The notes under the pieces are model-generated. The model saw nothing but the letters and a program-made list of their open reading frames with translations, searched no databases and had not been told where the DNA came from. This document shows, piece after piece, positions 1 to 43,532 of a stretch of 43,532 bases of DNA. How positions within the stretch are numbered: position 1 is the first letter of the stretch; each line of letters begins with the position of its first letter. This DNA comes from a virus. Lineage: Duplodnaviria > Heunggongvirae > Uroviricota > Caudoviricetes. Position numbers and translations under genes: made by a program. The stretch lies in the IMG/VR virus record IMGVR_UViG_3300024268_000012; one strand, 5' to 3'.

Positions 1-90
1 GCAATGGTTGTGGATGAAATTGAAGATTTTGTTCAGTGCGCTCTTGGTATGAATGGTCCGCTAATTGGCTATACATTAAGTAATGAGGAT
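1..90 (+). CDS. 3' end of an upstream gene (partial, runs off window start)
   Basis: Open frame 1 from base 1 to TAA at 88-90 (…GYTLSNED*). It sits immediately before the RBS of the next gene. Confidence 0.4.
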
Positions 91-96
91 TAAAAT

Positions 97-1095
97 ATGA
101 AGTTTGCAGAAACAGATGTTTGGGGTTTTGAACACGCATTGCGTGGTATGAGAAACCCAAAGAATAGTTGGAAGCAATCTGATAGTTGGGAAATGCCGTT
201 CGATGATCCGGAAGGTCCTGCGCGCGGTTTTTATTGGATTGGTCCCAAGGATATGAAGCTCGCTCAGACTCTTATTAAGGCTGGCCCTGAGCATCGTAAG
301 TTTTTACGTCAGATTTTTGTATCTGTCGATATTACCGCTCCTCTTTATTGGTGGAAGGAATTTGACACCTATAAGGTTGGCACTGTTGCAAATTCCACAT
401 CTACTATGCACAAGTTAATGAGTAAGCCAATTACTCGTGAGTCTTTTGAAATTGATGATTTTTGTGAAGATTTAAGTGTTCAAAAAGTTGATCAGAGCGG
501 AGTCACCGAAGCCGGTCATGAAGTTGGATATCTTGACCATTGGCATATGGAAATGTTTACTGATCATTTGATTGAACATCTTGAAGATATTCGACAGGAT
601 TATATTCGTTGGCAAGAAGCCGCTAAACTTCCCACTGGCGATGAAGAGTGGCTTGATCATTGCGAAGAAATGCAATATCATTTATGGAAAGAGCTTGTCC
701 GCTGGCTGCCCGAAGGCTGGCTGCAGACTCGTACTGTTACCATGAATTATGAAAATCTTCTTGCAATGTGTTCCAAGGGTCAGCGTCGTTTCCATAAATT
801 AAATGAATGGTCTGGTAAAGAAGATCCGAATCTTACCAGTTTTATTGCTTGGGCTCGCACTCTTCCATATGCACAGGAGTTTATCTTTATTGATGAAATG
901 TTCGTCCCAACTCCTGCAGAAGTTTGCGGAAAAGCGCTCCGCGAAATTTGTGGAAAACTCGCTGCGGCGCAAATGACAGAACAGGATTTCTCCGCTCTTG
1001 GTGTTACCGTTTTAAATCCAGATGGAACTTTCAAGTCTGTTTTTGAGATTTTCTCTGAACTTGCGAAGAAATTTGACAAAAATGAAATTTTTTGA
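97..1095 (+). CDS. Hypothetical protein. Possibly a divergent ThyX-like (flavin-dependent thymidylate synthase fold) nucleotide-metabolism enzyme
   Basis: 332-aa ORF with RBS gaggatt 8 nt upstream of ATG. A segment resembling ThyX, '...ITAPLYWWKEFDTYKVGTVANSTSTMH', lacks the canonical RHR and S..S.RY motifs. It lies in a nucleotide-metabolism context. Confidence 0.45.
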   Translation: MKFAETDVWGFEHALRGMRNPKNSWKQSDSWEMPFDDPEGPARGFYWIGPKDMKLAQTLIKAGPEHRKFLRQIFVSVDITAPLYWWKEFDTYKVGTVANSTSTMHKLMSKPITRESFEIDDFCEDLSVQKVDQSGVTEAGHEVGYLDHWHMEMFTDHLIEHLEDIRQDYIRWQEAAKLPTGDEEWLDHCEEMQYHLWKELVRWLPEGWLQTRTVTMNYENLLAMCSKGQRRFHKLNEWSGKEDPNLTSFIAWARTLPYAQEFIFIDEMFVPTPAEVCGKALREICGKLAAAQMTEQDFSALGVTVLNPDGTFKSVFEIFSELAKKFDKNEIF

Positions 1096-1101
1096 TATAA
1101 T
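1073..1101 (+). promoter_or_regulatory. Sigma70-type promoter P1 (TTGACA-N17-TATAAT, extended TG)
   Basis: TTGACA 1073-1078, 17-nt spacer, TGATATAAT with TATAAT at 1096-1101. About 50 nt upstream of gene 1155. Confidence 0.7.
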
Positions 1102-1154
1102 ATATATGTAAGGTTGATAAAGAACCGTCAAATAAATCAAAGGAGAAGAAAAAG

Positions 1155-1511
1155 ATGTCTAAACAGCAGGAATTTATTACTTGGGTCGAGGGAATGATTT
1201 CCGAGAGTTCCATTGAACCCACCGATGGTGCTAAGGCTTATTGGGAGGCTCTCAAGAACGCTGATGTACCATCTGCCAAGCCTGCCTTTACCGACAATGG
1301 TAAGCTAATTCTACAGCAACTCCAGCAGATGCCCGAGGGAATGTACAAGGCTCGAGACATTGCGGAAGCCCTGTTCATTGCTCCGAAGTCTGTTTCTGGC
1401 GCGATGCGTAAGCTCGTAACGGATGGATATGTTGAAAAGGTTGGCAAGGACCCTATTATGTATTCCATTACTGAAAAAGGTAAGAATGTTGATTTTGAAG
1501 GAGATAACTAA
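1155..1511 (+). CDS. Small winged-helix (MarR-like) DNA-binding protein
   Basis: 118-aa ORF with RBS aaaggagaag. The segment 'ARDIAEALFIAPKSVSGAMRKLVTDGYVEKVG...YSITEKG' resembles a MarR/PadR-type wHTH recognition helix plus wing. Confidence 0.5.
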   Translation: MSKQQEFITWVEGMISESSIEPTDGAKAYWEALKNADVPSAKPAFTDNGKLILQQLQQMPEGMYKARDIAEALFIAPKSVSGAMRKLVTDGYVEKVGKDPIMYSITEKGKNVDFEGDN

Positions 1512-1514
1512 TTT

Positions 1515-2456
1515 ATGAAGAAGATGATTAATACTACTCACATTGAGGGTCTGGTGTATGACCACAAGCTGGAGAAGAAGGTAAGCGGCGATACTTCCAA
1601 GAATCCCGGTACCGAGTTTATCAACGGCATTCTGAACGTGGCTACTGACGACAAGGGTATGAATGTTGTGCCCGTTCATTTCTCCTATGTGACTGCTACC
1701 ACTTCTAAGGGTGGCACTAATAACACTTATAATGCGCTTGCTCGTATCATCGACGAGAATCCTTCTGTTGTGAAGGTTGGCCGCGATAATGCTATGAAGG
1801 TTCGCATTGATTCTGCGGTTGGTCTGAATGAGTTCTTCGCAGATCTGAAGGACGAGAAACCTGTTTGCGCGAAGCGTAACGAGGGTGGTTTCGTTCACAT
1901 TGTGAATGAGATTGATGAGGACGAGAAGAAGCGTTCCTATTTTGAAACCGATATGCTGATCACTGGTGTCCGTGATGTTGAGGCTGATCCTGAGCGTAAT
2001 CTGCCTGCCAAGGTTGTTGTTATGGGATATGCATTCGACTTCCGTAATGCACTGCTTCCTGTTGAATATTCCGTTCTGAATGAGAATGGTATGAAGTACT
2101 TCCAGAAGCTAGATTGCTCTCCTGCGAATCCTACCTTTACCAAGGTTTGGGGTCGTCAGATTTCTCAGACTATTAAGACTGAGATTACTGAAGAGTCTGC
2201 ATTCGGTGAGGCTTCTGTTCGCATTCGTGAGACCACCAATCGTGATTTCGTAATTACTGGTACTTCCAAGGTTCCTTATATGTGGGATGATGATAGCACC
2301 ATCACCGCAATGGAAATGAAGAAGGCTCTGCAGGATCGTGAGATTTATCTTGCTGGCGTAAAGAAGCGTCAGGAGGACTACCAGAATTCCAAGACTAACG
2401 GTGCGGCTGCTAAGACTGCTATGGCTAATACTGCTGCTTCCGGTTATAATTTCTAA
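1515..2456 (+). CDS. Hypothetical replication-module protein (possibly ssDNA-binding/annealing, from context only)
   Basis: 313-aa ORF tightly packed between the wHTH gene and the Sak4-like ATPase. No motif recognised. Confidence 0.5.
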   Translation: MKKMINTTHIEGLVYDHKLEKKVSGDTSKNPGTEFINGILNVATDDKGMNVVPVHFSYVTATTSKGGTNNTYNALARIIDENPSVVKVGRDNAMKVRIDSAVGLNEFFADLKDEKPVCAKRNEGGFVHIVNEIDEDEKKRSYFETDMLITGVRDVEADPERNLPAKVVVMGYAFDFRNALLPVEYSVLNENGMKYFQKLDCSPANPTFTKVWGRQISQTIKTEITEESAFGEASVRIRETTNRDFVITGTSKVPYMWDDDSTITAMEMKKALQDREIYLAGVKKRQEDYQNSKTNGAAAKTAMANTAASGYNF

Positions 2457-2475
2457 TTAAGGAGGAAGAAGTAAT

Positions 2476-3459
2476 ATGGCCAATGCTCTTACAATGATTA
2501 AGCCACATGAGGTCTCTCGAGACCTCAGTGGTTACTCCGTTCTCTTCTATGGTACCCCTAAGTCTGGTAAGACTACCATTGCTTCTCATTTCCCCAAGTC
2601 CCTTGTATTTGCTTTCGAAAAGGGTTATTCCGCAATTCCCGGTATTATGGCTATTCCCGTTAATAGCTGGCGTGAGTTCCGTAGCTTCCTAATGGATCTG
2701 CGCGAAGATGAAACCAAGGAAATGTACAAGACTGTGGTTATGGATACCGCAGACATTGCTTGGGATTATTGCACTGATTATGTCTGTCAGCAGAATGGTG
2801 TATCCAAGATTGGCGACATTCCTTATGGCGGTGGTTATGCTCTTGCTCAGCGTGAGTTTGACACCTGTATTCGTAAGATTCTGCAGATGGATTATGGCCT
2901 CGTTCTGATCTCTCACTCTAAGGAAAAGACCTTGAAGGATGAACAAGGTAATGAGTACGATCAGATTATGCCCACTCTTGAAAATAAGGCTCGCCTAATC
3001 TGTGAGCGTACCTGCGATATTATCGGTATGTGTCGTCCTGTTAAGGAAGCCGATGGTAGTGTTCAGACTCGTCTGTTCCTGCGCGAGACTCCTCGTTATG
3101 TCGCTGGTTCTCGTTTCAAGTATATTGTGGATTCCATCCCCTTCACCTATGATAATCTTGTAAAGGCAATTACTGATGCTATCGAGAAGGAAGCTCAGGA
3201 AACTGGAAACAAGTACGTTACCGCAACTAAGGCAAACCTGCATATTGCACCTGAAGCTAAGACCTATGATTTCAAGGCCCTGATTGATGAATTCCAGACT
3301 ATCGTCGGTCAGCTTATGAGCAAGAGCCCGGCTAACCGTTCTAAGATTTCTGGCATCGTAGCCGAGTATCTGGGCGGCGAAAAGAAGGTTGGAGATTGCA
3401 CCGAAGATGATGCACCTCAGCTTGACCTGATCCTTCAGGAGCTCCGCACTCTAGCCTAA
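2476..3459 (+). CDS. Sak4-like RecA-superfamily ATPase (AAA_24 family)
   Basis: Walker A 'YGTPKSGKTT' near the N-terminus, Walker B-like 'VVMDTAD', RBS aaggagg. Typical phage recombination/replication ATPase. Confidence 0.75.
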   Translation: MANALTMIKPHEVSRDLSGYSVLFYGTPKSGKTTIASHFPKSLVFAFEKGYSAIPGIMAIPVNSWREFRSFLMDLREDETKEMYKTVVMDTADIAWDYCTDYVCQQNGVSKIGDIPYGGGYALAQREFDTCIRKILQMDYGLVLISHSKEKTLKDEQGNEYDQIMPTLENKARLICERTCDIIGMCRPVKEADGSVQTRLFLRETPRYVAGSRFKYIVDSIPFTYDNLVKAITDAIEKEAQETGNKYVTATKANLHIAPEAKTYDFKALIDEFQTIVGQLMSKSPANRSKISGIVAEYLGGEKKVGDCTEDDAPQLDLILQELRTLA

Positions 3460-3473
3460 TCTCTCTCATATAC

Positions 3474-3511
3474 GAGCCACGGATGAAATACTCCGTGGCT
3501 TGACTTTTATT
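3474..3511 (+). terminator. Rho-independent terminator after the Sak4-like ATPase gene
   Basis: Stem AGCCACGGA/TCCGTGGCT with 8-nt loop, followed by TGACTTTTATT. Confidence 0.6.
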
Positions 3512-3528
3512 AAAAAATATGATATAAT
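3500..3528 (+). promoter_or_regulatory. Sigma70-type promoter P2 (TTGACT-N17-TATAAT, extended TG)
   Basis: TTGACT 3500-3505 and TATGATATAAT with TATAAT 3523-3528. Overlaps the 3' side of the preceding terminator hairpin. Confidence 0.7.
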
Positions 3529-3559
3529 ATATGTAGAAGGAATATAGAAAGGAGCGTCG

Positions 3560-4081
3560 GTGATGGCACATGTAGTAAAATGCCCATATTGTGGCAAATC
3601 CTTCGATAGAGATAAAATGTTAGATTTTGTGCAGGTTAATTCTCGTCGATATGCACATACCCAGTGTCATGCAGAACACCTCGCTCAAATGTCTCAAGAG
3701 GAGAAAGACTTGATGGCGCTTGAGGCATACATCAAGAAACTACTCAATTTGGATACGATAAATGCGCGAGTGCGGAAACAAATTACTGATTATCACAACA
3801 ATCAGAATTATTCTTATACAGGAATTCTGAAAGCATTGACTTATTTCTATGAAGTCAAAGGTAATTCCACAGAAAAAGCCAACGGTGGTATTGGTATTGT
3901 TCCATATGTATATCAAGATGCATTTAACTATTATTACCATATTTGGATGGCGAAACAAACCAATGAGGTAAAACCAATTGAGCAATATACCGCTCCTCCA
4001 AAGAGAGAAATTGTTATTCCTCGTCCAAAGAGAGTGGAAAAGAAAAGAAAATTATTTGCGTTTTTAGACGAGGAGGAGTAA
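3560..4081 (+). CDS. Zinc-ribbon protein (possible helicase loader/accessory)
   Basis: N-terminal 'CPYCGKSF...HTQCH' C2HC zinc finger. It follows promoter P2 and immediately precedes the DnaB-like helicase. Confidence 0.55.
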   Translation: MMAHVVKCPYCGKSFDRDKMLDFVQVNSRRYAHTQCHAEHLAQMSQEEKDLMALEAYIKKLLNLDTINARVRKQITDYHNNQNYSYTGILKALTYFYEVKGNSTEKANGGIGIVPYVYQDAFNYYYHIWMAKQTNEVKPIEQYTAPPKREIVIPRPKRVEKKRKLFAFLDEEE

Positions 4082-4084
4082 CCA

Positions 4085-5632
4085 ATGGGTTCTAAATATG
4101 TAGATAGCACAGCGATAATGCAAGTCATTGGTTGTGTATATAATGAACCTAAACTGCTCGACATGCAAGAAGCATATGTTGTAACTGAGGAAGATTTTCC
4201 AGAAGATTTCCATAAGATTGTTTATGGTACAATTTATAAGTTGCATGAGTCTGGCGTTAAGTCTATTACTCTTGAAGCAATCAATGACTTTCTAGATACC
4301 AAGCCTAAGAAAAAGGCAATCTTTGACGTAAATAAAGGTAATGAGTATCTGCAAAAAGTGGGCGCAATTGCATCTACAACCACATTTAAATATTATTATG
4401 ATAGACTGAAGAAAATGACTCTTCTACGCGCATATGATAATTTTGGTTTGGATGTATCTTTCTTGTATGACCCTGACAATATTTTGGATTTGAAAAAGAA
4501 AGAAGCTCAAGAGGAATGGTTTGATAATGTATCACTCGAAACTATCGCTGATACTATTGATAGCAAAATCGCTACTATTAGGGAAGAGTACGCAGAAGGC
4601 GAGGGTCTTTATGGAGCGTCTTACCCTGCAGGCGATGGTATTGAAGAACTGATTCGACGTTTTGAAGAAGTGCCTGATGTTGGTGTTCCTCTATTTGGTA
4701 ATTATATTAACACCATTACAAGAGGGGCAAGACTTGGCAAGTTTTATCTACGATCTGCTCCCACTGGCGTTGGTAAGACTCGTAGTATGATTGCCGATGC
4801 ATGTTTTATCGGCTGTAATCGTTTTTATGATGAAGAATTTGGATGGGTAAAGAATGGTCAAGCTTTGCCAACTTTGTTCATCGGCACTGAACAGGATAAA
4901 GATGAAATTCAAACAATGATGCTCGCATTTTTGTCTAACGTAAATGAAGAGCATATTCTGAATGGTCAGTATGATCCTGGCGAAAGAGATAGAGTATTTG
5001 AGGCAGCAAGAATCATTAAAGAGTCTCCGCTTTATATCGAAGAACTGCCAGAGTTTAATCTACAGGATGTTGAAAATGTAATCAAACGTAATCTGCGTGA
5101 AAGAGACATTCAGTATGTATTTCATGATTACATTCACACTAGTCTGAAAATCTTGGAAGAGATTAGTAAGAAAGCTGGCAAGGTTGCACTTCGTGAAGAT
5201 AATATCTTGTTTATGCTGTCTGCGCGCATTAAGGAGATCTGCGTGAAGCATAATGTTTTCATTATGTCTGCGACTCAATTAAATGGTGATTATCAGGACG
5301 CGAAAACTCCTGACCAGAATCTTCTGCGTGGTGCAAAGGCTATCGCTGATAAGATTGACTATGGTTCTATTTTACTTCCTGTAAAAGAAGTTGATTTGGC
5401 ATCTCTTGAGAATGTGCTTTCTCGCAATCCTAATTTTGGCACGCCAAATATCAAACTATCTATTTATAAGAATAGACGAGGTCGATATAAAGGAGTTATT
5501 CTTTGGTGTAAGGCAGATTTGGGAACTTGCCGCATTCAGCCAGTATTTTTAACTGACTTTATGTATGAACTACAAACGATTGAAGATATAAAAGTGCTGA
5601 CACAAGAGGAATCAGCATTTGAGGAGGATTAA
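4085..5632 (+). CDS. dnaB: DnaB-like replicative DNA helicase
   Basis: 515 aa. Walker A 'SAPTGVGKTRSMIADA' lies in the C-terminal RecA-like domain, and the N-terminal domain is DnaB-like. The gene is adjacent to the primase. Confidence 0.85.
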   Translation: MGSKYVDSTAIMQVIGCVYNEPKLLDMQEAYVVTEEDFPEDFHKIVYGTIYKLHESGVKSITLEAINDFLDTKPKKKAIFDVNKGNEYLQKVGAIASTTTFKYYYDRLKKMTLLRAYDNFGLDVSFLYDPDNILDLKKKEAQEEWFDNVSLETIADTIDSKIATIREEYAEGEGLYGASYPAGDGIEELIRRFEEVPDVGVPLFGNYINTITRGARLGKFYLRSAPTGVGKTRSMIADACFIGCNRFYDEEFGWVKNGQALPTLFIGTEQDKDEIQTMMLAFLSNVNEEHILNGQYDPGERDRVFEAARIIKESPLYIEELPEFNLQDVENVIKRNLRERDIQYVFHDYIHTSLKILEEISKKAGKVALREDNILFMLSARIKEICVKHNVFIMSATQLNGDYQDAKTPDQNLLRGAKAIADKIDYGSILLPVKEVDLASLENVLSRNPNFGTPNIKLSIYKNRRGRYKGVILWCKADLGTCRIQPVFLTDFMYELQTIEDIKVLTQEESAFEED

Positions 5633-5633
5633 T

Positions 5634-5816
5634 ATGGCTAATACTAATAAGGTTATTTGGGGACGTGAACTGGAATATGTGATGCCTCGTGGCATGTATG
5701 AGGATCTGCGTGAGCAGGCTCCCAAGAATGTTAATACCAAGGATTGGGTCATGGACTATATCAATGATACTTTTGGTCTGCTCGGCACGGTGACGGAGAT
5801 TCGTATCGAAGGGTAA
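5634..5816 (+). CDS. Small hypothetical protein
   Basis: ATG at 5634 preceded by ggaggatt. The 60-aa ORF overlaps the helicase stop. Confidence 0.4.
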   Translation: MANTNKVIWGRELEYVMPRGMYEDLREQAPKNVNTKDWVMDYINDTFGLLGTVTEIRIEG

Positions 5817-5822
5817 AATTTT

Positions 5823-6923
5823 ATGATGAAATATGACAAGGATGAAATCAAAGGAAAATTAACCACCGATATGGTGTTTGATATTGTTGAAGAATTGGGC
5901 GGCGACCCTCGCAAAACAGATTTTGGTTTTATCTCTGCCACTATTTGTCATAATGAGCCGGGCGAGGGCTCTCACAAATTATATTATTATGAGAACACCG
6001 CCCTATTTCGTTGTTATACTGGCTGTGACAGCTATTTTGATATATTCGAGTTAATTGCAAAAATAAAAGAAGTTCGTAGCTCAGAGGAATGGGGTCTATA
6101 TGACTCTGTTCGCTGGGTTGCTGGACGTTACGGCTGGGGTCCAACTGTCGAAGATGATGAGGACGTTCCAAATCTCGCAGACTGGAAGTTATTAGAAAAA
6201 TATGATAAACTCCATACTGAGAAAAAGGAAAGTCGAAACATTCAATTACCAGAATACGATCAAACAATTCTAAAAAATCTTTCATATCCAAATATCGCCG
6301 ATTGGACGGATGAGGGAATTACAAGAGAGGTTCAACTGGCTAATCTTATTGGATATTATCCATCAGGTGAACAAATTACGATTCCACATTTTGATATTAA
6401 TGGACGTTTTGTTGGATTGCGCGGAAGATCTTTAGGACAAGATGATGCAGATCGTTTTGGTAAATATCGACCCCTAATAGTTGGTAAGGAAATGTATAAT
6501 CATTCTCTTGGCTTGAATCTGTATAATATCAATAATAGCGCTCCACATATCAAAGTAGCTAAAACTGCAATTGTGTTTGAAGGCGAAAAATCATGTCTTT
6601 TGTATCAATCTTATTTTGGACGAGAGAATGATATTTCTGTGGCCTGTTGTGGCTCTGCTGTCAGCTCAATCCAAATGTCAATTCTTCTAAATCTTGGTGT
6701 AAAAGAAATAGTAATTGCTTTTGATAGGCAGTTCCAAAAGAAGAATGATGAAGAGTTCAAACGCTTGGTAAAAAATTTAAAGGCTATAAAAGCACGATAT
6801 GGACAGTATGCAACTATATCTTTTATGTTCGATACAGAAGATGTATTACCTTATAAAGCATCTCCCATTGACTGCGGGCCAACGGTATTTTTAGATATGT
6901 TTAAGAAGAGGATTATTTTGTAA
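5823..6923 (+). CDS. dnaG: DnaG-like DNA primase (CHC2 zinc finger + TOPRIM)
   Basis: 'CHNEPGEGSHKLYYYENTALFRCYTGC' matches the primase CHC2 Zn-finger. 'VFEGEKS' is a TOPRIM EGE motif. Confidence 0.8.
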   Translation: MMKYDKDEIKGKLTTDMVFDIVEELGGDPRKTDFGFISATICHNEPGEGSHKLYYYENTALFRCYTGCDSYFDIFELIAKIKEVRSSEEWGLYDSVRWVAGRYGWGPTVEDDEDVPNLADWKLLEKYDKLHTEKKESRNIQLPEYDQTILKNLSYPNIADWTDEGITREVQLANLIGYYPSGEQITIPHFDINGRFVGLRGRSLGQDDADRFGKYRPLIVGKEMYNHSLGLNLYNINNSAPHIKVAKTAIVFEGEKSCLLYQSYFGRENDISVACCGSAVSSIQMSILLNLGVKEIVIAFDRQFQKKNDEEFKRLVKNLKAIKARYGQYATISFMFDTEDVLPYKASPIDCGPTVFLDMFKKRIIL

Positions 6924-8659
6924 TGAATTATAAATTAATAGCACCAAGAGATGATGAGCTTACTGCAATTGAGCAGGTGCTTGTAAATAGAGGGATTCCC
7001 TATAAAGATATTCGTTTATATTTGAATCTTAATGATTCAGTTATTCAAGACCCATATGGTCTTACCAACATTGAATTGGGCGCGAGACGATTGCTCCAAG
7101 CGATGTTGAGACAAGAGGAGATTTATGTTCAAGTCGATAGTGACTGCGATGGTTACACGTCTGCGGCGGTTCTTATTAATTACCTACATCGTGTGTTCCC
7201 TTCAATTGTGGAAAATAAAGTACGATATGGGTTGCATACGAAAAAGCATCACGGAATTGCGGTGGAAGATATTCCCAGTGGATGTACGTTGGTGGTGGCA
7301 CCTGATTCGTCATCAAATGAAGCGGATATTCACAGAGAACTCAAAGCTAATGGAATCGATGTACTCGTCCTGGATCACCACCACGCAGAACCCGACGGAC
7401 AAGACCCAGCAATAATTGTTAATAACCAGATGTGCGACTATGATAATAAGTGTCTATCTGGTGTTGGTGTAGTCTATAAATTTTGTAAAGTTTTAGATGA
7501 TCTAATTGGTGTATCATATGCTGACGATTTCCTTGATTTGGTCGCTCTTGGAATGGTTGCTGATATGATGGATTTGCGTTCTTTTGAAACGAAGCGATTG
7601 ATTGATATTGGATGCACAGAAATTCATAATCCGTTCTTTGTCCATATGGCGAAAAAGAATGATTATTCTATGAAGAGTAAAATTAATCCATTTACAATTT
7701 CATTTTATGTAGCTCCATTTATTAATGCAATCACTCGTAGTGGTAATGATGCAGAAAAGTTGCTGATCTTTGAATCTCTATTAGATCATCGAGCAATGCG
7801 ATTAATTCCATCTGGTAATCGCAATCGTAAAGGATTAGAAGATTTACTTGTGGTTGAAGCAATCCGCGTTGCTGGTAATGTTAAAAAGCATCAGGATGAT
7901 GCAAAAGTTAAGGCACTTGATGATTTACGATTCCGCATTAATTCTGGAGAATGCGATTTTGGTATCTTGATTATCACTCTTGATAATCCTATTGATACCA
8001 ATCTTACTGGTTTGTTAGCAAACCAAATTATGGCTGAATATGGTAAACCAACTTTGATTTTAAACAAGAGGATAAACAATGAAACAGGAGAAATCACTTG
8101 GGAAGGTTCTGGCCGAGGCTTCATTACTCCTCATGTTAATGATTGGCGTGCTTATCTTGAACAATACGCTATGTATGCAGAAGGTCATGCGATGGCTTTC
8201 GGAGTTGGTTTTATCCCTGATCAGCTGACAGACTTTAAGCATTTAATGACCACTAGCCCAATGGATATTACAAAGTCTTATGATGTTGATTTTGTATTCC
8301 AAATGACTGATAATTTTGATGCCGACATTCTTGATGTTGCAAAATATGATGAAATGTGGGGTCAAGGTTTAACTCAGCCGATGGTGGCTATTAAAAATAT
8401 TTCTTTGAAGAAAGACGACATTCTTCTGCAGGGTAAAGGCACATTAAAACTTAAACTTGGTAATCATCGTACTACATGCATTAAGTTTGGTGGAACCGAT
8501 ATTTATAATGAATTACAGTCTTTGTTCCCGTCTGATGATGCTACAATTAAGCTCAATCTAATCGGCACCTGTGCTTTAAATGATTGGGGTGGAAGCATTT
8601 CTCCCCAGCTAAAGCTGGTTGATTATGATGTGTCATATGTAGATACTTGGGGTTTTTAA
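6923..8659 (+). CDS. DHH-family phosphoesterase / RecJ-like ssDNA exonuclease
   Basis: DHH motifs 'DSDCDG', 'VLDHHH' and 'GHAMAFG', 578 aa. The start overlaps the primase stop (TAATG). Confidence 0.75.
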   Translation: MNYKLIAPRDDELTAIEQVLVNRGIPYKDIRLYLNLNDSVIQDPYGLTNIELGARRLLQAMLRQEEIYVQVDSDCDGYTSAAVLINYLHRVFPSIVENKVRYGLHTKKHHGIAVEDIPSGCTLVVAPDSSSNEADIHRELKANGIDVLVLDHHHAEPDGQDPAIIVNNQMCDYDNKCLSGVGVVYKFCKVLDDLIGVSYADDFLDLVALGMVADMMDLRSFETKRLIDIGCTEIHNPFFVHMAKKNDYSMKSKINPFTISFYVAPFINAITRSGNDAEKLLIFESLLDHRAMRLIPSGNRNRKGLEDLLVVEAIRVAGNVKKHQDDAKVKALDDLRFRINSGECDFGILIITLDNPIDTNLTGLLANQIMAEYGKPTLILNKRINNETGEITWEGSGRGFITPHVNDWRAYLEQYAMYAEGHAMAFGVGFIPDQLTDFKHLMTTSPMDITKSYDVDFVFQMTDNFDADILDVAKYDEMWGQGLTQPMVAIKNISLKKDDILLQGKGTLKLKLGNHRTTCIKFGGTDIYNELQSLFPSDDATIKLNLIGTCALNDWGGSISPQLKLVDYDVSYVDTWGF

Positions 8660-8660
8660 T

Positions 8661-8689
8661 TTGACAACTTCAAAAAGAAATGGTATAAT
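8661..8689 (+). promoter_or_regulatory. Sigma70-type promoter P3 (TTGACA-N17-TATAAT, extended TG)
   Basis: TTGACA 8661-8666, TGGTATAAT with TATAAT 8684-8689. Confidence 0.7.
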
Positions 8690-8722
8690 ATAATTGTAGA
8701 AAATAGGAAAGTAGGAACTTAA

Positions 8723-9883
8723 ATGATACTGACTGCTAAGCAAGAAGAAGGTCTTAAGATTGCGGTCAAGCGTTATAAGGACCACGAACCTTATACTTGT
8801 ATTGCTGGTTATGCCGGGACAGGTAAAAGCACACTTATTCGATTTATTATCAGTGCATTGAATATTGATCCTGATGATGTGTGTTATGTAGCCTATACCG
8901 GCAAAGCCGCGCAGGTTTTGCGTTCAAAAGGATGCCCGAATGCAATGACCGCACATAGATTACTATATAAATCTGTACAAAAGGATGATGGAACATTTGT
9001 TCATTTTCCGAAGCGTCCATTATTTCCTTTTGCTCTAATTGTTGTAGATGAAATTTCCATGCTACCAAAACCAATGTGGGAACTTTTATTATCTCATCGA
9101 ATTCATGTAATCGCTCTTGGTGATCCCGGTCAGCTTCCGCCTGTTATGGCTGAAAGTAATGGTGTGTTGGATACCCCGCATATTTTTCTGGATGAAGTTA
9201 TGCGACAGGCTGCCGAAAGTGAGATTATCCGTTTAACAATGGATATTCGTGCAGGAAAAGGTTTGACTCCTATGTTGGGCCAAGAGGTAAGAATTGTAGG
9301 GCGTGAAGAACTCCTACAACCTGGTTTTCTTGCATGGGGAGATCAGATTATTTGCGGTAAAAATGAAACCCGCAATCAAATTAATAGAGTAATGCGACAG
9401 ATCAAAATGAATACTGAAGGAATTGAACCTTTAGTAGGAGACCGAATTATCTGTCTGCATAATGAATGGGAATGTATAAATCTAACTGGTGATGCTCTTG
9501 TAAATGGTTTGAGTGGCACAATTACTGATTTGAAATATACAAATGATAACCCATTTATGGAGAAAACTCCCATCATCGACTTCCAGCCTGATATTGATGA
9601 CAGTGACACCTTTAGAGGATTAGAAGTCGATTATAAGCTTTTCACTGAACATGTGCCGACTGTGAACAAAGAAACCTTCAAGAAAATTCCTAAGTTCTAT
9701 CGACCCAAGGAGTTTGATTATGGATATTGCATTACTTGCCATAAAGCGCAAGGTAGCGAATATGATAAGGTTATTGTTCTTGAGGAATACTTGAGAGGTG
9801 AAAGCAAAGATGGTCATTCTCGTTGGCTTTATACTGCTGCTACTCGCGCTGCCAAGAAATTAATTATTGTGAGGAATTATTAA
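8723..9883 (+). CDS. Pif1/RecD/Dda-like SF1B DNA helicase
   Basis: Walker A 'GYAGTGKST', Walker B 'VVDEISML', and C-terminal 'CITCHKAQGSEYDKVIV' (UvrD_C_2-type motif). It follows promoter P3. Confidence 0.85.
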   Translation: MILTAKQEEGLKIAVKRYKDHEPYTCIAGYAGTGKSTLIRFIISALNIDPDDVCYVAYTGKAAQVLRSKGCPNAMTAHRLLYKSVQKDDGTFVHFPKRPLFPFALIVVDEISMLPKPMWELLLSHRIHVIALGDPGQLPPVMAESNGVLDTPHIFLDEVMRQAAESEIIRLTMDIRAGKGLTPMLGQEVRIVGREELLQPGFLAWGDQIICGKNETRNQINRVMRQIKMNTEGIEPLVGDRIICLHNEWECINLTGDALVNGLSGTITDLKYTNDNPFMEKTPIIDFQPDIDDSDTFRGLEVDYKLFTEHVPTVNKETFKKIPKFYRPKEFDYGYCITCHKAQGSEYDKVIVLEEYLRGESKDGHSRWLYTAATRAAKKLIIVRNY

Positions 9884-10632
9884 TGATTATGATCGCCGGC
9901 CCATGCGCCGTGGAAACTGCGACTGACACTTATAAAATCGCAGAGGAATTAAGTAAATATGATAAAAAAATCATTCTGCGTGGCGGTTGCTGGAAACCCC
10001 GCACTAGACCAGATTCCTTCCAGGGGCTCGGAGAGGTCGGCGTTGATATGCTTGTTGCTGCGTATGAATTATATGGACTACAAGGGTGCTGTTTAGAGGT
10101 AATGAGTAAAAAACATTTGGATTATGTTATTAATCATTATCCAGAAAAAAACATTATTCTTCAAATTGGCTCTCGTAATATGCAAAATTTTGAACTACTT
10201 AAATTAGTAAGTTCTTATTCTAAGGAATATGGTAATACAGTACTTCTAAAGCGAGGCTTTGGAAATACCGTTGATGAAATGTGTGGAGCGAGGGATTATT
10301 TACAGCATGACAATGTTATCTTATGTGAGCGTGGTATTAGGACTCTGTCTGATGCTAGTCGTTTCACTTTGGATTTGTCCGCCATCCCTGTGTTACAGCA
10401 AAAAACTGGGTGTCGAGTTATCGTGGACCCATCCCACGCTGCTGGAGAGAGAAGTCTGGTATCCGGATTGGCACGGGCTGGTATCGCCGCAGGAGCAGAT
10501 GGCTTGGAAATTGAGGTAAAATCAATGTTTGCCAAGTGTCCGCGTAAATGCGATGAAGCACAAGCTCTCCCCATAGATGAATTTTATGTTTTAGCACATG
10601 TGTGTGAAGATATTGACAAAATCTTAAAATAA
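9883..10632 (+). CDS. DAHP-synthase/KDO8P-synthase family (type I-beta) aldolase
   Basis: ATG overlaps the previous stop (TAATG). 'IAGPCAVET', 'RGGCWKPRTRPDSFQGLGEVG' and 'DPSHAAGERSLVSGLARAGIAAGADGLEIEV' match conserved DAHPS/KDO8PS motifs (GPCSVES; GGAFKPRTSPYSFQGLG; DPSH...GADGL.IEVH). Confidence 0.7.
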   Translation: MIMIAGPCAVETATDTYKIAEELSKYDKKIILRGGCWKPRTRPDSFQGLGEVGVDMLVAAYELYGLQGCCLEVMSKKHLDYVINHYPEKNIILQIGSRNMQNFELLKLVSSYSKEYGNTVLLKRGFGNTVDEMCGARDYLQHDNVILCERGIRTLSDASRFTLDLSAIPVLQQKTGCRVIVDPSHAAGERSLVSGLARAGIAAGADGLEIEVKSMFAKCPRKCDEAQALPIDEFYVLAHVCEDIDKILK

Positions 10633-10641
10633 TAATATAAG
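10613..10641 (+). promoter_or_regulatory. Sigma70-type promoter P6 (TTGACA-N17-TATAAG), inside the 3' end of the aldolase gene
   Basis: TTGACA 10613-10618, 17-nt spacer, TATAAG 10636-10641. Upstream of the DUF262 gene. Confidence 0.5.
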
Positions 10642-10652
10642 AGGTATATAGT

Positions 10653-11657
10653 ATGCAATATGCTGATAGCAAAAATTTATTTGACCAACTATCTGAAGAT
10701 TTTTCCAGAAAGTGTACAACAACTTCTCAGCCTATTAATTATCTAAAATTCTGTAATAACAATGGCCAAATTAATACTGATTTGGATATTCAGCGAGGTT
10801 ACCAATGGGATGAAAAACGTCAGCAAGAGATGTGGAACAGTTTGCTGCTTAATGCTCATATTCCTGAATTCCATGCATTAATCCGCAATGATATTTACGA
10901 CATTATTGATGGTAAACAGCGACTATTAACGATCTTTAAAATCATCAATGATGAAATTCCTCTGAAATACAGCTATGCAGGTCCCGAGCTGCACTGGCTT
11001 TTTACTCAAGGAAAAAATAAAGATGCTCTTGTCCGACAGATTAATTTTTCTTGTTTACCAAAGGAGTTGCAATATCGTATTTATAATACTACGATTTTGA
11101 TTACTACTTACTCTAATCTTGACAGAGATGAACAAATTATGCTCTTTAAAAAAATTAATAATGGTAAAGCATTAAGTGATTTTGCAAAAGGATTGTGCGA
11201 AAATTTCTTTATCCGCAAGGATGGTACTGCTGAAATGCTAAAGCATTCTGTGTTTAAAAATTCAGAATGGAAAGATGAAGAACAAGAGGCAATTGAGAAA
11301 GCGTTAGTTCGCTTTATGATTCTTAAGCATAAAAATATGGTAGTTTCTCTAGAACCCACAAAGATGATTAGTTACTATCCTGAATTTGATCGTGACGTAT
11401 TAAATTTGAGCGTTAAGCAAGTAAATGCTGTCTTAGATCGTATTCCCACTTTGCATAAAATTCTTAAATGCCGCGCTTGGGAATCTTATTTTCCAGCATT
11501 TTTAATAGTAGTTGATCGTCATCCTGAGCTTACAGCAGAACAAATTGACACCATGCTTGTAAAAATTCGTTCTTGTACTGCTGGGCGCGGAGCTGATTTA
11601 AGAGCCAGTATTGTTGCTGAACGCATCGACACTGTAGAATCTTTAATTGACAATTAA
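10653..11657 (+). CDS. DUF262 (ParB/Srx-like nuclease domain, GmrSD N-terminal-type) protein
   Basis: 'DIIDGKQRLLTIF' matches the DUF262 DGQQR-type motif. 334 aa, with own promoter P6 and RBS aagagg. Confidence 0.55.
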   Translation: MQYADSKNLFDQLSEDFSRKCTTTSQPINYLKFCNNNGQINTDLDIQRGYQWDEKRQQEMWNSLLLNAHIPEFHALIRNDIYDIIDGKQRLLTIFKIINDEIPLKYSYAGPELHWLFTQGKNKDALVRQINFSCLPKELQYRIYNTTILITTYSNLDRDEQIMLFKKINNGKALSDFAKGLCENFFIRKDGTAEMLKHSVFKNSEWKDEEQEAIEKALVRFMILKHKNMVVSLEPTKMISYYPEFDRDVLNLSVKQVNAVLDRIPTLHKILKCRAWESYFPAFLIVVDRHPELTAEQIDTMLVKIRSCTAGRGADLRASIVAERIDTVESLIDN

Positions 11658-11675
11658 ACAAAATTATGATATAAT
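11647..11675 (+). promoter_or_regulatory. Sigma70-type promoter P4 (TTGACA-N17-TATAAT, extended TG) for dnaE
   Basis: TTGACA 11647-11652, TATGATATAAT with TATAAT 11670-11675. Confidence 0.7.
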
Positions 11676-11708
11676 ATATACAGAAATGATAGAAAGAGGT
11701 TCTTGGAT

Positions 11709-14700
11709 ATGTTTTTTAACTGTCATAATCATACGATGTATTCAAACCTCAGACTTCTGGACTGTATCATCAAACCGAAAGACCTAATCGACCGTGCGAT
11801 CGAATTAGGCCTTTCTGGTATTGCGATTACCGACCATGAAGCACTGAGCGCTCATATGGAAGTAAACATGTATGCGAAGAAAATTCGTGAAAAGCATCCT
11901 AATTTTACTATTGCGCTCGGTAATGAGATTTATTTGACTGACACAAGAGAGAAAGGTCAGCCATACTATCACTTTATTTTGATTGCTAAAGATGCTATTG
12001 GTCACAAAGGTTTGCGTGAGCTTAGCTCTAAGGCATGGTATAATTCTTATTTTGATCGAGGTATGGAGCGTGTTCCTCTGCTCAAGAGCGAGTTAGAAGA
12101 AATTATGACTCGATACAAAGGTCATATTATGGGTACTACTGCCTGTATGGGCGGTGAGCTGTCTAAACTGATTGTGGAATATCAGATTCTCAAAGAAATG
12201 AATCAGCCCAATCAGGAAATATTTTATAAGATGCAGGATTTCATTCAGTTCTGCATGAGAGTATTTGGTCCAGATGATTTCTATATTGAATGTGCGCCAT
12301 CTACAATGAAAGATCAGATCATGGTCAATCGGTGTCTCGGTGAAATGGCACAACTTTATGGATTGAATTTGGTGCCGGCTACCGACTCTCATTATCTCAG
12401 TCCTGAAACAAGATTTGCGCATAAGGCATATTTGAACTCTAAGGGCGGAGATCGAGAAGTTGATAGCTTCTATGAATTTGCGCGTTTGATGGATGAAAAA
12501 GAAGTGAGAGAACTTCTACTTCATTCTTTTGAAGAAACTACTGTTGATATGATGATGCATATGACAGAAGATATGCGTCAGAAAATTGAGTGGTATTCTT
12601 TGGAAAAACCGCAGCAGATTCCTGTTGTAGAAGTTCCAACTAGAAACGCTGGCTTTCTTGGGTGGGGAATTTGGCAAGAATATCCCACGCTTTATGATAT
12701 TAACCTTAATGGCAATGAACAAGAGCAATATTGGCTTGATTGTTGCATGGAAGCTTTGGTAAATAAAGGACTTGGTGAAGATGTCTACCTCGAAAGACTC
12801 GAAATTGAAGCAGACGTTATTCGATATATTGGCAATCGTCTTGGGACTTGTTTGTTTGCCTACTTTAATACTTTCAAGCACTATATTGATTTGTTCTGGG
12901 AGTGTGGTAGCATCGTCGGTCCTGGCCGTGGATCTGCCACTGGTTTTCTGTCTAATTATCTCCTTGGTATTACTCAGCTAAATCCTATCAAGTGGAATCT
13001 TCCTTGGTGGCGTTTCTTGAATAAAGAACGTGCGGAATTGCCTGATATTGATATCGACCTTGCTCCTTCCAAGCGAGCTGAAATCTTTCAGCGTATTCGT
13101 GAAGAACGTGGAGAAATGGGACTGATTCAGGTTATTACATTCGGTACTGAAGGTTCTAAGTCTGCAATCTTGACCGCCTGTCGTGGTTATAGAATGTTAG
13201 ATGAAGATGGAATTGAAATGTTTCCTGATGGTATTGATGTTGACGTCGCTCAGTATATTGCATCTTTGATTCCATCCCATCGCGGTTTCCTTTGGAGCAT
13301 CAAGGATGTTGTATATGGCAATAAGGATGAAGATCGTCAGCCTATTGCCGCATTCAAGAGAGAAGTTGACAAGTATCCTGGACTTTTAGATATTATCTTT
13401 GCGATTGAAGGAATCGTGAAGCAGCGTGGTTGTCATGCATCTGGTGTCATTATGTATGAAGAGGATAAGATTTATGACACCGCGGCGATTATGAGAACTC
13501 CTTCTGGTGATCTTGTAACCTGTTATGACCTTCACATGGCAGAGGCTGCTGGTGACACTAAATACGACTTCCTTGTAACCGAAGTTTCTGACAAAATCAT
13601 TAAGGCTCTTGAACTGATGCAAGAGGATGAAGTAATTGATCCTGATATGAGTTTGCGTCAGATGTATGAAGAGTTCTTGCATCCTGAGCATATTGATACA
13701 ACCGATCCCGAAATTTGGGAAGCACTTGCAGAGGGTAGCGTATTGGATGTATTCCAGTTCAGCGGTGGCGTTGGTTTGGCGATTGCAAAGAAGCTTCGTC
13801 CAACTGATCCTCTGGAAATGACCGCAGCGAATGCAATGATGAGACTTATGTCTGAAAAGGGTAAAGAGTCTCAGCAGGATAGATATGCTCGTATCAAGAG
13901 TCAAGGAATCAGAGTCTTCGATATGGAAATGAAAGAGCATAATCTGCCGAACAGCATGATTAAAGCAATGCATAAACATTGCGACAAGTATTATGGCTGT
14001 TGCGCAATTCAGGAACAGATGATGGAGATTCTGATGGATCCTGAGATTGCAAGTTTCAGTTTGAAAGAGGCAAATGATGCTCGTAAGATTGTTGCTAAGA
14101 AGCAAATGTCTCGTATTCCCGAGCTTAAAGGTAAGGTTTATGATGTAATGGATCAGCGACTCGCTGACTATGTGTGGGAAGTTGCGGTAGCTCCTCAGTT
14201 GGGTTATGCATTCTCCATGAATCACTCTCTGCCTTATTCTTTCGTCGGTATTCAGACAATTATCTTAGCACGAAAGTTTGATCCGATTTATTGGAACACT
14301 GCATGTTTGATTGTAAACAGTGGTGCAACAGATGAAGATCTTGAAGGTACAACGAACTATGGAAAAATCGCAAAAGCCATTGGTGACATTCGAAGTGCAG
14401 GAATTGCAGTCTCCACGGCAGACATTAATAAATCTAAATATGGATTTTCTCCAGACGTTGGAGAGGGCACAATCACCTACGGACTTAAAGGTCTACTCAA
14501 TGTTGGAGACGATGTCATCGCAGACATTATTGACAAACGCCCTTTCACTAGCTTCGGAGATTTCCTTGGCAGAGTCAAGTGCGGAAAACAGGCAGTAATT
14601 TCTCTTATCAAGGGTGGCGCATTTGATAGCTTTGGTGAGCGTAAGCGCATTATGGCTGAATATTTGTGGTTGAACTGCGATAAGAAAAAGAGAATCACAC

Positions 14701-15563
14701 TTCAGAATATGAATGGTTTGATTCAAAGAGGTCTGCTGCCTGATCATCTTAGTCTGCAGAGCAAGGTTTTTGAGTTTAATCGTTACTTGAAAAATGTATG
14801 TAAGTTGACTGACGGTTATTATGTTCTGGATGATAGAGCGTATGGATTCATCGACAGATTCTTCCCTGATGTTCCTCTGGAAGTATTTGGTCCGACTTAT
14901 GCAATGAATCAGAAGTTGTGGGAAAAGGTATATCAACAGCAAATGGATTTTGTGCGTGAGTGGATGAAAGCTAATCAGGACGAAGTTCTATATCAGCTGA
15001 ATAAGAACATTTTTGAGGAAGAGTGGAAGAAATATGCTTCTGGTAATTATTCTTCTTGGGAAATGGAAGCATTATGTTTCTATTATCATGAGCATGAGTT
15101 GAAGAACGTCAATCGCGCACGATATGGAATTAGCAATTTCTTCGATCTGCCAGAAGAGCCGATTATCGAAAAGACATTTAAGCGTGGCGGTATTGAAATT
15201 CCGATTTATCGTTTGAATAGAATCTGCGGCACATGCATCGCTAAGAATAAAACAAAAGGTACAGTATCTCTGTTGACTCCTGAGGGTGTTGTCGAAGTTA
15301 AGTTTAGAAATGAATATTTCAGTTTGTTCGACAAGCAGATTTCTGTGCGTGGCGCTGATGGCGTAAAGCATGTTGTGGAAAAGTCTTGGTTCAATCGTGG
15401 TTCTATGATTATGGTAACTGGTATTCGCCGTGGTGATGATTTCATTCCGAAGAAATATGCAAGCACAGTTGGTCATCAGCTGTATAAGATTGAAAACATC
15501 ACTTCTAATGGTAGCCTGACTCTTAAAACGGAGCGCGCAAGCGGGGAGGCCGAAGAAGAATGA
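11709..15563 (+). CDS. dnaE: DNA polymerase III alpha subunit (DnaE-type, PHP domain + Pol beta-like catalytic core)
   Basis: N-terminal PHP motifs 'CHNHTMYS' and 'AITDHEALS'. Catalytic 'LPDIDIDLA' (PDIDID motif). ~1284 aa. Promoter P4 and RBS agaaagagg lie upstream. The ORF track begins at TTG 11703; ATG 11709 is the likelier start. Confidence 0.9.
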   Translation: MFFNCHNHTMYSNLRLLDCIIKPKDLIDRAIELGLSGIAITDHEALSAHMEVNMYAKKIREKHPNFTIALGNEIYLTDTREKGQPYYHFILIAKDAIGHKGLRELSSKAWYNSYFDRGMERVPLLKSELEEIMTRYKGHIMGTTACMGGELSKLIVEYQILKEMNQPNQEIFYKMQDFIQFCMRVFGPDDFYIECAPSTMKDQIMVNRCLGEMAQLYGLNLVPATDSHYLSPETRFAHKAYLNSKGGDREVDSFYEFARLMDEKEVRELLLHSFEETTVDMMMHMTEDMRQKIEWYSLEKPQQIPVVEVPTRNAGFLGWGIWQEYPTLYDINLNGNEQEQYWLDCCMEALVNKGLGEDVYLERLEIEADVIRYIGNRLGTCLFAYFNTFKHYIDLFWECGSIVGPGRGSATGFLSNYLLGITQLNPIKWNLPWWRFLNKERAELPDIDIDLAPSKRAEIFQRIREERGEMGLIQVITFGTEGSKSAILTACRGYRMLDEDGIEMFPDGIDVDVAQYIASLIPSHRGFLWSIKDVVYGNKDEDRQPIAAFKREVDKYPGLLDIIFAIEGIVKQRGCHASGVIMYEEDKIYDTAAIMRTPSGDLVTCYDLHMAEAAGDTKYDFLVTEVSDKIIKALELMQEDEVIDPDMSLRQMYEEFLHPEHIDTTDPEIWEALAEGSVLDVFQFSGGVGLAIAKKLRPTDPLEMTAANAMMRLMSEKGKESQQDRYARIKSQGIRVFDMEMKEHNLPNSMIKAMHKHCDKYYGCCAIQEQMMEILMDPEIASFSLKEANDARKIVAKKQMSRIPELKGKVYDVMDQRLADYVWEVAVAPQLGYAFSMNHSLPYSFVGIQTIILARKFDPIYWNTACLIVNSGATDEDLEGTTNYGKIAKAIGDIRSAGIAVSTADINKSKYGFSPDVGEGTITYGLKGLLNVGDDVIADIIDKRPFTSFGDFLGRVKCGKQAVISLIKGGAFDSFGERKRIMAEYLWLNCDKKKRITLQNMNGLIQRGLLPDHLSLQSKVFEFNRYLKNVCKLTDGYYVLDDRAYGFIDRFFPDVPLEVFGPTYAMNQKLWEKVYQQQMDFVREWMKANQDEVLYQLNKNIFEEEWKKYASGNYSSWEMEALCFYYHEHELKNVNRARYGISNFFDLPEEPIIEKTFKRGGIEIPIYRLNRICGTCIAKNKTKGTVSLLTPEGVVEVKFRNEYFSLFDKQISVRGADGVKHVVEKSWFNRGSMIMVTGIRRGDDFIPKKYASTVGHQLYKIENITSNGSLTLKTERASGEAEEE

Positions 15564-15784
15564 TGAACGAGAAAGTGATGAAGTGGCGATCGTCGCCACT
15601 TCATCGTAAATGTATTTTTTGTAAACACTTAAAATTTATAACCATACCGGCTCATCTGCCATGTAATGATTACTATAAATGTGTTGCTAAAGACAAATAT
15701 ATTGATTATTGTTTGCCAGATATGACAAGAGCTCCAAGACCGTTTTGTAAATTATTTGAATTAAATACGGAGATAAAAGAATGA
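15560..15784 (+). CDS. Small Cys-rich protein, translationally coupled to dnaE
   Basis: ATGA overlap with the dnaE stop. 74 aa with 'CIFCKH...CNDYYKC' cysteines. Its stop overlaps the next start (ATGA). Confidence 0.45.
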   Translation: MMNEKVMKWRSSPLHRKCIFCKHLKFITIPAHLPCNDYYKCVAKDKYIDYCLPDMTRAPRPFCKLFELNTEIKE

Positions 15785-16377
15785 AATATATTGTAGCACT
15801 TATTGGCAAGGCAGGAGCGGGAAAAGATACAATTGCTCAGGGCTTAGCTACACTCAATCCTGACTGGAATATGATTGTCTCTTGTACAACCCGCCCTCGT
15901 CGAGAAAATGAAGTTGAAGGTATCAACTATTATTATCTTACAAATGAGGAGTTTGCGCAGAAAGTACTGAATGGCGATATGCTTGAAGCTACTTATTTCA
16001 ACGATTGGCATTATGGTACTATGGCTTCTTCTCTTCACGAAGGTGTAAACATTGGTGTTTTCAATCCTGAAGGCTACGATTGTCTTACAGAGATGGGCGG
16101 CGGAGAAATCAAAGTTATTGGCTTCTATATCAATAGCGATGATAAAACTCGTCTACTGCGCCAGCTTAATCGCGAAGAAAACCCTGATGTTCATGAGATC
16201 GTCCGCCGCTTTAGCGCAGATGAAGAAGATTTTTATGATATTGATAACGATCCAGACTATCCTGTATATGTAATTCAAAATGGAAGAGATACTTCTCTAC
16301 CATATGTTGTACATGAAGTCAATAAAATCATTCACGCGGTTCTAGATATTGTGCCTCTTGTGGGCAGTCATGAATAA
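15781..16377 (+). CDS. Guanylate kinase-like nucleoside monophosphate kinase
   Basis: P-loop 'LIGKAGAGKDT'. 'SCTTRPRRENEVEGINYYYLTNEEF...EATYFNDWHYGT' parallels Gmk 'TTRxPRxGExDGxDYxF...E.A.F.GN.YGT'. Confidence 0.75.
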   Translation: MKYIVALIGKAGAGKDTIAQGLATLNPDWNMIVSCTTRPRRENEVEGINYYYLTNEEFAQKVLNGDMLEATYFNDWHYGTMASSLHEGVNIGVFNPEGYDCLTEMGGGEIKVIGFYINSDDKTRLLRQLNREENPDVHEIVRRFSADEEDFYDIDNDPDYPVYVIQNGRDTSLPYVVHEVNKIIHAVLDIVPLVGSHE

Positions 16378-16440
16378 TTTATTGGGCGAAATTTTGAAAT
16401 ATCATGTCTACCCTATTTTATAACTCAGGAGGTCAATGAA

Positions 16441-18642
16441 ATGTTAGTAACTAAACGTGATGGACGCCAAGTCCTTTTTAATGTTCAGAAAATTGAAAAC
16501 GCAATCGGCAAGGCATATTGGGACAAAGATTGGTCTCCCGACAAACCTAACCCACCATATGCTGGACATATTGCCGATAAAATTTCTCAGTCTAATCAAG
16601 ACTATACTGTAGAACAGATTCAGGATCTTGTTGAACGAGAACTTATGGCTTGTGATCCTGATGTTGCAAAAGCATATATTCTATATCGTAATAAGCGTAC
16701 TCGTGCAAGAGAACAACAGAGCCGTATTATTAATGCGGTAAAGAGCCGTTTGGAAGCTCGTAATGTGCAGAATTCCAATGCCAATGTTGATGAACGCTCT
16801 TTCTCTGGTCGTGAAAAAGAATCTCAGTCTGATATTCACAAGATTATCGCTCTTGAAGATGGCAGCTATCTAAGTGAAGAAGTTGCAAATGCTCACAAAA
16901 ACATGCTTCTTTATCAGCATGACTTAGAGAAGGCTCCTGTTGGAGAGCATAATTGTTTAAATATTGATTTCAAGAAACTATTCACCGAAGGTTTCGCAAC
17001 CCGCAATGGCGATATTCGTGTTCCTACATCCTATGCCACTGCTTGTCAACAAGTTGCTGTTATTTTCCAATGTCAGTCTCAAGTGCAGTTTGGTGGAGTC
17101 GGTAGCGTTCATATTGACTATGATCTTACTCCTTTTGTAAGAATGAGTTTTGCTAAGCACTTCCTTGATGGTATGGAATGGCTTTGCGACAATGGTGTAG
17201 AATATGATAAGGAAGAGCTTTTAAATCTTCCAATTGATGCGCCACTATATGATGAACAGCCAAAAGTAAAGAAATATGCTATGGCTATGTTGAAAAAGGA
17301 GATGCGTCAGAGTGCAGAAGCTCTCTACCACAACCTCAACTCCCTCGAATCCCGTGCGGGGTCTCAGGTCCCGTTTACCTCTATTAACTTCGGACGAGAC
17401 ACCACTATCGAAGGAAGAATGGTTTCAGAGTCTATGCTCAGAGCTAGTCTCGCAGGAATCGGAAAATTCCACAGAACCGCTATCTTCCCAATTTCAATTT
17501 TCCAGTATAAAACCGGAAACAATGCAAACCCTGCAGACCCAAACTATGACCTTAAGCAATTGGCATTGGAATCCCTCTCTAAACGAATTTATCCCAACTT
17601 CTGTAACTGTGACTGGTCCCAGGCCCACGAAGATCTCTCCGATCCCGACACCTATTTCTCTACAATGGGATGCCGAACCATGCTTGGTTACGATAGACAT
17701 GGACTTGGATATCGTAGAGTCGGACGAGGCAATAACGTTCCAAATACCATTATTCTCCCAAAGCTTGGAATTGAATACGGAATTGCTCTCGGAAAGCGCG
17801 ATAAAGCAGATCTTGAAGGATTCTGGATGGCATTTGAAGACACTCTCAAACTCGCAGAGCAAGGACTCCTTGAAAGATTCGATGTAATGGTCAATCAAGC
17901 TGCAACAGCTGCACCATTTATGTATGAGAATGGAACTATTGCTGATGGTCAAAAGTGTAATATGAGTGTATATCAATCTCTAAAACATAATACGCTTGCG
18001 ATTGGCTATATTGGTATTGCAGAAATGTGTGAAGCATTGTTTGGTGTCAATCATGCTCGCAGCAAGGAAGCTCATGCATTTGCTCTTTCTGTTGTGCAGC
18101 GCATTAATGAGTTTGCAAAAGAAGCAAGTGAACGTAATGATCTTAACTTCTCTTGCTATGCAACTCCTGCAGAAGGACTTTGTTCCACTGCTTTAAAAGC
18201 ACTTCGTCGTCAGTATGGTATTCTACCTCGCATTACTGACAGAGAATTTATTACCAATAGTCATCATGTCCCGGTTTGGGAAGAAATTGGTATTTTTGAA
18301 AAATTGGAGTTGGAAGCTCCATTCTGTAAGTACCCAACAGGAGGATGTATCACATATGTTGAATTGGATGCAACGTTTGTTCAGAACACGAAAGCAATCG
18401 AACAAATCATCGACTACGCGTTCAAAACGCTCGACATCCCATACCTCGCGTTCAACTTCCCAATCGACTCTTGCCTATCTTGCGGCTATCAAGGTGAATT
18501 CAATGACCGCTGCCCTGAATGCGGTTCTACCAACATTCAACAGTTACGAAGAGTAACTGGTTATCTCACTACAGATTACCACAAGTTTAATGAAGGTAAG
18601 CAGGACGAAGTTTTACATAGATTTAAACATTCAAGAAAGTAA
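16441..18642 (+). CDS. nrdD: Anaerobic ribonucleoside-triphosphate reductase (class III RNR)
   Basis: N-terminal ATP-cone 'VTKRDGRQVLFNVQKIENAI', C-terminal Zn-ribbon 'CLSCGY...CPECG', and glycyl-radical motif 'RRVTGYL'. RBS aggagg. Confidence 0.92.
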   Translation: MLVTKRDGRQVLFNVQKIENAIGKAYWDKDWSPDKPNPPYAGHIADKISQSNQDYTVEQIQDLVERELMACDPDVAKAYILYRNKRTRAREQQSRIINAVKSRLEARNVQNSNANVDERSFSGREKESQSDIHKIIALEDGSYLSEEVANAHKNMLLYQHDLEKAPVGEHNCLNIDFKKLFTEGFATRNGDIRVPTSYATACQQVAVIFQCQSQVQFGGVGSVHIDYDLTPFVRMSFAKHFLDGMEWLCDNGVEYDKEELLNLPIDAPLYDEQPKVKKYAMAMLKKEMRQSAEALYHNLNSLESRAGSQVPFTSINFGRDTTIEGRMVSESMLRASLAGIGKFHRTAIFPISIFQYKTGNNANPADPNYDLKQLALESLSKRIYPNFCNCDWSQAHEDLSDPDTYFSTMGCRTMLGYDRHGLGYRRVGRGNNVPNTIILPKLGIEYGIALGKRDKADLEGFWMAFEDTLKLAEQGLLERFDVMVNQAATAAPFMYENGTIADGQKCNMSVYQSLKHNTLAIGYIGIAEMCEALFGVNHARSKEAHAFALSVVQRINEFAKEASERNDLNFSCYATPAEGLCSTALKALRRQYGILPRITDREFITNSHHVPVWEEIGIFEKLELEAPFCKYPTGGCITYVELDATFVQNTKAIEQIIDYAFKTLDIPYLAFNFPIDSCLSCGYQGEFNDRCPECGSTNIQQLRRVTGYLTTDYHKFNEGKQDEVLHRFKHSRK

Positions 18643-18665
18643 GAGGGTGGCGTCCTCTTTTAAAG
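18641..18665 (+). terminator. Possible weak terminator after nrdD
   Basis: Short GC stem AGAGG...CCTCT followed by TTTTAAA. Only ~5 bp. Confidence 0.35.
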
Positions 18666-18675
18666 GAGAAATAAT

Positions 18676-19158
18676 ATGCGATATGCTAACGTAATTTGGA
18701 ATGACATTGTTGCCGGCGACGGTTTATGTGTGTCATTTTATACGCAAGGTTGTCCGCATCGGTGTCCGGGTTGTCATAACCCGGAGACCTGGGACTTTGA
18801 AGGAGGACAAGAATTCCCCGCATCCCTTTTGGACGACCTAATCCGAGGTCTTACCGCACAAGGTATTCAAAGACCCTTGTGCATCCTAGGCGGTGAACCG
18901 CTTTGTCCCGAGAATATTTTTCTTACTACACTATTAATTCGTACAGTGCGGGACAAGCTACCAGATACGCCTATATATGTGTGGACTGGTTATCTTTATG
19001 AAGATCTTCAAAAGATAGGTTCATCCCCACATTTATCATATATCCTTGATAACATTGACTATTTGATTGATGGCCCATATGATGCGACTAAGAGAAATAT
19101 TACTCTTGGTTTGCGTGGTAGCGAGAATCAGAGAGTTTTCAAGTTTGACAGAAAATAA
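18676..19158 (+). CDS. nrdG: Anaerobic RNR activating enzyme (radical SAM)
   Basis: 'GCPHRCPGCHNPETW' CxxxCxxC cluster, ~160 aa, immediately downstream of nrdD. Confidence 0.88.
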   Translation: MRYANVIWNDIVAGDGLCVSFYTQGCPHRCPGCHNPETWDFEGGQEFPASLLDDLIRGLTAQGIQRPLCILGGEPLCPENIFLTTLLIRTVRDKLPDTPIYVWTGYLYEDLQKIGSSPHLSYILDNIDYLIDGPYDATKRNITLGLRGSENQRVFKFDRK

Positions 19159-19173
19159 ATTTTATGATATAAT
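19145..19173 (+). promoter_or_regulatory. Sigma70-type promoter P5 (TTGACA-N17-TATAAT, extended TG)
   Basis: TTGACA 19145-19150, TATGATATAAT with TATAAT 19168-19173. Overlaps the end of nrdG. Confidence 0.7.
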
Positions 19174-19203
19174 TGATATATCAAGAGAAAAAGGAGAATT
19201 CTC

Positions 19204-19767
19204 ATGAAGGAAACACCTAATGCTATTTATATGGAGCCTGAAGAGTATGAGGCTTACTTAAAGGAGCAAGAGGAAAAGCAAGAAAAACTTAAGGCGTATT
19301 ATGAGTCCTTGAAAGAAGGTAATGATAATGTTGATGGTCCAAGTCTATATGAATTGAACCAGCAAATTATTGCAAAAATGCCTGCTCTGGACGGCGACGG
19401 GGTGCGCGATTGCTCTGGGAAAATTTTAAAGTGGTTGGACACACATCCCGATCCTTATTATATGCTCCTATGTAATGAGCTTAGTTATTACACTTTATTC
19501 CATATTACTTCTGCAAAGTATAATGCTGGCGGCAACTTGATGATTAGTCGAGGTGCAATGCGAGATTTAACAGATGAAATTCTTGATATTGTTGCTAATC
19601 TTGGTGATGTACGCGTTATTGAAGAAGATAATAATGGAGCAATTTCTGTGTGGAGTTCTCTCAAGCCCGCACATTATGAAGCACTATCTGATGAAGCTAA
19701 AGCAGAAGCTGACATCGTACATTGTTTCTATTTATTCCCATATGGAAGGGGAGTCGTTGAAGTATGA
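19204..19767 (+). CDS. Hypothetical protein
   Basis: 187-aa ORF after promoter P5 with RBS aaaaggagaa. No motif recognised. Confidence 0.5.
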   Translation: MKETPNAIYMEPEEYEAYLKEQEEKQEKLKAYYESLKEGNDNVDGPSLYELNQQIIAKMPALDGDGVRDCSGKILKWLDTHPDPYYMLLCNELSYYTLFHITSAKYNAGGNLMISRGAMRDLTDEILDIVANLGDVRVIEEDNNGAISVWSSLKPAHYEALSDEAKAEADIVHCFYLFPYGRGVVEV

Positions 19768-20024
19768 ACTCTGCATATTGGATGACTAATAAATTTACAA
19801 ATCATTCTTCTGTATTAATTCACACAAAAGAAAATACTGCAAGAGTAGATTTGTTTGGTGAGACTATTGAAGATCATATTATGTCTTTGGCAAATGTAAT
19901 TGCCTCATATGGTCTTACTACTGTTAAAACAGATAAAGAATATTTGGTGTTTGAAGCACCACTAAATGCTCTACTTGCACAAAATTATAATTATCAGAAT
20001 GGCGTAAAATTGGAGGAAGTCTAA
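19764..20024 (+). CDS. Hypothetical protein
   Basis: ATGA-coupled to the previous gene. 86 aa. Confidence 0.45.
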   Translation: MNSAYWMTNKFTNHSSVLIHTKENTARVDLFGETIEDHIMSLANVIASYGLTTVKTDKEYLVFEAPLNALLAQNYNYQNGVKLEEV

Positions 20025-20025
20025 G

Positions 20026-20256
20026 ATGAAGTATTTGCTGAATGTTGTTGAAACTTACCGTGTTGATACCGTAGAAGAGGCTCTGGCTATGCGCGATGAA
20101 ATGGCCGCAGCTCATGAATATGAACTTCAGTCTTTCCAGTATACTACCAAGTTTAATAAAAAGACTGAAGAAGAGTATCAGGTTGTAAAAGCTAAGAAGG
20201 TTATCAATAGTGAAAAGGAACCCAATTGTGGGGTAATGGTGCGATATGAATATTGA
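20026..20256 (+). CDS. Hypothetical protein
   Basis: 76-aa ORF with RBS ggaggaag. Its stop overlaps the next start. Confidence 0.45.
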   Translation: MKYLLNVVETYRVDTVEEALAMRDEMAAAHEYELQSFQYTTKFNKKTEEEYQVVKAKKVINSEKEPNCGVMVRYEY

Positions 20257-20836
20257 TGCGACTTTTGAAAAGATTAGTAAATATGCTGATGACAACTTGG
20301 TCGTCATCCCAACTCGCAAAACTGCCGAGTCAGCGGGGTACGACTTTTGTGCAGCAGAAGATACGATAATTCCTCCATTTGTTGAGATGGTCGAAGATGC
20401 AATGCTTGAGGATATTAACTCTCGCAAAGCGCAGTATGCCGATGTAAAAGAGTTTATGGCAGCTGAATACCCTTATACTCTCGACAAGATTGCGGCGATC
20501 ACTAAGCAGTATGATGCTAAGGTCGCTCTTGTGCCAACTGGTATTAAGTGTAAGATTCCGGGTGGTTATTATCTTCAGCTAAGTGTACGTAGTTCTTTGC
20601 CGCTTAAGCACTGGTTGATTCTGGGTAATGGTGTTGGTATCATCGACGCGGATTATTATAATAACCCAGATAATGAAGGACATATTTATTTCCAGATCAT
20701 TAATCTGTTACCGGTTCCCATTAAGATTCAGAAGGGTGAATGCTTCGGTCAGGGTGTTCTTCTTCCTTATGGTGTTGCTACTGGTGACAATGTAACCGCT
20801 ACTCGCGAGGGCGGATTCGGTTCTACCAATGGGTAA
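20246..20836 (+). CDS. dut: dUTPase / dCTP-deaminase family protein
   Basis: 'GVGIIDADYYNNPDNEGHIYFQIINL' resembles dUTPase motif 3 (G.IDxDYRG). The beta-jelly-roll family length (196 aa) fits. Confidence 0.7.
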   Translation: MNIDATFEKISKYADDNLVVIPTRKTAESAGYDFCAAEDTIIPPFVEMVEDAMLEDINSRKAQYADVKEFMAAEYPYTLDKIAAITKQYDAKVALVPTGIKCKIPGGYYLQLSVRSSLPLKHWLILGNGVGIIDADYYNNPDNEGHIYFQIINLLPVPIKIQKGECFGQGVLLPYGVATGDNVTATREGGFGSTNG

Positions 20837-21317
20837 GATTATATTAGCTTTAGATCAGGCCACTCGCGACAGCGGGTGGTCTATCTTTGATAATGGAGAA
20901 CTGATCGACTTCGGCCACTGGAGTTTCTCCCACGACGACGTAGCAATGCGTATCCATAGGCTTTGCTAGGAAATTGAGAAGAAAATTGAGGAATATGAAC
21001 CAGAGCTCATCGCTATTGAAAATATTTAGCTACAGTAGAACGTAGAGATGTTTCAAAAGCTAGCTTGGGTTCAAGGTGCTTTAATGCGCACCTGCGTTGC
21101 AAAAGGAGTTCCATATTAGTTAGTTCGTCCGTCCGAGTGGCGTGCGGAATGTGCTTTCCTTAAAGGCAATGATAAACATAGAGATAATCAAAAAAAAGTT
21201 GCGCAAACCTGGGTAATGGAAACCTTCGGTAAGAAATGTACGCAAGATGAATCGGATGCGATTTGTATTGGTTATGCTCTATCTAAACAAGAGGATAACA
21301 ATTGGGATTTTGAATGA
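20829..21317 (+). CDS. RuvC-like Holliday junction resolvase, read through 4 in-frame TAG codons (TAG recoded as sense, probably Gln)
   Basis: ATG overlaps the dut stop. 'KIILALDQATRDSGWSIF' is the RuvC/A22 N-terminal Asp motif and 'LIAIENI[TAG]L' is the catalytic Glu motif. The frame stays open to TGA at ~21315-21317 only if TAG at 4 positions is translated. No ORF is reported here by standard-code translation. Confidence 0.7.
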
Positions 21318-21331
21318 TTGGGCTAATTAGG

Positions 21332-21359
21332 TTCACTCTTTTCTCTTGATTTTTATAAT
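21332..21359 (+). promoter_or_regulatory. Possible weaker promoter for the recoded holin-like gene (TTCACT-N16-TATAAT)
   Basis: TTCACT ~21332-21337 and TATAAT 21354-21359, ~24 nt upstream of ATG 21383. Confidence 0.35.
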
Positions 21360-21382
21360 CAGAGAAAGGGGATGACTTTTGC

Positions 21383-21904
21383 ATGGAGTATGATTTATTT
21401 GATTATTTCCTCAAATGGCTCATTCCATTCGTCTGTTCAGGTCTCTTCGCGGCAATCGTTATTCCAGTATGGAACAGATATAAGCATGGACGCGACGCAG
21501 AATTAAAAGACAAATGGAATGTATATGCACAAGAAACCAAGAATGATATTGAAGCATTCAAAATCGAATCCAAAAAGAAAGACGTTGAATTAGAAAAGAA
21601 AATTGTCGACGTCTAGACTGCACTGCTTGATAAGATCGAACAAAATACCGCTGGTATACGTCAGGCGATTTTGCAGTCTCATTTAAGAGAATTGATTATT
21701 GATGGTAAAATGTATCTAAAGAATGAATATATTACTCTTGAGCAATTGGCAGATTATGAGGAACGTTTCTTAACTTATAAGACACTAGGCGGTAACGGAC
21801 ATGTGGATCCATGGATCGCTAAAATTCGTCAATTGCCTAATACTCCTCCGGAGCAAGTGGAAGAAACCGATTTTTCCGCACGCTCTAAATATCATCATGT
21901 GTAA
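21383..21904 (+). CDS. Membrane protein with single N-terminal TM helix (holin-like), read through 1 TAG
   Basis: ORFs 21383..21616 and 21671..21904 are in the same frame, separated only by TAG at 21614-21616. N-terminal TM 'LIPFVCSGLFAAIVIPVW', RBS gagaaagggg, followed by a strong terminator. Confidence 0.55.
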
Positions 21905-21912
21905 AAAAAAAT

Positions 21913-21950
21913 AAGGGAGACTAGATATTTTATCTAGTCTCCCTATTTTT
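21913..21950. terminator. Strong bidirectional rho-independent terminator
   Basis: Perfect 13-bp stem GGGAGACTAGATA/TATCTAGTCTCCC with TTTT loop, flanked by A8 upstream and T9 downstream. It sits where + strand and - strand units converge. Confidence 0.8.
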
Positions 21951-22047
21951 TTTTATGTTATATCGTCAAAAATCTAATTCGTATTAAATAAAATTTCTTT
22001 GCCAAATGTAGCAATTAAATCAGCGACCATTTCTTCTTGTTCTATAG

Positions 22048-22317
22048 TCATATTGACATTATAACTAAACATAGCAGCATGAACTATTGACCGTATTTCC
22101 TGCGGAAAGCCTAAAATTCAGTATCGAAGTCCTTACCTTGCTCGCGCATAAGGTTGCGGGCAATCTGTTCAATTTCTGCACTTCTATTGTTTTTGGCCAA
22201 GTTCAATAGATTTACTCCCATTGGAGTATTTTGCATACCCTGTAACAGATTCATCATTACTTGTTGCGGGTTCTAACCATTTTTAATCATACCGATAATC
22301 TAGTTCATCTGAACCAT
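22048..22317 (-). CDS. Small TAG-containing hypothetical protein (late)
   Basis: ATG at ~22317 preceded by gaggagggg. The frame is open to TGA at ~22048 if 4 TAG codons are read as sense. Protein MVQMN[Q]IIGMIKNG[Q]NPQQ... Confidence 0.45.
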
Positions 22318-22334
22318 TCGTGCTTCCCCTCCTC

Positions 22335-22712
22335 TCAAAACTGGGATGCAACATCATTTAGCTATTGTTTAGTCTCCTTCGGTGGGATAATCATTTGATT
22401 CATTGCCATTTGAATTTGCTACATTGCCTATTCAAATTCTTCTCTAGTTATAAAATTTAAATTGGCTTCATTAGTAAGAGGAATATTTTTTAGTTCGTAT
22501 ACATTCAGCGCAGCCGTTCCATCCATATTGATTTGTTTAGTGTAAATTCGCTTATTAGCTAAGTCTGGAAAGTAAAACACTGAACCATCGAAGTCAATTG
22601 AGGCGCCTCTGACTTCATCGAGAGAGGAGACTGGTCTTCCCTTTAATGCCATAGAAACGGGTCGGGAAGCCGGCTATTGAGCCTAAAAATAATTTGGATA
22701 AGTTGGATACAT
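22335..22712 (-). CDS. Small TAG-containing hypothetical protein (late)
   Basis: ATG at ~22712 preceded by aagaggg, with a TATATAAT box ~40 nt upstream. The gene includes ORF-track 22428..22652 and continues through TAGs to TGA at ~22335. Confidence 0.5.
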
Positions 22713-22903
22713 TTTATCCCTCTTTTCTGGAAGTTGTCTCTATCACTTCCATTATATAATGAAAATGCCGATAGATCCGTTGGTCACATTTGTCTCGTGG
22801 TAACTATGAGGATTACCCCTCTGGATGAAGGGTGCATTAGAAGATGTAGTCACAGGCAAGCTCTCTGTCTCGCGTCAAGGACACTTCTAACAACGACAAA
22901 AAA

Positions 22904-22925
22904 GGGAGACCTTTAAAGGTCTCCC
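22904..22925. terminator. Bidirectional rho-independent terminator at the end of the - strand late operon
   Basis: Perfect palindrome GGGAGACCTTTAAAGGTCTCCC preceded by A6. Just 3' of the last late gene (22932). Confidence 0.7.
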
Positions 22926-22931
22926 TGTTAA

Positions 22932-23336
22932 TTAACTAGCAGCTGCAAGCTTATTTACTTGTACCTGGGCTTCAATCAAAGTAGTCAAGTACTGATCGAA
23001 ATCTCCAAGGGCACTAGCAAGATACTCTTTAGCATCATCTGTAAGAATGGCTAAAACCGCACTCTTAGTCATTTCAAAAGCTTTCTTCTGTGCCTCAGGA
23101 TCAAAAGCATTTTGACCCTTAAGAGCATCTACATATGTTTGAGTTGTGGTTAAAACGCAATCGGTTACAGTCTCCTGTAACATAAGCACATACTTATCAT
23201 GCTTATCATTATCAACACGATTAATCAACTCGTTGCTCTTAGCATTAATAAACTTAATAAAATAAGTGCTCAATACAACCAAGAGCGGAATGATTACTAG
23301 TTCAAAAATTTGTTGAGCCATTTCCATCCATTCCAT
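22932..23336 (-). CDS. Lysis-associated membrane protein (one N-terminal TM; holin-like)
   Basis: 134 aa with N-terminal hydrophobic helix 'IFELVIIPLLVVLSTYFI' and a helical remainder. It is the last gene of the - strand late operon before a bidirectional terminator. Confidence 0.5.
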   Translation of the reverse strand: MEWMEMAQQIFELVIIPLLVVLSTYFIKFINAKSNELINRVDNDKHDKYVLMLQETVTDCVLTTTQTYVDALKGQNAFDPEAQKKAFEMTKSAVLAILTDDAKEYLASALGDFDQYLTTLIEAQVQVNKLAAAS

Positions 23337-23348
23337 AAAAAGACCTCC

Positions 23349-23702
23349 TTATCCGCAAGACTCCTCATCAGTCTCAGGATCTTGACCTACTTGCTCACGC
23401 AGTAGGGCTGTAATAAGTTTTCTTTGTGTGTCTAACTTAATTTCATTTTCAGCTTTTGCTTTATATGAATAAAAACCGGTCACTGTCGCACACTCAGCAA
23501 AGACCGCGGGAATTAGGTACATAAGCGCATCAATGTTATTAAAATACCACATTGCAATGCAAGAAAAGATGGTGATGGCAAGAGTGACAGCGCAAACTGC
23601 GATCACAAGAATTTTGCTGAAAGACCATTTCTTCTCCACCTTGGGAGAAAAAATGGTTTCAACATATTGAGTAGTCGCGCTTTTAATTCTGCGAGGAATC
23701 AA
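23349..23702 (-). CDS. Two-TM small membrane protein (holin candidate)
   Basis: 117 aa with two hydrophobic segments ('ILVIAVCAVTLAITIFSCIAMW', 'LMYLIPAVFAECATVTGFY') and a charged C-terminus. It lies directly downstream of the endolysin. The start codon is uncertain (TTG/ATT). Confidence 0.5.
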   Translation of the reverse strand: MIPRRIKSATTQYVETIFSPKVEKKWSFSKILVIAVCAVTLAITIFSCIAMWYFNNIDALMYLIPAVFAECATVTGFYSYKAKAENEIKLDTQRKLITALLREQVGQDPETDEESCG

Positions 23703-25673
23703 TTAAGCAACCGCCTTTGCAAGAGCTTCCCAAGTCTTGGGACCGCAAATGCCATCGACCTTAATATTTACTTTCTTCTGGAATGCGCGAACTGCATTCA
23801 CAGTTTTAGTGCCATAGTCACCATCAATACCATCTTTATTTTCGCCATAAGTACCAAGATCATATCCAAGTTTCTTCAAATTAGTTTGAAGAATTTTTAC
23901 ATAATCATTTTCAGCGCCTTTACGGATTGTTGGATATTTACTGAAATCAAGAGAAGGAGTGATTACGTTTTCATTATCATCATCAGAATCATCCTTACCT
24001 TGCGCAGCTTGAAGCTTTTTAAGAAGTTCTGCATCAACAATACCATCTGCCAAGATGCCATTATCACGTTCAAATTCTTTAACTGCAGTTGCGGTTTGAG
24101 AACCAAACTGACCATCAGCCTTATCTTCAAGTTCATATCCCAAATCCATTAAGATTTCCTGAAGTTCTTCAACATCAGCGCCAGTCATACCTTCTTTCAA
24201 AGGTAGACGCTCGCCAAGATCATAATCAGTCTTTTCGCCATCAAAAACAAGGAATGTATTCATAACATAACCATACTTGCCGTCAAAATAAGTTTTGCTC
24301 CAAGTTTCTTCACGCTCGTAAACATTAACCTTCTGGCCTTTAGGAATGCGAGCAAGAATGGACGCAGAGGTTGATTTGCCAGCACGCAAATTGAGTCTTC
24401 CAGAGACTGTAGTTACTACCGCAGTAGCAATAGGCTTAGGAGCTTCTACTTCTGGTTCTTCTGCTTTATATTCTCCAGATACGTATTTAATACCCGGAAA
24501 TTCATACCAATCAGTCCAAGGACGTTTATTTAAATCGGTAATGATAATACCCTTAGCAAACCCATAAGCTTCAACAACTTTACCATTACCAATATAATAG
24601 CCAACATGACCATCCTTGCGCACAGCAAGCCCAGGCACTTCTGGGATAGTTGCAATCTTACCATATTTTAAACCCTTGCTCTTGGCATAAGTGAACATAC
24701 TATTTGCAGATTTATCAGGGCAGTTATTTCCATATTTACTCTTGAAGGTCTTATCAGTACCAATAGATTCGATAACACCTTCACCGCCATAAGTCCAATT
24801 GTATCCTTTACCAAGTCCCACACAATCAGCAGAAACCATCTTCTTAGAAATGTGAGATTTATATGTAGCAGTACGATCACTACCATAATGAGAAGGATAT
24901 TGATTAGTTTTACTCTTTAAAGTAGAAGTTGTACATTTATATACACAAGTGCCATACCAATATGGCTGGCCAACCATTGCTTTCAAAAATTCTACAAAAT
25001 GTAAGTTAGTATATTTTTCATATTGAGACATAACATTCCCTCCTTGGGGTTTACCTTCCGTCGTCCCGACGATAGGTTCGCTCGGTTGGGTTACCACTAC
25101 CTCGCCATAATTCTTGCGAATTTCTGTACCTGGATAGTAGAATGCCAAAATTTCATCATATTTAACACCAATAGAAGCTGCATACTTAGCGCCGGTTTGA
25201 CTCATACCAACACCATGTCCATTCTTCTTGCCCTATGAGACGGCATAATCCCACGGGTCTTCTTGGGCGATTAAATATGCTCGCTTTCCGCCCCACTTTT
25301 CCTCACTTGAGTAGGTGCGGCCGCCGTTCATAGCACTGTAATGTGCATTTGTAACGATCTTGTTATTATAATAAAGAACTTCACCCTTCGTCTCTTCAAC
25401 TGCTTGATGTGCTCTTGCATATGAATTAGAGAAGCGTGAAGCGCGGAATGCCTAATCTGTTGAGGATTTGTCGCTAATAGATCCTTTACTCTAATAGCGA
25501 TATAAAGCGAAAGTGCGGGCCGCAACAGCTTGAGCTTTACCTGCTTCAAGAGCAGCATTACCTACTTCTGCGGGAACCACACCTTTTAGATATTCTTCAA
25601 TATCAATTTCAATTTCATCTTTACCATAATAGTCAAGATTTTCGGAGCGAGTAAGTTTTACTTTAATTAGCAT
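23703..25673 (-). CDS. Endolysin: SpoIID/LytB-like domain + Cys/His-containing central domain + two PG_binding_1 repeats; read through 3 TAG
   Basis: ORFs 25491..25673 and 23703..25205 are in the same frame (offset 468 nt). The span between them is open except for TAG at ~25491, ~25452 and ~25232. The N-terminus 'EEYLKGVVPAEVGNAALEAGKAQAVAARTFALY...GHGVGMSQTGAKYAA' is a SpoIID-type domain. The C-terminus has two 'DGxFGxxTxxAVxxFQ' peptidoglycan-binding repeats. RBS aaggagg. Confidence 0.8.
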
Positions 25674-25687
25674 GCTTATTCCTCCTT

Positions 25688-25722
25688 AAAAAAAGAAGAG
25701 GGTTGTTTATTACAACCCTCTT
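25688..25722 (-). terminator. Terminator after the rSAM operon (- strand)
   Basis: Stem GAGGGTTGT/ACAACCCTC with short loop. A-run on + (= T-run on -) at 25688-25695. Lies between gene 25727 and the endolysin start 25673. Confidence 0.6.
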
Positions 25723-25726
25723 TACA

Positions 25727-26041
25727 TTATTCAACAATCTTCTTTAAGCGAAGATTTACTTCACGACGGTCAATTTCTTCATTCATGGTATCAAACAAAG
25801 TATCAATCTTGAAATTATCAACCACATCGTACAAGAGCTCACCGTTCTTATCAAAAACATGTACAGCCTTAATAGTGATACCAACATAAGACTTAATATC
25901 TTCGATGGTGTCTGCAAGACTAGCTGCTGTGTTATCAAGGTAGCAGTTAAAATCATTGCCGAGCTCGCCATTTTCAATATGGCTATAATTTACGCTACGA
26001 ACGTCATAACGTGTTGCAGAATCGTTGAAACTAATAAACAT
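25727..26041 (-). CDS. Hypothetical protein (last gene of the rSAM operon)
   Basis: 104-aa ORF, 16 nt after the 226-aa gene, followed by a - strand terminator hairpin. Confidence 0.5.
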   Translation of the reverse strand: MFISFNDSATRYDVRSVNYSHIENGELGNDFNCYLDNTAASLADTIEDIKSYVGITIKAVHVFDKNGELLYDVVDNFKIDTLFDTMNEEIDRREVNLRLKKIVE

Positions 26042-26057
26042 GTTTTATTCTCTCCTT

Positions 26058-26738
26058 TTAGTTTGCTGGTGGAGGTGGTGGAGGCGGGGGAGGATTACAT
26101 CCACACTCCTCGGGTTTACTTCCATTCCAATCAGAGTTTTTTGGCCCTTCCTCAGGCTTTACTAAACCAAGCGCAGTTAAATAAGTTTGAGAAAGGCGAA
26201 GAGAAGCAGGACGAGACTGACGCCAAGATCTGAGTTCTTTAACAATGCTAGAAGAAGCTTGCATTAATTCAAGATAACCAGCGCCCATTTGTGCCAATGT
26301 ATATGTTGGCGCAAGAGTGTCTTGAATCAAACCAATGCGCTGGGCAATAGTCTGACTACGTTCATCTTCTGGACCATTAGACAATTTAAAGTCTAAATAG
26401 TTACCAAATACAGAGCAATATTGATGAACAATCGCGCACCAGGCACTCATAAAATCATTCCAGGGAAGCTTATCCTCAGTAAGAATAAGAGTTGGAAATT
26501 CATGTTCAATACGAATGAACATGTCTAAAGTGTCCTGAGAAATTGTAAATGCACCATCGTCCTCTCCCGGTTCCCAAGCTGTGATGGCATCAATTTGCTC
26601 CAATACTCTAATCATAATTAATGAAAGTTGCGGCTGAATGGCTGTTAAAATACGACCAATAGGACCCAAAGTATCAATTTCTTTCATCACATGATAGCGG
26701 GCCTCGCCATAAGAAAAATTACGAATTTCAGTTAACAT
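26058..26738 (-). CDS. Hypothetical protein with C-terminal Cys-Gly-Cys + Pro9 tail, coupled to the rSAM enzyme
   Basis: 226 aa. The start overlaps the stop of the upstream rSAM gene by 11 nt. The C-terminus is '...KPEECGCNPPPPPPPPPAN'. Confidence 0.55.
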   Translation of the reverse strand: MLTEIRNFSYGEARYHVMKEIDTLGPIGRILTAIQPQLSLIMIRVLEQIDAITAWEPGEDDGAFTISQDTLDMFIRIEHEFPTLILTEDKLPWNDFMSAWCAIVHQYCSVFGNYLDFKLSNGPEDERSQTIAQRIGLIQDTLAPTYTLAQMGAGYLELMQASSSIVKELRSWRQSRPASLRLSQTYLTALGLVKPEEGPKNSDWNGSKPEECGCNPPPPPPPPPAN

Positions 26739-28116
26739 TTAACTCCGTTACCTCCTCAAGATATTTGAATTGCACTTTCTTTTCTTCAGACAAATCTCTC
26801 CAAACTACACTCCACACCCCATGTTCTTGTAGCCATTTCATTTCAGTATAAATCATAGCATGAGCTACTGCACATACAGTAGGAATTGGAGTAATTAAAT
26901 TACGAGTGCATTCATATTGAGCACCAAGACAGGTGCCAGTACATAATTCATTAATAGGACATTGCGCACAATGCGGCAAAGATGCTTTATGCATAGAATA
27001 TGTTGAAATTAACAATTCCGGATTGATGCATTCAAATTTCAAAATTTCTTTTTCATCAGGCACCAATTTACCATAATACATATCTTCATATCCTGTGCGG
27101 TGACATGGATACATCATTAAGTCACTTACACGTAATGTAAATTGGCTTTGAATACCGCAGGTAAGACCACGTCCACAAGTTGTTAAAGGCTGACTAAACA
27201 TATTAAAACCATTTGCTTTAACTAACCAGCCTGCCATAGCATATGGATCTTTATTAATTTTATTTTCCCATACCCAATCAAGAACAAATCTCATAAATTT
27301 ACACAAAGACTGAACTTGATCATAATTCCATTCTTCATTGCGGACATGCAATAAATACAGGCTCTCCCATGGGATATTGTGTTTTTCCATCATTTCTTGG
27401 AACCACAAGAAATTTTGAGGCCATGCATCAATATTTCTACTATATACCATTGGATGCAAGCCACCATGAATCATATGAGAAAATTGAAATGCACGATCAT
27501 AGTACTCGTCATCTCGCACACCACCACCCAAATCCACATCTAGATCATGTAGATAAGGACGATTGTCTTCCATATATTTTCCATCAAAACTCGCACTAAG
27601 ACCTAGAGTAATACCTATACTTTCGAATTTAGCATGAAGTTCTTTTACTCTTGCAGTTGCTTCTTCAGAACACACAAAAGTAAAATTAGTAGGAATTACA
27701 ATTTCAATTGGACGATATAAAGGATCTAAATCCTTAAAATGTTCATAAATAGTTTCTAATACTTTATATCCAACTTCTTGAGCTAATAATTCACCAGAGA
27801 AAATTTCAATGTTAGCGTTCCAATCATTATGAGTGTACCATTGTAAAATAGTTTTTAGATTTTCAATAGTACGCTCTTCGTTGAAACAATCTTCACTAAA
27901 AATCTTTTTGCGATGACGATGTAAATAACAATATCTACAACCTAAATTGCAACGCGGTGAAATAATTAACTCAATATTTTTCATTTTCTGATCTCTTGGG
28001 GTATCAATAGAGAAATCATCATAAAAATATTTCTCAATTACCCAAGCGCCCAATTCATGATTTTCTTTTTGATATTGAGACAAACCAGTATCATTTACAT
28101 TGCAATGCTCGGCCAT
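26728..28116 (-). CDS. Radical SAM enzyme with C-terminal SPASM-like Cys cluster (peptide/protein-modifying type)
   Basis: 'ISPRCNLGCRYCYL' CxxxCxxC. The C-terminal region has 'CHRTG...C...CAQCPINELCTGTCLGAQYEC', typical of SPASM auxiliary Fe-S clusters. 462 aa. Confidence 0.8.
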   Translation of the reverse strand: MAEHCNVNDTGLSQYQKENHELGAWVIEKYFYDDFSIDTPRDQKMKNIELIISPRCNLGCRYCYLHRHRKKIFSEDCFNEERTIENLKTILQWYTHNDWNANIEIFSGELLAQEVGYKVLETIYEHFKDLDPLYRPIEIVIPTNFTFVCSEEATARVKELHAKFESIGITLGLSASFDGKYMEDNRPYLHDLDVDLGGGVRDDEYYDRAFQFSHMIHGGLHPMVYSRNIDAWPQNFLWFQEMMEKHNIPWESLYLLHVRNEEWNYDQVQSLCKFMRFVLDWVWENKINKDPYAMAGWLVKANGFNMFSQPLTTCGRGLTCGIQSQFTLRVSDLMMYPCHRTGYEDMYYGKLVPDEKEILKFECINPELLISTYSMHKASLPHCAQCPINELCTGTCLGAQYECTRNLITPIPTVCAVAHAMIYTEMKWLQEHGVWSVVWRDLSEEKKVQFKYLEEVTELNVN

Positions 28117-29507
28117 GGTTTCATCGCTCCTCTATTTACTAAAATTTTATAATATCGCATCATTTCTTCCACAGCACCATTGCCTAATAAACGCAAATAA
28201 CTGCAAGGTACAATAGAAGGATTAGTTGTATAGTCTTCCTCAACGCCAATATGACAATATAATCCACAAGTCATCATAAACATTAATAAACGATCATCTT
28301 CATTATATGCATATTTACTGTTGATTTGTCCAGCGCAAGCCATTGTTACAGCCATTTGATCAAAGAAATATTTTCTAGACATAATATCGGCATGGAAAGA
28401 CATAGAACCATAAGTGCGTTTCATCCAAACCTTATCATTAGTATTCATATTACATCCACTTTGCATTGCATGCTTAGTCTTCATTTTTTCATCAAGAGCT
28501 GCATTACGACAGAGACGATTACAAGTATAAATATTTCCTTCATGATCAATAGTAATATTATTCTTACTAGCGGAACAAGAATAAGAATTTTCTTGTGTCG
28601 CAATAGGATTGCCAGCTTCTGCTTGGAAAAATACTTCAGGTCCATTAAATAATTGACCAAAAAGAGGGCGACCATCATAGCAAGGTTTATCTTGTACATT
28701 TACTCTCGGTAAAAAGCTAAGCCATTTTGCAAATGTCTCACCATCTTCTTGAGTATAATAGCCTGGGTCAACCAAAGTTGGGCAACCCGCAATTTGTAAA
28801 CTAATATTTTTTTTACCTTCAATTAATTTATCGCATTCAACTTGTAAATCATTGAAGAATTTATAATACCAGTTAAATGAATCAATTCCTCTCTCATTCA
28901 TAATTTTCATATAACTAACATCTAATGTAGCTTTAGTATTAATTACAAGAGAGAAATATTCCATATCTGCAGGACAACGAGTTAAAATTTCTTTCATAGT
29001 TTTAATTGTGCTCGCAGTCGCTCCAGGATGACGAGAATCATCATTAAATTCAGGTGGACCATCTAAAGACATTTGAAGATTAAAAGTGATTTTACGTTTG
29101 TGGTGAGTTGCATAAACCATCATTGGCAAGAAAAAATCTTCATAAATGCGATCGCCCAAAAGAGCATTAGTAGAAAACATTACATCTTTAGCATTTGGAT
29201 AATAGTCAAATAATGCTTCAAATGTTGCTCGCCAGTACTGACTATTAATTGTAGGTTCTGCGCCCCACAAACTTACATTTTCAATAGCATCACGGATGCC
29301 TGCGGTGACACGTTTAACATTTTCTACAAAAGTTCCATCTTCAAGTGCTTGACGAATATCTCTATTATAAGAAGCCATGCACTTTTTTTCTTTTTCAATA
29401 TAACAATATTTACATGCCATATTGCAATCTGATGACCAGTGTAGGCTGACGCTGGCTATATTAGCCAGCGCTTCGCCTAAATAATCAAGAGAAGGAATTT
29501 GTTTCAT
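28095..29507 (-). CDS. Radical SAM enzyme with C-terminal SPASM-like Cys cluster (second, paralogous maturase)
   Basis: 'SSDCNMACKYCYI' CxxxCxxC. Later 'CSASKNNITIDHEGNIYTCNRLC...GCNMN...CAGQ' and 'CGLYC' cysteines. 470 aa. Overlaps the downstream rSAM gene by 22 nt. RBS gaggag. Confidence 0.8.
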   Translation of the reverse strand: MKQIPSLDYLGEALANIASVSLHWSSDCNMACKYCYIEKEKKCMASYNRDIRQALEDGTFVENVKRVTAGIRDAIENVSLWGAEPTINSQYWRATFEALFDYYPNAKDVMFSTNALLGDRIYEDFFLPMMVYATHHKRKITFNLQMSLDGPPEFNDDSRHPGATASTIKTMKEILTRCPADMEYFSLVINTKATLDVSYMKIMNERGIDSFNWYYKFFNDLQVECDKLIEGKKNISLQIAGCPTLVDPGYYTQEDGETFAKWLSFLPRVNVQDKPCYDGRPLFGQLFNGPEVFFQAEAGNPIATQENSYSCSASKNNITIDHEGNIYTCNRLCRNAALDEKMKTKHAMQSGCNMNTNDKVWMKRTYGSMSFHADIMSRKYFFDQMAVTMACAGQINSKYAYNEDDRLLMFMMTCGLYCHIGVEEDYTTNPSIVPCSYLRLLGNGAVEEMMRYYKILVNRGAMKPWPSIAM

Positions 29508-29528
29508 ATCTCCGTTTTCTCCTCTCGC

Positions 29529-31022
29529 TTAATTCGAGTAATTTCTTGAATAATAATTACTAGTATAATTACCAGTTTTATTGCCAGAATTATATGTAGA
29601 ATAGTTACCAGACTTATAAGTGGTATGATAACCTGTCTTATAGCTAGTATAATCCGCGGTATCATAACTATGATTGGTGCCATTATGAGAACTCTTGGCG
29701 CCACTGTCATTAGAAGAATAATAACTTCCATGATGGGAGGTATAATCCGCGCTATCATAGCTATAATTACTCGTTTTATAAGTTGTATAATGCGTTTTTG
29801 CGCTTGCATTATAACCACCATGATTACTTGTGTAATCTGCACTATCGTGAGAATATTTTCCACCATAGTGAGTAGTATAATTTGCGCCTTTTGCAGATGC
29901 ATTATAAGTAGCAAAATTGCTGCCATTATATCCGGCATAATGAGTGTACTTTCCACTGTTATATCCAGTATAATCTCCACCATTAGCAGATGCGTAATAT
30001 GAGCCTTTGTGCGTAGCATAGTTTGTGCTATGATAGGCATAATTACCACCATTGTGGACGGAATAATGTGCATTTGCTGTTGTATAATATCCGCCAAAAT
30101 TATTAGTATTATAAGAACTTAAGTGACCAACTTTTTCACTCTAATAATGTGTACTATTATGACCAGATTTATGTGTAATATAATATGTTTCATAATGAGC
30201 AGTATTTTGCCCAGTATAATGATTAACATAATAAGAAGTTTTTACTGTGGCATTATAATTAGTATAGTTTGCAGTATCATAAGTTACATAATGAGTAGTA
30301 TAATATGTGGCATTATTTGAAGTATTGTAGCCTGCATAATGGCTATATTTTTGCGCACCATTATGTGTATCAAATTCAGTACTAAATTGATTACCAAAAT
30401 GATCTGGACAATGTGAAGTATTATAAATTTGATAGTGCGTAGTATAATAATTAGTATAATACGCTTTATGGTTACTACTATAATCCGCAGACTTATGAAG
30501 ACGATTGCCCGTATAATAAGTTCCATGGAACTAATAATGAGCACTCTTATACGTTACATAATTTGTTGTATTATGTTCATAATTTCCACCAAAATAAGAA
30601 TAATAATGAGTACCATTATGAGTAGTATAATAATCTGCATAATGATTCGTATAATAACTTGCATTATGACCATATCGATGACTGTTAAAATACTCAGTAT
30701 AATAAGAATTATGCCAAGCTGTCCAGTTATTAATATCATATCCGGTATAATAATTTACTAAATGCCCTGTATAATAAGCATCATTATATCCAGATTTATG
30801 ACCTGATTTATAAGATGAAAGATGCCCGTTATAATATGTACCTTTTTCACCATTGTGATGGGTAGCATAATGTCCACTATAATGTGAACTTAAATGTCCG
30901 CTCAAGTGCCCTGAATAATATGCAGGGCAATGAGCAGCTTCTTGGGCCTAAATTGCAGTTAATGGATTATTTAAGTCAGAAGGAATAATTTTATTTCCTT
31001 TGACTGCTGTTGAAGTCGCCAT
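29529..31022 (-). CDS. Giant Tyr/His/Ser/Thr/Asn/Gly repeat protein B (putative rSAM substrate), read through ~3 TAG
   Basis: ATG at 31022 with RBS ggaggaa. The Y/H-rich frame (e.g. ORF 30531..30905 'GHLSSHYSGHYATHHNGEKGTYYNGHLSSYKSGH...') continues on both sides across TAG codons to TAA at ~29529, 20 nt before the rSAM start. Length is 1494 nt, divisible by 3. ORFs in other frames here are low-complexity artefacts. Confidence 0.65.
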
Positions 31023-31044
31023 TGTGGATTATTCCTCCTTTTTA

Positions 31045-32661
31045 TTAAGTTACAGTAACATTATGCGATTTATTACCAGCACGATAAGCGGTATAATTAG
31101 AAGTATTATAAGTGCCATAATTAGCAGTATAATAACCTGTCTTATAATTACTATGGTTACCACTATTATAACCACTCCAGTGAGAATTACGAGCAGCATT
31201 TTGACCACTATTATAAGAGCTATCATGTCCACTCTTATTACCTGAATAATGACCACTATTATATCCGCTCCAGTGAGAACGCTGTGCAGTTAAATTAGAG
31301 TTATTATATGTTGCATAGTTACCGCTTAAATGACTTGTATAATAACCACTATTATAACCACTCCAATGATTATTATAAGTGGAATAATTTGAACCATTAT
31401 GACTGGTGTAATGACCACTTAAATGTCCTGTATAATTACCATTATTTTCAGAGCTTCTATGAGAAGTATATACAGTCTTATTATGATTAGTGTAATGCGT
31501 AGCATAATAACCACTTAAATGCCCTGTATAATCACCTGCATTGTGAGATACATAATGAGCTCTATAACCAGTTTGATATCCCATATTATGACTAGAATAT
31601 CGTCCTGTATAATGAGTAGTATAATTATTACTATTATAAGTTGAATAATGATTATTTTTTCCTGTGTATTGAGCAGTATAATTAGAGCTTAAATAGCCAG
31701 AATTGTATCCAGTATAATTAGCTGCATCACGACTAGTGTATTGAGTACCATTATGCCCTGAATAATGCGTTTTTTGTCCTGCTTTATTTGTACTATTATA
31801 GGTCGAATAATGAGTTGTATAATTAGTAGTTTTTGCTCCACTATTATAGGTGGAATAATGAGAGCTTCTGTGAGCATAATCATATGTTTCAAAATGACTA
31901 TCATAAGCAACAGCACGGTGAGATTTTGCTCCAATATGATAAGTGGTATATTGAGTACCGTAATAGCCAGTATAATGACTATTTTGATTAGTATAATGAC
32001 TATAATAATAATTATTATAATTAGTACTCTTATAAGAACTATCATGTGAACTATAATAACCACTATAATATTCTGCATTATGACTTTCAAATTCTGCCGC
32101 TCTATGATAAAAATGACTTTTTTCAGTAGTATTGCGAGTTGTATAATGAGTTGCATAATAAGTAGCATTTCTACCGCTGTAATGTGGAGCAAAATACGTA
32201 TTATAATGAGCTTCACGATGAGCAGAATAATAAATACCACATGCTGCCCAGTTATCAAAATATTGCCAATTACTATGATGAGATCCATAGAAATCGGAAT
32301 TATGAGTTGTATAATAGCTACTATAATGACTACTCTTATAACTACTTTCTCTGCCGCTATAATATGTTGCATTATATGAAGTATATTGTGTTGCATAAAC
32401 CGTAGATTTATGCGCATTTAAATATCCTGCATTATAAGCGGCACAACCGTAATTGATAGAACCAGCTTGGCTATCAATAACATCCGATAATTCTTTAGGC
32501 GAATTATAATTTAATTTAGAATTATAAACTGCAATAGGATCATGTTGCCAATTATATTTGGCTAAACCCAATTTATCAGTTCTAAAATTATCAATTCGAT
32601 TTCGAACTAATAAATAATCAGAATATGCAGTTTTCTAACCCGTTGAAACTGGTACCGCCAT
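31045..32661 (-). CDS. Giant Tyr/His/Ser/Thr/Asn/Gly repeat protein A (putative rSAM substrate), one TAG at codon 9
   Basis: ATG at 32661 with RBS ggaggg. 'MAVPVSTG[TAG]KTAYSDYLLVRNRIDNFRTDK' continues into the ORF-track 508-aa ORF 31045..32571. About 538 aa, >85% S/T/N/G/Y/H. Repeats such as 'HWSGYNSGYYTSHLSGNYATYNNSN'. Confidence 0.7.
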
Positions 32662-32690
32662 TCGTTCGCCCTCCTTTATCTCTATAAAAT

Positions 32691-32720
32691 ATTATAACAA
32701 AAATTTTTATCTATGTCAAA
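32691..32720 (-). promoter_or_regulatory. Consensus sigma70-type promoter (TTGACA-N17-TGTTATAAT) for the Y/H-repeat + rSAM operon
   Basis: On the - strand: TTGACA (revcomp of 32715-32720), 17-nt spacer, TTTTGTTATAAT with TATAAT = revcomp of 32691-32696. Immediately 3' of a terminator hairpin and ~30 nt upstream of ATG 32661. Confidence 0.65.
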
Positions 32721-32753
32721 AAAAAATATGGCCGCAATTAAGCGGCCATATTT
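32715..32753 (-). terminator. Terminator after the tail-fibre gene (- strand), immediately upstream of the rSAM-operon promoter
   Basis: 9-bp stem TATGGCCGC/GCGGCCATA with AATTA loop (32727-32750). The + strand A9 run (32718-32726) gives a T-run on the - strand. Confidence 0.65.
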
Positions 32754-32941
32754 ACTATAAAATTTTAACATAAAGTTAAAATATATATATTCACATTTAC
32801 CGCAATCACCATGGGTTGCGTGATGTGGGATTTATCGGACAACATTCAAAATTTAATGTCTATGAAGTAATAGATAAATACCACCAAATCTGTTAAACAG
32901 CAATTTTTCAATCAATTGGTGTGTATTTTATATAAAAATTA

Positions 32942-35900
32942 TTAACGAACTTTAATCCAGATTCGTCCATTTACTTCAACATTACCAGTGCCCCAAGTCT
33001 CATAATTAGGGATTTCAGAAACAGTGCCAACAATACGATCAGGATACATCATAATTTCTTCTCTTGTCATTAAACTAACAGTGCCATTCGGACCAGTACA
33101 TACTGCTGCACCAAGAGGATAAGAATTTCTATCTTCATAAGTATATGCTAAAGCACGTCCAGCAACCGCCAAAGGAGTTTTACATTCGTTTGTTTCACCC
33201 ATAGCAGAACCAAAAGTATCAGATACAATACTTGCCCCAGCCTACAGTCTCTCTGTTGAAATTTTCATTTCTCCAGAAATATCTTCTATTACCACTCGGC
33301 CTGGCTCAACTGTTTCTGCTTTTCTAAATTCAGCATAGTCATTCCAAACAGCATTATATACTTTAGTACCATAAATAGCTCCAGCAACACCAAGACCACC
33401 AGATACTTTTAATGCACCAGAAGTAGTATTTGTTGCTGCGGTAGTATTTGTAATAGATACTACACCAGTAAATGTTTTAGTACCAGCAAAAGATTGTGTG
33501 CCGGTAGTTACAACGCCAGCTTGATTTGTTGCAGCATTAGGAACATATAATGTAGCAACGCCAGTGCCAGTAGCAATACTTAATCCACCAGTATAAGTCG
33601 GAGTATGATAATAGTTAGTGTTAGTATTTGGATTTGCTGGCATAGTTACCTTTAAGTCTACTCCAGCGACAGTACCAATAGTACTTGTTTGTCCCCATGC
33701 TAAAGTAGGGCCGCTATTAGTTACCGCTTTCCAAGAAGGAGCGGCAGAAGAGCCACCACTTGTTAAAATCTAACCCGCAGTTCCTGTACCCAAAGAAGCA
33801 AGAGCAGAAGAACTTGATGCATATACTAATCCATATGCTGTCCAAGATGTTTTTCCAGTACCGCCGTGACCGACCCCTAAAGTGCCAGTAATACCAGGAC
33901 GTGGGCTCGCCGCAAATACGTTAGCCGCGGTAGTAGAGCCAAGATTAACCAACATGGATGGATTTGAAGTAATTCCAGTACCACCATAAGCTACAGCAAG
34001 AGCATTGGTTAATTGTAAAGTAGGAATGGAGGTTGTACCATAAAATGTTACATCTTTATTATCCATTCCAATTCGCATTGCATTATTAAAAGTTGCTTCT
34101 GTGCTGGTGTTAGTTCCAGAACCAGAGGTTTGAAGCACAAAATAATTTGCATTAGATGATCCAGTTCCTAAAACACCCGCACGCCATTCTGCCCCATAAT
34201 TGGTAGTTTGATGTTCCCAAATAATAAACTTATCAGTATCACCAGTTAAAATACGAATATCGTCATTAAAGGTTTTTGCACCAGCAAATGTTTGCGCGCC
34301 AGTGGTGACAACGCCTCCTTGCGTAGCATTTGCTGCATCAAGCGTAACAGTTCTATTTTTTCCTGCGACAGTAATAGATAAAGTTTCACCATTAGCTCCT
34401 GCAGTAGAACTAAAGTTGCTAAATAGTGAGCTCGCATCACAAGATGTTATTATACCACCGTTTAAATAAACTGGTACACTTGCACTACCAGCTGTTCCAG
34501 TTAATGCTTTAATTTCACCACTAGACATATAGACAGGCTGAGTAGTTGAACCAAGAGTGGAGGATGATGCTGTTAATGTACCAGCATTTAAGAAGATTGG
34601 TTTTGCGCTTGCACCAACACTGGCGCCAGAAGCCTTAATTATACCATCTTCCATATAAATTGGTTTAGTCGCGCTACCAATATCTGAGGTAGACGCTGTG
34701 ATTGTACCACTATTTAAAAATACTGGATTATTAGATGCACCAACAGTAGAGGACGATGCTGTTAATGTACCAGCATTTAGATACATAGGAACAATACCAG
34801 ATCCAACCGTAGAAGTGGATGCTGTTGCTGCACCATCTGCTGCGATATATACAGGCTTTACTCCAGAACCAATTGCAGTATCATTGGTATGAACTACAAA
34901 CTGATATCCCGTAGTAGATGCTGCGACATTAGGTAAATTAAATACGTTACTATTCGCCGTACCAGAATCAATGCGAACGTCATAATCAGCAGTAGAAGCA
35001 TTGGTCTTATGAAAGTCTAAATAACGACCAATTTCACTTACACCAGATCCATTAACAGTAACAAAACCATTGTTAAACCATGCGCCAGATTTTGGTAAAG
35101 TAATAGTAATAGTTTCATCCGCGCCCTTATTGGTATGACCATAAGTATCAACAGTAATCTGCGGAATGGCAAAAGAGGTTGCGGCTCCAGTTAATGTTGT
35201 AACAGTATTGCCGCTAGTATAACCACTACTTGGTCCCTTCTTAGCATGCTTTGCGTCATAGGTGACTCCGTTAGTTCCAGCAGTACCAGTTAAAACAACA
35301 ATATCATCATCTGTTGCTGTTGCACTAATATTAATCTATACATTCTTTTTAGTGACAGTAATTTTACCATTGGTATCTTGGCTAATAGTATCAATAAAAG
35401 CGGATGCATTACCTGATGTACCTGGGCTAGACACAGCAGTTTGAAGAACCTTGTAGCTACCTTCATCACCAAGCAATTCCCAGCGACTATTGTAACTATT
35501 CCAAACATATTCTTTTGTGCCATAAATAACCACATCGCCAGCTAAACGATCATCGGGCCAAGTATATCCAGAAATTTTAGGATCAGTATTACTTTGATTT
35601 GTGATAGCTACGGTAGCAACACCGATATAATGCATTGCATTTGTTAAACCAAGATTAATACGTAGCTGCTCGGCAGTAATTGAACCTCCAAGAGAAACAC
35701 TTGTGCCTGCAATATTAACTGAAGAATTAACTAATTTATTATTAGCAATTGATCCCGCTAACATAGCATTGGTAACTTTACCAGTGCCAATAGTAGTAGT
35801 GATGTTCCAATCGGCACTTCCATTAGAAGAGCCTGTGCCACCTACGTCTCCACTTAAAGTAACTGCTCGTGATGCATTAAGTTTAGAAGCAGAAGTGGCA

Positions 35901-37276
35901 TTACCACTGAATGTAGTTGCATATACAGTTCCTTGCGCATAAATATTCTTCCATCTAGCAGTATCTGTACCAAGACTATATGTATTATGTGCAGAAGGAT
36001 TAATATGTTGAGCAGTGGTAGTTCCACCAATTGTAGCACCACTCGCACCAATTTCTGCCTTTTTAGCAACAATAGTTTCACCAAATGTTGCACCACCAGT
36101 AACGGTTAATGCTTGTGTAGCATGATTACTACCAATAACTGCTGTTCCAGTACTTGTTAACTTTGCAGAAGCAGTAATATATGGAGCAGAAATAGTGCCT
36201 TCAGAACTAATATTTCCAACCGCTGCAATAGTAGAAGATGCACTTATAGCACCAGTAAAAGAAGATGTTTCAGTTACAGCAAGAGTGCTTTGTAATGTGG
36301 TTGCGCCAGTTGCTTTTAAAGTTCCATTAGCAACAATATTTTTTAAATTTGCAACGCCAGCTCCACTAACATAATATGTTGTACCACCAAAATATAAAGA
36401 AGTGCCTGACGCTACAGTTGTTTTATTATTTAAAGCTACTGTATTAGTAAAAGTAGTAGCTCCATTGAAAGCCGCAGTTCCAGAGGCGGTCAAATTAGAA
36501 GCAATAGCTACAGGAACCGCTGCGATGTTTAATGTATTTGTTGTGTCAGAAAGAGTTTGATAAATAATAAATTGAGAGGCTTTATTATCAAAGATACCTC
36601 TTGTTACAGAAGTTGCTTTCATTTGCCATCCATGAGAACTGTTTTTCACATTAACATAAGCATCTCCACTAGAAGTGTTGATTGTTAATGGACCAGTCAT
36701 CGTATCGCCATCAATATTCACATATAAATCATCTAAAGCAGCTTCACAGTTTGTTAAAAAATTATTAACTGTTAAAATCGGACTATTATTGTGATATAAA
36801 TTGCTAGCATCACTTGTATATAAATACAACCCTCCAACTTGAGGATTTGTAGATTCTGCCAAACTTAAAATTGCCTTACCAGCGCTATCTTTAATAGCTT
36901 GCCCACTACTAAGAGTGACACCAGAAGACAGAACAGGGGAGGACTTAAAAGTCTTCACTCCATAAATTTCTTGAGCAACTAAGCTCAAAACACCAGAATG
37001 GTCTGATGAAGCATATGGCAATTCTCTAATTGCCTCTTGACCACCAACTTCTAATTTAATACAGCTGGCTTTTTCATCGTCGCCATCTGCTTTCACAAAA
37101 GTGATTACAGGCGCACCTGTTAATAAATCTGCGTACTAAGCATTTAACGGCACTCTCTCTGTGGCAGTATCAATATAAAACTTACCATTATCAGGAGTAA
37201 AATAAGCATAACCTTCAGTTATTTTTTGATTACCTAAGCTTGCCGCAGGACCTTTAAAAATCTTAAAAAGAGCCAA
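32942..37276 (-). CDS. Tail fibre / receptor-binding protein (~1445 aa), read through 4 TAG codons
   Basis: ORF-track pieces 35336..37096, 33770..34786, 33242..33643 and 32942..33202 are all in one frame, joined by TAG at 35336, ~33690 and 33242. A further TAG at ~37137 extends the N-terminus to a TTG/RBS (ggggaggg) at ~37276. It ends at TAA 32942. It contains Gly/Thr/Ser/Ala-rich ~17-aa tandem repeats (YLNAGTLTASSSTVGAS-type). Confidence 0.7.
33770..34786 (-). repeat. Intragenic tandem ~17-aa Gly/Ser/Thr/Ala-rich repeats within the tail-fibre gene
   Basis: Six consecutive units of the type '(Y/F)(L/M)N(A/S)G(T/I)(L/I)TAS(S/T)S(T/D)(V/L/I)G(A/S)' are visible in the translated ORF (MYLNAGTLTASSSTVGAS / NNPVFLNSGTITASTSDIGS / KPIYMEDGIIKASGASVGAS / KPIFLNAGTLTASSSTLGST ...). 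Confidence 0.6.
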
Positions 37277-37307
37277 TCTTCAGCCCTCCCCTGCTTATTT
37301 ATTATTC

Positions 37308-37901
37308 TTATGAAATATATAATTCATGCCAACGTACCGCTTTATCTTCTAAGATAGCAATACGGGCAAGTAATTCCTCAACGCCATCCACGCTTAAGTC
37401 CTCTTGTTCAGCACCCATTTCATTAGTTGGGAAACCTTTAAGAATATTTGCAGCACAGGCTTGAGTACTTAAATTATATACATAAATATCTTCTGCGGGA
37501 TCAATAGTATAGAAACGAACAACGAATTTAATTGGACCCGCACTTTTGGTTGCCCCTTTTCCAAGTTTCCAACCAAAATAAATTTTATTAGGATCGGTAG
37601 TAGTGTCCATATCTAAGACAGGACAAATTCTTCCTTCCTTGCTTGCGTTTAAATATTCAATAACACAAGTCATTGTAGATAAGTCTACTGAATCAAAATA
37701 CCGATCAGCACAAAAATATACTGTATCCGCTTGGTGGTCATTTTCCACACCGAGGAAAGACTGGTACTCAGTAGGCAAAGTTAGCTTACGAGAGTTCCAG
37801 TCAATCTCGATAATGGGCTGAGCTAATTCAACATGATCAGCAAGCATAATGGTGGTATTTTGAATAGACTTTAACACCTTATCATAATTAGAAAAAGCCA
37901 T
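37308..37901 (-). CDS. Structural (tail/baseplate) protein, paralogous to the N-terminus of the adjacent 589-aa protein
   Basis: 197 aa. 'TVYFCADRYFDSVDLSTMTCVIEYLNA...FVVRFYTI' parallels 'IIFFKVPRWFDAMDLNETLCVVQWYNA...FALRFYAL' in 37921..39690. Confidence 0.55.
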   Translation of the reverse strand: MAFSNYDKVLKSIQNTTIMLADHVELAQPIIEIDWNSRKLTLPTEYQSFLGVENDHQADTVYFCADRYFDSVDLSTMTCVIEYLNASKEGRICPVLDMDTTTDPNKIYFGWKLGKGATKSAGPIKFVVRFYTIDPAEDIYVYNLSTQACAANILKGFPTNEMGAEQEDLSVDGVEELLARIAILEDKAVRWHELYIS

Positions 37902-37920
37902 TCAAAACTCCTCCATTTAA

Positions 37921-39690
37921 TTATTCTTCGTATTCAACAGTAACTTTTCCGTTACGATCTTTCTTTAAAGTAACCTTCTTAGATTCGGTAAGTTCACCGC
38001 TAACAACCATATTAGTACCATCAAATACCTTATGATAAATCTTACATCTGTAGCTATAAGAGTTATAGGTTGCATTTGCTGGCTGTTCCAAAACAGGAGT
38101 AATGGTGAGAGTGGTGTCAGATAGATTGCTGACACCAGTGGCTTTTTCTGTAACCTTGTCACAAGTCCAGCTAATTACCCATTCTTCTGGATGGATTGCA
38201 GATTTACTATCTAATGGGAAAATAGGCTCTGCAGTAATCTTAGAATCATTATAAGTCAACTTAACTTCAGTTGGCTTATCTGGCCAAGCGCGCAAAACGC
38301 AAGGGGTGCCAACTGCCAATGGCTCAGACTTTGTATTGTTGCGATAATTAATTGCATGGCAAGAAACAATACCTTCTGTATCCTTTGGAGGAATATAAGT
38401 ATTTCCGTCTACGCCATCAGTTACTTCTACATCGTCAAGAGTCCAAGTATACTTCACATCTGCAGGCTTATTGTAGCCAGTGACATCAAAGATTAACTTA
38501 TTGGTATAAGTAGTTTGTCCTTCTTCTGCGGATGGAGTCTCACCCAAGGAATACATTTTAATTGGGAACTTACTAATATCACCATGCTTCAATTCTGCGG
38601 CAGCAGGAATTGTTGCGGTCTTAGTGTTAATCCAACGAGTACCGGAAGCTGCAGTCTTATTACCAATTTGTGCGAAATAAGTACCAGCAGTGGTAACTAC
38701 ATATTCCTCATCTTCTTCTACAACATTCTCAAGAACGTCATAAAGTTGTTCTTTACCACGATACCAGCGATATACAACTTCACCGCCCTGATCCTTGTTT
38801 GGAGATTCGCCTTTAACAGCTAAACGAAGAATACCATCTGGGTACAATAGATTACCATCTTCATCCTTTAATTCGGCATAATCTTCATAACCCTCAACAT
38901 CAGTACTAAGTTCATATTCAACGGTATTATCCAAATCAAGAACAATAGTAGGTGCAGCACCATCAAGAGAGTTAATTACACCAGAGTATACTGGACGAGT
39001 ACGAATCAAGTTCTCCAAGTCAGTATCTAATTCGGCACCAACCACATCAAGATCAAGAGTACCCTTAATTGCGCAAGAGCTCTTCTGAGTAGCAACACTA
39101 TAAGTGATTGTTGCAGGATCGGTACCATAGTCAAGAGCGTAGAAACGAAGAGCAAATTCGATAGAGCCGCTCTGCTCAGTCATCTCATTAGTAATAACCC
39201 AACCAAGAAGAACAAAGTCATGAGACTCGGTCTCACCAGTCTCAGCGTTAATTACAACTTCCTCTGAATAAACGTCAGTTAAAATAACAGGAGAGTTGCC
39301 CTGCTTTACCTTCTTGTTATTTGCATTGTACCACTGTACCACGCATAGAGTTTCATTTAAGTCCATTGCATCAAACCAACGAGGGACTTTAAAGAAAATA
39401 ATTTCAGCATTGGTATCGCCCTTAACACCAACACCAACATTTTTGAATTCGTTGGGTACGGTAATTGTACGGGCATCCATGTCAACTTCAAAAGGTGGCT
39501 CCTCTAATGGGAGACGATAAAACTTATTACTTAAGTTCTTACCATGCTCTCTTGCAACCTGTAAGGCGTTAAAATAAGTAGCTAATTCACCCTCTTGAAG
39601 AGAAACACCATATTGAGCTACATCAATCTGTAAATCATCAAAGAGTTTCTTATATTCTTCCTTGAATTTCTTAGTAATTACTACTTTCAT
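37921..39690 (-). CDS. Structural (tail/baseplate) protein
   Basis: 589-aa ORF with RBS gagaaagggg. The N-terminal domain is shared with the downstream 197-aa paralog. It sits in the tail module. Confidence 0.6.
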   Translation of the reverse strand: MKVVITKKFKEEYKKLFDDLQIDVAQYGVSLQEGELATYFNALQVAREHGKNLSNKFYRLPLEEPPFEVDMDARTITVPNEFKNVGVGVKGDTNAEIIFFKVPRWFDAMDLNETLCVVQWYNANNKKVKQGNSPVILTDVYSEEVVINAETGETESHDFVLLGWVITNEMTEQSGSIEFALRFYALDYGTDPATITYSVATQKSSCAIKGTLDLDVVGAELDTDLENLIRTRPVYSGVINSLDGAAPTIVLDLDNTVEYELSTDVEGYEDYAELKDEDGNLLYPDGILRLAVKGESPNKDQGGEVVYRWYRGKEQLYDVLENVVEEDEEYVVTTAGTYFAQIGNKTAASGTRWINTKTATIPAAAELKHGDISKFPIKMYSLGETPSAEEGQTTYTNKLIFDVTGYNKPADVKYTWTLDDVEVTDGVDGNTYIPPKDTEGIVSCHAINYRNNTKSEPLAVGTPCVLRAWPDKPTEVKLTYNDSKITAEPIFPLDSKSAIHPEEWVISWTCDKVTEKATGVSNLSDTTLTITPVLEQPANATYNSYSYRCKIYHKVFDGTNMVVSGELTESKKVTLKKDRNGKVTVEYEE

Positions 39691-39695
39691 TAAGA

Positions 39696-40163
39696 TTATT
39701 CCCCTTTCTCAATTTTAACCAATTGTTGGAATAATTCAACAATTTCAGTGTAATAGCTTTGAACTTGAGCACCAAGAGCCTGAGTTAAATAAATCTAACG
39801 AGTAATTTCAAAATTAGTCGCTTTTAAATCAATAGTAAACTCAGAAGACAACCGATAATCTGATGTCCCTGGAGCCAAAGTCATAAGCTGAAGAGTCGTT
39901 TTTCCAGAAATTAAACGGACCGGTTGCCGCAAAGACACTCTGTAAATGTTGTAAGCTGTATCTGCGGCTGGCTGCTTAAATTCCAACTCAACTACATCCC
40001 GCATCCCCTTATCATCTGTCATAATTAAAAAGACTTGATCAAGAATTCTCGGATTCTTATTTTTAGATACATGAAATTCAATATCAACCAAATCAGTTCC
40101 TGAAGCAAAACCTCTTGCAGGATTTAATTTGTCAAGTCTATCAAAATACATAATTGCGGCCAT
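39696..40163 (-). CDS. Hypothetical structural-module protein, read through 1 TAG
   Basis: ATG at ~40163 with RBS ggaggataac. ORF-track 39795..40217 ends in TAG at 39795. The frame continues 33 codons to TAA at ~39696, 5 nt before the next gene's RBS/start. Confidence 0.5.
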
Positions 40164-40238
40164 AGTTGTTATCCTCCTAAAATAATGGGAGAACTTTATT
40201 TGAAAGTTCTCCCACATTCTAGATTATATTAAAAATTA

Positions 40239-40460
40239 TCAAGACTTTTTACTAGAATCTGTCCATCCAATTTCAGTCCACTGATCCAACTCATCCTCTG
40301 GAATAGTGACAACTTTTTTTGTAAGTACTCCATTGGTGAGAGTTTTACCTGAATCAGCAATTAATCTCAATAAACGGACATGGTAAACGTCTTCAAGGTG
40401 AATGGGGGTGTCGAGCACCCCATTCGTACCTAAATAACGATATAAAACTGTTTTTTTCAT
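40239..40460 (-). CDS. Small hypothetical protein
   Basis: 73-aa ORF with genuine TGA stop. RBS aaggagaa. Lies between two structural genes. Confidence 0.45.
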   Translation of the reverse strand: MKKTVLYRYLGTNGVLDTPIHLEDVYHVRLLRLIADSGKTLTNGVLTKKVVTIPEDELDQWTEIGWTDSSKKS

Positions 40461-40478
40461 ATCCCTATTCTCCTTTTA

Positions 40479-43400
40479 TTAAGCTTGCATAATTTGGACA
40501 AGATTTGGATTAGCTGTAATATGAAGATCATAGTTAGTAATCCAATCATCTACATAGGAAAGAATTTCATCATATGAAGTACTGTTATTATCGTAAGTAA
40601 CAACAAAACTACTTAAAGATAAATATTCTTGAGAGCTTGCACCAAACATGGCATTTGTTGACAACCAAGTTAAAGCGTTTGCATTAATTGGTCTTTGAGC
40701 GGTGCCAAAATTAATAATAGACCAACCACAGTTTTGGAATGTCTTATTACCATAAGCAGCACCAAAATCTTCAATACCATCATTGTTAGTGTCTCCAAGA
40801 CTGTACTCATTATAAGGAACAGTAAGAACAACACAATCCTTATTTCGGCATGCATTTGCAAATGCACTATTGCCAAAATAGCTAACATTGTTAGTATTGT
40901 CAACCACTAAATTAGTACAATTTCTGAAGCAGAAAGTTCCAATAGTAGTTAGTGAGTCAGGGAAATCAACATGAACTAAGCTGGTTGCTTTATCAAATGC
41001 AAAATCATTAAATTTATAAATCTTACTTAAATTCTCTGCATTTTCTTGACAACCTAAGAAGAACACAGCGTACAGATCAGTATTTTGACACATACCATTA
41101 GATACAGAGCCTGTTGCAGAAGTACCTGCAGCAATTTCTAAGATCGGCCATTCGACACCTTGTTCATCAAATACGGTAATTGGGAAACAAACTTTTCCAC
41201 CAATGCCATAAGTAGGATCAAGACCAACAATAGCATAATTGCCAAGAACGGCGTCTGTTTTATAAGTAATATTTAAATACTGCTGATCAATTATATTGTC
41301 ATAAACACTACTTTCCATGTAAACCGCATAGAAGTTCATGTCGCTACCTGCTAAAATACGATTTAAATCGGTGGTGTCAGTAGAAGAAGTAAGAGAAGTA
41401 TGCCAACCAATAAATTTATAACAAGAAGTCAAAGCCAAAGAGGTGCTATCTCTTTGAGGAATTCTAGTAGGAGTAATAATTGGCTTACCAGCAGGAGTTT
41501 CAATTTCTTCAAACAAAGAGCCATCATAATTATAAAAGCTCATAGTATAACCATGCACTTTATATACTGCAACAACAGTTACGCGTCCACCATCAATAGC
41601 AGATAAGACGTGAGTATTTAATTCATTAGTTGCATAAAGTGTAACTTTATCATTATCGGTAATTACGGAATGTGCCGCTCTAAAATCAAATGTGCCATCT
41701 TCAATTGCCCAACCAACAAAGTCATAATGCAATCTAGAAGGTTCTTCTCCTTCGTAAACTACTGGGGACTCAGCATATCCATAAGGATACTTTAACCATC
41801 CAAGTGTCTTTTGAACACCTTCTGCATTATATTCAACAAAATGAACAGAATAAGCAGGATTTACTTTGTCACCAGTAATTTCAAGATCTGGATAAAGTGC
41901 ATTATAACGTTTCCACAAAGTATATTCGTCTAATGCATCTCCCTCTTCCTGATTGTTCACGTGCATACGACCAGTTAAGCCTGGAAGAATTTTAGTATTT
42001 GGTAAAAGTTCATTATAAGTTAAGAAAGAGCGGTAACGATAAGTATCAGTTTCCACAGTTGCGGTTTTATCCTCATACATATCTAAGAAAGCTGTTACAA
42101 TATCAAGATTTTTAATGACGTTTGTATCAAAAGCATCATCAAAAGTATAAATTACACCATCATTAAGTTTATTGATCCAGCCTTCCTCATAATAACCAGT
42201 AGCTCCGTTAGGATCATGGTATACTTCGTAAGTGGTTTGATTTTTTAATTCATAATACTTTGTTGCACGATCGAAAGATGTACCAATTTCAACTAATTTA
42301 TATGGAGACCATTCCACATCGGTAAAGTCACACTTTAAAATAGGTGTGGTATTTCCATCAGTAATAATGCCATTGTGTTTAGCTTCTTTTACTTTATATA
42401 AGTAATCTAACAAACGATAAGAATCAATACCCATTTTACTTCTGTCTAATACAAATGTCTCAATATTACAAGTTGTATTAGCATTAGGAGTAGTGGTATA
42501 TTTATCTGTTAAATTCTTAATATATAAACCAGTTGGAGTATTATCAATGGTTGGAGCTGTTTCTACAATACCCCTTAATTCAAGAGGTTGTTTCAAAACA
42601 AAGGAGGTAATTGTTTCTGGCAAGTACAAGGTCTTTAACAAGTTACCTTCAGTAAACTCGACAGAACTTAATTGTGTACCTGTTGCCATAAAAGTATTAA
42701 TTTTTTCAGCACCAGTTAATTGAAGAGAACCAGCCAACTTAGTTAAATTAGATAGGTCCATATATGTCAAAAGTCCTTTTGGACTTGTAGCAGTGATAGC
42801 CAAAGCATCAATAAATTTATCTGTGATACCATCATTGCGATAGCCATCTATCAAAGAACCAAGTGTGAAAGTACGCAAACGAATTGCTTGAGAATAGTCA
42901 ATTTCATTAAGGTACTTGTCACTTAAGTTGCCAAGATCCGCGATATATTCTGGACCGCGAATATAAGCCAACTGTTGAGACAATGGAACGCCATCGTCTA
43001 AGCGGTTTTTAATAGAAGATGGTGGGTCAATAAGAACAGGATCGTCTTGACCGGCAACATAAGGCTTAGGCGTGGTAGCAGTTTCATCATATACTACAGA
43101 TAGATACTGAGATAAGTATCCATGTAGATTGAATGATGCACTTGCCTGCAAACCTTCTACTAAGTTACCTTCTTCATCTTTAGTATCATCAGAAGTACGA
43201 GCAAGGTCGTTTGCATTATAACGCAATTTAATTTGCTTCTTAATAAATTCAGGATTATAAGAACCACCTAACCACTGAGAGTCAAGATAATTCAAACGAT
43301 TGCGGAAGAATGCTTGACGATTTAAAGTTCTATCACCTTGCAAGCAGTAGAAATAACCTTCAGTTTGAGAAATAGTTCCTTCTTGATCGGTATATCCTGT

Positions 43401-43532
43401 AGTTGCAGGAGAGATATATTTATAATCAGCGTCAATGTTCTTCATAATTTCGCTCCACTTGTCAGAACCATTGGTATTATAATGTTCATTAAGTGTATCG
43501 AGTTCAATCGCACCTTCATTGCGTAAGCCGCG
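40479..43532 (-). CDS. Large structural/adhesin-like protein with C-terminal BspA-type leucine-rich repeats (5' end beyond window)
   Basis: The 988-aa ORF is open upstream to the window edge (no stop in frame through 43532). The C-terminal region has LRR_5/BspA-like 'IGTFCFRNCTNLV...FGNSAFANACRN...FQNCGW' repeats. Genuine TAA stop at 40479. Confidence 0.7.
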   Translation of the reverse strand, partial: RGLRNEGAIELDTLNEHYNTNGSDKWSEIMKNIDADYKYISPATTGYTDQEGTISQTEGYFYCLQGDRTLNRQAFFRNRLNYLDSQWLGGSYNPEFIKKQIKLRYNANDLARTSDDTKDEEGNLVEGLQASASFNLHGYLSQYLSVVYDETATTPKPYVAGQDDPVLIDPPSSIKNRLDDGVPLSQQLAYIRGPEYIADLGNLSDKYLNEIDYSQAIRLRTFTLGSLIDGYRNDGITDKFIDALAITATSPKGLLTYMDLSNLTKLAGSLQLTGAEKINTFMATGTQLSSVEFTEGNLLKTLYLPETITSFVLKQPLELRGIVETAPTIDNTPTGLYIKNLTDKYTTTPNANTTCNIETFVLDRSKMGIDSYRLLDYLYKVKEAKHNGIITDGNTTPILKCDFTDVEWSPYKLVEIGTSFDRATKYYELKNQTTYEVYHDPNGATGYYEEGWINKLNDGVIYTFDDAFDTNVIKNLDIVTAFLDMYEDKTATVETDTYRYRSFLTYNELLPNTKILPGLTGRMHVNNQEEGDALDEYTLWKRYNALYPDLEITGDKVNPAYSVHFVEYNAEGVQKTLGWLKYPYGYAESPVVYEGEEPSRLHYDFVGWAIEDGTFDFRAAHSVITDNDKVTLYATNELNTHVLSAIDGGRVTVVAVYKVHGYTMSFYNYDGSLFEEIETPAGKPIITPTRIPQRDSTSLALTSCYKFIGWHTSLTSSTDTTDLNRILAGSDMNFYAVYMESSVYDNIIDQQYLNITYKTDAVLGNYAIVGLDPTYGIGGKVCFPITVFDEQGVEWPILEIAAGTSATGSVSNGMCQNTDLYAVFFLGCQENAENLSKIYKFNDFAFDKATSLVHVDFPDSLTTIGTFCFRNCTNLVVDNTNNVSYFGNSAFANACRNKDCVVLTVPYNEYSLGDTNNDGIEDFGAAYGNKTFQNCGWSIINFGTAQRPINANALTWLSTNAMFGASSQEYLSLSSFVVTYDNNSTSYDEILSYVDDWITNYDLHITANPNLVQIMQA

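Follow-up and report, generated by a model that had tools for sequence, protein, structure and literature searches.

Amber codons read as glutamine in the late-gene region of a metagenomic tailed phage

The window analysed here, a stretch of 43,532 nucleotides (IMG/VR record IMGVR_UViG_3300024268_000012), is approximately the first 43.5 kb of a ~168-kb tailed phage known from metagenomes. Its replication module is SPbeta-like, and its endolysin is of Gram-positive type. The locus raises the question of how its right half, which looks fragmented under code 11, is to be read. This half is the late-gene region of a phage that decodes TAG as glutamine, as is documented for gut-type phages, and the lineage is one more case among the code-15 phages. 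TAG positions are given as the first base of the codon on the + strand and as its highest coordinate on the - strand.

The early/middle module (97–20836, + strand) is dedicated to replication and nucleotide metabolism. It encodes YorF-like, Sak4/AAA_24, YorH-like, DnaB, primase, RecJ and Dda helicase proteins, as well as DAHP-synthase-like, GmrSD_N, DnaE-type polymerase, guanylate kinase, NrdD, NrdG and dUTPase proteins. Its 19 scored genes had no in-frame TAG in 6675 codons and all ended in TAA or TGA, in agreement with the first-pass annotation, which had seen no in-frame TAG in the early genes. The late genes, from RuvC (20829) onward, had 26 in-frame TAGs in 7157 codons, located in 9 of the 18 genes (Fisher p = 4.1e-8, early vs late). 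All 26 interruptions were TAG, with no in-frame TAA or TGA and no frameshift. The nine late genes named in the first-pass annotation as intact only with TAG translated were all open only if TAG was taken as sense. By greedy gene calling, coding density rose in the late half only: from 0.864 with code 11 to 0.968 with TAG as sense for 20796–43532, and from 0.951 to 0.954 for 1–20795. Making TGA or TAA sense instead brought no gain. The base following TAG had the same distribution as the base following CAA/CAG. TAGs showed no N-terminal bias (KS p = 0.24), which counts against a pure gate model, as such a model might predict one.

The first recoded gene encodes a RuvC-like Holliday junction resolvase (20829–21317, + strand), with TAGs at 20967, 21027, 21036 and 21117 (codons 47, 67, 70 and 97). 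An overlap of 8 nt (ATGGGTAA) joins its ATG to the TAA that ends the TAG-free dUTPase gene; the two genes are therefore coupled in translation as one unit and probably share a transcript. The early/late difference at this boundary is in the coding, with no obvious separate transcription unit. The Pfam RuvC match ran across the TAGs (profile positions 1–144 of 148), and more than 170 full-length homologues were found. All four TAGs had been placed inside conserved catalytic motifs. This held for TAG67, which was opposite Q in 108 of 117 homologues (some of these Qs being translated TAGs themselves), but TAG47, TAG70 and TAG97 were in variable columns. In the orthologue from relative L008, TAG67 and TAG70 were replaced by genuine Gln codons, and Q10, Q76 and Q125 of the window were TAG, so the exchange was reciprocal.

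The gene downstream (21383–21904, + strand) encodes a 173-aa protein whose N-terminus has a single membrane helix; the gene's one TAG is at 21614 (codon 78). The codon was also TAG in the L008 orthologue and a genuine Gln codon in those of L023 and L025. The protein had been called holin-like, which was not supported: its profile matches were only to PHROGs of unknown function. Better holin candidates are the small membrane proteins of two TAG-free genes that directly follow the endolysin gene (22932–23702, - strand). That 9 of the 18 late genes are TAG-free, the best holin candidates among them, counts against the proposal. A bidirectional intrinsic-terminator-like hairpin (21914–21944; 14-bp stem, T-runs on both sides) marks the convergence point of the + and - strand gene blocks, and cumulative GC skew peaked there.

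The - strand block begins with genes for an 89-aa protein (22048–22317; TAGs 22302, 22275, 22113 and 22086) and a 125-aa protein (22335–22712; TAGs 22685, 22676, 22430, 22421 and 22364). The last TAG of the latter is read through, since the C-terminal Phe after it was conserved in two orthologues. For the 89-aa protein, the L023 orthologue has its TAA stop at precisely the position of the TAG at 22084–22086, which counts against the proposal; judging by this alignment, the TAG occupies an ancestral stop position. It could be either a leaky stop or a Gln codon, and in the latter case a 12-residue hydrophobic extension would be added, up to the TGA at 22048–22050. All 37 scored genes ended in TAA or TGA, but owing to this TAG the claim that every genuine gene end is TAA/TGA is not strictly safe.

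The endolysin (23703–25673, - strand) has SpoIID, SH3_3 and two PG_binding_1 domains, and TAGs at 25493, 25454 and 25235 (codons 61, 74 and 147). The Pfam SpoIID match (residues 22–102) ran across TAGs. The 'DQ' motif of SpoIID has its conserved Gln at TAG74: the residue aligned there was Q in PDB 4rwr, as in 112 of 150 diverged representatives. Of the three TAGs said to be inside the SpoIID domain, TAG74 was at a conserved motif position, and the other SpoIID TAGs were in variable columns. The next four genes (25727–29510, - strand) are TAG-free and encode proteins of 104 aa and 226 aa, the longer one with a poly-Pro tail, and a pair of radical SAM/SPASM peptide-maturase-like enzymes (26728–28116 and 28095–29510).

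Two Tyr/His/Ser/Asn-rich repeat proteins follow on the same strand: A (29529–31022, 497 aa; TAGs 30950, 30533 and 30143) and B (31045–32661, 538 aa; one TAG at 32637, codon 9). In the 91%-identical strain L067, codons 164 and 294 of protein A were CAA and TCA. A tail-fibre-like protein of ~1444 aa (32942–37276, - strand) has TAGs at 37138, 35338, 33772 and 33244; the JGI gene calls split it into pieces of 46, 586, 338, 133 and 86 aa. In close strains, its codon 1345 was CAA and its codon 1169 TAC. Two structural-module proteins of 197 aa and 589 aa (37308–39690, - strand) are TAG-free, and a third of 155 aa (39696–40163, - strand) has one TAG at 39797 (codon 123), which was CAG in L067. A protein of 2437 aa with BspA-type LRRs extends across the right edge, and its C-terminal 1017 aa are in the window (40479–43532, - strand). 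This part is TAG-free; its codon 487 was GAG in the window and TAG in strain L068. Genes further downstream in the same phage had 11 and 18 TAGs. Pfam and PHROG profile matches spanned the TAGs in the late genes, and the reading frames were open in relatives 20–45% diverged, while the TAG positions shifted. The recoded set comprises only 9 of the 18 late genes, which we enter as a correction to the first-pass annotation.

The amino acid encoded by TAG was determined by orthologue comparison with five related phages, which gave 83 TAG/sense sites. Gln was opposite TAG at 26 of these, compared with a Gln background of 3.4%. Other residues were Lys (11), Thr (8), Glu (7), Ser (3) and Leu (1), and Tyr and Trp did not occur. 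By maximum likelihood, Gln was ahead of Lys, the next best, by 47 nats. The partner codon was mostly CAA (20 sites). CAA is two mutations away from TAG and not a one-step neighbour, so the link between TAG and Gln is at the amino-acid level. Comparison with strains of 91% and 97% identity gave 11 TAG/sense differences, 8 of them with CAA or CAG as the sense codon. As judged from orthologue alignments, it is thus shown that TAG encodes glutamine in the late genes; the earlier suggestion that TAG is read as Gln was borne out both by the Gln columns of homologues and by the CAA/CAG interchange.

A suppressor tRNA would be needed elsewhere, as the window had no tRNA detectable by ARAGORN or Rfam, consistent with the first reading of its intergenic regions. 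The search of the phage's own genome spanned -4.4 to ~111 kb of ~168 kb. No tRNA was found in ~74 kb (-4.4 to +69 kb), and a 62-kb IMG/VR contig covering ~49–111 kb had no match to the suppressor-family pattern, which counts against the proposal. However, a syntenic relative (IMGVR_UViG_3300029305_003293; same gene order, 62–74% protein identity to the early genes of the window) has a 93-nt tRNA(CUA) (Rfam tRNA, 52 bits). It lies in an array of 23 tRNAs, 41.9 kb upstream of the window-equivalent start, which includes both CUA and UCA tRNAs. Phage phAss-1 and 36 other loci, metagenomic or viral, had homologous tRNAs, whose acceptor and D stems showed compensatory changes. We infer that the phage of the window has the same tRNA. 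The relative also has TAG-containing radical SAM, glycosyltransferase, PhoH and deoxyribosyltransferase genes, in a block upstream of its TAG-free replication genes. The confinement of recoding to late, lysis and structural genes therefore holds in the window but is too narrow for the lineage, and genome position does not simply map to timing.

The general Rfam tRNA model matched the suppressor over its full length, and the fold is a canonical cloverleaf to which an extra arm is added. Its weak or mismatched 1-72 pair, together with G73, G2-C71 and G10, corresponds to Gln identity elements of E. coli. The 5-bp extra arm is atypical for tRNA-Gln and, together with G73, counts against Gln, as the tRNA could in principle be serine-type. 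The label 'Pyl' given by ARAGORN is applied to any CUA tRNA. The Gln assignment of the suppressor comes entirely from evolutionary data, and charging with Gln would probably be done by a host enzyme. GlnRS is absent from most Bacillota, which bears on the charging route and counts against this step. No RF2 signature was found in the phage sequence read.

The alternative that survives best, though unlikely, is that TAG is sense but encodes Ser, Lys, Glu, Tyr or pyrrolysine. Serine would be favoured by the class-II-like long arm and G73, Lys and Glu by their presence, like that of Thr, opposite TAG, and the single TAG/TCA, TAG/TAC and TAG/GAG differences between close strains also fit a non-Gln residue. 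Dehalobacter belongs to a family with Pyl systems. The second suppressor of phAss-1 is most similar to a Dehalobacter tRNA (PMC10607447). Against all of these stand the lead of Gln in the likelihood, the dominance of CAA, the near-strain changes to Gln codons, the conserved-Gln columns in SpoIID and RuvC, and the Gln-type identity elements. Moreover, the cloverleaf with its extra arm is unlike tRNA-Pyl, which is compact, with a 3-nt variable loop.

Slightly less probable is that TAG is still a stop, with truncated late products or rare spontaneous read-through and no dedicated phage suppressor. The failure to find a tRNA in the searched parts of the genome and the TAG at the orthologue's stop (22084–22086) would be in its favour. 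However, truncation, at codon 47 in RuvC and codon 61 in the endolysin, would remove catalytic residues, protein-level conservation continues past the TAGs, and relatives have a conserved CUA tRNA. The four TAGs of the tail fibre and the 11 and 18 of the downstream genes are beyond a useful yield by rare read-through.

A host that itself reads TAG as Gln, its code being matched by the phage without any switch, is more improbable still; no bacterium is known to read TAG in this way. Constitutive code 15 would not explain the complete avoidance of TAG in 19 early genes, both as sense and as stop, and the relative has its own suppressor tRNA. There is no direct support for this alternative, but some phages do match alternative-code hosts (code 25) (Borges et al., bioRxiv 10.1101/2021.08.26.457843). 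Finally, sequencing or assembly errors, or pseudogenes decaying in a defective element, as the fragmented look under code 11 and the split tail fibre might suggest, are already effectively refuted by the exclusive use of TAG, the frames kept open in diverged relatives, the specific interchange of TAG with Gln codons, and the agreement of independent assemblies from seven or more samples, whose DNA was 100% identical over overlaps of 11–16 kb, which excludes sequencing error.

We consider it highly probable that TAG-free early genes and late genes with TAG as glutamine go together with a phage CUA suppressor tRNA; this recoding may act as a timing gate. The replication and nucleotide-metabolism genes, needed first, have the same reading under the host's standard code and the TAG-sense code, being code-neutral because they have no TAG inside and stop with TAA or TGA. 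From RuvC onward, through the opposite-strand lysis, tail-fibre and further virion genes, TAG serves as a glutamine codon. Before suppressor build-up, late messages would be translated only to the first TAG: RuvC would end at codon 47, ahead of the catalytic Glu, and the endolysin would break off within its catalytic domain, at codon 61. During infection, a phage-encoded amber suppressor tRNA (anticodon CUA) from a large tRNA array would build up and then out-compete release factor 1 at UAG.

The same picture has already been published for phAss-1 (PMC10607447) and several clades of Borges et al. (bioRxiv 10.1101/2021.08.26.457843), and the first-pass annotation was right to liken it to crAss-like and Lak recoding. 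Among published phages, phAss-1 comes closest, possibly along with the Agate clade. phAss-1 (GenBank OQ749652; proposed Phassvirus group; NCBI 'Caudoviricetes code 15 clade') reads TAG as Gln in ~28% of its ORFs, mostly virion genes and some DNA-processing genes; it has many tRNAs, including tRNA-Sup(CUA), no dedicated aminoacyl-tRNA synthetase, and Clostridia as likely host (Babkin et al. 2023, PMC10607447). Large size, NrdD, a DnaE-type polymerase and a replication module like that of SPbeta are common to it and the phage here. Its second suppressor is homologous to the tRNA of the lineage, with the same anticodon, extra and T arms. However, its genome is smaller (136 kb vs ~168 kb) and has no nucleotide-level similarity to the window, the polymerases are 38% identical, and its suppressors are directly upstream of nrdD, a gene that in the window has no tRNA nearby. 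Bacillus phage SPbeta and Enterococcus phages EF1/VRE9 have the replication module in common (YorF, YorH and a YorL-type DnaE polymerase, 38–39% identity) but use the standard code; no recoding was found in EF1 (PMC10607447). The crAss-like (Crassvirales) code-15 phages also read TAG as Gln in late genes and keep the standard code in early genes, with experimental support from metaproteomics (Peters et al. 2022, PMC9523058), but they are an unrelated podovirus lineage with Bacteroidota hosts, other gene content and another tRNA complement. In the clades of Borges et al., as here, structural and lysis genes are recoded, recoding of replication genes is variable, recoded genes occur in several modules and there are suppressor tRNAs; recoding is proposed to keep lytic genes from being expressed too early (bioRxiv 10.1101/2021.08.26.457843). 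These clades are defined by terminase phylogeny, whereas the likeness here is in other features. The Agate clade, from cattle and pig, is of a similar size class (154 +/- 27 kb; Borges et al. 2022, bioRxiv 10.1101/2021.08.26.457843), and the CUA and UCA tRNAs of the relative echo the mixed TAG/TGA recoding within it.

By exact-protein look-up, the window was matched to the first ~43.5 kb of several ~168-kb contigs from ENA and JGI (167,964, 168,127 and 168,877 bp; e.g. ena:ERZ27248314:k141_1461088 with 167,964 bp and jgi 3300022661 Ga0216339_10000283 with 168,877 bp), with 100% identity across overlaps of 11-16 kb. The lineage was present in dozens of assemblies. An SPbeta-like replication and nucleotide-metabolism module occupies 97-20836 on the + strand and includes YorF, Sak4/AAA_24, YorH, DnaB, primase, RecJ, Dda helicase and GmrSD_N, as well as a DnaE-type polymerase, guanylate kinase, NrdD/NrdG and dUTPase. 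RuvC (20829-21317) and one further gene close the + strand block, a bidirectional terminator-like hairpin lies at 21914-21944, and from 22048 to the end of the window every gene is on the - strand. These genes encode small proteins, a SpoIID/SH3/PG_binding endolysin (23703-25673) and a pair of radical SAM enzymes, together with two repeat proteins rich in Tyr and His, a ~1444-aa tail fibre and other structural proteins. The type of endolysin suggests that the host is Gram-positive (Bacillota). A perfect sigma-70-type consensus (TTGACA, 17-nt spacer, TG-TATAAT) was seen at 19145-19173 (+), just 5' of the gene at 19177; in total, promoter-like sites were not more frequent than in shuffled sequence.

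When reading frames were bounded by TAA and TGA only, the nine late genes named as recoded in the first-pass annotation contained 26 in-frame TAGs, and no in-frame TAA or TGA. TAG was confined to the late half (26 of 7157 codons, versus 0 of 6675 early codons; Fisher p = 4e-8). All 19 scored early genes were free of TAG, as had been claimed, with stops that were all TAA or TGA, and they are readable under the standard code of the host. The recoding of late genes held for 9 of 18, the other nine being without TAG. One recoded product had been labeled holin-like, which we could not support; better holin candidates, without TAG, are found at 22932-23702.

With a simple greedy gene caller, the coding density of 20796-43532 rose from 0.864 under code 11 to 0.968 with TAG as a sense codon. 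That of the early half barely moved (0.951 and 0.954, respectively), and making TGA or TAA sense instead brought no gain. The Pfam matches of RuvC (profile positions 1-144 of 148) and SpoIID (residues 22-102) both span TAGs. Sequencing errors do not account for the TAGs, because the same DNA was found in many independent assemblies. On identical DNA, the JGI gene calls break up the recoded genes and the ENA calls read through the TAGs. When tested, TAG positions showed no bias towards the N-terminus, and the base that follows TAG was not special. Beyond the downstream end of the window, as far as about +69 kb, the same phage has more TAG-rich late genes (L006, L014 and L027), for example one ORF of 2004 aa that contains 18 TAGs and another, at least 1441 aa long, that contains 11.

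Several lines of evidence, without dependence on gene-caller assumptions, agree and point to glutamine as the residue encoded by TAG. Reading of RuvC at the DNA level in a related phage (L008) revealed TAG at Q10, Q76 and Q125 of the window protein, and genuine Gln codons at its TAG67 and TAG70. Among 83 sites at which TAG faced a sense codon between orthologues from five related loci, the partner was Gln in 26, Lys in 11, Thr in 8 and Glu in 7, with a Gln background of 3.4%. Maximum likelihood, with substitution probabilities estimated from the same alignments, placed Gln ahead of Lys by 47 nats. The partner codons were CAA (20) and CAG (6). As CAA is two mutations away from TAG, the two are linked through the amino acid and not as mutational neighbours. 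In two close strains (L068, 97% identical; L067, 91%), CAA or CAG was found in 8 of 11 TAG/sense differences, which take in window TAGs of the tail fibre, repeat protein A and a 155-aa protein.

Conserved columns gave the same residue. TAG74 of the endolysin occupies the Gln position of the SpoIID "DQ" motif, where PDB 4rwr and 112 of 150 diverged representatives have Q. At RuvC TAG67, 108 of 117 homologues have Q, some of these being themselves translated TAGs. The orthologue partners, the near-strain exchanges and the SpoIID column uphold the proposed Gln reading. Of the RuvC TAGs, which the first-pass annotation had put inside conserved catalytic motifs, and of those in SpoIID, only one each is at a conserved position. 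Among Gln codons, the early genes favour CAG (134, with 96 CAA), and the late genes have CAG 51, CAA 153 and TAG 26. With TAG counted, total Gln is similar in both (3.45% early, 3.21% late).

The switch to recoded genes is sharp. The RuvC ATG overlaps the dUTPase TAA within ATGGGTAA, an overlap also found in the gene calls of four related loci (L008, L011, L023, L025), and RuvC carries TAGs in all loci whose RuvC DNA was read (L008-L012). RuvC stands in one unit with TAG-free genes, yet cannot be completed under the standard code, and this arrangement fits control at the level of decoding at the dUTPase/RuvC boundary. The boundary is not absolute among relatives: in L008, a TAG aligns within the dUTPase frame, and the dUTPase of phAss-1 is recoded (PMC10607447).

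As the first-pass annotation had reported, no tRNA was found in the window, nor an Rfam family of any kind. The window phage had no tRNA across ~74 kb, including the downstream region to about +69 kb. All window-phage contigs end within 4.4 kb of the window start, and the upstream walk was therefore made in a syntenic relative, IMGVR_UViG_3300029305_003293 (173 kb), with 62-74% protein identity to the early genes of the window. Going upstream in this relative, ~25 kb of TAG-free + strand genes are followed by a ~10-kb block of TAG-containing genes (two radical SAM enzymes, glycosyltransferase, PhoH, deoxyribosyltransferase) and, beyond it, by an array of 23 tRNAs. One of these, 41.9 kb upstream of the window-equivalent start (L028:2086-2178), is a 93-nt tRNA with the anticodon CUA (Rfam tRNA, 52 bits). 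It has the same anticodon arm, 5-bp extra arm and T arm as the second annotated phAss-1 suppressor.

A search pattern for this suppressor family (GGTCTCTAAAACC ... CCCTCTGAAGG ... GGGTTCGA) was built from the three arms. It matched 25 metagenome, 11 IMG/VR and 2 MAG loci, mostly within large tRNA arrays; the pattern itself accounts for part of the conservation of these arms. Compensatory changes were found in the acceptor and D stems of the matched tRNAs, and the family is common to phAss-1-like phages and phages of 160-180 kb. A 5-bp extra arm (CCCTC-TGA-AGGAGG region) was seen in the members L028:2086-2178, L015:8603-8690 and L029-L066. The pattern had no match in a 62-kb IMG/VR contig of the window phage (~49-111 kb). 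In GTDB genomes, it matched only two short MAG contigs, from Bacillota and Nanosyncoccus, which is too weak for a host call. The contig Ga0247610_10000063 (= IMGVR_UViG_3300031992_000016; 168,960 bp) carries the suppressor, and its flanks share only one 38%-identical protein with the array of the relative. The PDDEXK gene of that array had no member on any 168-kb contig, a concatenated query of five array proteins returned only long unrelated methylase and intein proteins, and a metagenome scan with a protein from downstream of the window found nothing. The release-factor motif GGQ[HNS][VI][NQ] was absent from six-frame translations of all loci read.

Members of the suppressor family carry G73, G2-C71, G10 and a 1-72 pair that is weak or mismatched, all of which are glutamine identity elements in E. 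coli; an extra arm is atypical for tRNA-Gln. To our knowledge, Bacillota hosts generally have no GlnRS. Charging with Gln might proceed via GluRS and GatCAB, or via an unrecognised phage factor. Pyrrolysine decoding of UAG, for which tRNA-Pyl has a 3-nt variable loop and atypical D and T loops and the system needs pylS and pylBCD, was rejected: the CUA tRNA of the relative forms a canonical cloverleaf to which a 5-bp extra arm is added and matches the general Rfam tRNA model over its full length, Gln is the residue opposite TAG, and the annotated parts showed no pyl genes.

The array of the relative also holds a 72-nt tRNA with the anticodon UCA, of opal-suppressor type (L028:8461-8532; Rfam tRNA, 44.5 bits), whereas TGA is the ordinary stop of 8 of the 37 window genes. 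A more distant relative (IMGVR_UViG_3300033148_005579) has an array of at least 13 tRNAs (L020:7969-13640), with no CUA tRNA in the part read. This array surrounds a homologue of an early gene (L018:810-1295); in the 173-kb relative, that gene has no tRNAs in its neighbourhood.

The first-pass statement that all genuine gene ends are TAA or TGA needs a reservation at one site. At 22084-22086 (-), a TAG stands in exact alignment with the TAA that ends the orthologue in a related phage (L023). Read-through would append QFMLLCLVIMSI, with 12 hydrophobic residues, before the TGA at 22048-22050; the product of 22048-22317 would then end in ...YGQQFMLLCLVIMSI, and in its short form in ...YGQ. This TAG may be a leaky stop, or may append the 12 hydrophobic residues. 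The last TAG of 22335-22712 precedes a conserved C-terminal Phe and is therefore clearly sense. It seems unlikely to us that two things hold jointly, namely that UAG is decoded by the unusual extra-arm suppressor tRNA and that it is also dual, sense within genes and the ancestral stop at 22084-22086. If true, one gene could give a short product early, and late a product with the 12-residue hydrophobic extension.

All 22 contigs bearing the first window gene stop 0-4.4 kb upstream of the window (L001-L005), at a break point that falls inside a gene of 793 aa in the relative. In relatives 91% identical over the late region, the same region is mid-contig (contigs of 173.6-173.9 kb), which suggests a break that recurs in assembly, for example at a terminal repeat or at a locus that is variable or repeated, rather than a genuine gene end. 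Upstream of the window, a GIY-YIG endonuclease gene (L002:2025-2984, L004:2370-3329) is present in some strains and lacking in others. The DnaE polymerase gene of L023 is in two parts (445 and 781 aa), flanking a 203-aa ORF (L023:1628-2239) that has the look of an insertion of the homing-endonuclease or intron type.

Two radical SAM/SPASM peptide-maturase-like genes within 26058-32661 (-) adjoin a 226-aa protein with a poly-Pro tail. The same cassette encodes two ~500-aa proteins made almost wholly of short Tyr/His/Ser/Asn/Thr/Gly repeats. NCBIfam matches of the radical SAM genes were weak (PapB, YhhB, HxsB), all far below cut-off, and the Tyr/His-rich repeat proteins had no family match. Related loci were seen at L014:1-780, L019:515-3714 and L025:14332-17102, and in a relative the radical SAM cassette is at another genomic position. 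Its products look like radical-SAM-modified, possibly cross-linked, phage proteins.

Overall, the recoding was correctly observed and well interpreted, and it adds a new lineage to a known kind; the mechanism is not new. Standard-code calling shreds about half of the late genes, as in the JGI calls. As a result, genes for lysis and host recognition are overlooked or given the wrong size, and the viral origin of such contigs may escape notice. A widespread lineage (~168 kb, SPbeta-like replication module) is added to the code-15 phages. The timing hypothesis becomes testable through the sharp, conserved switch point at the dUTPase/RuvC overlap, the reciprocal TAG/Gln exchange among strains only 3-9% diverged, and the conserved extra-arm suppressor tRNA, found in phAss-1 too. 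The current picture of phage recoding is left unchanged.

It is established that gut phages recode stop codons in late genes; the phenomenon has been surveyed across clades (Borges et al., bioRxiv 10.1101/2021.08.26.457843), and proteomic proof, with Gln at UAG, exists for crAss-like phages (Peters et al., PMC9523058). The closest published case to the window phage is phAss-1 (PMC10607447). Its genome of 136 kb encodes a DnaE polymerase and 36 tRNAs, three of them suppressors, and lacks a dedicated synthetase; TAG is read as Gln in 41 of its ORFs, and its host is predicted to belong to the Clostridia. The two have the type of replication module in common, and the second suppressor of phAss-1 is homologous to that of the relative of the window phage. 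Within the genus Phassvirus, nucleotide identity is >80%, and the wider phAss-1 group is monophyletic, as defined by TerL, MCP, TMP and DnaE phylogeny (PMC10607447). Megablast of both window halves against GenBank phages gave no match. Placement in Phassvirus was rejected, given no nucleotide similarity, a polymerase 38% identical and a tRNA/nrdD arrangement that differs from that of phAss-1. The window DnaE polymerase is about equally far (38-39%) from those of phAss-1, EF1/VRE9 and SPbeta. Membership in the Agate clade rests on large-terminase phylogeny (Borges et al., bioRxiv 10.1101/2021.08.26.457843). The window phage resembles this clade in size and in several recoded modules, and the array of its relative, with both CUA and UCA tRNAs, also recalls it.

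Follow-up and report, generated by a model that had tools for sequence, protein, structure and literature searches.

A RuvC-type resolvase gene with four in-frame TAG codons at the edge of the TAG-recoded region of an uncultivated gut phage

Introduction

Can a phage gene that is interrupted four times by TAG be the source of a functional Holliday-junction resolvase, and what might be the consequence of having these codons in this gene? The question is raised by positions 20829–21317 (+ strand) of a 43,532-nt stretch of tailed-phage DNA (IMG/VR record IMGVR_UViG_3300024268_000012; the whole stretch is referred to as the window). The original prediction, made from the sequence without database searches, described the locus as a full-length resolvase of the RuvC/A22 family that becomes visible only when TAG is translated, and regarded it as the cleanest diagnostic of recoding in the window.

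It is already established that gut phages can reassign TAG to glutamine and that the reassigned codon is concentrated in their late genes. In recoded phages the late and lysis genes are recoded and the replication genes follow the standard code, as do the hosts that have been examined, and Agate, crAss-like, and Lak phages are reported to carry suppressor tRNAs (Borges et al., 10.1101/2021.08.26.457843). Some recoded phages are without a suppressor tRNA (PMC10607447). For crAss-like phages, the reading of TAG as glutamine has been proven by proteomics (PMC9523058). For the locus described here, we assign a probability of roughly 0.85 to the reading that it is a functional RuvC-family resolvase gene of an uncultivated gut phage of approximately 168 kb, which reads TAG as glutamine (code 15) in part of its genome.

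The reading frame and its boundaries

With TAG read as glutamine, the frame extends from an ATG at 20829 through 162 sense codons to a TGA stop at 21315–21317, and its translation begins MGKIILALDQATRDSGWSIF and ends ICIGYALSKQEDNNWDFE. Four in-frame TAG codons occur at codon 47 (20967–20969), codon 67 (21027–21029, three residues past the catalytic E64, in the motif IENIQ), codon 70 (21036–21038), and codon 97 (21117–21119), and neither TAA nor TGA is found before the terminal TGA. The frame is therefore the one originally quoted, except that three TAG codons had been displayed and the fourth, codon 47, was hidden in an ellipsis. The peptides that would span the TAG codons under this reading are LCQEIEK, ENIQLQQNVEMFQK, and GVPYQLVRPSEWR.

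The statement that the standard code yields no ORF here is borne out, as the longest ORF of the RuvC frame is its N-terminal 46 codons, and a search of all frames within 20829–21317 found no standard-code ORF exceeding 46 amino acids. Codon 47 is the first barrier to standard-code translation, and the 46-residue product that ends before it lacks E64, D140, and D143. A RuvC product of more than 46 residues is impossible without TAG decoding. The length of the open frame carries little weight by itself: a run of 174 codons free of TAA and TGA is only moderately unlikely, with approximately 0.5 such runs expected per window by composition (an estimate from stop frequencies), and the significance thus comes from the family match that spans all four TAG codons.

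The gene immediately upstream (20246–20836, + strand) encodes a dUTPase (Pfam PF00692, E = 1.6e-16), is free of TAG, and ends in TAA. Its stop overlaps the start of the RuvC gene, as had been pointed out from the sequence, by 8 nt (ATGGGTAA, 20829–20836). The overlap is retained in relatives with as little as 48% RuvC identity, measuring 8 nt in loci L004–L006 and 20 nt in L007 and L008. The placement of the dUTPase TAA over the RuvC ATG suggests that the two genes are translationally coupled.

Family membership, catalytic residues, and fold

A profile search of the read-through translation, on which the original prediction had staked its refutation, matched the Pfam RuvC family (PF02075) with 39.9 bits (gathering score 22.2; E = 5e-10; TAG as glutamine), over profile positions 1–144 of 148. 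With X in place of the four TAG codons, the match still scored 37.1 bits (E = 3.7e-9). The translation also matched the PHROG family "RuvC-like Holliday junction resolvase" (PHROG 159/827, E = 1.6e-21). Among 226 RuvC homologues found, 57 were aligned, and 21 columns of this alignment are invariant. The profile built from the 57 homologues matched E. coli RuvC (1HJR) with E = 1.9e-6 and aligned D9, E64, D140, and D143 with the E. coli catalytic residues D7, E66, D138, and D141. In the window, these residues are encoded on the + strand at 20853–20855 (Asp9), 21018–21020 (Glu64), and 21246–21257 (the D140-E-S-D143 motif). Among the 57 homologues, the residues D9, E64, and D140 are invariant and D143 is conserved to at least 90%, in agreement with the earlier description of a full-length RuvC with its Asp and Glu catalytic motifs.

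The fold was assessed with an AlphaFold (AF2) model of protein P0001, a 98%-identical relative of the window RuvC; the model has a mean pLDDT of 87.7. The 12 best PDB matches of this model by Foldseek are RuvC structures (TM 0.70–0.81), the best being 6LW3, 4LD0, 7W8D, and 1HJR with TM 0.76–0.81, and RuvC of Lactococcus phage bIL67 (4KTW) comes next after these. Judging from the sequence profiles and this predicted fold, the window protein belongs to the bacterial/phage RuvC family. It shares with the members of known structure (1HJR, 4LD0 from T. thermophilus, 6LW3 from P. aeruginosa, and 4KTW from bIL67) a length class of about 160 amino acids, an RNase-H-like fold (TM 0.68–0.81), and the D-E-D-D tetrad at the same positions, but merely 15–21% sequence identity. 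Another difference lies at Phe69 of E. coli RuvC, an aromatic residue that matters for cutting the junction, whose equivalent in the window family is an invariant glutamine (codon 67, itself TAG). No RuvA or RuvB partner was found within the 43.5-kb window.

The other half of the proposed family label was not sustained. The poxvirus A22 resolvase (fowlpox, 6P7B) has in common with the window protein the RuvC/RNase-H superfamily fold and a junction-resolving role, but the Pfam search returned no Pox_A22 match at E ≤ 1, giving only RuvC and a non-significant GPW_gp25, and fowlpox A22 ranked 16th against the P0001 model with TM 0.60. Membership in the A22 family was rejected because of the missing Pox_A22 match and the weaker fold similarity.

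Integrity of the gene and purifying selection

By the standard code the gene contains four in-frame stops, and the host presumably uses that code, as would be expected if a resolvase gene had decayed by nonsense mutations and was no longer expressed. Two independent assemblies, L001 (Logan SRR14307659) and L003 (ENA ERZ988043), encode proteins 98% identical to the window RuvC and also carry TAG at codons 47 and 67. Between the window and L001 there are 38 synonymous and 3 non-synonymous differences (dN/dS 0.013), and the two assemblies together give 35–38 synonymous against 3 non-synonymous differences and a dN/dS of 0.013–0.015, with the differences distributed over the whole gene, including the part downstream of the TAG codons. 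The more distant L004 (72% identity) gives a dN/dS of 0.07. The RuvC frame is under strong purifying selection over its entire length.

The close relatives examined have no frameshift, TAA, or TGA interrupting the frame, and every relative of at least 48% identity keeps a full-length frame with 2–9 TAG codons, mostly at positions other than those in the window. Moreover, the catalytic residues are invariant, and of the stop codons TAG alone is affected, solely in the genome's late portion. The selection test effectively refutes decay into a pseudogene, which we consider to have next to no chance of being correct.

The amino acid encoded by TAG

The residues of homologues in the protein database at the TAG sites were rejected as evidence for the assignment, since the close homologues had already been called with TAG as glutamine and the argument would be circular. 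The assignment was made instead by comparing codons at the DNA level. Codon 67 is CAA in L004–L006 and in the standard-code Enterococcus phage VRE9_3; at codon 70, L001 and L003 have CAG where L004 and VRE9_3 have CAA; and at codon 97, L001 has CAA and L003 has CAG. Codon 47 is TAG in all five close relatives (at least 72% identity) compared at the codon level, and its column is variable (N/Q/K/H) among distant relatives. The exchange is also seen in the opposite direction at the family-invariant Gln10, which is CAG in the window, TAG in L004 and L008, and CAA in VRE9_3. When the window was compared with five relatives over 52 pairs of orthologous genes, the partner of TAG was CAA or CAG in 28 of the 71 cases in which it was not TAG itself, followed by codons for Glu (8) and Lys (6).

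A second comparison used a standard-code reference set of 42 stop-free sequences, deduplicated from 80 IMG/VR relatives (of 464). Against this reference, two conserved-glutamine columns hold 12 and 11 TAG codons in the TAG-lineage sequences, and the 33 columns in which another residue is conserved hold 2 altogether. The column of codon 67 is glutamine in all 42 standard-code-compatible relatives.

By these codon comparisons, which take up the check proposed for the TAG codons, glutamine is the residue that fits TAG. A different sense assignment (Glu, Lys, Tyr, or pyrrolysine) draws on two observations. A Codetta-style column-wise log-odds comparison with distant standard-code relatives (36–43% identical) did not separate Gln from Glu and slightly preferred Glu, so that the TAG columns are about equally Glu-like and Gln-like at this distance; in addition, one relative, L091, has TAG in the invariant catalytic Glu column. 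As the distant comparison is ambiguous, the glutamine assignment rests on the close relatives and the conserved columns. Among the 98%-identical proteins TAG is exchanged with CAA and CAG alone, the conserved-glutamine columns hold 23 TAG codons against 2 in all other conserved columns, codon 67 is occupied by glutamine throughout the reference set, and the characterised phage TAG reassignments are all to glutamine (PMC9523058, PMC10607447). An assignment to another amino acid is accordingly highly improbable.

Two coding regimes along the genome

Exact copies of window proteins are found on contigs of 168,127 and 167,964 bp, which places the genome size of the phage at about 168 kb. The first part of the window is a replication and nucleotide-metabolism module (97–20836, + strand) of 21 genes with no TAG in 6,744 codons, none of them terminated by TAG. 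The module encodes a DnaE-type polymerase (1,284 aa), a DnaB-type helicase, an SF1 helicase, RecJ, guanylate kinase (Gmk), NrdD, NrdG, and dUTPase, as well as AAA_24, DAHP-synthase-like, and GmrSD_N-like proteins, and its replication genes resemble those of SPbeta and Enterococcus phages. The RuvC gene is the first gene with TAG after these 21. The early genes contain 0 TAG against 230 CAA/CAG codons, and from RuvC onward the count is 25 against 200 (Fisher p = 1e-8). RuvC has the highest TAG density among the annotated genes of the window, although its excess over the other late genes is marginal (4 of 12 glutamine codons compared with 21 of 213; p = 0.03). To call it the cleanest diagnostic of recoding was fair in this respect; the endolysin and a tail-fibre gene are recoded too.

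From the gene arrangement, RuvC appears to occupy the fifth place in a unit, preceded by four genes that are free of TAG. A perfect sigma-70 consensus (TTGACA, 17 nt, TATAAT, with TG) is located at 19145–19173 (+ strand), ahead of the gene that starts at 19204, and is by its consensus match the likely promoter of the unit, which ends with dUTPase, RuvC, and a gene of no assigned function (21383–21904, + strand; 173 aa, one in-frame TAG). Downstream of this last gene, a palindromic hairpin of 14 bp that has T-runs on both strands (21914–21944) is likely a bidirectional terminator between the + strand unit and a convergent lysis and structural block on the − strand. Of the 17 genes called in this late block (22048–43532), 8 contain in-frame TAG. 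The block encodes a holin (PHROG 13712, E = 9e-32), a radical-SAM pair, repeat proteins, fibre-like proteins, and an endolysin that has 3 TAG codons and combines SpoIID, SH3, and PG-binding domains, and it includes two small ORFs that are heavily recoded. The endolysin, a fibre-like gene, and other recoded genes of the block contain 1–5 TAG codons each.

This organisation corresponds to that of the code-15 gut phages. In both, TAG clusters in the late, lysis, and structural genes, the replication genes are compatible with the standard code, and the early genes are without TAG, whether inside the frame or as a terminator; a gut metagenome origin is also shared. The Agate clade contains TAG-recoded, TGA-recoded, and standard-code members and has a mean genome size of 154 ± 27 kb (10.1101/2021.08.26.457843), a range that includes the window phage with its ~168 kb, although this likeness is circumstantial.

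Suppressor tRNAs have been described in other code-15 phages; none is visible in the window. Searches with ARAGORN and Rfam found no tRNA of any kind in the 43.5-kb window of the ~168-kb genome, and in 72 loci from related phages ARAGORN detected none up to 10 kb from RuvC. A pattern scan of IMG/VR for a CTA anticodon and T-arm had no contig of a RuvC relative among the matches listed. The outward walk from the window ends covered contig positions 1–53.7 kb of the 168-kb contig.

The lack of a suppressor tRNA in the window would also be compatible with a host that itself decodes TAG as glutamine, in which case there would be neither a switch of decoding nor a phage suppressor. To our knowledge, no code-15 bacterium is known. 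The early genes argue against such a host, as all 21 avoid TAG entirely, including as a terminator (0 in 6,744 codons, with 230 CAA/CAG), and this avoidance is expected only if the genes must be read correctly in two decoding states. Furthermore, the hosts of recoded phages that have been examined use the standard code (10.1101/2021.08.26.457843). Decoding by the host is thus extremely unlikely, and a glutamine reading of TAG brought about by the phage in part of its genome remains our preferred reading.

Recurrence among related phages

No nucleotide-level match was found among GenBank phages, and the window phage is therefore, on its sequence, a new and uncatalogued code-15 member. The closest GenBank relatives of the window protein come from Enterococcus phages and from phAss-1. 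The resolvases of the Enterococcus phages VRE9_3, EF1, and H1 (~138–142 kb) are 38% identical to the window protein over 95% of its length. The gene order in these three phages is like that in the window (polymerase, guanylate kinase, dUTPase, and resolvase, followed by a convergent block), but they use the standard code and have CAA at the sites of TAG67 and TAG70. Phage phAss-1, which is listed by NCBI under "Caudoviricetes code 15 clade", has in common with the window phage a DnaE-type polymerase and a kinship to Enterococcus phage EF1. It has been placed near EF1 and carries three tRNA-Sup-CTA genes (PMC10607447). Its RuvC is 31% identical to that of the window and is free of TAG, so that a dependence of RuvC on TAG decoding is not universal.

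The group of relatives includes, by sequence, TAG-recoded, TGA-recoded, and standard-code members. In the set of 80 IMG/VR relatives (of 464), RuvC has 1–9 TAG codons in 37 and none in 41, and two relatives (L094 and L096) have 3 in-frame TGA codons instead, in columns occupied by Trp or Tyr in the standard-code relatives. The boundary at RuvC recurs in 25 relatives. In these 25 TAG-lineage loci, TAG makes up 6% of the glutamine-type codons over the 10 kb before RuvC (2.3 TAG per 1000 codons), 35% within RuvC itself (25.2 per 1000), and 27% over the 10 kb that follow (11.4 per 1000).

Decoding and a possible timing of resolvase synthesis

The full-length protein could in principle arise by leaky near-cognate readthrough, but this source is implausible because the four TAG codons lie in series and, at a few per cent readthrough each, would give an estimated yield below 1e-5. 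The reading of TAG would instead be supplied by a phage-encoded, glutamine-type amber suppressor tRNA of the kind known from other code-15 phages, located outside the window, which may accumulate during infection and switch the decoding. Before its accumulation, release factor 1 of the host would terminate translation at codon 47 and leave an inactive fragment of 46 residues.

The RuvC gene is probably co-transcribed and translationally coupled with the standard-code dUTPase gene. Since both would share a transcript and the flow of ribosomes, the TAG codons would make the resolvase appear later than the other products of the operon. In this way, they may uncouple resolvase output from the dUTPase operon and hold back a junction-cutting nuclease until late infection, when it could resolve branched replication and recombination intermediates ahead of packaging. 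Such a late role would be in keeping with phage biology in general, as endonuclease VII of T4 and endonuclease I of T7 resolve branched DNA before packaging.

Whether such a delay has been selected is a separate matter. TAG may well be read as glutamine and the TAG codons in RuvC still have no regulatory role, having arisen by neutral C-to-T drift once the suppressor is active. TAG sites turn over rapidly between relatives and fall mainly at variable or glutamine positions, RuvC exceeds the other late genes of the window in TAG only weakly (p = 0.03), RuvC is TAG-free in about half of the IMG/VR relatives (41 of 80), and the phAss-1 homologue is likewise without TAG. On the other side, RuvC appears to belong to a coupled unit that is otherwise TAG-free upstream and nevertheless is the part of the locus densest in TAG in 25 relatives, and it is also recoded in the two TGA-lineage relatives. 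Even under drift, the TAG codons would make RuvC synthesis dependent on the suppressor, so the gate would exist mechanistically whether it was selected or not. We regard an origin by drift as a serious possibility that nonetheless falls short of even odds.

Equally tentative is the view that the amber codons of RuvC are a selected translational timer that has arisen repeatedly and restrains a nuclease co-transcribed and coupled with early nucleotide-metabolism genes. The repeated origin is suggested by the TAG lineages, with 1–9 TAG codons at shifting sites, and by the two TGA lineages with 3 TGA codons each. If such a timer exists, recoding would act as a post-transcriptional switch of single genes within operons, beyond its role as a module-wide feature of late genes. 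The RuvC gene offers a testable candidate for this kind of timing, as its product is a nuclease that is plausibly harmful when made early.

Relation to known recoding and use as a marker

A literature search found no paper tying resolvase genes to stop-codon reassignment, and the papers on code-15 phages (10.1101/2021.08.26.457843, PMC10607447) mention no resolvase among the recoded genes. A resolvase that is recoded heavily and consistently, at the exact boundary and inside a unit that otherwise follows the standard code, which we did not find described in the papers searched, is a modest refinement and not a new principle, and the known principle of recoding is unchanged by this case. The sharp and conserved boundary is a compact example of how recoding may time protein output within one apparent operon.

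For annotation, the consequence is practical. Gene callers that apply the standard code split RuvC into pieces of at most 46 amino acids and misannotate the late half of the genome. A short and well-understood enzyme with an invariant glutamine encoded by TAG is a handy marker that translation table 15 applies here.

Features within RuvC and its recoding in related phages

Codon 67 of RuvC (21027-21029), one of the in-frame TAG codons read as Gln, is an invariant Gln and aligns in the profile alignment at Phe69 of E. coli RuvC, an aromatic residue important for cleavage. At this site, the phage family thus seems to rely on a residue other than the Phe of the E. coli enzyme. The coding sequence also contains a GC-rich 11-bp hairpin (20857-20882, + strand), which starts 28 nt inside the gene and could either affect reinitiation after the stop codon of the upstream dUTPase gene or be a chance occurrence.

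The RuvC genes at loci L094 (locus positions 3249-3698) and L096 (1633-2082) of IMG/VR relatives each have three in-frame TGA codons and no TAG. These TGAs fall in columns that are Trp or Tyr among the standard-code relatives (deduplicated RuvC sequences without an in-frame stop), and this placement indicates that RuvC recoding extends to a TGA-to-Trp lineage within the same phage group. At locus L091 of another relative (IMGVR_UViG_3300031994_000011, 172 kb; RuvC at 10001-10444), a TAG occupies the invariant catalytic Glu column (FIGL[TAG]NIQLQ), which is Glu in all 42 standard-code relatives. Recoding at this locus is very heavy: the 10 kb that follow RuvC contain 124 TAGs. The TAG at the catalytic position may reflect an inactive resolvase, a different meaning of TAG in this lineage, or an error.

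Gene content of the late module

The highest TAG density of the window is found in two small ORFs on the - strand between the predicted terminator and the holin gene, with 4 TAGs in 89 codons (22048-22317) and 5 TAGs in 125 codons (22335-22712). The latter ORF has only a weak match, to a PHROG annotated as unknown function.

Further along the same strand, two radical-SAM/SPASM proteins (26728-28116 and 28095-29507) have weak similarity, every NCBIfam match being below the family cut-off, to the peptide maturases PapB and YhhB (cyclophane-forming) and HxsB (His-Xaa-Ser system). They are directly adjoined by two repeat proteins of ~500 aa (29529-31022 and 31045-32661, - strand), composed almost wholly of Tyr/His/Ser/Asn/Thr/Gly repeats. 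Tyr, His, Phe, and Trp make up 28-30% of their residues, nearly all of this being Tyr and His, which lie mainly within Y/H-x-S/T/G triplets. By gene arrangement and composition, the 26728-32661 region resembles a radical-SAM cross-linking system, triceptide or His-Xaa-Ser-like, with very large substrates, which would be unusual within a phage late module. The module also includes a gene that continues past the window edge (40479-43532, - strand), so that the window covers the C-terminal region of its 2,437-aa product. This protein has BspA-type leucine-rich repeats and is a putative very large host-binding or virion protein.

Unexpected genes in the replication module

Two further products are encoded in the replication module within 9883-11657 (+ strand). 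One belongs to the DAHP-synthase family (PF00793, E = 7e-45), and the other carries a GmrSD_N (DUF262) domain, which is usually found in type IV restriction enzymes. Both are unexpected passengers amid replication genes.

Follow-up and report, generated by a model that had tools for sequence, protein, structure and literature searches.

A phage operon with two radical-SAM enzymes and two tetrad-repeat proteins: a candidate RiPP-like protein-maturation cassette

A phage operon that encodes two radical-SAM enzymes (rSAM1 and rSAM2) next to two long, Tyr- and His-rich repeat proteins (A and B) raises the question of whether the enzymes modify their neighbors and, if so, by which chemistry. The operon lies in a stretch of 43,532 nt (the window) from an uncultured, gut-type phage that looks Firmicute-infecting; its DNA polymerase and SPbeta YorL share 38 % identity. 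Six genes are encoded on the minus strand (25696-32753) and, in agreement with the preliminary description, are enclosed by two terminators and preceded by their own promoter: both hairpins were located, as was a sigma-70 site that is the sole perfect TTGACA-17-TATAAT within 8.5 kb. Gene overlaps of 22 nt and 11 nt, also described before, are right by the coordinates. The features are as follows.

32724..32753, minus strand: terminator-like hairpin closing the upstream tail-fiber transcription unit (12-bp stem with 6 GC pairs, then a T-run)
32691..32719, minus strand: operon promoter, TTGACA-17-TATAAT plus extended -10 TG (12/12 matches)
31045..32661, minus strand: repeat protein A, 538 aa
29529..31019, minus strand: repeat protein B, 496 aa
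28095..29507, minus strand: rSAM1, 470 aa
26728..28116, minus strand: rSAM2, 462 aa
26058..26738, minus strand: accessory protein 1, 226 aa
25727..26041, minus strand: accessory protein 2, 104 aa
25696..25722, minus strand: terminator-like hairpin ending the operon

The repeat-protein genes directly follow the tail-fiber gene, and the cassette is located beside the lysis genes. The operon has a promoter and terminators of its own and a lower GC content, which suits a moron no less than a structural module.

The A gene starts with ATG behind AAAGGAGGG; Shine-Dalgarno sequences and ATG starts were found for both A and B. Read with the standard code, both genes would indeed be broken, as had been implied, by in-frame TAG codons, one in A (codon 9) and three in B (30950, 30533 and 30143). 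TAG matches invariant Gln columns in alignments of homologues, and does so independently in the enzymes. The alignments show that TAG is read as Gln, and A and B are translated through it. In-frame TAGs are confined to the lysis, tail and cassette genes and are absent from the replication module. The dependence of the cassette on TAG suppression and its place beside the lysis genes suggest that it is expressed late.

Tyr accounts for 18-20 %, His for 9-10 % and Ser, Thr and Asn together for 37-39 % of A and B, which are essentially hydrophobic-free as originally described (Ile, Leu, Val, Met and Phe sum to about 5 %). In A, a leader-like N-terminus of about 72 aa ending in ...INYGC, which aligns with the A-type leaders of other loci, precedes a tetrad core of about 465 aa. 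In B, a leader of about 30 aa ending in ...AAHCP is followed by the core; one Cys is invariant in the alignment of B-type leaders across loci. The core unit is the tetrad [H/Y/N]-[Y/N/K]-[S/T/A]-[G/T/S], present about 115 times per protein (115 in A, 117 in B) with merely 11 and 10 phase shifts. Aromatic residues, thought at first to recur every 3-4 positions, are spaced by exactly four according to autocorrelation (1.6x at lags 4, 8, 12 and 16; 0.2x at lags 2, 6 and 10). The reported Ser, Thr or Asn two positions after the aromatic residue was recovered, [YHWF]-x-[STN] being found above shuffles (z = 6-7). The third tetrad position is Ser, Thr or Ala in about 68 % of the units. Gly, which has no C-beta, occupies 9-17 % of the +2 positions, an observation that speaks against a cyclophane at all tetrads. 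An aromatic residue occupies the first tetrad position in about 70 triads per protein. The H-x-[S/T] triads number 26 in A and 19 in B, with 17 and 9 of them in the context [STG]-H-x-[ST]-[STG], and Tyr triads exceed His triads about 2:1. The cores contain one or two Cys. Neither a Pfam-detectable peptidoglycan-binding domain nor the anSME consensus C/S-x-P/A-x-R is found in A or B, and on inspection by eye, not by a predictor, their N-termini are unlike signal peptides.

A and B are under purifying selection: dN/dS is 0.12 for A (versus L106) and 0.11 for B, at a dS of about 1 and with almost no indels, and Tyr is kept at about 90 % of sites in the same comparison. Positional conservation this tight could just as well come from a folded beta-structure, for which no modification is required. 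Where the enzymes are 82 % identical, the A and B cores share only 38-41 % identity and are shorter by about 100 aa; the core evolves fast and the enzymes slowly.

Both enzymes carry the CxxxCxxC motif expected from the preliminary description (C28-x3-C32-x2-C35 in rSAM1, together with a GGE-like WGAEPT motif; C56-x3-C60-x2-C63 in rSAM2). The accompanying assignment of SPASM-like clusters applies in full to rSAM2 only, which has the seven invariant Cys of the signature (C320, C338, C383, C386, C392, C396 and C415), including the stretch C383-x2-C386-x5-C392-x3-C396. Only three further Cys (C311, C329 and C418) are conserved in rSAM1, which is therefore twitch-like or has a partial SPASM domain. 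With its full SPASM domain, rSAM2 would have two auxiliary clusters, and rSAM1 probably one. The NCBIfam matches above noise are all peptide or protein maturases (PapB, anSME, YhhB, HxsB, SCIFF and QhpD), with anSME second best for rSAM1 and HxsB among the matches of rSAM2. They are mostly restricted to the N-terminal rSAM core and far under the cut-offs, with 13-30 bits versus 310-450 for triceptide-maturase models, 34-49 bits versus 340-350 for models of the anSME/QhpD/PapB/CteB group and 25.6 bits versus 370 for HxsB. No cut-off of a curated family was reached by either enzyme, no proteusin-epimerase or YydG family model was among the NCBIfam matches, and HxsC, HxsD and HxsA had no match in the cassette. 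A PDB profile search with rSAM1 returned ChlB as the best match as well as 8vpo, anSME and CteB, and Foldseek with its AF2 model (pLDDT 90.7) returned CteB, ChlB (second-best), anSME, DesII and EpeE. The proposed kinship thus holds for the nearest relatives, which are peptide or protein modifiers (CteB, ChlB, anSME, PapB), but not at the level of family cut-offs. A position of both enzymes in the peptide/protein-modifying SPASM/twitch branch of the radical-SAM enzymes is supported.

Accessory protein 1 is all-helical; its C-terminus carries the conserved motif P..(F/L).LS..YL..L, and in the clade of the window it also has a poly-Pro tail. It turned up in about 31 of 51 loci, was not assigned to any Pfam, NCBIfam or PHROG family and matched no PDB fold. 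Accessory protein 2 is limited to the window's clade among the loci surveyed. No RRE/PqqD domain, protease or exporter is recognizable in the window's operon.

Related loci were gathered by rSAM1-seeded look-ups and scans and by a separate rSAM2-seeded scan. The rSAM1-rSAM2 pair is present in about 50 loci, on phage contigs and a few MAG contigs, across which gene content and order of the operon are conserved. With the exceptions of L007 and L120, rSAM2 immediately follows rSAM1 in all loci with sequence, in both search directions; L007 lacks both the precursors and rSAM2. A polar low-complexity ORF is found upstream of the pair in most loci. These upstream precursors combine a conserved leader and an invariant Cys with a polar core that is hypervariable and 30-500 residues long. 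The pairing of enzymes and repeat proteins is kept in essentially every related locus regardless of the seed and spans a range of enzyme identity between 91 % and about 23 %; leaders and the invariant junction Cys are conserved down to about 25 %. Target sizes range from 66 to 570 residues (B of L006, 66 aa; B of L005, 568 aa). The RiPP-sized homologues (66-165 aa), which retain the conserved leader and in some cases of 66-100 aa consist of it by half, argue strongly for A and B as the substrates. L019 has literal HSS/HSD/HNS runs. The cores differ in distant clades, with Val in the 'aromatic' tetrad position in L116, for example (VDSN, VKST, VDSA), and other clades have Asn/Ser/Arg-rich or Cys/His-rich repeats.

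Taken together, a RiPP-like enzyme-substrate pairing is well supported, and A and B are probably the substrates. The reading of the whole operon as a late-expressed, phage-borne RiPP-like protein-maturation cassette is modestly favored. In this scheme the two very different enzymes would be recruited to A and B via the leader, possibly assisted by the helical 226-aa protein, as HxsD partners HxsC, and would take hydrogen atoms along the repeats to install many side-chain modifications. As to the chemistry, a covalent link inside the [H/Y]-x-[S/T] triad, similar to triceptides or to HXS, is the best guess. The chances that the modification is a cross-link fall a little short of even, and a specifically aromatic-to-C-beta cyclophane, which is suggested solely by motif shape, is rather unlikely. 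The Val and non-aromatic repeats of distant clades make it unlikely that every tetrad must form an aromatic cross-link. The product may be a rigid, protease-resistant polymer studded with Tyr and His, made just before lysis and either carried on the tail-fiber apparatus or released with the burst; its association with the virion is a tentative and somewhat doubtful suggestion.

A different radical chemistry on A and B, such as processive C-alpha epimerization to D-residues (PoyD, YydG, EpeE) or anSME-like Ser/Thr oxidation, is unlikely. More than 100 sites per protein favor a processive, mass-neutral or simple reaction, and first-position Val suits epimerization while being incompatible with cyclophane formation. 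The frequent Ser, Thr or Ala at the third tetrad position, EpeE and anSME among the structural neighbors and the rank of anSME for rSAM1 point the same way. However, this chemistry would leave the strong Tyr/His enrichment and the roughly 90 % conservation of these residues unexplained, the epimerase models are missing from the NCBIfam matches, and the anSME motif is absent from the cores.

Still less likely, the cassette could be a counterpart in function of the bacterial HXS defense carried by a phage, with matured His-x-Ser-rich proteins acting at the cell envelope or on DNA in superinfection exclusion of competing phages, or in countering or mimicking such defense. The architecture of two radical-SAM enzymes, small partner(s) and an N-terminally processed repeat effector is the same (PMC13128918), many His triads resemble the modified SHRSS site, and the runs of L019, the HxsB match of rSAM2 and the moron-like operon would fit. 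This is opposed by the low HxsB score, the missing HxsA, HxsC and HxsD, the lack of a detectable peptidoglycan-binding domain or evident signal peptide, the excess of Tyr triads, the apparent Firmicute host and the probable late expression, which would come at the wrong time for exclusion.

It is improbable that A and B are unmodified fiber, adhesin or phase-separating proteins and that the enzyme pair acts on the tail fiber, a small molecule or a host target instead. The Tyr/Ser/Asn/Gly-rich composition would allow such a role, a place directly after the tail-fiber gene is typical for fiber accessory genes, a conserved N-terminus with a variable C-terminus is a tail-fiber layout, indel-free conservation suits a folded repeat, and an RRE domain was not found. 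Mere adjacency is, however, at odds with the co-occurrence over the full range of enzyme identity, the short homologues, the joint loss in L007 and the maturases among the enzyme relatives. That the repeat region is non-coding low-complexity DNA, as several open frames on both strands across 29.5-32.7 kb and the TAG-broken Y/H/S/N frame might suggest, is effectively refuted by dN/dS in this frame, the starts, the conserved leaders and TAG = Gln shown independently in the enzymes, the Ile/Leu-rich alternative frames being expected shift products of NAY/AGY codons.

The literature search for the favored maturation cassette returned no description of such a phage system, in line with the earlier statement; dozens of phage contigs carry the cassette, which therefore has the look of a virus-borne system, so far undescribed, that chemically modifies whole proteins. 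Phage RiPP and bacteriocin clusters such as sublancin on SPbeta (bioRxiv 10.1101/2020.10.01.322628) also link ribosomal peptide modification to Firmicutes phages, but are found on temperate phages and combine short peptides with immunity and export genes. The window cassette has no exporter or immunity gene, its cores are giant and polar, and it is TAG-recoded like late structural genes.

The periodic-repeat targets of the Haft type (the CXXX-repeat system TIGR04114/04115, with period 4, and the Cys-every-fifth CefA/CefB) likewise pair a radical-SAM/SPASM maturase with a strictly periodic short-repeat core, and both window enzymes match those maturase models weakly, far under cut-off. The periodic residue is Cys there, in contrast to His/Tyr/Asn followed by Ser/Thr/Ala in the window. 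These systems are bacterial, with one enzyme and precursors shorter than those of the window. Whole proteins are modified by anSME and QhpD, though at one or few sites, and the anSME consensus is missing from the window cores. The claim that no radical-SAM maturase had been paired with so large a substrate needs some qualification, as anSME, QhpD and HxsB/C (HXS: PMC13128918) act on whole proteins, though not on about 100 tandem motifs. PapB and CteB, with anSME the top structural or HMM neighbors, are thioether-forming peptide maturases; the invariant Cys at the leader/core junction could serve as a thioether partner, but the scarcity of Cys in the cores sets the cassette apart. The triceptide or three-residue cyclophane maturases (XyeB, GrrM/OscB, FxsB, YhhB, HaaB, HtkB, ChlB) are rSAM/SPASM enzymes that act on repeated aromatic-x-x motifs, including Tyr, His and F-x-S (PMC11499958). 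The enrichment of [H/Y]-x-[S/T] and the ChlB match of rSAM1 resemble them, but known systems have one maturase, short peptides and few motifs, in contrast to two enzymes, cores of up to 500 aa, a strict period of 4 and distant relatives with Val or no aromatic residue at the key position.

By analogy of architecture, the closest known system is the bacterial HXS anti-phage system (HxsA/B/C/D; Li et al., Nat Commun 2026, PMC13128918), a chromosomal defense of Pseudomonadota (99.7 %) in which HxsA combines 5 repeats with a signal peptide and a peptidoglycan-binding domain. The window enzymes differ by lacking HMM-level membership, A and B by their roughly 115 tetrads with more Tyr than His and no obvious signal peptide on inspection, and the cassette by its place among the late genes of Firmicute-looking phages. 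Shared by both are two dissimilar radical-SAM genes side by side with small non-enzymatic partner(s) and a protein-sized target, which in HXS is N-terminally processed and owes its function to tandem His-x-Ser repeats, whose modified S-H-x-S-S context resembles the [S/G/T]-H-x-[S/T]-[S/G/T] units of the window.

The six genes that pair two radical-SAM enzymes (rSAM1 and rSAM2) with two repeat proteins (A and B), proposed as an operon in the preliminary description, do form a discrete minus-strand transcription unit of about 7 kb between promoter and terminator signals. Its elements are located in the window as follows.

32753..32724, minus strand, terminator-like hairpin at the upstream end of the operon
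32719..32691, minus strand, sigma-70-type promoter (TTGACA, 17 nt with an extended -10 TG, TATAAT)
32661..31045, minus strand, repeat protein A (538 aa)
31019..29529, minus strand, repeat protein B (496 aa)
29507..28095, minus strand, radical-SAM enzyme rSAM1 (470 aa)
28116..26728, minus strand, radical-SAM enzyme rSAM2 (462 aa)
26738..26058, minus strand, accessory protein 1 (226 aa)
26041..25727, minus strand, accessory protein 2 (104 aa)
25722..25696, minus strand, second terminator-like hairpin, closing the operon

The promoter directly follows the upstream hairpin and is the sole perfect sigma-70-type site in 8.5 kb. The ATG start codon of A lies seven bases downstream of AAAGGAGGG. The gene overlaps of 22 and 11 nt were given correctly before. 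The GC content of the cassette is 0.30-0.36 versus about 0.39-0.42.

The reading frames of A and B are open only with TAG as a sense codon, which occurs once in A and three times in B. In-frame TAGs are also found in the neighboring endolysin (three) and in a tail-fiber ORF of 1446 codons (four), and the recoding belongs to the genome and is not peculiar to A and B. Positions are, for example, 25493, 25454, 25235, 30950, 30533 and 30143, and further 32637, 33244, 33772, 35338, 37138 and 39797. Within the window, in-frame TAG is restricted to the late genes on the minus strand (endolysin, cassette, tail fiber); none is present in the plus-strand replication module (1-21.9 kb), and almost all genes of the window end with TAA. 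In homologous enzymes on other contigs, TAG aligns to columns that otherwise hold invariant Gln, by far the residue most often aligned to it (107 of about 350). From these alignments and the TAGs of the other late genes, TAG is to be read as Gln in the cassette, which shares its recoding with the late genes. The cassette is an example of TAG-to-Gln recoding concealing such genes from standard annotation. No tRNA gene, and hence no suppressor tRNA, was found inside the window. On a 275-kb contig carrying a related locus (L003), an array of 24 tRNAs is encoded directly upstream of the cassette (L003:244-9176). It includes a tRNA with the anticodon CTA, called tRNA-Pyl by ARAGORN, that is likely the TAG suppressor of that lineage.

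The hallmarks of the radical-SAM superfamily are present in the enzymes: the CxxxCxxC motif, which had been claimed for both and is found conserved at C28/32/35 (rSAM1) and C56/60/63 (rSAM2), a GGE-like SAM-binding motif (WGAEPT and FSGE), likewise conserved, and a barrel in the AlphaFold (AF2) model. Among homologs, C28 is nearly invariant and the remaining five cluster cysteines are invariant. The Pfam Radical_SAM model scores 32.4 bits for rSAM1 and 24.9 bits for rSAM2 (cut-off 29.5). SPASM-like cysteine clusters had also been assigned to both enzymes, which holds for rSAM2 but not for rSAM1. The SPASM pattern (C-x9-17-G-x4-C ... C-x2-C-x5-C-x3-C ... C) binds two auxiliary [4Fe-4S] clusters. 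rSAM2 has a seven-cysteine signature, invariant across 14 homologs and additional to the cluster motif (C320-x17-C338, C383-x2-C386-x5-C392-x3-C396, C415), and scores 21.8 bits with the SPASM HMM (TIGR04085, cut-off 27). As only C311-x17-C329 and C418 are conserved in rSAM1, this enzyme is not a full SPASM protein and probably holds a single auxiliary cluster at most. Recent paralogy of the two enzymes was rejected, since they have nothing in common beyond the cluster motif.

HMM searches against SPASM/twitch families identified peptide and protein maturases as the nearest relatives, every score remaining below its cut-off. Almost all NCBIfam matches are of this kind (PapB, anSME, YhhB, HxsB, SCIFF, QhpD, DynA and others), with 13-49 bits versus cut-offs of 170-855, and most span only the N-terminal core. 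A profile of 32 rSAM1 homologs searched against the PDB yielded ChlB (a triceptide synthase), 8vpo, anSME and CteB. The AF2 model of rSAM1 (pLDDT 90.7) has a barrel fold matching radical-SAM structures, the best Foldseek matches being CteB, ChlB, anSME, DesII and EpeE with TM-scores of 0.37-0.58. Judged from these sequence and model comparisons, both enzymes are members of the SPASM/twitch peptide-modifying branch that lie outside any described family.

A tblastn search of 50,697 deposited phage genomes with rSAM1 and B gave no match. The only matches of rSAM2 were radical-SAM genes of the Campylobacter CP220 group (21-25 % identity), which were dropped because one example lies in an unrelated context, and pVip (PADLOC) was rejected because it matches at the level of the cluster motif only. 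In the related locus L011 (8293-10110; also in L012-L014), rSAM2 comprises 605 aa and has a mini-intein-like insert of ~165 aa inside the cluster motif (CNLN / CFPAGTMIRM...GVLVHN / CDYC in L011). Because the insert interrupts the motif, splicing would be required to form the CxxxCxxC site.

A and B each start with a conserved N-terminal segment (leader), followed by a polar repeat part (core; 467 aa as analyzed for composition and periodicity). By inspection, their N-termini are polar, leader-like and devoid of a hydrophobic h-region. No Pfam domain was found in A or B, and searches of Pfam, NCBIfam and PHROGs with A, B, the leaders and the accessory proteins gave no family match. The cores consist of 18-20 % Tyr, 9-10 % His and 37-39 % Ser+Thr+Asn, with about 5 % aliphatic residues and Phe. 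The aromatics are spaced exactly four residues apart: their autocorrelation is 1.6-fold at lags 4, 8, 12 and 16, and 0.2-fold at lags 2, 6 and 10. There are 115 tetrads in A and 117 in B, with just 11 and 10 phase slips. In a four-state phase model, position 1 is typically H (32 %), Y (30 %) or N (15 %), position 2 Y (39 %), N (21 %) or K (12 %), position 3 S (30 %), T (25 %), A (13 %) or G (9 %), and position 4 G (27 %), T (23 %), S (22 %) or A (11 %). In this tetrad geometry, a large residue (H/Y) stands two positions away from a small one (S/T/A). The pattern [YHWF]-x-[STN] occurs 87 times in A and 83 times in B versus ~54 times in shuffled sequences (z = 6-7). H-x-[S/T] triads number 26 (A) and 19 (B), and Y-x-[S/T] triads 51 and 50. 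Among the aromatic-first tetrads, the +2 residue is other than Gly in 71 of 75 (A) and in 67 of 77 (B). Cys-Pro is found in the cores at the HCP junction only. This junction motif is repeated in the middle of B (residues 203-205, window 30405-30413, ...YNTSHCPDHFGN...), which suggests either that two B-type modules were fused or duplicated to give B, or that HCP has a function of its own.

At the DNA level, TRF detects only short, diverged 12- and 24-nt arrays in the A/B region; the protein repeats are therefore old, and a recent tandem DNA duplication was rejected. The window was compared with contig L106, on which both enzymes share 91-94 % identity with those of the window. A and B share 82 % identity with their counterparts, virtually free of indels, at a dS of ~1.0-1.2 and a dN/dS of 0.12 (A) and 0.11 (B). 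Of the Tyr sites, 82 of 91 are unchanged in A and 82 of 92 are unchanged in B, and the substitutions are mainly among Ala, Ser, Thr and Gly. By this comparison, the repeat regions are not sloppy low-complexity sequence, and their repeat frame is under purifying selection. A diversity-generating-retroelement target was rejected, by inspection only, in view of this selection, the NAY-codon/small-residue interchange and the lack of adenine-directed hypervariation. Against locus L108, the enzymes are 81-82 % identical, A 41 % and B 38 %, and both repeat proteins are ~100 residues shorter there. Slow enzymes combined with a fast, length-variable target are expected of leader/core precursors or host-interaction proteins.

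Related loci were gathered by exact protein, by an rSAM1 profile (IMG/VR and genomes) and by a reciprocal rSAM2 profile (IMG/VR); the HMM census comprises 51 loci, near-duplicates among them. A word-indexed search gave 73 clusters of rSAM1 homologs, all metagenomic, one of which bears a source name (P0069, the generic JGI label 'sulfatase maturation enzyme AslB'). A full HMMER scan of 1.84 billion representatives gave 438 rSAM1 clusters (50 % identity, E <= 1e-30), and all examples examined are located on phage contigs or a few MAG contigs. The family is large, virus-specific as far as sampled, and concealed by recoding.

In almost all loci, one or two ORFs of A/B-type anatomy are encoded upstream of rSAM1, and rSAM2 follows immediately wherever sequence is available. 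Exceptions to the latter are L119, where the contig ends, L120 (1793-7712), where the enzyme genes are 2.7 kb apart and each is followed by an accessory-protein-1-like ORF, and L007. In L007 (10001-11367), a truncated 349-aa rSAM1-like gene that keeps CxxxCxxC and a 99-aa gene are located between tail fiber and endolysin; no precursors, rSAM2 or accessory protein 1 were found in this remnant, which appears to be a degenerate cassette whose components were lost together. The enzyme/repeat-protein pairing on which the preliminary description rests is kept in nearly all homologous loci.

A-type leaders comprise 65-110 aa, with the consensus M-G-F-x-W-T...G..I.A.D.NE-I-K.N-I-D..Y...W.ELPV..GD.I..AD-F/Y-QELR...DYA.D..NYC in the better-conserved clades. 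B-type leaders (30-40 aa) end in H-C-P and resemble the second half of the A type. Both types have an invariant terminal Cys, followed by the polar low-complexity core. The cores differ enormously in length. For B, the total lengths are 66 aa (L006), 95-110 aa (L008, L010 and L011), 244 aa (L001), 496 aa (window) and 568 aa (L005); for A, they are 137-165 aa (L003, L006 and L008), 269 aa (L001) and 538 aa (window). Cores of 33 to 500 residues are served by the same leader and enzymes, and this natural series of sizes opens the chemistry to direct tests. Core composition depends on the clade, and the periodicity is retained. Tetrads in L116, L117 and L016 are, for example, YDSG, YKAG, VDSN, YDSD, VKST and HNSS, and the cores of L017, L122 and L125 consist of 9-10-residue Asn/Ser/Arg/Tyr units. 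Cys-rich cores occur in some distant clades (L022, L023, L011), those of L022 and L023 being rich in Cys, His, Asn and Gly. A 255-aa protein (L019:4071-4835), encoded ~2 kb upstream from a distant pair of rSAM1 and rSAM2, has literal His-x-Ser runs (HSS/HSD/HNS) at both ends (SHDSHSSHSSHSDHSSHNSHSNH ... HGSHSDHSSHSDHSDHSSHSNHDSHSSHG), the nearest sequence likeness to HxsA-type repeats in the family.

Accessory protein 1 is predicted to be an all-helical bundle (pLDDT 67, model from a shallow alignment) and has no significant fold match in the PDB. In Pfam, NCBIfam and PHROG, neither accessory protein matched any family, RRE (PqqD-like), leader protease or exporter. The word-indexed search found just one and five close relatives of the two proteins. 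Accessory protein 1 is detected in ~31 of 51 loci, down to ~23 % enzyme identity, its homologs keeping the C-terminal motif P..F.LS..YL..L; accessory protein 2 is found only in the clade of the window. The C-terminus of accessory protein 1 is a run of at least nine prolines (window 26058-26110, ...CGCNPPPPPPPPPAN). Two such runs are present in close relatives (P0077-P0079) and none in more distant homologs. A protein with PG_binding_1 and Peptidase_C39_2 domains is encoded 3' of the cassette, after a 39-44-aa acidic ORF, in L005 (6160-7074) and L008 (13864-14793) only, and has no equivalent in the window. C39-type peptidases cut bacteriocin leaders, and by analogy this protein could be a leader protease instead of, or besides, a lysin.

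The contigs with cassettes are 16-275 kb long, many of them from IMG/VR via the rSAM1- and rSAM2-seeded scans. Tail-fiber genes (C-terminal ...AVWNDYAEYR... region) are encoded upstream of the cassettes and an endolysin or holin downstream. Full-length matches in genomes are confined to MAGs (identity <=27 %); on a Neglectibacter MAG contig (L026), the cassette adjoins, by inspection, a holin-like gene and a GH25-like lysin. The replication module of the window encodes Sak4, DnaB, primase, RecJ, Dda, a PolIII-alpha-type polymerase and NrdD. The nearest cultured relatives of the polymerase are ~140-kb Enterococcus phages and SPbeta (38-39 % identity), and the endolysin has SpoIID, SH3_3 and PG_binding_1 domains. 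Together with the contig context, these features point to a large phage of anaerobic Firmicutes. A megablast search of the 50,697 deposited phage genomes with the tail region gave no match. A protein of at least 1017 aa with BspA-type LRR_5 repeats runs off the window end (40479-43532), and a 596-aa protein has a weak Ig-like match (37921-39708). In L001 and L008, homologous LRR_5 giants of 2300-2400 aa are encoded ahead of the tail genes; these proteins are probably adhesins of the same tail module.

Of the earlier interpretation, the pairing of substrates and enzymes is well supported by their co-occurrence across loci and the leader/core anatomy. The leader would recruit rSAM1 and rSAM2 to A and B, perhaps through the helical accessory protein 1, a part that HxsD plays for its partner HxsC in the HXS system (PMC13128918), and many radical-mediated modifications would follow along the tetrads. 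The spacing from H/Y to S/T/A equals the aromatic-x-x arrangement of triceptides (PMC11499958) and matches the SHRSS context of HXS, where the modification adds +8 Da (PMC13128918); by this analogy, a covalent link within the triad is favored with modest confidence. Epimerization or Ser/Thr oxidation are live alternatives, with EpeE and anSME among the structural neighbors of the rSAM1 model. Val at the first tetrad position in distant clades, the few aromatics in several clades and Gly at 9-17 % of the +2 positions speak against the more specific idea of a cyclophane as the universal rule.

As for the product, a virion-associated fiber or adhesin would fit the position after the tail fiber, the late-gene recoding, the rapid diversification of the cores and their 'sticky' Tyr/Ser-rich composition. 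A moron-type effector, released or deployed at lysis, would fit the separate promoter and terminators, the lower GC content and the HXS analogy. It is conceivable, if rather improbable, that the cassettes make protein-scale RiPPs of anaerobic-Firmicute phages, in which a dedicated two-enzyme machine modifies up to ~115 His/Tyr-x-Ser/Thr units per chain to give a covalently hardened virion material (fiber or adhesin) or a lysis-released substance. If so, the products would be a novel class of viral material, cross-linked post-translationally, and would far exceed every known rSAM substrate in number of sites. Modification of A and B would extend RiPP-type rSAM chemistry from short peptides to 500-residue polymers with ~100 sites, concern a large uncharacterized family (the 438 rSAM1 clusters) and make the cassette the phage-side analog of HXS, a bacterial system described only recently. 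As protease-resistant, Tyr/His-rich biomaterials or binders, the products could attract interest.

By sequence, the cassette is a member of none of the named families tested (triceptide maturases, HXS, anSME, PapB/SCIFF). For the triceptide maturases (3-CyFE), which join an aromatic carbon to C-beta (-2 Da per motif), A and B do contain aromatic-x-x motifs in the core; the enzyme scores are 29.7 (rSAM2) and 24.0 bits (rSAM1) for YhhB (cut-off 445), at best 22.7 bits (rSAM1) for AmcB (425), 17.5 (rSAM2) and 15.4 bits (rSAM1) for FxsB (370), at best 16.3 bits (rSAM2) for GrrM (310), and 14.5 (rSAM2) and 12.9 bits (rSAM1) for XyeB (450). The anSME model (TIGR03942) gives 33.9 and 24.7 bits (cut-off 349), and its target motif C/S-x-P/A-x-R is absent from the A/B cores. 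PapB gives 49.2 and 47.9 bits (340) and SCIFF 25.0 (rSAM2) and 15.7 bits (rSAM1; cut-off 425); unlike the Cys-rich cores of ranthipeptides and sactipeptides (PapB, SCIFF, CteB), A and B contain two Cys each. As in RiPP systems generally, a conserved leader and a hypervariable core are encoded next to a maturase, but the operon of the window is without a recognizable RRE, leader protease or exporter. With HXS, the cassette shares an architecture in which a pair of neighboring rSAM genes is combined with small partner(s) and an HxS-repeat protein (PMC13128918). rSAM2 scores 25.6 bits with HxsB (TIGR03978, cut-off 370), and no match was found for rSAM1 with HxsC (TIGR03977), for accessory proteins 1 and 2 with HxsD (TIGR03976) or for A and B with HxsA (TIGR03979). 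The signal peptide and peptidoglycan-binding domain of the HXS effector are absent from A and B (Pfam; signal peptide by inspection). Full-text literature searches did not find a description of such a system. In its working, the cassette would most resemble HXS and the repeat-target rSAM/SPASM systems (triceptides, CXXX-repeat), from which it differs in being phage-borne, in its paired A- and B-type precursors, in its strict tetrad periodicity and in cores of up to ~115 units.

Follow-up and report, generated by a model that had tools for sequence, protein, structure and literature searches.

A TAG-recoded phage operon encoding two giant tetrapeptide-repeat proteins and a pair of radical-SAM enzymes: candidate RiPP-like substrates among late genes

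Introduction

Why should a phage carry two neighbouring genes for ~500-residue, Tyr/His-rich repeat proteins directly upstream of two radical-SAM (rSAM) genes? The question arises in a 43,532-nt stretch of DNA from a Caudoviricetes virus (IMG/VR record IMGVR_UViG_3300024268_000012; this whole stretch is called the window below), for which an initial annotation, made without database searches, had reported two neighbouring repeat proteins at 29529-32661. We found two genes on the minus strand that occupy exactly this span: gene A (31045..32661, 538 aa) and gene B (29529..31022, 497 aa), each with a repeat core of ~466 aa and each starting at an ATG behind a strong ribosome-binding site (AAAGGAGGG and AAGGAGG). 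In the literature we found no account of phage cassettes that combine rSAM enzymes with repeat proteins. Here we ask whether the two genes are real, what surrounds them and what their products may be for.

Results

Genetic code and reading frame

Under the standard code the two genes fall apart: three in-frame TAG codons (30948..30950, 30531..30533 and 30141..30143) split B into four pieces, and a single one (32635..32637) costs A its ATG start. This is what would be expected of a decaying pseudogene, of a simple repeat put together wrongly by the assembler, or of a region whose true frame is a different one. But the whole window is TAG-recoded, with TAG read as glutamine (genetic code 15): of its 31 genes not one has TAG as its stop, in-frame TAGs number twelve and are spread over five late genes (all on the minus strand), and at five out of seven variable TAG sites the relatives L110 and L111 have CAA or CAG, i.e. 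glutamine. A suppressor tRNA with anticodon CTA is encoded by three related contigs (L004, L027 and L028); none was found within the 43.5-kb window. A and B are single genes because the phage reads TAG as glutamine, so the two ~500-aa open reading frames first described do stand as two single genes but are absent under the standard code. This dependence on recoding had been overlooked.

The lack of TAG stops, the restriction of in-frame TAGs to late genes for structure and lysis, and the suppressor tRNA-CTA of relatives are features shared with TAG-to-Gln recoded gut phages (bioRxiv 10.1101/2021.08.26.457843; PMC9523058; phAss-1, PMC10607447). The DNA polymerases of the window phage and phAss-1 share 38% identity, and tblastn searches with rSAM1 and rSAM2 gave no match in phAss-1, which is thus without the rSAM pair. 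Recoding accounts for how the genes are read, not for what they do. Genes of the A/B type escape standard-code gene callers, and this invisibility may be one reason why the family seems to have gone unnoticed.

The claimed frame of A and B, cores included, is under purifying selection. In this frame dN/dS is 0.096 for A (against L110) and 0.11 for B (against a close relative), compared with 1.26-1.62 for the other two sense-strand frames and 0.29-2.2 for the opposite-strand frames. The long Ile-rich alternative-frame ORFs, already suspected of being artefacts, are indeed such, as dN/dS of 0.10-0.11 is seen in the claimed frame only; the Ile-rich frame is rejected as the coding frame. Mis-assembly or a simple-repeat artefact is rejected as well, because three independent SRA assemblies give matching gene sizes (orthologues of 539 aa and 497 aa); in addition, the DNA repeats of the region are only degenerate (60-85% identity among copies of period 12, 24 or 93). 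Together with the strong ribosome-binding sites and the promoter described below, these observations refute the pseudogene, artefact and other-frame explanations, which we now regard as barely conceivable.

Repeat architecture

The repeat unit is a tetrapeptide, [H/Y/N]-[Y/N/K]-[S/T/A]-[G/S/T/A], with ~117 units per protein and occasional 3-residue units, rather than the tetra- to heptapeptide units reported at first. The cores consist of 18-20% Y, 9-10% H and 45-48% S+T+N+G, with only 3.2-3.4% I+L+V+M; Y+H amounts to 27.5% in A and 29.8% in B, in agreement with the His/Tyr content above 25% and the scarcity of aliphatic residues noted before. The strict periodicity that had been claimed is far above chance by both checks we ran. 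Small residues show an autocorrelation of 0.07-0.13 at lag 2 that rises to 1.8-1.9 at lags 4 and 8 (which excludes a collagen-like period of 3), and a big-big-small-small register covers 90-92% of residues with 10-11 phase shifts, compared with 79 +/- 1.7% in shuffled sequences. A has 77 copies of the motif [HYFW]-x-[ST] and B has 73 (~37 expected; z ~9); for HxS the counts are 20 in A (z 6.2) and 13 in B (z 3.4), although His shares position 1 of the unit with two other common residues. As to the His-mediated metal binding that had been predicted alongside cross-linking through Tyr, HxxxH is enriched in B only. Bacteriophage T4 gp37 has HxH iron-binding motifs; HxH is absent from both A and B, and iron binding of the gp37 type is rejected. 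We found no regular cleavage-site motifs between repeat units, and gap lengths in pairwise core alignments follow no clear multiple-of-4 rule, alignments of such low-complexity sequence being unreliable.

A single-sequence AlphaFold2 model of A has a pLDDT of 33 and no secondary structure, which is weak evidence for, and consistent with, a predicted intrinsic disorder of A and B that would not hold for a cross-linked chain. A and B could be seen, much as in the initial annotation, as unmodified low-complexity structural or scaffold proteins, acting through self-association of Tyr/His 'stickers', metal binding or as a fuzzy coat of the tail, with the rSAM enzymes acting elsewhere. Aromatic residues regularly spaced by small polar ones, the lack of a predicted fold, purifying selection on the cores as protein and the neighbouring tail genes all fit this explanation, as does the resemblance of A and B to animal Gly/Tyr/His materials of the FUS, suckerin and mussel type. 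Squid suckerins, the Nereis jaw protein and mussel byssal proteins are Tyr/His-rich low-complexity repeat proteins with small spacers that form tough metal-binding or cross-linked materials; however, they are Gly-dominated and eukaryotic, are cross-linked by oxidation or metals rather than by rSAM enzymes, and share no homology with A or B. We come back to this explanation once the conserved gene neighbourhood has been described.

A self-contained operon

A, B, rSAM1, rSAM2 and two smaller genes (X and Y) form one operon on the minus strand, bounded by terminators and preceded by its own promoter, an arrangement that the initial annotation had missed. An intrinsic-terminator-like hairpin (32724..32753; 12 bp stem and T-run) closes the upstream tail-fibre gene. 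It is followed by a sigma-70 promoter (32691..32719; TTGACA, 17 nt, TG-TATAAT) that matches the consensus at 12 out of 12 positions, has an extended -10 element and is the sole 12/12 match in 11 kb. Downstream of A and B lie rSAM1 (28095..29507, 470 aa), whose 3' end overlaps rSAM2 by 22 nt, and rSAM2 (26728..28116, 462 aa), whose 3' end overlaps X by 11 nt. Protein X (26058..26738, 226 aa) is an accessory protein, predicted from its sequence to be helical, with a conserved C-terminal motif (L/I)-S-x-x-(Y/F)-L-x-x-L; its poly-Pro tail is found in the window's X only, and searches of Pfam, NCBIfam, PADLOC, PDB and PHROG gave no match. Protein Y (25727..26041, 104 aa) is the last gene of the operon; it had no accepted match in Pfam, NCBIfam, PHROGs or PADLOC, and relatives have genes of similar size at its position. 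Another terminator-like hairpin (25696..25722) ends the cassette just 5' of the lysin gene. Searches of Pfam, NCBIfam, PHROG and PDB revealed no leader peptidase, exporter or RRE domain in the operon.

Two dissimilar radical-SAM enzymes

Pfam Radical_SAM matches the rSAM enzymes. The cluster motif of rSAM1 is CNMACKYC (C28/C32/C35), invariant in 22 homologues, and only three further Cys are invariant (C311, C329 and C418), suggesting a twitch-like or partial SPASM domain. rSAM2 has CNLGCRYC (C56/C60/C63), invariant in 28 homologues, and seven more invariant Cys (C320, C338, C383, C386, C392, C396 and C415), including a CxxCx5CxxxC pattern, by which we assign it a full SPASM domain. As the cluster motifs start at residues 28 and 56, neither enzyme has an N-terminal extension of RRE size.

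Family assignment points to enzymes that modify peptides or proteins and was no more specific than that. The best NCBIfam matches are RiPP maturases (PapB, YhhB and HxsB), yet every match lies 7- to 20-fold under the family cut-off, and the chemistry cannot be transferred from characterised enzymes for this reason. Models of cyclophane maturases (YhhB, AmcB, FxsB, GrrM/OscB) score 15-30 bits against curated cut-offs of 310-445, which excludes the enzymes from the triceptide families although aromatic-X-X motifs are present in the cores. PapB scores 48-49 bits (cut-off 340) and the SCIFF maturase 16-25 (cut-off 425); with these scores and 2 Cys per ~466-aa core, sacti-/ranthipeptide membership is rejected. 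anSME and viperin membership are rejected by NCBIfam and PADLOC scores, PADLOC giving weak viperin-like matches only. In a profile search of PDB, rSAM2 matches CteB (3.5e-11), TigE (2.8e-10) and ChlB (3.9e-5), and in the fold search ChlB, anSME, TigE and CteB score almost equally, so that fold does not favour cyclophane over thioether, formylglycine or cyclopropyl chemistry.

Leaders, hypervariable cores and conserved loci

The non-repetitive N-termini, initially put at ~75 aa in A and ~30 aa in B, are 72 and 31 aa long and each is followed by a Cys: residues 1-72 of A (32446..32661) lead to Cys73 in '...INYGC', and residues 1-31 of B (30930..31022) to Cys32 in 'HCPAYY'. Residues 204-209 of B carry a second, internal motif, 'HCPDHF'. 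There are two Cys in each protein, all four in C-x-x-aromatic contexts, rather than the single exception mentioned earlier. The proposal that the N-termini act as leader or recognition segments is borne out by their conservation: they can be aligned across ~25 relatives (11-14 loci), while the cores are hypervariable, ranging from 32 to 544 aa among loci (a 17-fold spread). In A-type leaders one Trp and the terminal Cys are invariant, and most B-type leaders have 'HCP'. A, B and a profile of A-type leaders had no accepted match in Pfam, NCBIfam, PHROGs or PADLOC, nor did the leader profile in a PDB sequence search.

The short relatives (66-144 aa) resemble ordinary RiPP precursors and have cores with 4-8% Cys; that A and B are the enlarged end of a family with such members had also escaped the initial annotation. 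Loci with an rSAM2 that shares at least ~35% identity with that of the window form a clade in which period 4 (xx-small-small) persists; more distant single-precursor loci have other repeat periods. Substrate architecture thus goes with the enzyme clade for the most part, L022 being among the exceptions; one L022 core (L022_B) is (H-[DKR]-S-S)n. In the period-4 relatives L016-L018, Val, Asp or Glu frequently takes position 1.

The suggested link between Y/H-repeat proteins and neighbouring rSAM genes is real and strictly conserved. rSAM1 and rSAM2 are adjacent in all ~30 full phage or prophage loci that we examined, nearly all of which have one or two leader-plus-core proteins adjoining the pair, and X follows rSAM2 in most. 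The cassette usually lies among tail genes: 3' of the tail fibre in the window, L001, L007 and L009, 3' of the tape-measure gene in L029 and L017, and between tail-fibre-like genes and holin/lysin genes in a prophage of a Neglectibacter/Clostridia MAG. The lysin domains and the MAG hosts of relatives predict a Gram-positive host, and the phage, a large one, probably infects Clostridia.

These loci were found by an alignment-based scan; a scan with the single rSAM1 sequence gave no match. Searches of 50,697 phage records with region 26000..33000 (blastn) and with rSAM1 (tblastn) gave no match, and rSAM2 gave one weak partial match to an rSAM protein of a Pseudomonas jumbo phage. Protein A had no match in a word-indexed library of 5.8 billion clusters or among 1.84 billion representatives, but these null results are uninformative because the long repeat proteins are simply missing from the collection: an exact-sequence look-up found the short relatives in the large protein collection and not the long ones, and a local phmmer search at equal database size finds relatives of A at 2e-248 to 1e-18.

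It is this neighbourhood that speaks against unmodified structural polymers. They would leave unexplained why the repeat proteins share an operon, and keep strict synteny, with X and the two rSAM genes in ~30 loci, why N-termini and the junction Cys are conserved against a 17-fold spread of core lengths, and why the 66-144-aa relatives look like RiPP precursors. We consider this explanation unlikely.

Comparison with known rSAM systems

As in rSAM/SPASM RiPP systems in general, the cassette has CxxxCxxC motifs, SPASM/twitch domains and an adjoining precursor with leader and variable core; precursors in such systems are short (<~150 aa), which is true of the 66-144-aa relatives and not of A and B (538 and 497 aa). 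Known triceptide precursors are short peptides with a handful of motifs, compared with ~75 motifs in each ~500-aa protein of the window. Triceptide systems (ChlB, YhhB, HaaB, HtkB, FxsB, GrrM/OscB; PMC11499958) also use one enzyme and the window two.

Both rSAM enzymes match PapB best, and CteB is the top PDB profile match of rSAM2. Like sacti-/ranthipeptide systems (CteB/SCIFF, PapB), the family has a conserved Cys at the leader/core junction and short members with Cys-rich cores. In CteB an auxiliary-cluster site is left for a substrate Cys; rSAM1, which keeps three auxiliary-cluster Cys, would leave such a site too. However, with 2 Cys per ~466 aa the window cores could carry thioethers at one or two sites at most. 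The TigB/TigE system, which makes poly-cyclopropylglycine (PMC9062424; PDB 8vpo), has a different repeat (TIGSVS) in which Val is targeted, whereas A and B are almost without Val; it also combines a single enzyme with a small peptide, unlike the pair and the ~500-aa proteins of the window.

In its architecture the cassette recalls triceptide precursors and also HXS (His-Xaa-Ser), a bacterial anti-phage system in which two rSAM enzymes and a small protein mature a His-x-Ser repeat protein (PMC13128918). HXS and the cassette both have two dissimilar, side-by-side rSAM enzymes and a small accessory protein; in both, the substrate is a protein instead of a short peptide, with tandem His-x-Ser units and an N-terminal part for recognition or processing. 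One might take the cassette for a phage counterpart of HXS, with envelope repeat proteins blocking DNA entry of competing phages (superinfection exclusion); the HxS enrichment of A and B, the weak match of rSAM2 to HxsB and the L022_B core, which resembles the modified SHRSS motif of HxsA, agree with this. But membership in HXS is rejected by the curated models: rSAM2 scores 25.6 bits against TIGR03978 (HxsB; cut-off 370), HxsC, HxsD and HxsA have no NCBIfam match in the cassette, and X, Y, A and B are unmatched. HxsA has 5 repeats and a peptidoglycan-binding domain and is exported to a Gram-negative periplasm; A and B have ~117 units, are almost without hydrophobic residues, and show neither a hydrophobic signal segment nor a peptidoglycan-binding domain by sequence and Pfam. 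HXS is 99.7% Pseudomonadota (PMC13128918), whereas the window cassette is encoded among the late tail genes of a Gram-positive-type phage, and the late timing of the TAG-bearing A and B is unsuited to exclusion. We regard an exclusion role of the HXS kind as very improbable.

Discussion

A and B are genuine late genes, and we consider it probable, though with modest confidence, that their products are giant RiPP-like substrates of rSAM1 and rSAM2, most likely made late and associated with the tail or released at lysis. The results above establish the genes, their recoding, the purifying selection, the periodicity, the operon, the conserved synteny and the leader/core layout; that the enzymes act on A and B, by which reactions, and to what end for the phage, we infer. 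X and/or the enzymes would bind the A and B leaders, and the junction Cys would place the chain at an auxiliary Fe-S cluster, after which the enzymes could modify side chains at many places along the repeats. The likeliest modification would be a cyclophane of three residues, as in triceptides, in which a C-C bond joins the ring of the position-1 residue (aromatic or imidazole) to the Ser/Thr beta-carbon at position 3; Cys-based links at one or two C-x-x-aromatic sites are also conceivable. In this way a flexible polar chain would become a stiff polymer that resists proteases. The late, tail-associated or lysis-released nature of the product is suggested by the tail-gene setting and by TAG codons being confined to late genes.

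Several observations sit less easily with giant substrates. A ring-to-C-beta link is not possible at every unit, because Val, Asp or Glu is frequent at position 1 in L016-L018. The short relatives are Cys-rich and the window cores have just 2 Cys, so the ancestral chemistry may have been thioether formation, with the giant repeats largely unmodified. The database searches showed no RRE domain, leader peptidase or exporter in the operon, and the interval between tail fibre and lysis genes is also a classic spot for unrelated cargo genes. We know of no precedent in the radical-SAM enzyme class for substrates of ~500 aa with >100 candidate sites.

The same leader/core layout and RiPP-type maturases, and the relatives of 66-144 aa, might instead point to a RiPP natural product that is secreted or set free at lysis, for example a bacteriocin, signal or adhesive, with the cores cut into many small modified peptides, as with multi-core precursors: repeats could act as multiple cores, and lysis would dispense with an exporter. 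However, neither the operon nor its conserved surroundings contain a protease, immunity gene or transporter, regular cleavage motifs between the units are missing, and the cassette is consistently embedded in tail modules rather than in variable cargo sites. This makes a natural product quite improbable.

If A and B are giant substrates, a bolder extension, doubtful as it is at present, would be that the phage uses RiPP-type radical chemistry to make a material: a chain stitched at dozens to about a hundred units into a rigid, protease-proof and possibly metal-binding polymer in the tail/adsorption apparatus or virion coat. It would be the first post-translationally cross-linked 'poly-cyclophane' protein and an architectural, phage-side relative of the HXS defence system.

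Should A and B prove to be rSAM substrates, the size range of rSAM-modified ribosomal products, so far peptides with a few modified motifs, would be extended about tenfold by proteins of ~500 residues that carry ~75 candidate motifs in ~117 units. The family would provide a natural series for studying how enzymes handle repeats, with the same leader and enzymes and cores of 32 to 544 residues. It would also place radical chemistry in the late, tail-linked gene set of a virus, and would give a concrete, testable function to the many orphan rSAM genes that have been described in phages since 2010.

Reading frames of the repeat proteins

The two Tyr/His-rich repeat proteins A (32661..31045, 538 codons) and B (31022..29529, 497 codons) are encoded back-to-back on the minus strand within 29529..32661, each with an ATG start and a strong ribosome-binding site. 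Under the standard code A is interrupted by a TAG at codon 9 and B by TAGs at codons 25, 164 and 294, so that a standard-code ORF list holds A only as a 508-aa TTG-started piece and B only as fragments; what breaks them is TAG, a sense codon throughout the window. B aligns colinearly and without gaps to its orthologue in L110, a related contig whose rSAM1 (the first of two radical-SAM enzymes encoded after A and B) is 91% identical to that of the window. The differences fall 79/54/188 over the three codon positions, and dN/dS comes to 0.11 when computed in the claimed frame but to 1.62 and 1.26 in the two remaining sense frames, which bears out the view of the initial annotation that the long alternative-frame ORFs here are artefacts. 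For A, dN/dS is 0.096 in the claimed frame, the cores of A and B alone give 0.09-0.10, and opposite-strand frames give 0.29-2.2.

That annotation had named two ways in which its reading could be wrong: a mis-assembled simple repeat, or coding in an Ile-rich frame. The first is ruled out by independent assemblies (orthologues of 539 aa and 497 aa are found in three assemblies from different sequencing runs, and of 441 and 400 aa in a fourth) and by the DNA-level repeats of the region, which are merely degenerate (period-12/24/93, 60-85% identity); the second is ruled out by the low dN/dS in the claimed frame.

TAG recoding

TAG ends none of the 31 plausible genes in the window and is absent from all 17 of its plus-strand replication genes. 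All 12 in-frame TAGs lie within five minus-strand late genes: A, B, a 1444-aa tail fibre, a 656-aa lysin and a 173-aa protein (the sites besides those in A and B are 37136-37138, 35336-35338, 33770-33772, 33242-33244, 25491-25493, 25452-25454, 25233-25235 and 39795-39797). Under the standard code the tail fibre (32942..37276) falls into four separate ORFs. When the window is compared with three close relatives, TAG is exchanged with CAA/CAG (Gln) at five of the seven variable sites. No tRNA genes were found in the window; in relatives further removed, a tRNA with anticodon CTA (amber suppressor, labelled 'Pyl' by ARAGORN) lies beside the same cassette, at L004:5189-5281, L027:5020-5108 and L028:5280-5368, in each case inside an array of 6-24 tRNA genes and 3-5 kb ahead of rSAM1 on its upstream side. 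Judged from sequence, this is the TAG-to-Gln recoding known in gut phages (bioRxiv 10.1101/2021.08.26.457843; PMC9523058; PMC10607447). The DNA polymerase of the window shares 38% identity with the enzyme of phAss-1, itself a recoded phage, and 38-39% with the polymerases of Enterococcus and SPbeta-like phages.

Operon and neighbourhood

The cassette reads A, B, rSAM1, rSAM2, X, Y on the minus strand. A strong terminator (32753..32724, minus) and a promoter with a perfect TTGACA-17-TGnTATAAT (32719..32691, minus) precede it; rSAM1 (29507..28095) overlaps rSAM2 (28116..26728), which in turn overlaps the gene of the helical-looking accessory protein X (26738..26058), followed by that of the small protein Y (26041..25727) and a second minus-strand terminator (25722..25696). 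The tail fibre lies upstream, and a SpoIID/SH3/PG-binding lysin and holin-like genes lie downstream. X and Y had no matches in searches of Pfam, NCBIfam, PHROGs and the PDB. At its C-terminus (26058..26105) X carries ten consecutive prolines (…CGCNPPPPPPPPPPAN), a tail that no relative has.

Tail fibres encoded immediately upstream of the cassette, in the window (32942..33400), L001, L006-L010 and L019, share a C-terminal module '…AVWNDYAE(Y/F)R…GRIWIKV(K/R)', which is conserved even when the remainder of the fibre is divergent. Elsewhere in the window (region 16441..19158), a 160-aa ORF comes after the gene for an NrdD-type anaerobic ribonucleotide reductase (16441..18642; PHROG 487) and may encode its radical-SAM activase; in that case the window would hold a third rSAM, one with no relation to the cassette, in keeping with an anaerobic host. 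For host and habitat the only indications are lysin domains, the titles of MAGs and the names of samples. Samples in which the phage is present include those behind SRR31393038, SRR33263682, SRR30832632 and ERZ27302838.

Radical-SAM enzymes

The CxxxCxxC motif is present in rSAM1 and rSAM2 alike. The SPASM domain of rSAM2 is canonical, with seven Cys that are invariant across 28 homologues, and rSAM1 has just three additional invariant Cys. Kinship between the two is limited to the N-terminal half-barrel (hhalign 97.5% over 127 columns), and BLASTP matches them at the cluster motif only. The best NCBIfam matches are the RiPP maturases PapB (48-49 bits), YhhB, HxsB, SCIFF and DynA, and also anSME, with all scores far under the curated cut-offs (170-855 bits); profile matches of rSAM2 include CteB, TigE and ChlB. 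These matches place rSAM1 and rSAM2 as predicted peptide- or protein-modifying enzymes of the SPASM/twitch class, in undescribed subfamilies. Among BFVD structures, similar rSAMs turn up in further gut 'Myoviridae sp.' contigs, of which ctkfK18 and ctYA416 have two each, and in Campylobacter phages, whose 11-12 orphan rSAM genes have long been known (PMC2853527).

Anatomy of A and B

The cores are composed of Y (18-20%), S (12-15%), T (12-13%), N (12%), H (9-10%) and G (8-10%), with I, L, V and M together making up about 3%. The repeat unit is a tetrapeptide with H/Y/N at position 1 (75-82%), Y/N/K at position 2, S/T/A (G) at position 3 and G/S/T/A at position 4. There are about 117 units per protein and 10-11 phase slips, mainly three-residue units directly preceding His; the register accommodates 90-92% of residues versus 79 ± 1.7% in shuffles. 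[HYFW]-x-[ST] occurs 77 times in A and 73 times in B (about 37 expected), HxS 20 and 13 times, and HxH in neither protein. Each protein has two Cys, every one in a C-x-x-aromatic context (GCAAY and ACGIYY in A; HCPAYY and HCPDHF in B). B resembles two cores fused behind a single leader, since a second 'SHCPDHFGNQF…' segment (residues 204-209; 30396..30413) matches the start-of-core motif of relatives such as L001_B, the B-type protein of a related locus (HCPSHFTSHLGGQF); the second HCP would then be the start of the second core. AlphaFold2 run without an alignment gave no structure (pLDDT 33).

Relatives of the cassette

Homologues form 73 clusters for rSAM1 and 404 for rSAM2; nearly all come from metagenome assemblies (contigs up to 275 kb) and none has a specific functional name. 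In all of the ~30 loci retrieved together with flanking sequence the two enzymes are neighbours; X, whose C-terminal (L/I)SxxYLxxL is conserved, follows them in most, and one or two leader-plus-core proteins adjoin them. Paired proteins measure, for example, 364+286 aa (L007), 269+244 (L001), 188+99 (L008), 137+108 (L004), 144+66 (L005) and 133+99 (L009), and a more distant clade has single precursors of 246-344 aa. In A-type leaders (62-79 aa) one Trp is invariant, E/D-L is common and a Cys stands at the end; B-type leaders, at 25-40 aa, are like half an A-type leader and in most cases end in 'HCP'. Cores span 32 to 544 aa. All loci whose rSAM2 shares ~35% identity or more with the window enzyme retain period 4 (xx-small-small), with positions 1 and 2 varying (e.g. 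YDSG/VDSS or (H-x-S-S)n); in loci further removed, the period is 5, 9 or 10 and Cys is more frequent.

The cassette follows tail-fibre genes in the window, L001, L007, L008 and L009, follows a tape-measure protein in L029 and L017, and lies between tail-fibre-like and holin/GH25 genes in a Neglectibacter/Clostridia MAG prophage. It can also decay or be lost, since L006 (run SRR094926) keeps just a truncated, TAG-rich rSAM1 remnant (10001-11050) between tail-fibre and lysin genes, without A, B, rSAM2 or X. In a Saccharibacteria MAG (L032, 4213-11131), the rSAM pair and X are found with a third rSAM and a TPR protein upstream; the precursor is C/D/S/Y-rich with a hydrophobic N-terminal segment, and this version may be a cellular, exported form of the system. 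Immediately upstream of another rSAM pair (L033:77-2194) is a 705-aa protein with a non-repetitive, enzyme-like N-terminal domain and an S/T/N/G/Y/C-rich tail, which may be a second modifying enzyme fused to a core-like region.

Long low-complexity proteins of this family (e.g. the 568-aa, TAG-free L003_B) are absent from a 15-billion-protein collection in which the 66-aa and 144-aa L005 relatives are present, so null searches for such proteins in libraries of this kind carry no weight and are not evidence of rarity.

Proposed role

We read A and B as putative rSAM-pair substrates that have grown to the size of proteins. Strict synteny with the maturases, a conserved leader, a conserved junction residue and a hypervariable core all point to this reading, which is also supported by enzyme clades that largely track core architecture; as a prediction from sequence, it meets the usual bioinformatic standard for RiPP-precursor assignment. 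The nearest system in architecture is the bacterial His-Xaa-Ser (HXS) system, whose His-x-Ser repeat protein is matured by a pair of rSAMs together with a small protein, with N-terminal processing and a modification on SHRSS (PMC13128918). Nearest in motif logic are the triceptides, three-residue cyclophane RiPPs that carry aromatic-x-x cyclophanes (PMC11499958). Membership in the HXS, triceptide and thioether families failed in tests with curated NCBIfam models.

As to chemistry, our best guess is that [H/Y]-x-[S/T] units would receive ring-to-C-beta cross-links. Some relatives have Val or Asp at position 1, and in these not every unit could carry such a link. The conserved Cys and the three-Cys auxiliary site of rSAM1 suggest a Cys-anchored or thioether step. 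As to the product, an early exclusion function can be argued against, because A and B contain TAG codons, a late-gene feature in the window, and have a constant tail-gene neighbourhood; for the same reasons we favour a product that would be virion- or adsorption-related, or released on lysis.

Follow-up and report, generated by a model that had tools for sequence, protein, structure and literature searches.

In the uncultivated, stop-codon-recoded gut phage studied here, six genes, two of which code for radical SAM enzymes, separate the tail-fibre gene from the lysis genes, and the question was whether this cassette is a transcription unit of its own or a mere segment of the late region. A preliminary description had proposed an autonomous operon with an early-type promoter, possibly transcribed independently of the late programme. 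The analysed DNA (the window, 43,532 nucleotides, designated W; related loci carry L numbers) was matched in a 168-kb ENA contig and in an 82-kb Logan contig. On the features described below it appears fairly probable that the locus is the 5' boundary of a moron-like module situated between the tail-fibre and lysis genes of an approximately 168-kb TAG-recoded phage. The host is probably a member of Bacillota, as suggested by the promoter type, the GGAGG Shine-Dalgarno sequence, the SpoIID/SH3_3/PG_binding_1 endolysin and the occurrence of distant cassettes in Oscillospiraceae/Clostridia bins.

The last gene 5' of the module encodes the tail fibre (32942..37276, minus strand; 1444 aa, four in-frame TAG codons), whose C-terminus, NGRIWIKVR before the stop codon, was kept in all cassette-bearing phages examined. 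When the window was compared with L013, L014, L036, L040 and L045, the approximately 140 C-terminal residues (32942-33400, minus), ending in NGRIWIKV(R/K), were 48-66% identical among otherwise distant phages. This segment had no Pfam match and precedes the cassette in nearly all those phages. The tail-fibre stop codon is separated from a hairpin by 188 nt (32754-32941, minus) with no obvious ORF; W and L001 share this stretch, and L003 and L006 have a shorter, unrelated one instead. The terminator-like hairpin with its T9 tract occupies positions 32715..32753 (minus). Its arms AAATATGGCCGC and GCGGCCATATTT (32753-32724, minus) form a 12-bp stem with 6 G-C pairs around the loop TTAATT; the free energy is -19.9 kcal/mol (z = -5.9), and nine T residues follow the stem. 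A hairpin ending the tail-fibre transcript had been described at this place, but its stem had been given as 9 bp of GC.

The final T residues of the hairpin tail merge directly into a promoter of the sigma-70/sigma-A type (32691..32719, minus), composed of the -35 TTGACA (32719-32714), a 17-nt A/T-rich spacer, the extended -10 TGT (32699-32697) and the -10 TATAAT (32696-32691). It scored 12/12 plus the extended -10 TG, and has all the sequence elements of a primary-sigma promoter (TTGACA, spacer of 17 +/- 1, TGn, TATAAT). The predicted transcription start is at about 32685-32682 (minus), from where a short leader (32662..32684, minus) would extend to the gene of repeat protein A. The leader carries the Shine-Dalgarno sequence AAGGAGGG at 32676-32669, 7 nt 5' of the ATG at 32661; the distance between the -10 and this ATG is 29 nt. 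The TTGACA-N17 promoter ending in TATAAT and the ribosome binding site of repeat protein A were both in place as the preliminary description had stated. A riboswitch or leader RNA at the promoter was considered and rejected: the Rfam scan of the window gave nothing at the gathering threshold, and the sub-threshold matches at this position were hairpin-driven. An internal promoter for the enzyme genes was likewise rejected, the 10/12 matches within repeat gene B occurring at chance rate.

With the strict pattern TTGACA-N14-TGNTATAAT and at most one mismatch, 6 matches were found in the window against 0.06 expected; 0/100 shuffles reached 6 matches, and the enrichment over shuffles was 100-fold. 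A loose promoter scan returned 83 matches vs 80.9 in shuffled sequence. Each of the six strict copies lies within an intergenic stretch or at its end, and a start codon on the same strand follows 28-54 nt further on. The five on the plus strand (1073, 3500, 8661, 11647 and 19145) head sub-operons: one in which a MarR-like HTH gene comes first, a DnaB-containing block, a UvrD/PIF1-type helicase, PolIII-alpha and a block ending in dUTPase/RuvC. Six plus-strand matches had been reported; the sixth, at 10613 (TATAAG, without TG), is weaker and falls outside the strict pattern, which probably explains the count. An A-tract/T-tract spacer is common to all these promoters, and this spacer together with the shared pattern assigns the cassette promoter to the same class as the promoters of the replication genes. 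In the segment 24000-43532 it is the only 12/12 match with TG, and in the late region of about 27 kb, which has at least five hairpins, the only consensus promoter. Promoters of the class were also found 5' of extra tail-fibre-like or LRR-like genes in L048, L050, L051 and L059 and 5' of tRNAs in the L012 array, including tRNA-CUA. The term 'early-type' is thus too narrow: the kinship with the promoters heading replication sub-operons held, but tail-fibre-like genes, LRR-like genes and tRNAs of relatives carry the class as well.

Some further features of these regions may be recorded here. At 3473-3528 (plus) of the window the 3' arm of a hairpin enters the -35 of the promoter at 3500, and a similarly compact terminator-promoter composite was seen at the cassettes of L009 and L034 and before the tail-fibre-like genes of L050, L051 and L059. 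The motif ATATAT(G/A)(T/C)AAGGTTGA lies directly 3' of the -10 of the first window promoter (1102-1120, plus) and recurs in promoters of the L012 tRNA array (203-222, 1582-1600, 5169-5188 and 8651-8670). That array (L012 1-9200) has 24 tRNA genes, and its anticodon-CUA tRNA (5189-5281) starts 20 nt after a consensus promoter (5140). A perfectly palindromic hairpin of 13-15 bp (window 15575-15607) follows PolIII-alpha and scored as a terminator on both strands. The early region also encodes a DAHP/KDO8P-synthase-family protein, a GmrSD_N-like protein and a guanylate kinase (9823-11657 and 15781-16377, plus).

The six genes of the cassette are tightly spaced on the minus strand, with intergenic gaps of 22, 21, -22, -11 and 16 nt. 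The first two code for precursor-like repeat proteins. Repeat protein A (31045..32661; 538 aa) is rich in Y, S, N, T, H and G, has a strict 4-residue period and contains 75 [HY]-x-[ST] motifs vs 34 expected; its gene has the single TAG, at codon 9, that had been noted for the first gene of the operon. Repeat protein B (29529..31022; 497 aa; TAG at codons 25, 164 and 294) has the same strict period and 69 such motifs (34 expected), and an HCP motif stands at its leader/core boundary. A (G/H)-C-(P/A) motif ends the leader-like N-terminus of the repeat proteins, also in L013, L034, L036, L088 and L089. No Pfam or NCBIfam domain was found in either protein. Radical SAM enzyme 1 (28095..29507; 470 aa) and the radical SAM/SPASM-like enzyme 2 (26728..28116; 462 aa) are encoded without TAG by genes overlapping by 22 nt. 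Both have the CxxxCxxC radical SAM core, as CNMACKYC in enzyme 1 and CNLGCRYC in enzyme 2. The Radical_SAM model PF04055 matched enzyme 1 with 32.4 bits, above the cut-off, and enzyme 2 with 24.9 bits, under it. Enzyme 1 had no SPASM domain match, and all its matches to RiPP maturase models were far under cut-off; enzyme 2 reached 21.8 bits with the SPASM model TIGR04085, for which the cut-off is 27. The fifth gene, also TAG-free and overlapping that of enzyme 2 by 11 nt, codes for a 226-aa protein with a poly-Pro C-terminus that is kept in relatives (26058..26738), and the final gene of the unit for a 104-aa protein (25727..26041).

The 73 homologues of enzyme 1 were all metagenomic, none coming from an isolate genome. 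No match in GenBank phages was obtained by megablast with the late half of the window or by tblastn with enzyme 1; for the p197 protein there was a match in one unannotated GenBank phage record. Scanning IMG/VR with a single protein gave nothing, but a profile search did retrieve loci. PADLOC returned weak viperin-core matches only and PHROGs the generic 'radical SAM' only, a PDB sequence search gave essentially nothing, and nothing relevant was found in a literature search on phage radical SAM/tail-fibre cassettes.

At the 3' end of the unit a second terminator-like hairpin (25688..25722, minus) is present ahead of the endolysin, in agreement with the preliminary description. It has an 11-bp stem (25722-25696) and a free energy of -16.5 kcal/mol (z = -5.0), and is followed by T7 within CTTTTTTT; AAGGAGG and then the endolysin ATG (25673) come directly 3' of it. 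Both hairpins show the signature of an intrinsic terminator, a stable G+C-containing stem-loop and a U-run 3' of a stop codon. The position of the 3' hairpin was kept, with differing stems, in seven loci, including L003, L006, L008, L010 and L011. Beyond it lie the lysis genes (22932..25673, minus), coding for an endolysin (SpoIID + SH3_3 + PG_binding_1, 3 TAG), a 117-aa membrane protein and a holin. These genes have no promoter of their own: hairpin T-run and endolysin ribosome binding site succeed each other directly, here as in relatives, leaving no room for one, and none was found inside the 104-aa gene. At least five hairpins are spread over about 27 kb of late region (L043 1837-1864, 40215-40185, 32753-32724, 25722-25696 and about 22925), and just one of them, that at 32753-32724, has a promoter after it. 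Most of the late hairpin plus T-run elements abut the ribosome binding site of the next gene; the one at approximately 22900-22925 has a 219-nt gap. Since the lysis genes and others stand after hairpins without a promoter, late transcription must read through such hairpins, which may therefore be weak terminators or RNA-stability elements. Leaky terminators may account for the read-through, as may antitermination or a resistant polymerase. The cassette would then lack insulation, and we infer that it is at this point simply part of the late transcript.

Conservation of the boundary was studied in loci spanning radical SAM enzyme 1 identities from 91% to 36%. A promoter of the class (11-13/13) was found 25-35 nt 5' of the first precursor gene in all ten lineages in which the region was visible (W/L001, L003, L006, L009, L010, L011, L012, L034, L035 and L088/L089), and promoter spacers, flanks and 5' leaders diverge between the deeper lineages. 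The exact 29-mer promoter (one position T or A) also turned up, amid diverged flanks, in 2 metagenome contigs and in 9 of the loci fetched; it is common to the W, L003, L006 and L088/89 clades despite differing hairpins, leaders and even first precursor. The -35 has a hairpin and T-run ahead of it in W, L003, L006, L010, L012 and L088, the stems being unrelated or compensated. The -35 of L009 and L034 is inside the 3' arm of the hairpin (-23 and -22 kcal/mol), and the T-run is the spacer. Altogether a hairpin stands just before the -35, or overlaps it, in 8/10 lineages, and is weak or absent in L011 and L035. In phages with enzyme identities of 35% or less (L013-L015, L036-L042) the cassette comes a few nt after the tail-fibre gene, which ends in the same conserved C-terminus, and there is no promoter. 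The promoter is thus confined to a sub-family. Joint expression with the fibre gene may have come first.

Late regions of related phages were gathered from IMG/VR by anchoring on the conserved late protein p197, and 2 of the 43 carried the cassette. L045 has an empty site: the tail fibre ends in NRIWIKVK before the stop codon and is followed by 127 nt with one hairpin plus T7, and then by the ribosome binding site and the endolysin; the cassette is missing, and the whole of this strand is devoid of consensus promoters. L069 and L075, also without a cassette, pass from tail fibre to holin within 0.5 kb; all three phages have a lysis gene within 0.6 kb of the tail-fibre C-terminus. On the 275-kb contig L012 the cassette follows, with its promoter, the 24-tRNA array and has no adjoining tail fibre; this placement argues for a self-contained unit. 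Most of the cassette has a G+C content of 0.30-0.36 (the 3' end 0.40) vs 0.37-0.42 in the flanks, i.e. 5-9 points lower, partly due to the Tyr/Asn/Ser/His-rich precursors. The cassette-less relatives with tail fibre, hairpin and endolysin indicate that the unit is an optional, moron-like insertion, and the traits of a moron are found at the sequence level: a promoter and a terminator of its own, insertion between adjacent genes and a shift in composition.

In the endolysin alignment TAG columns pair mainly with Gln. TAG share was calculated as TAG/(TAG+CAA+CAG), using six lineages with TAG-free early genes. TAG accounted for 0/148 Gln-type codons in early genes, 1/273 in the four non-precursor cassette genes, 15/95 in the precursors and 58/374 in the immediate neighbours (tail fibre, precursors, endolysin, p117 and holin; precursors included). 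The difference between enzymes and neighbours gave P = 8e-14 and that between enzymes and precursors P = 8e-9, values to be read with the lineages not being independent. In the window the radical SAM enzymes and the 226-aa protein (26058-29507, minus) form a TAG-free island where the genome is otherwise richest in TAG. TAG is scarce, too, in the structural genes LRR, p589 and p197 (4/183; P = 0.16 vs enzymes), and the idea that TAG avoidance is specific to early genes was softened for this reason. In L010 and L034 the early genes have acquired TAG, and so have the enzyme genes. TAG in the radical SAM genes of L010, L012, L034 and L035 was at one point taken as proof of late expression; this argument was dropped, the dUTPase genes of L010 and L034 containing TAG as well. 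The overall pattern is compatible with enzyme genes kept readable before a code switch. Both precursor genes (one in-frame TAG in repeat gene A and three in repeat gene B, at the positions given above) would in contrast depend on the switch for full protein output. The CAA:CAG ratio is late-like in the cassette (50:10; early genes 96:129, late genes 88:34). No tRNA gene was found in the window, which places the suppressor elsewhere. Among 32 window genes checked, 27 stop with TAA, 5 with TGA and 0 with TAG. At 20246-21317 (plus), behind the promoter at 19145, a TAG-free dUTPase gene overlaps a RuvC gene with 4 in-frame TAG codons by 8 nt, and this split in code holds also in L006, L009 and L011.

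These features suggest the following scheme, which is read from DNA sequence with regard to initiation and termination, to timing, to a late transcription resistant to terminators and to which products are translated first. The upstream hairpin would halt ordinary transcripts coming from the tail-fibre gene. The host polymerase with its primary sigma factor would bind the promoter without a phage activator, made unnecessary by the perfect -35, the 17-nt spacer, the TG-extended perfect -10 and the A/T-rich discriminator, and could fire from the moment of DNA entry. The 7-kb polycistronic mRNA would open with a leader of some 23 nt that carries a strong Shine-Dalgarno sequence. The downstream hairpin would stop cassette transcripts at about 25690, so that the TAG-free holin gene and the endolysin gene stay silent. 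Late in infection, terminator-resistant transcription from far upstream would cross the hairpins, and the cassette would also be read through. A second layer of control may be exerted by the code, the enzyme genes being readable in the standard code and the precursors needing TAG suppression. That module and promoter are functional in this way we regard as rather probable. Firing ahead of the late genes is a closer question, on which we lean slightly to the negative side, and 'early' and 'independent of the late programme' are both inferences of ours. Against an early role stand the TAGs at codons 9 and 25 of the first two ORFs, which in the standard code leave about 3 kb of mRNA untranslated before the enzyme genes. 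The proposal of an autonomous unit was in this sense upheld in part: terminator, promoter, operon and terminator form a discrete series whose promoter is kept in relatives, but the hairpins must be read through late and the distant cassettes have no promoter. The scheme can be extended to one operon written in two genetic codes as a built-in timer, yielding the enzymes at once, which gives them time to mature, and the precursors after the TAG-to-Gln switch. The TAG-free enzymes and small proteins in five to six lineages, and the precursor TAG within the first 9-25 codons in this phage, would fit such a timer, and the overlapping dUTPase/RuvC pair would act likewise; we regard this extension as speculative and rather improbable.

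Other explanations of the promoter have to be weighed against this scheme. A functionless, chance promoter-like sequence in A/T-rich intergenic DNA might be suspected from the loose scans, which did no better with the window than with shuffled sequence; the excess of the strict pattern, the position kept over ten lineages with diverged flanks and the lack of the promoter at empty sites effectively refute it. More weight must be given to a promoter that is real yet not temporally distinct, an internal booster of the cassette mRNA in the late phase and, via a leaky 3' hairpin, of the lysis mRNA. The host primary-sigma polymerase would then be used throughout, and the hairpins would be partial terminators or 3'-end stabilisers. 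The need for TAG suppression in both precursors, the late-like CAA:CAG of the cassette, its deep linkage to the tail fibre, promoter-less in distant phages, the lack of any promoter for the lysis genes and the class promoters before tail-fibre-like or LRR-like genes of L048, L050, L051 and L059 are all in its favour. It leaves unaccounted for that such a promoter is missing from every other structural and lysis gene over about 27 kb, that the enzyme genes are TAG-free amid TAG-rich neighbours and that a perfect consensus promoter requires no late activator; we judge it unlikely, if a serious competitor.

Could the promoter chiefly serve the lysis genes, the 3' hairpin being an attenuator while the endolysin's in-frame TAGs are the real timer? 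The endolysin ribosome binding site does lie directly 3' of the hairpin, and endolysin genes have 3-15 TAGs across lineages. The empty-site phage L045, however, has the same lysis genes without the promoter, and in L012 cassette and promoter do not adjoin lysis genes, so this is very unlikely. Still less credit can be given to a moron of the classical lysogenic-conversion type, which a repressed prophage would express to its host's advantage. The moron definition (PMC3594210) would accommodate the promoter, the terminator, the shift in composition and the optional presence, but the window genes scanned included no module for an integrase or a repressor, the genome, of about 168 kb, has its own PolIII-alpha, helicases and NrdDG, all homologues are on phage-like metagenome contigs, and the precursors would not be translatable in a standard-code lysogen.

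In architecture the cassette with its promoter and hairpins comes closest to the morons of lambdoid phages (HK97 gene 15, lambda bor/lom; defined in PMC3594210). Like these, it has its own promoter and terminator, lies between late genes that are adjacent in relatives and differs in base composition. It is larger, six genes and 7 kb as against one or two small genes, and its carrier is a large, apparently virulent, TAG-recoded phage, to which the rationale of prophage expression does not apply. It is also written partly in the recoded code, and was inherited through a whole sub-family and not sporadically.

In phage T4, early transcripts of gene e (lysozyme) are made but are untranslatable, and the late transcripts alone are translated. 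The cassette would resemble gene e as a late function with transcription and translation uncoupled in time, but the block in T4 is an RNA hairpin over the ribosome binding site, and here it would consist of in-frame TAGs awaiting a suppressor tRNA. The closest regulatory idea is that late and lysis genes are timed by recoding (10.1101/2021.08.26.457843); there, code use was treated by genomic module and promoters were not mentioned. As in that work, TAG is read as Gln, is absent in replication genes and is present in structural and lysis genes. The difference is that the code boundary runs here inside co-oriented, packed blocks, between precursors and enzymes and between dUTPase and RuvC.

With regard to the products, the cassette may be compared with the HXS anti-phage system HxsD-B-C-A, 99.7% of which is in Pseudomonadota (PMC13128918). 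Common to both are an adjacent radical SAM pair, small accessory protein(s) and a repeat substrate of the His-x-Ser type. The HxsB model TIGR03978, however, gave at best 25.6 bits against a cut-off of 370, and there was no HxsC match. The substrates of the cassette are about 500 aa long with roughly 70 [HY]-x-[ST] units and have no peptidoglycan-binding or HxsA-type domain; the order is precursors, enzymes, small proteins, and the cassette is phage-borne with a probable Bacillota host. Neither HxsB/HxsC equivalog enzymes nor an HxsA-type substrate being present, it is not a member of HXS. With the radical SAM/SPASM maturases that form cyclophanes (YhhB, GrrM/OscB, FxsB, PapB) the enzymes share the CxxxCxxC core and a Cys-rich C-terminal region, and with their pathways the cassette shares a precursor adjoining the enzymes and short repeated aromatic-x-x motifs; unlike in those families, all matches of the enzymes to these models are under the curated cut-offs and the precursors are protein-sized. 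In the two-code reading, the product could be a phage-made, radical-SAM-cross-linked repeat protein acting at the cell envelope or on the virion, and superinfection exclusion would, by analogy with HXS, be one possibility for its role.

We know of nothing on the organisation of transcription in stop-codon-recoded phages, and the main survey of such phages does not mention promoters. The locus offers a conserved case, easy to clone, of one 7-kb operon on which a host-type promoter acts together with two terminators and in-frame TAGs, and would allow a test of whether translation is timed by recoding, independently of transcription. It also shows that a cassette of twin radical SAM enzymes and repeat proteins, not found in deposited phage genomes, travels as a self-contained unit and stays beside one particular C-terminal domain of the tail fibre.
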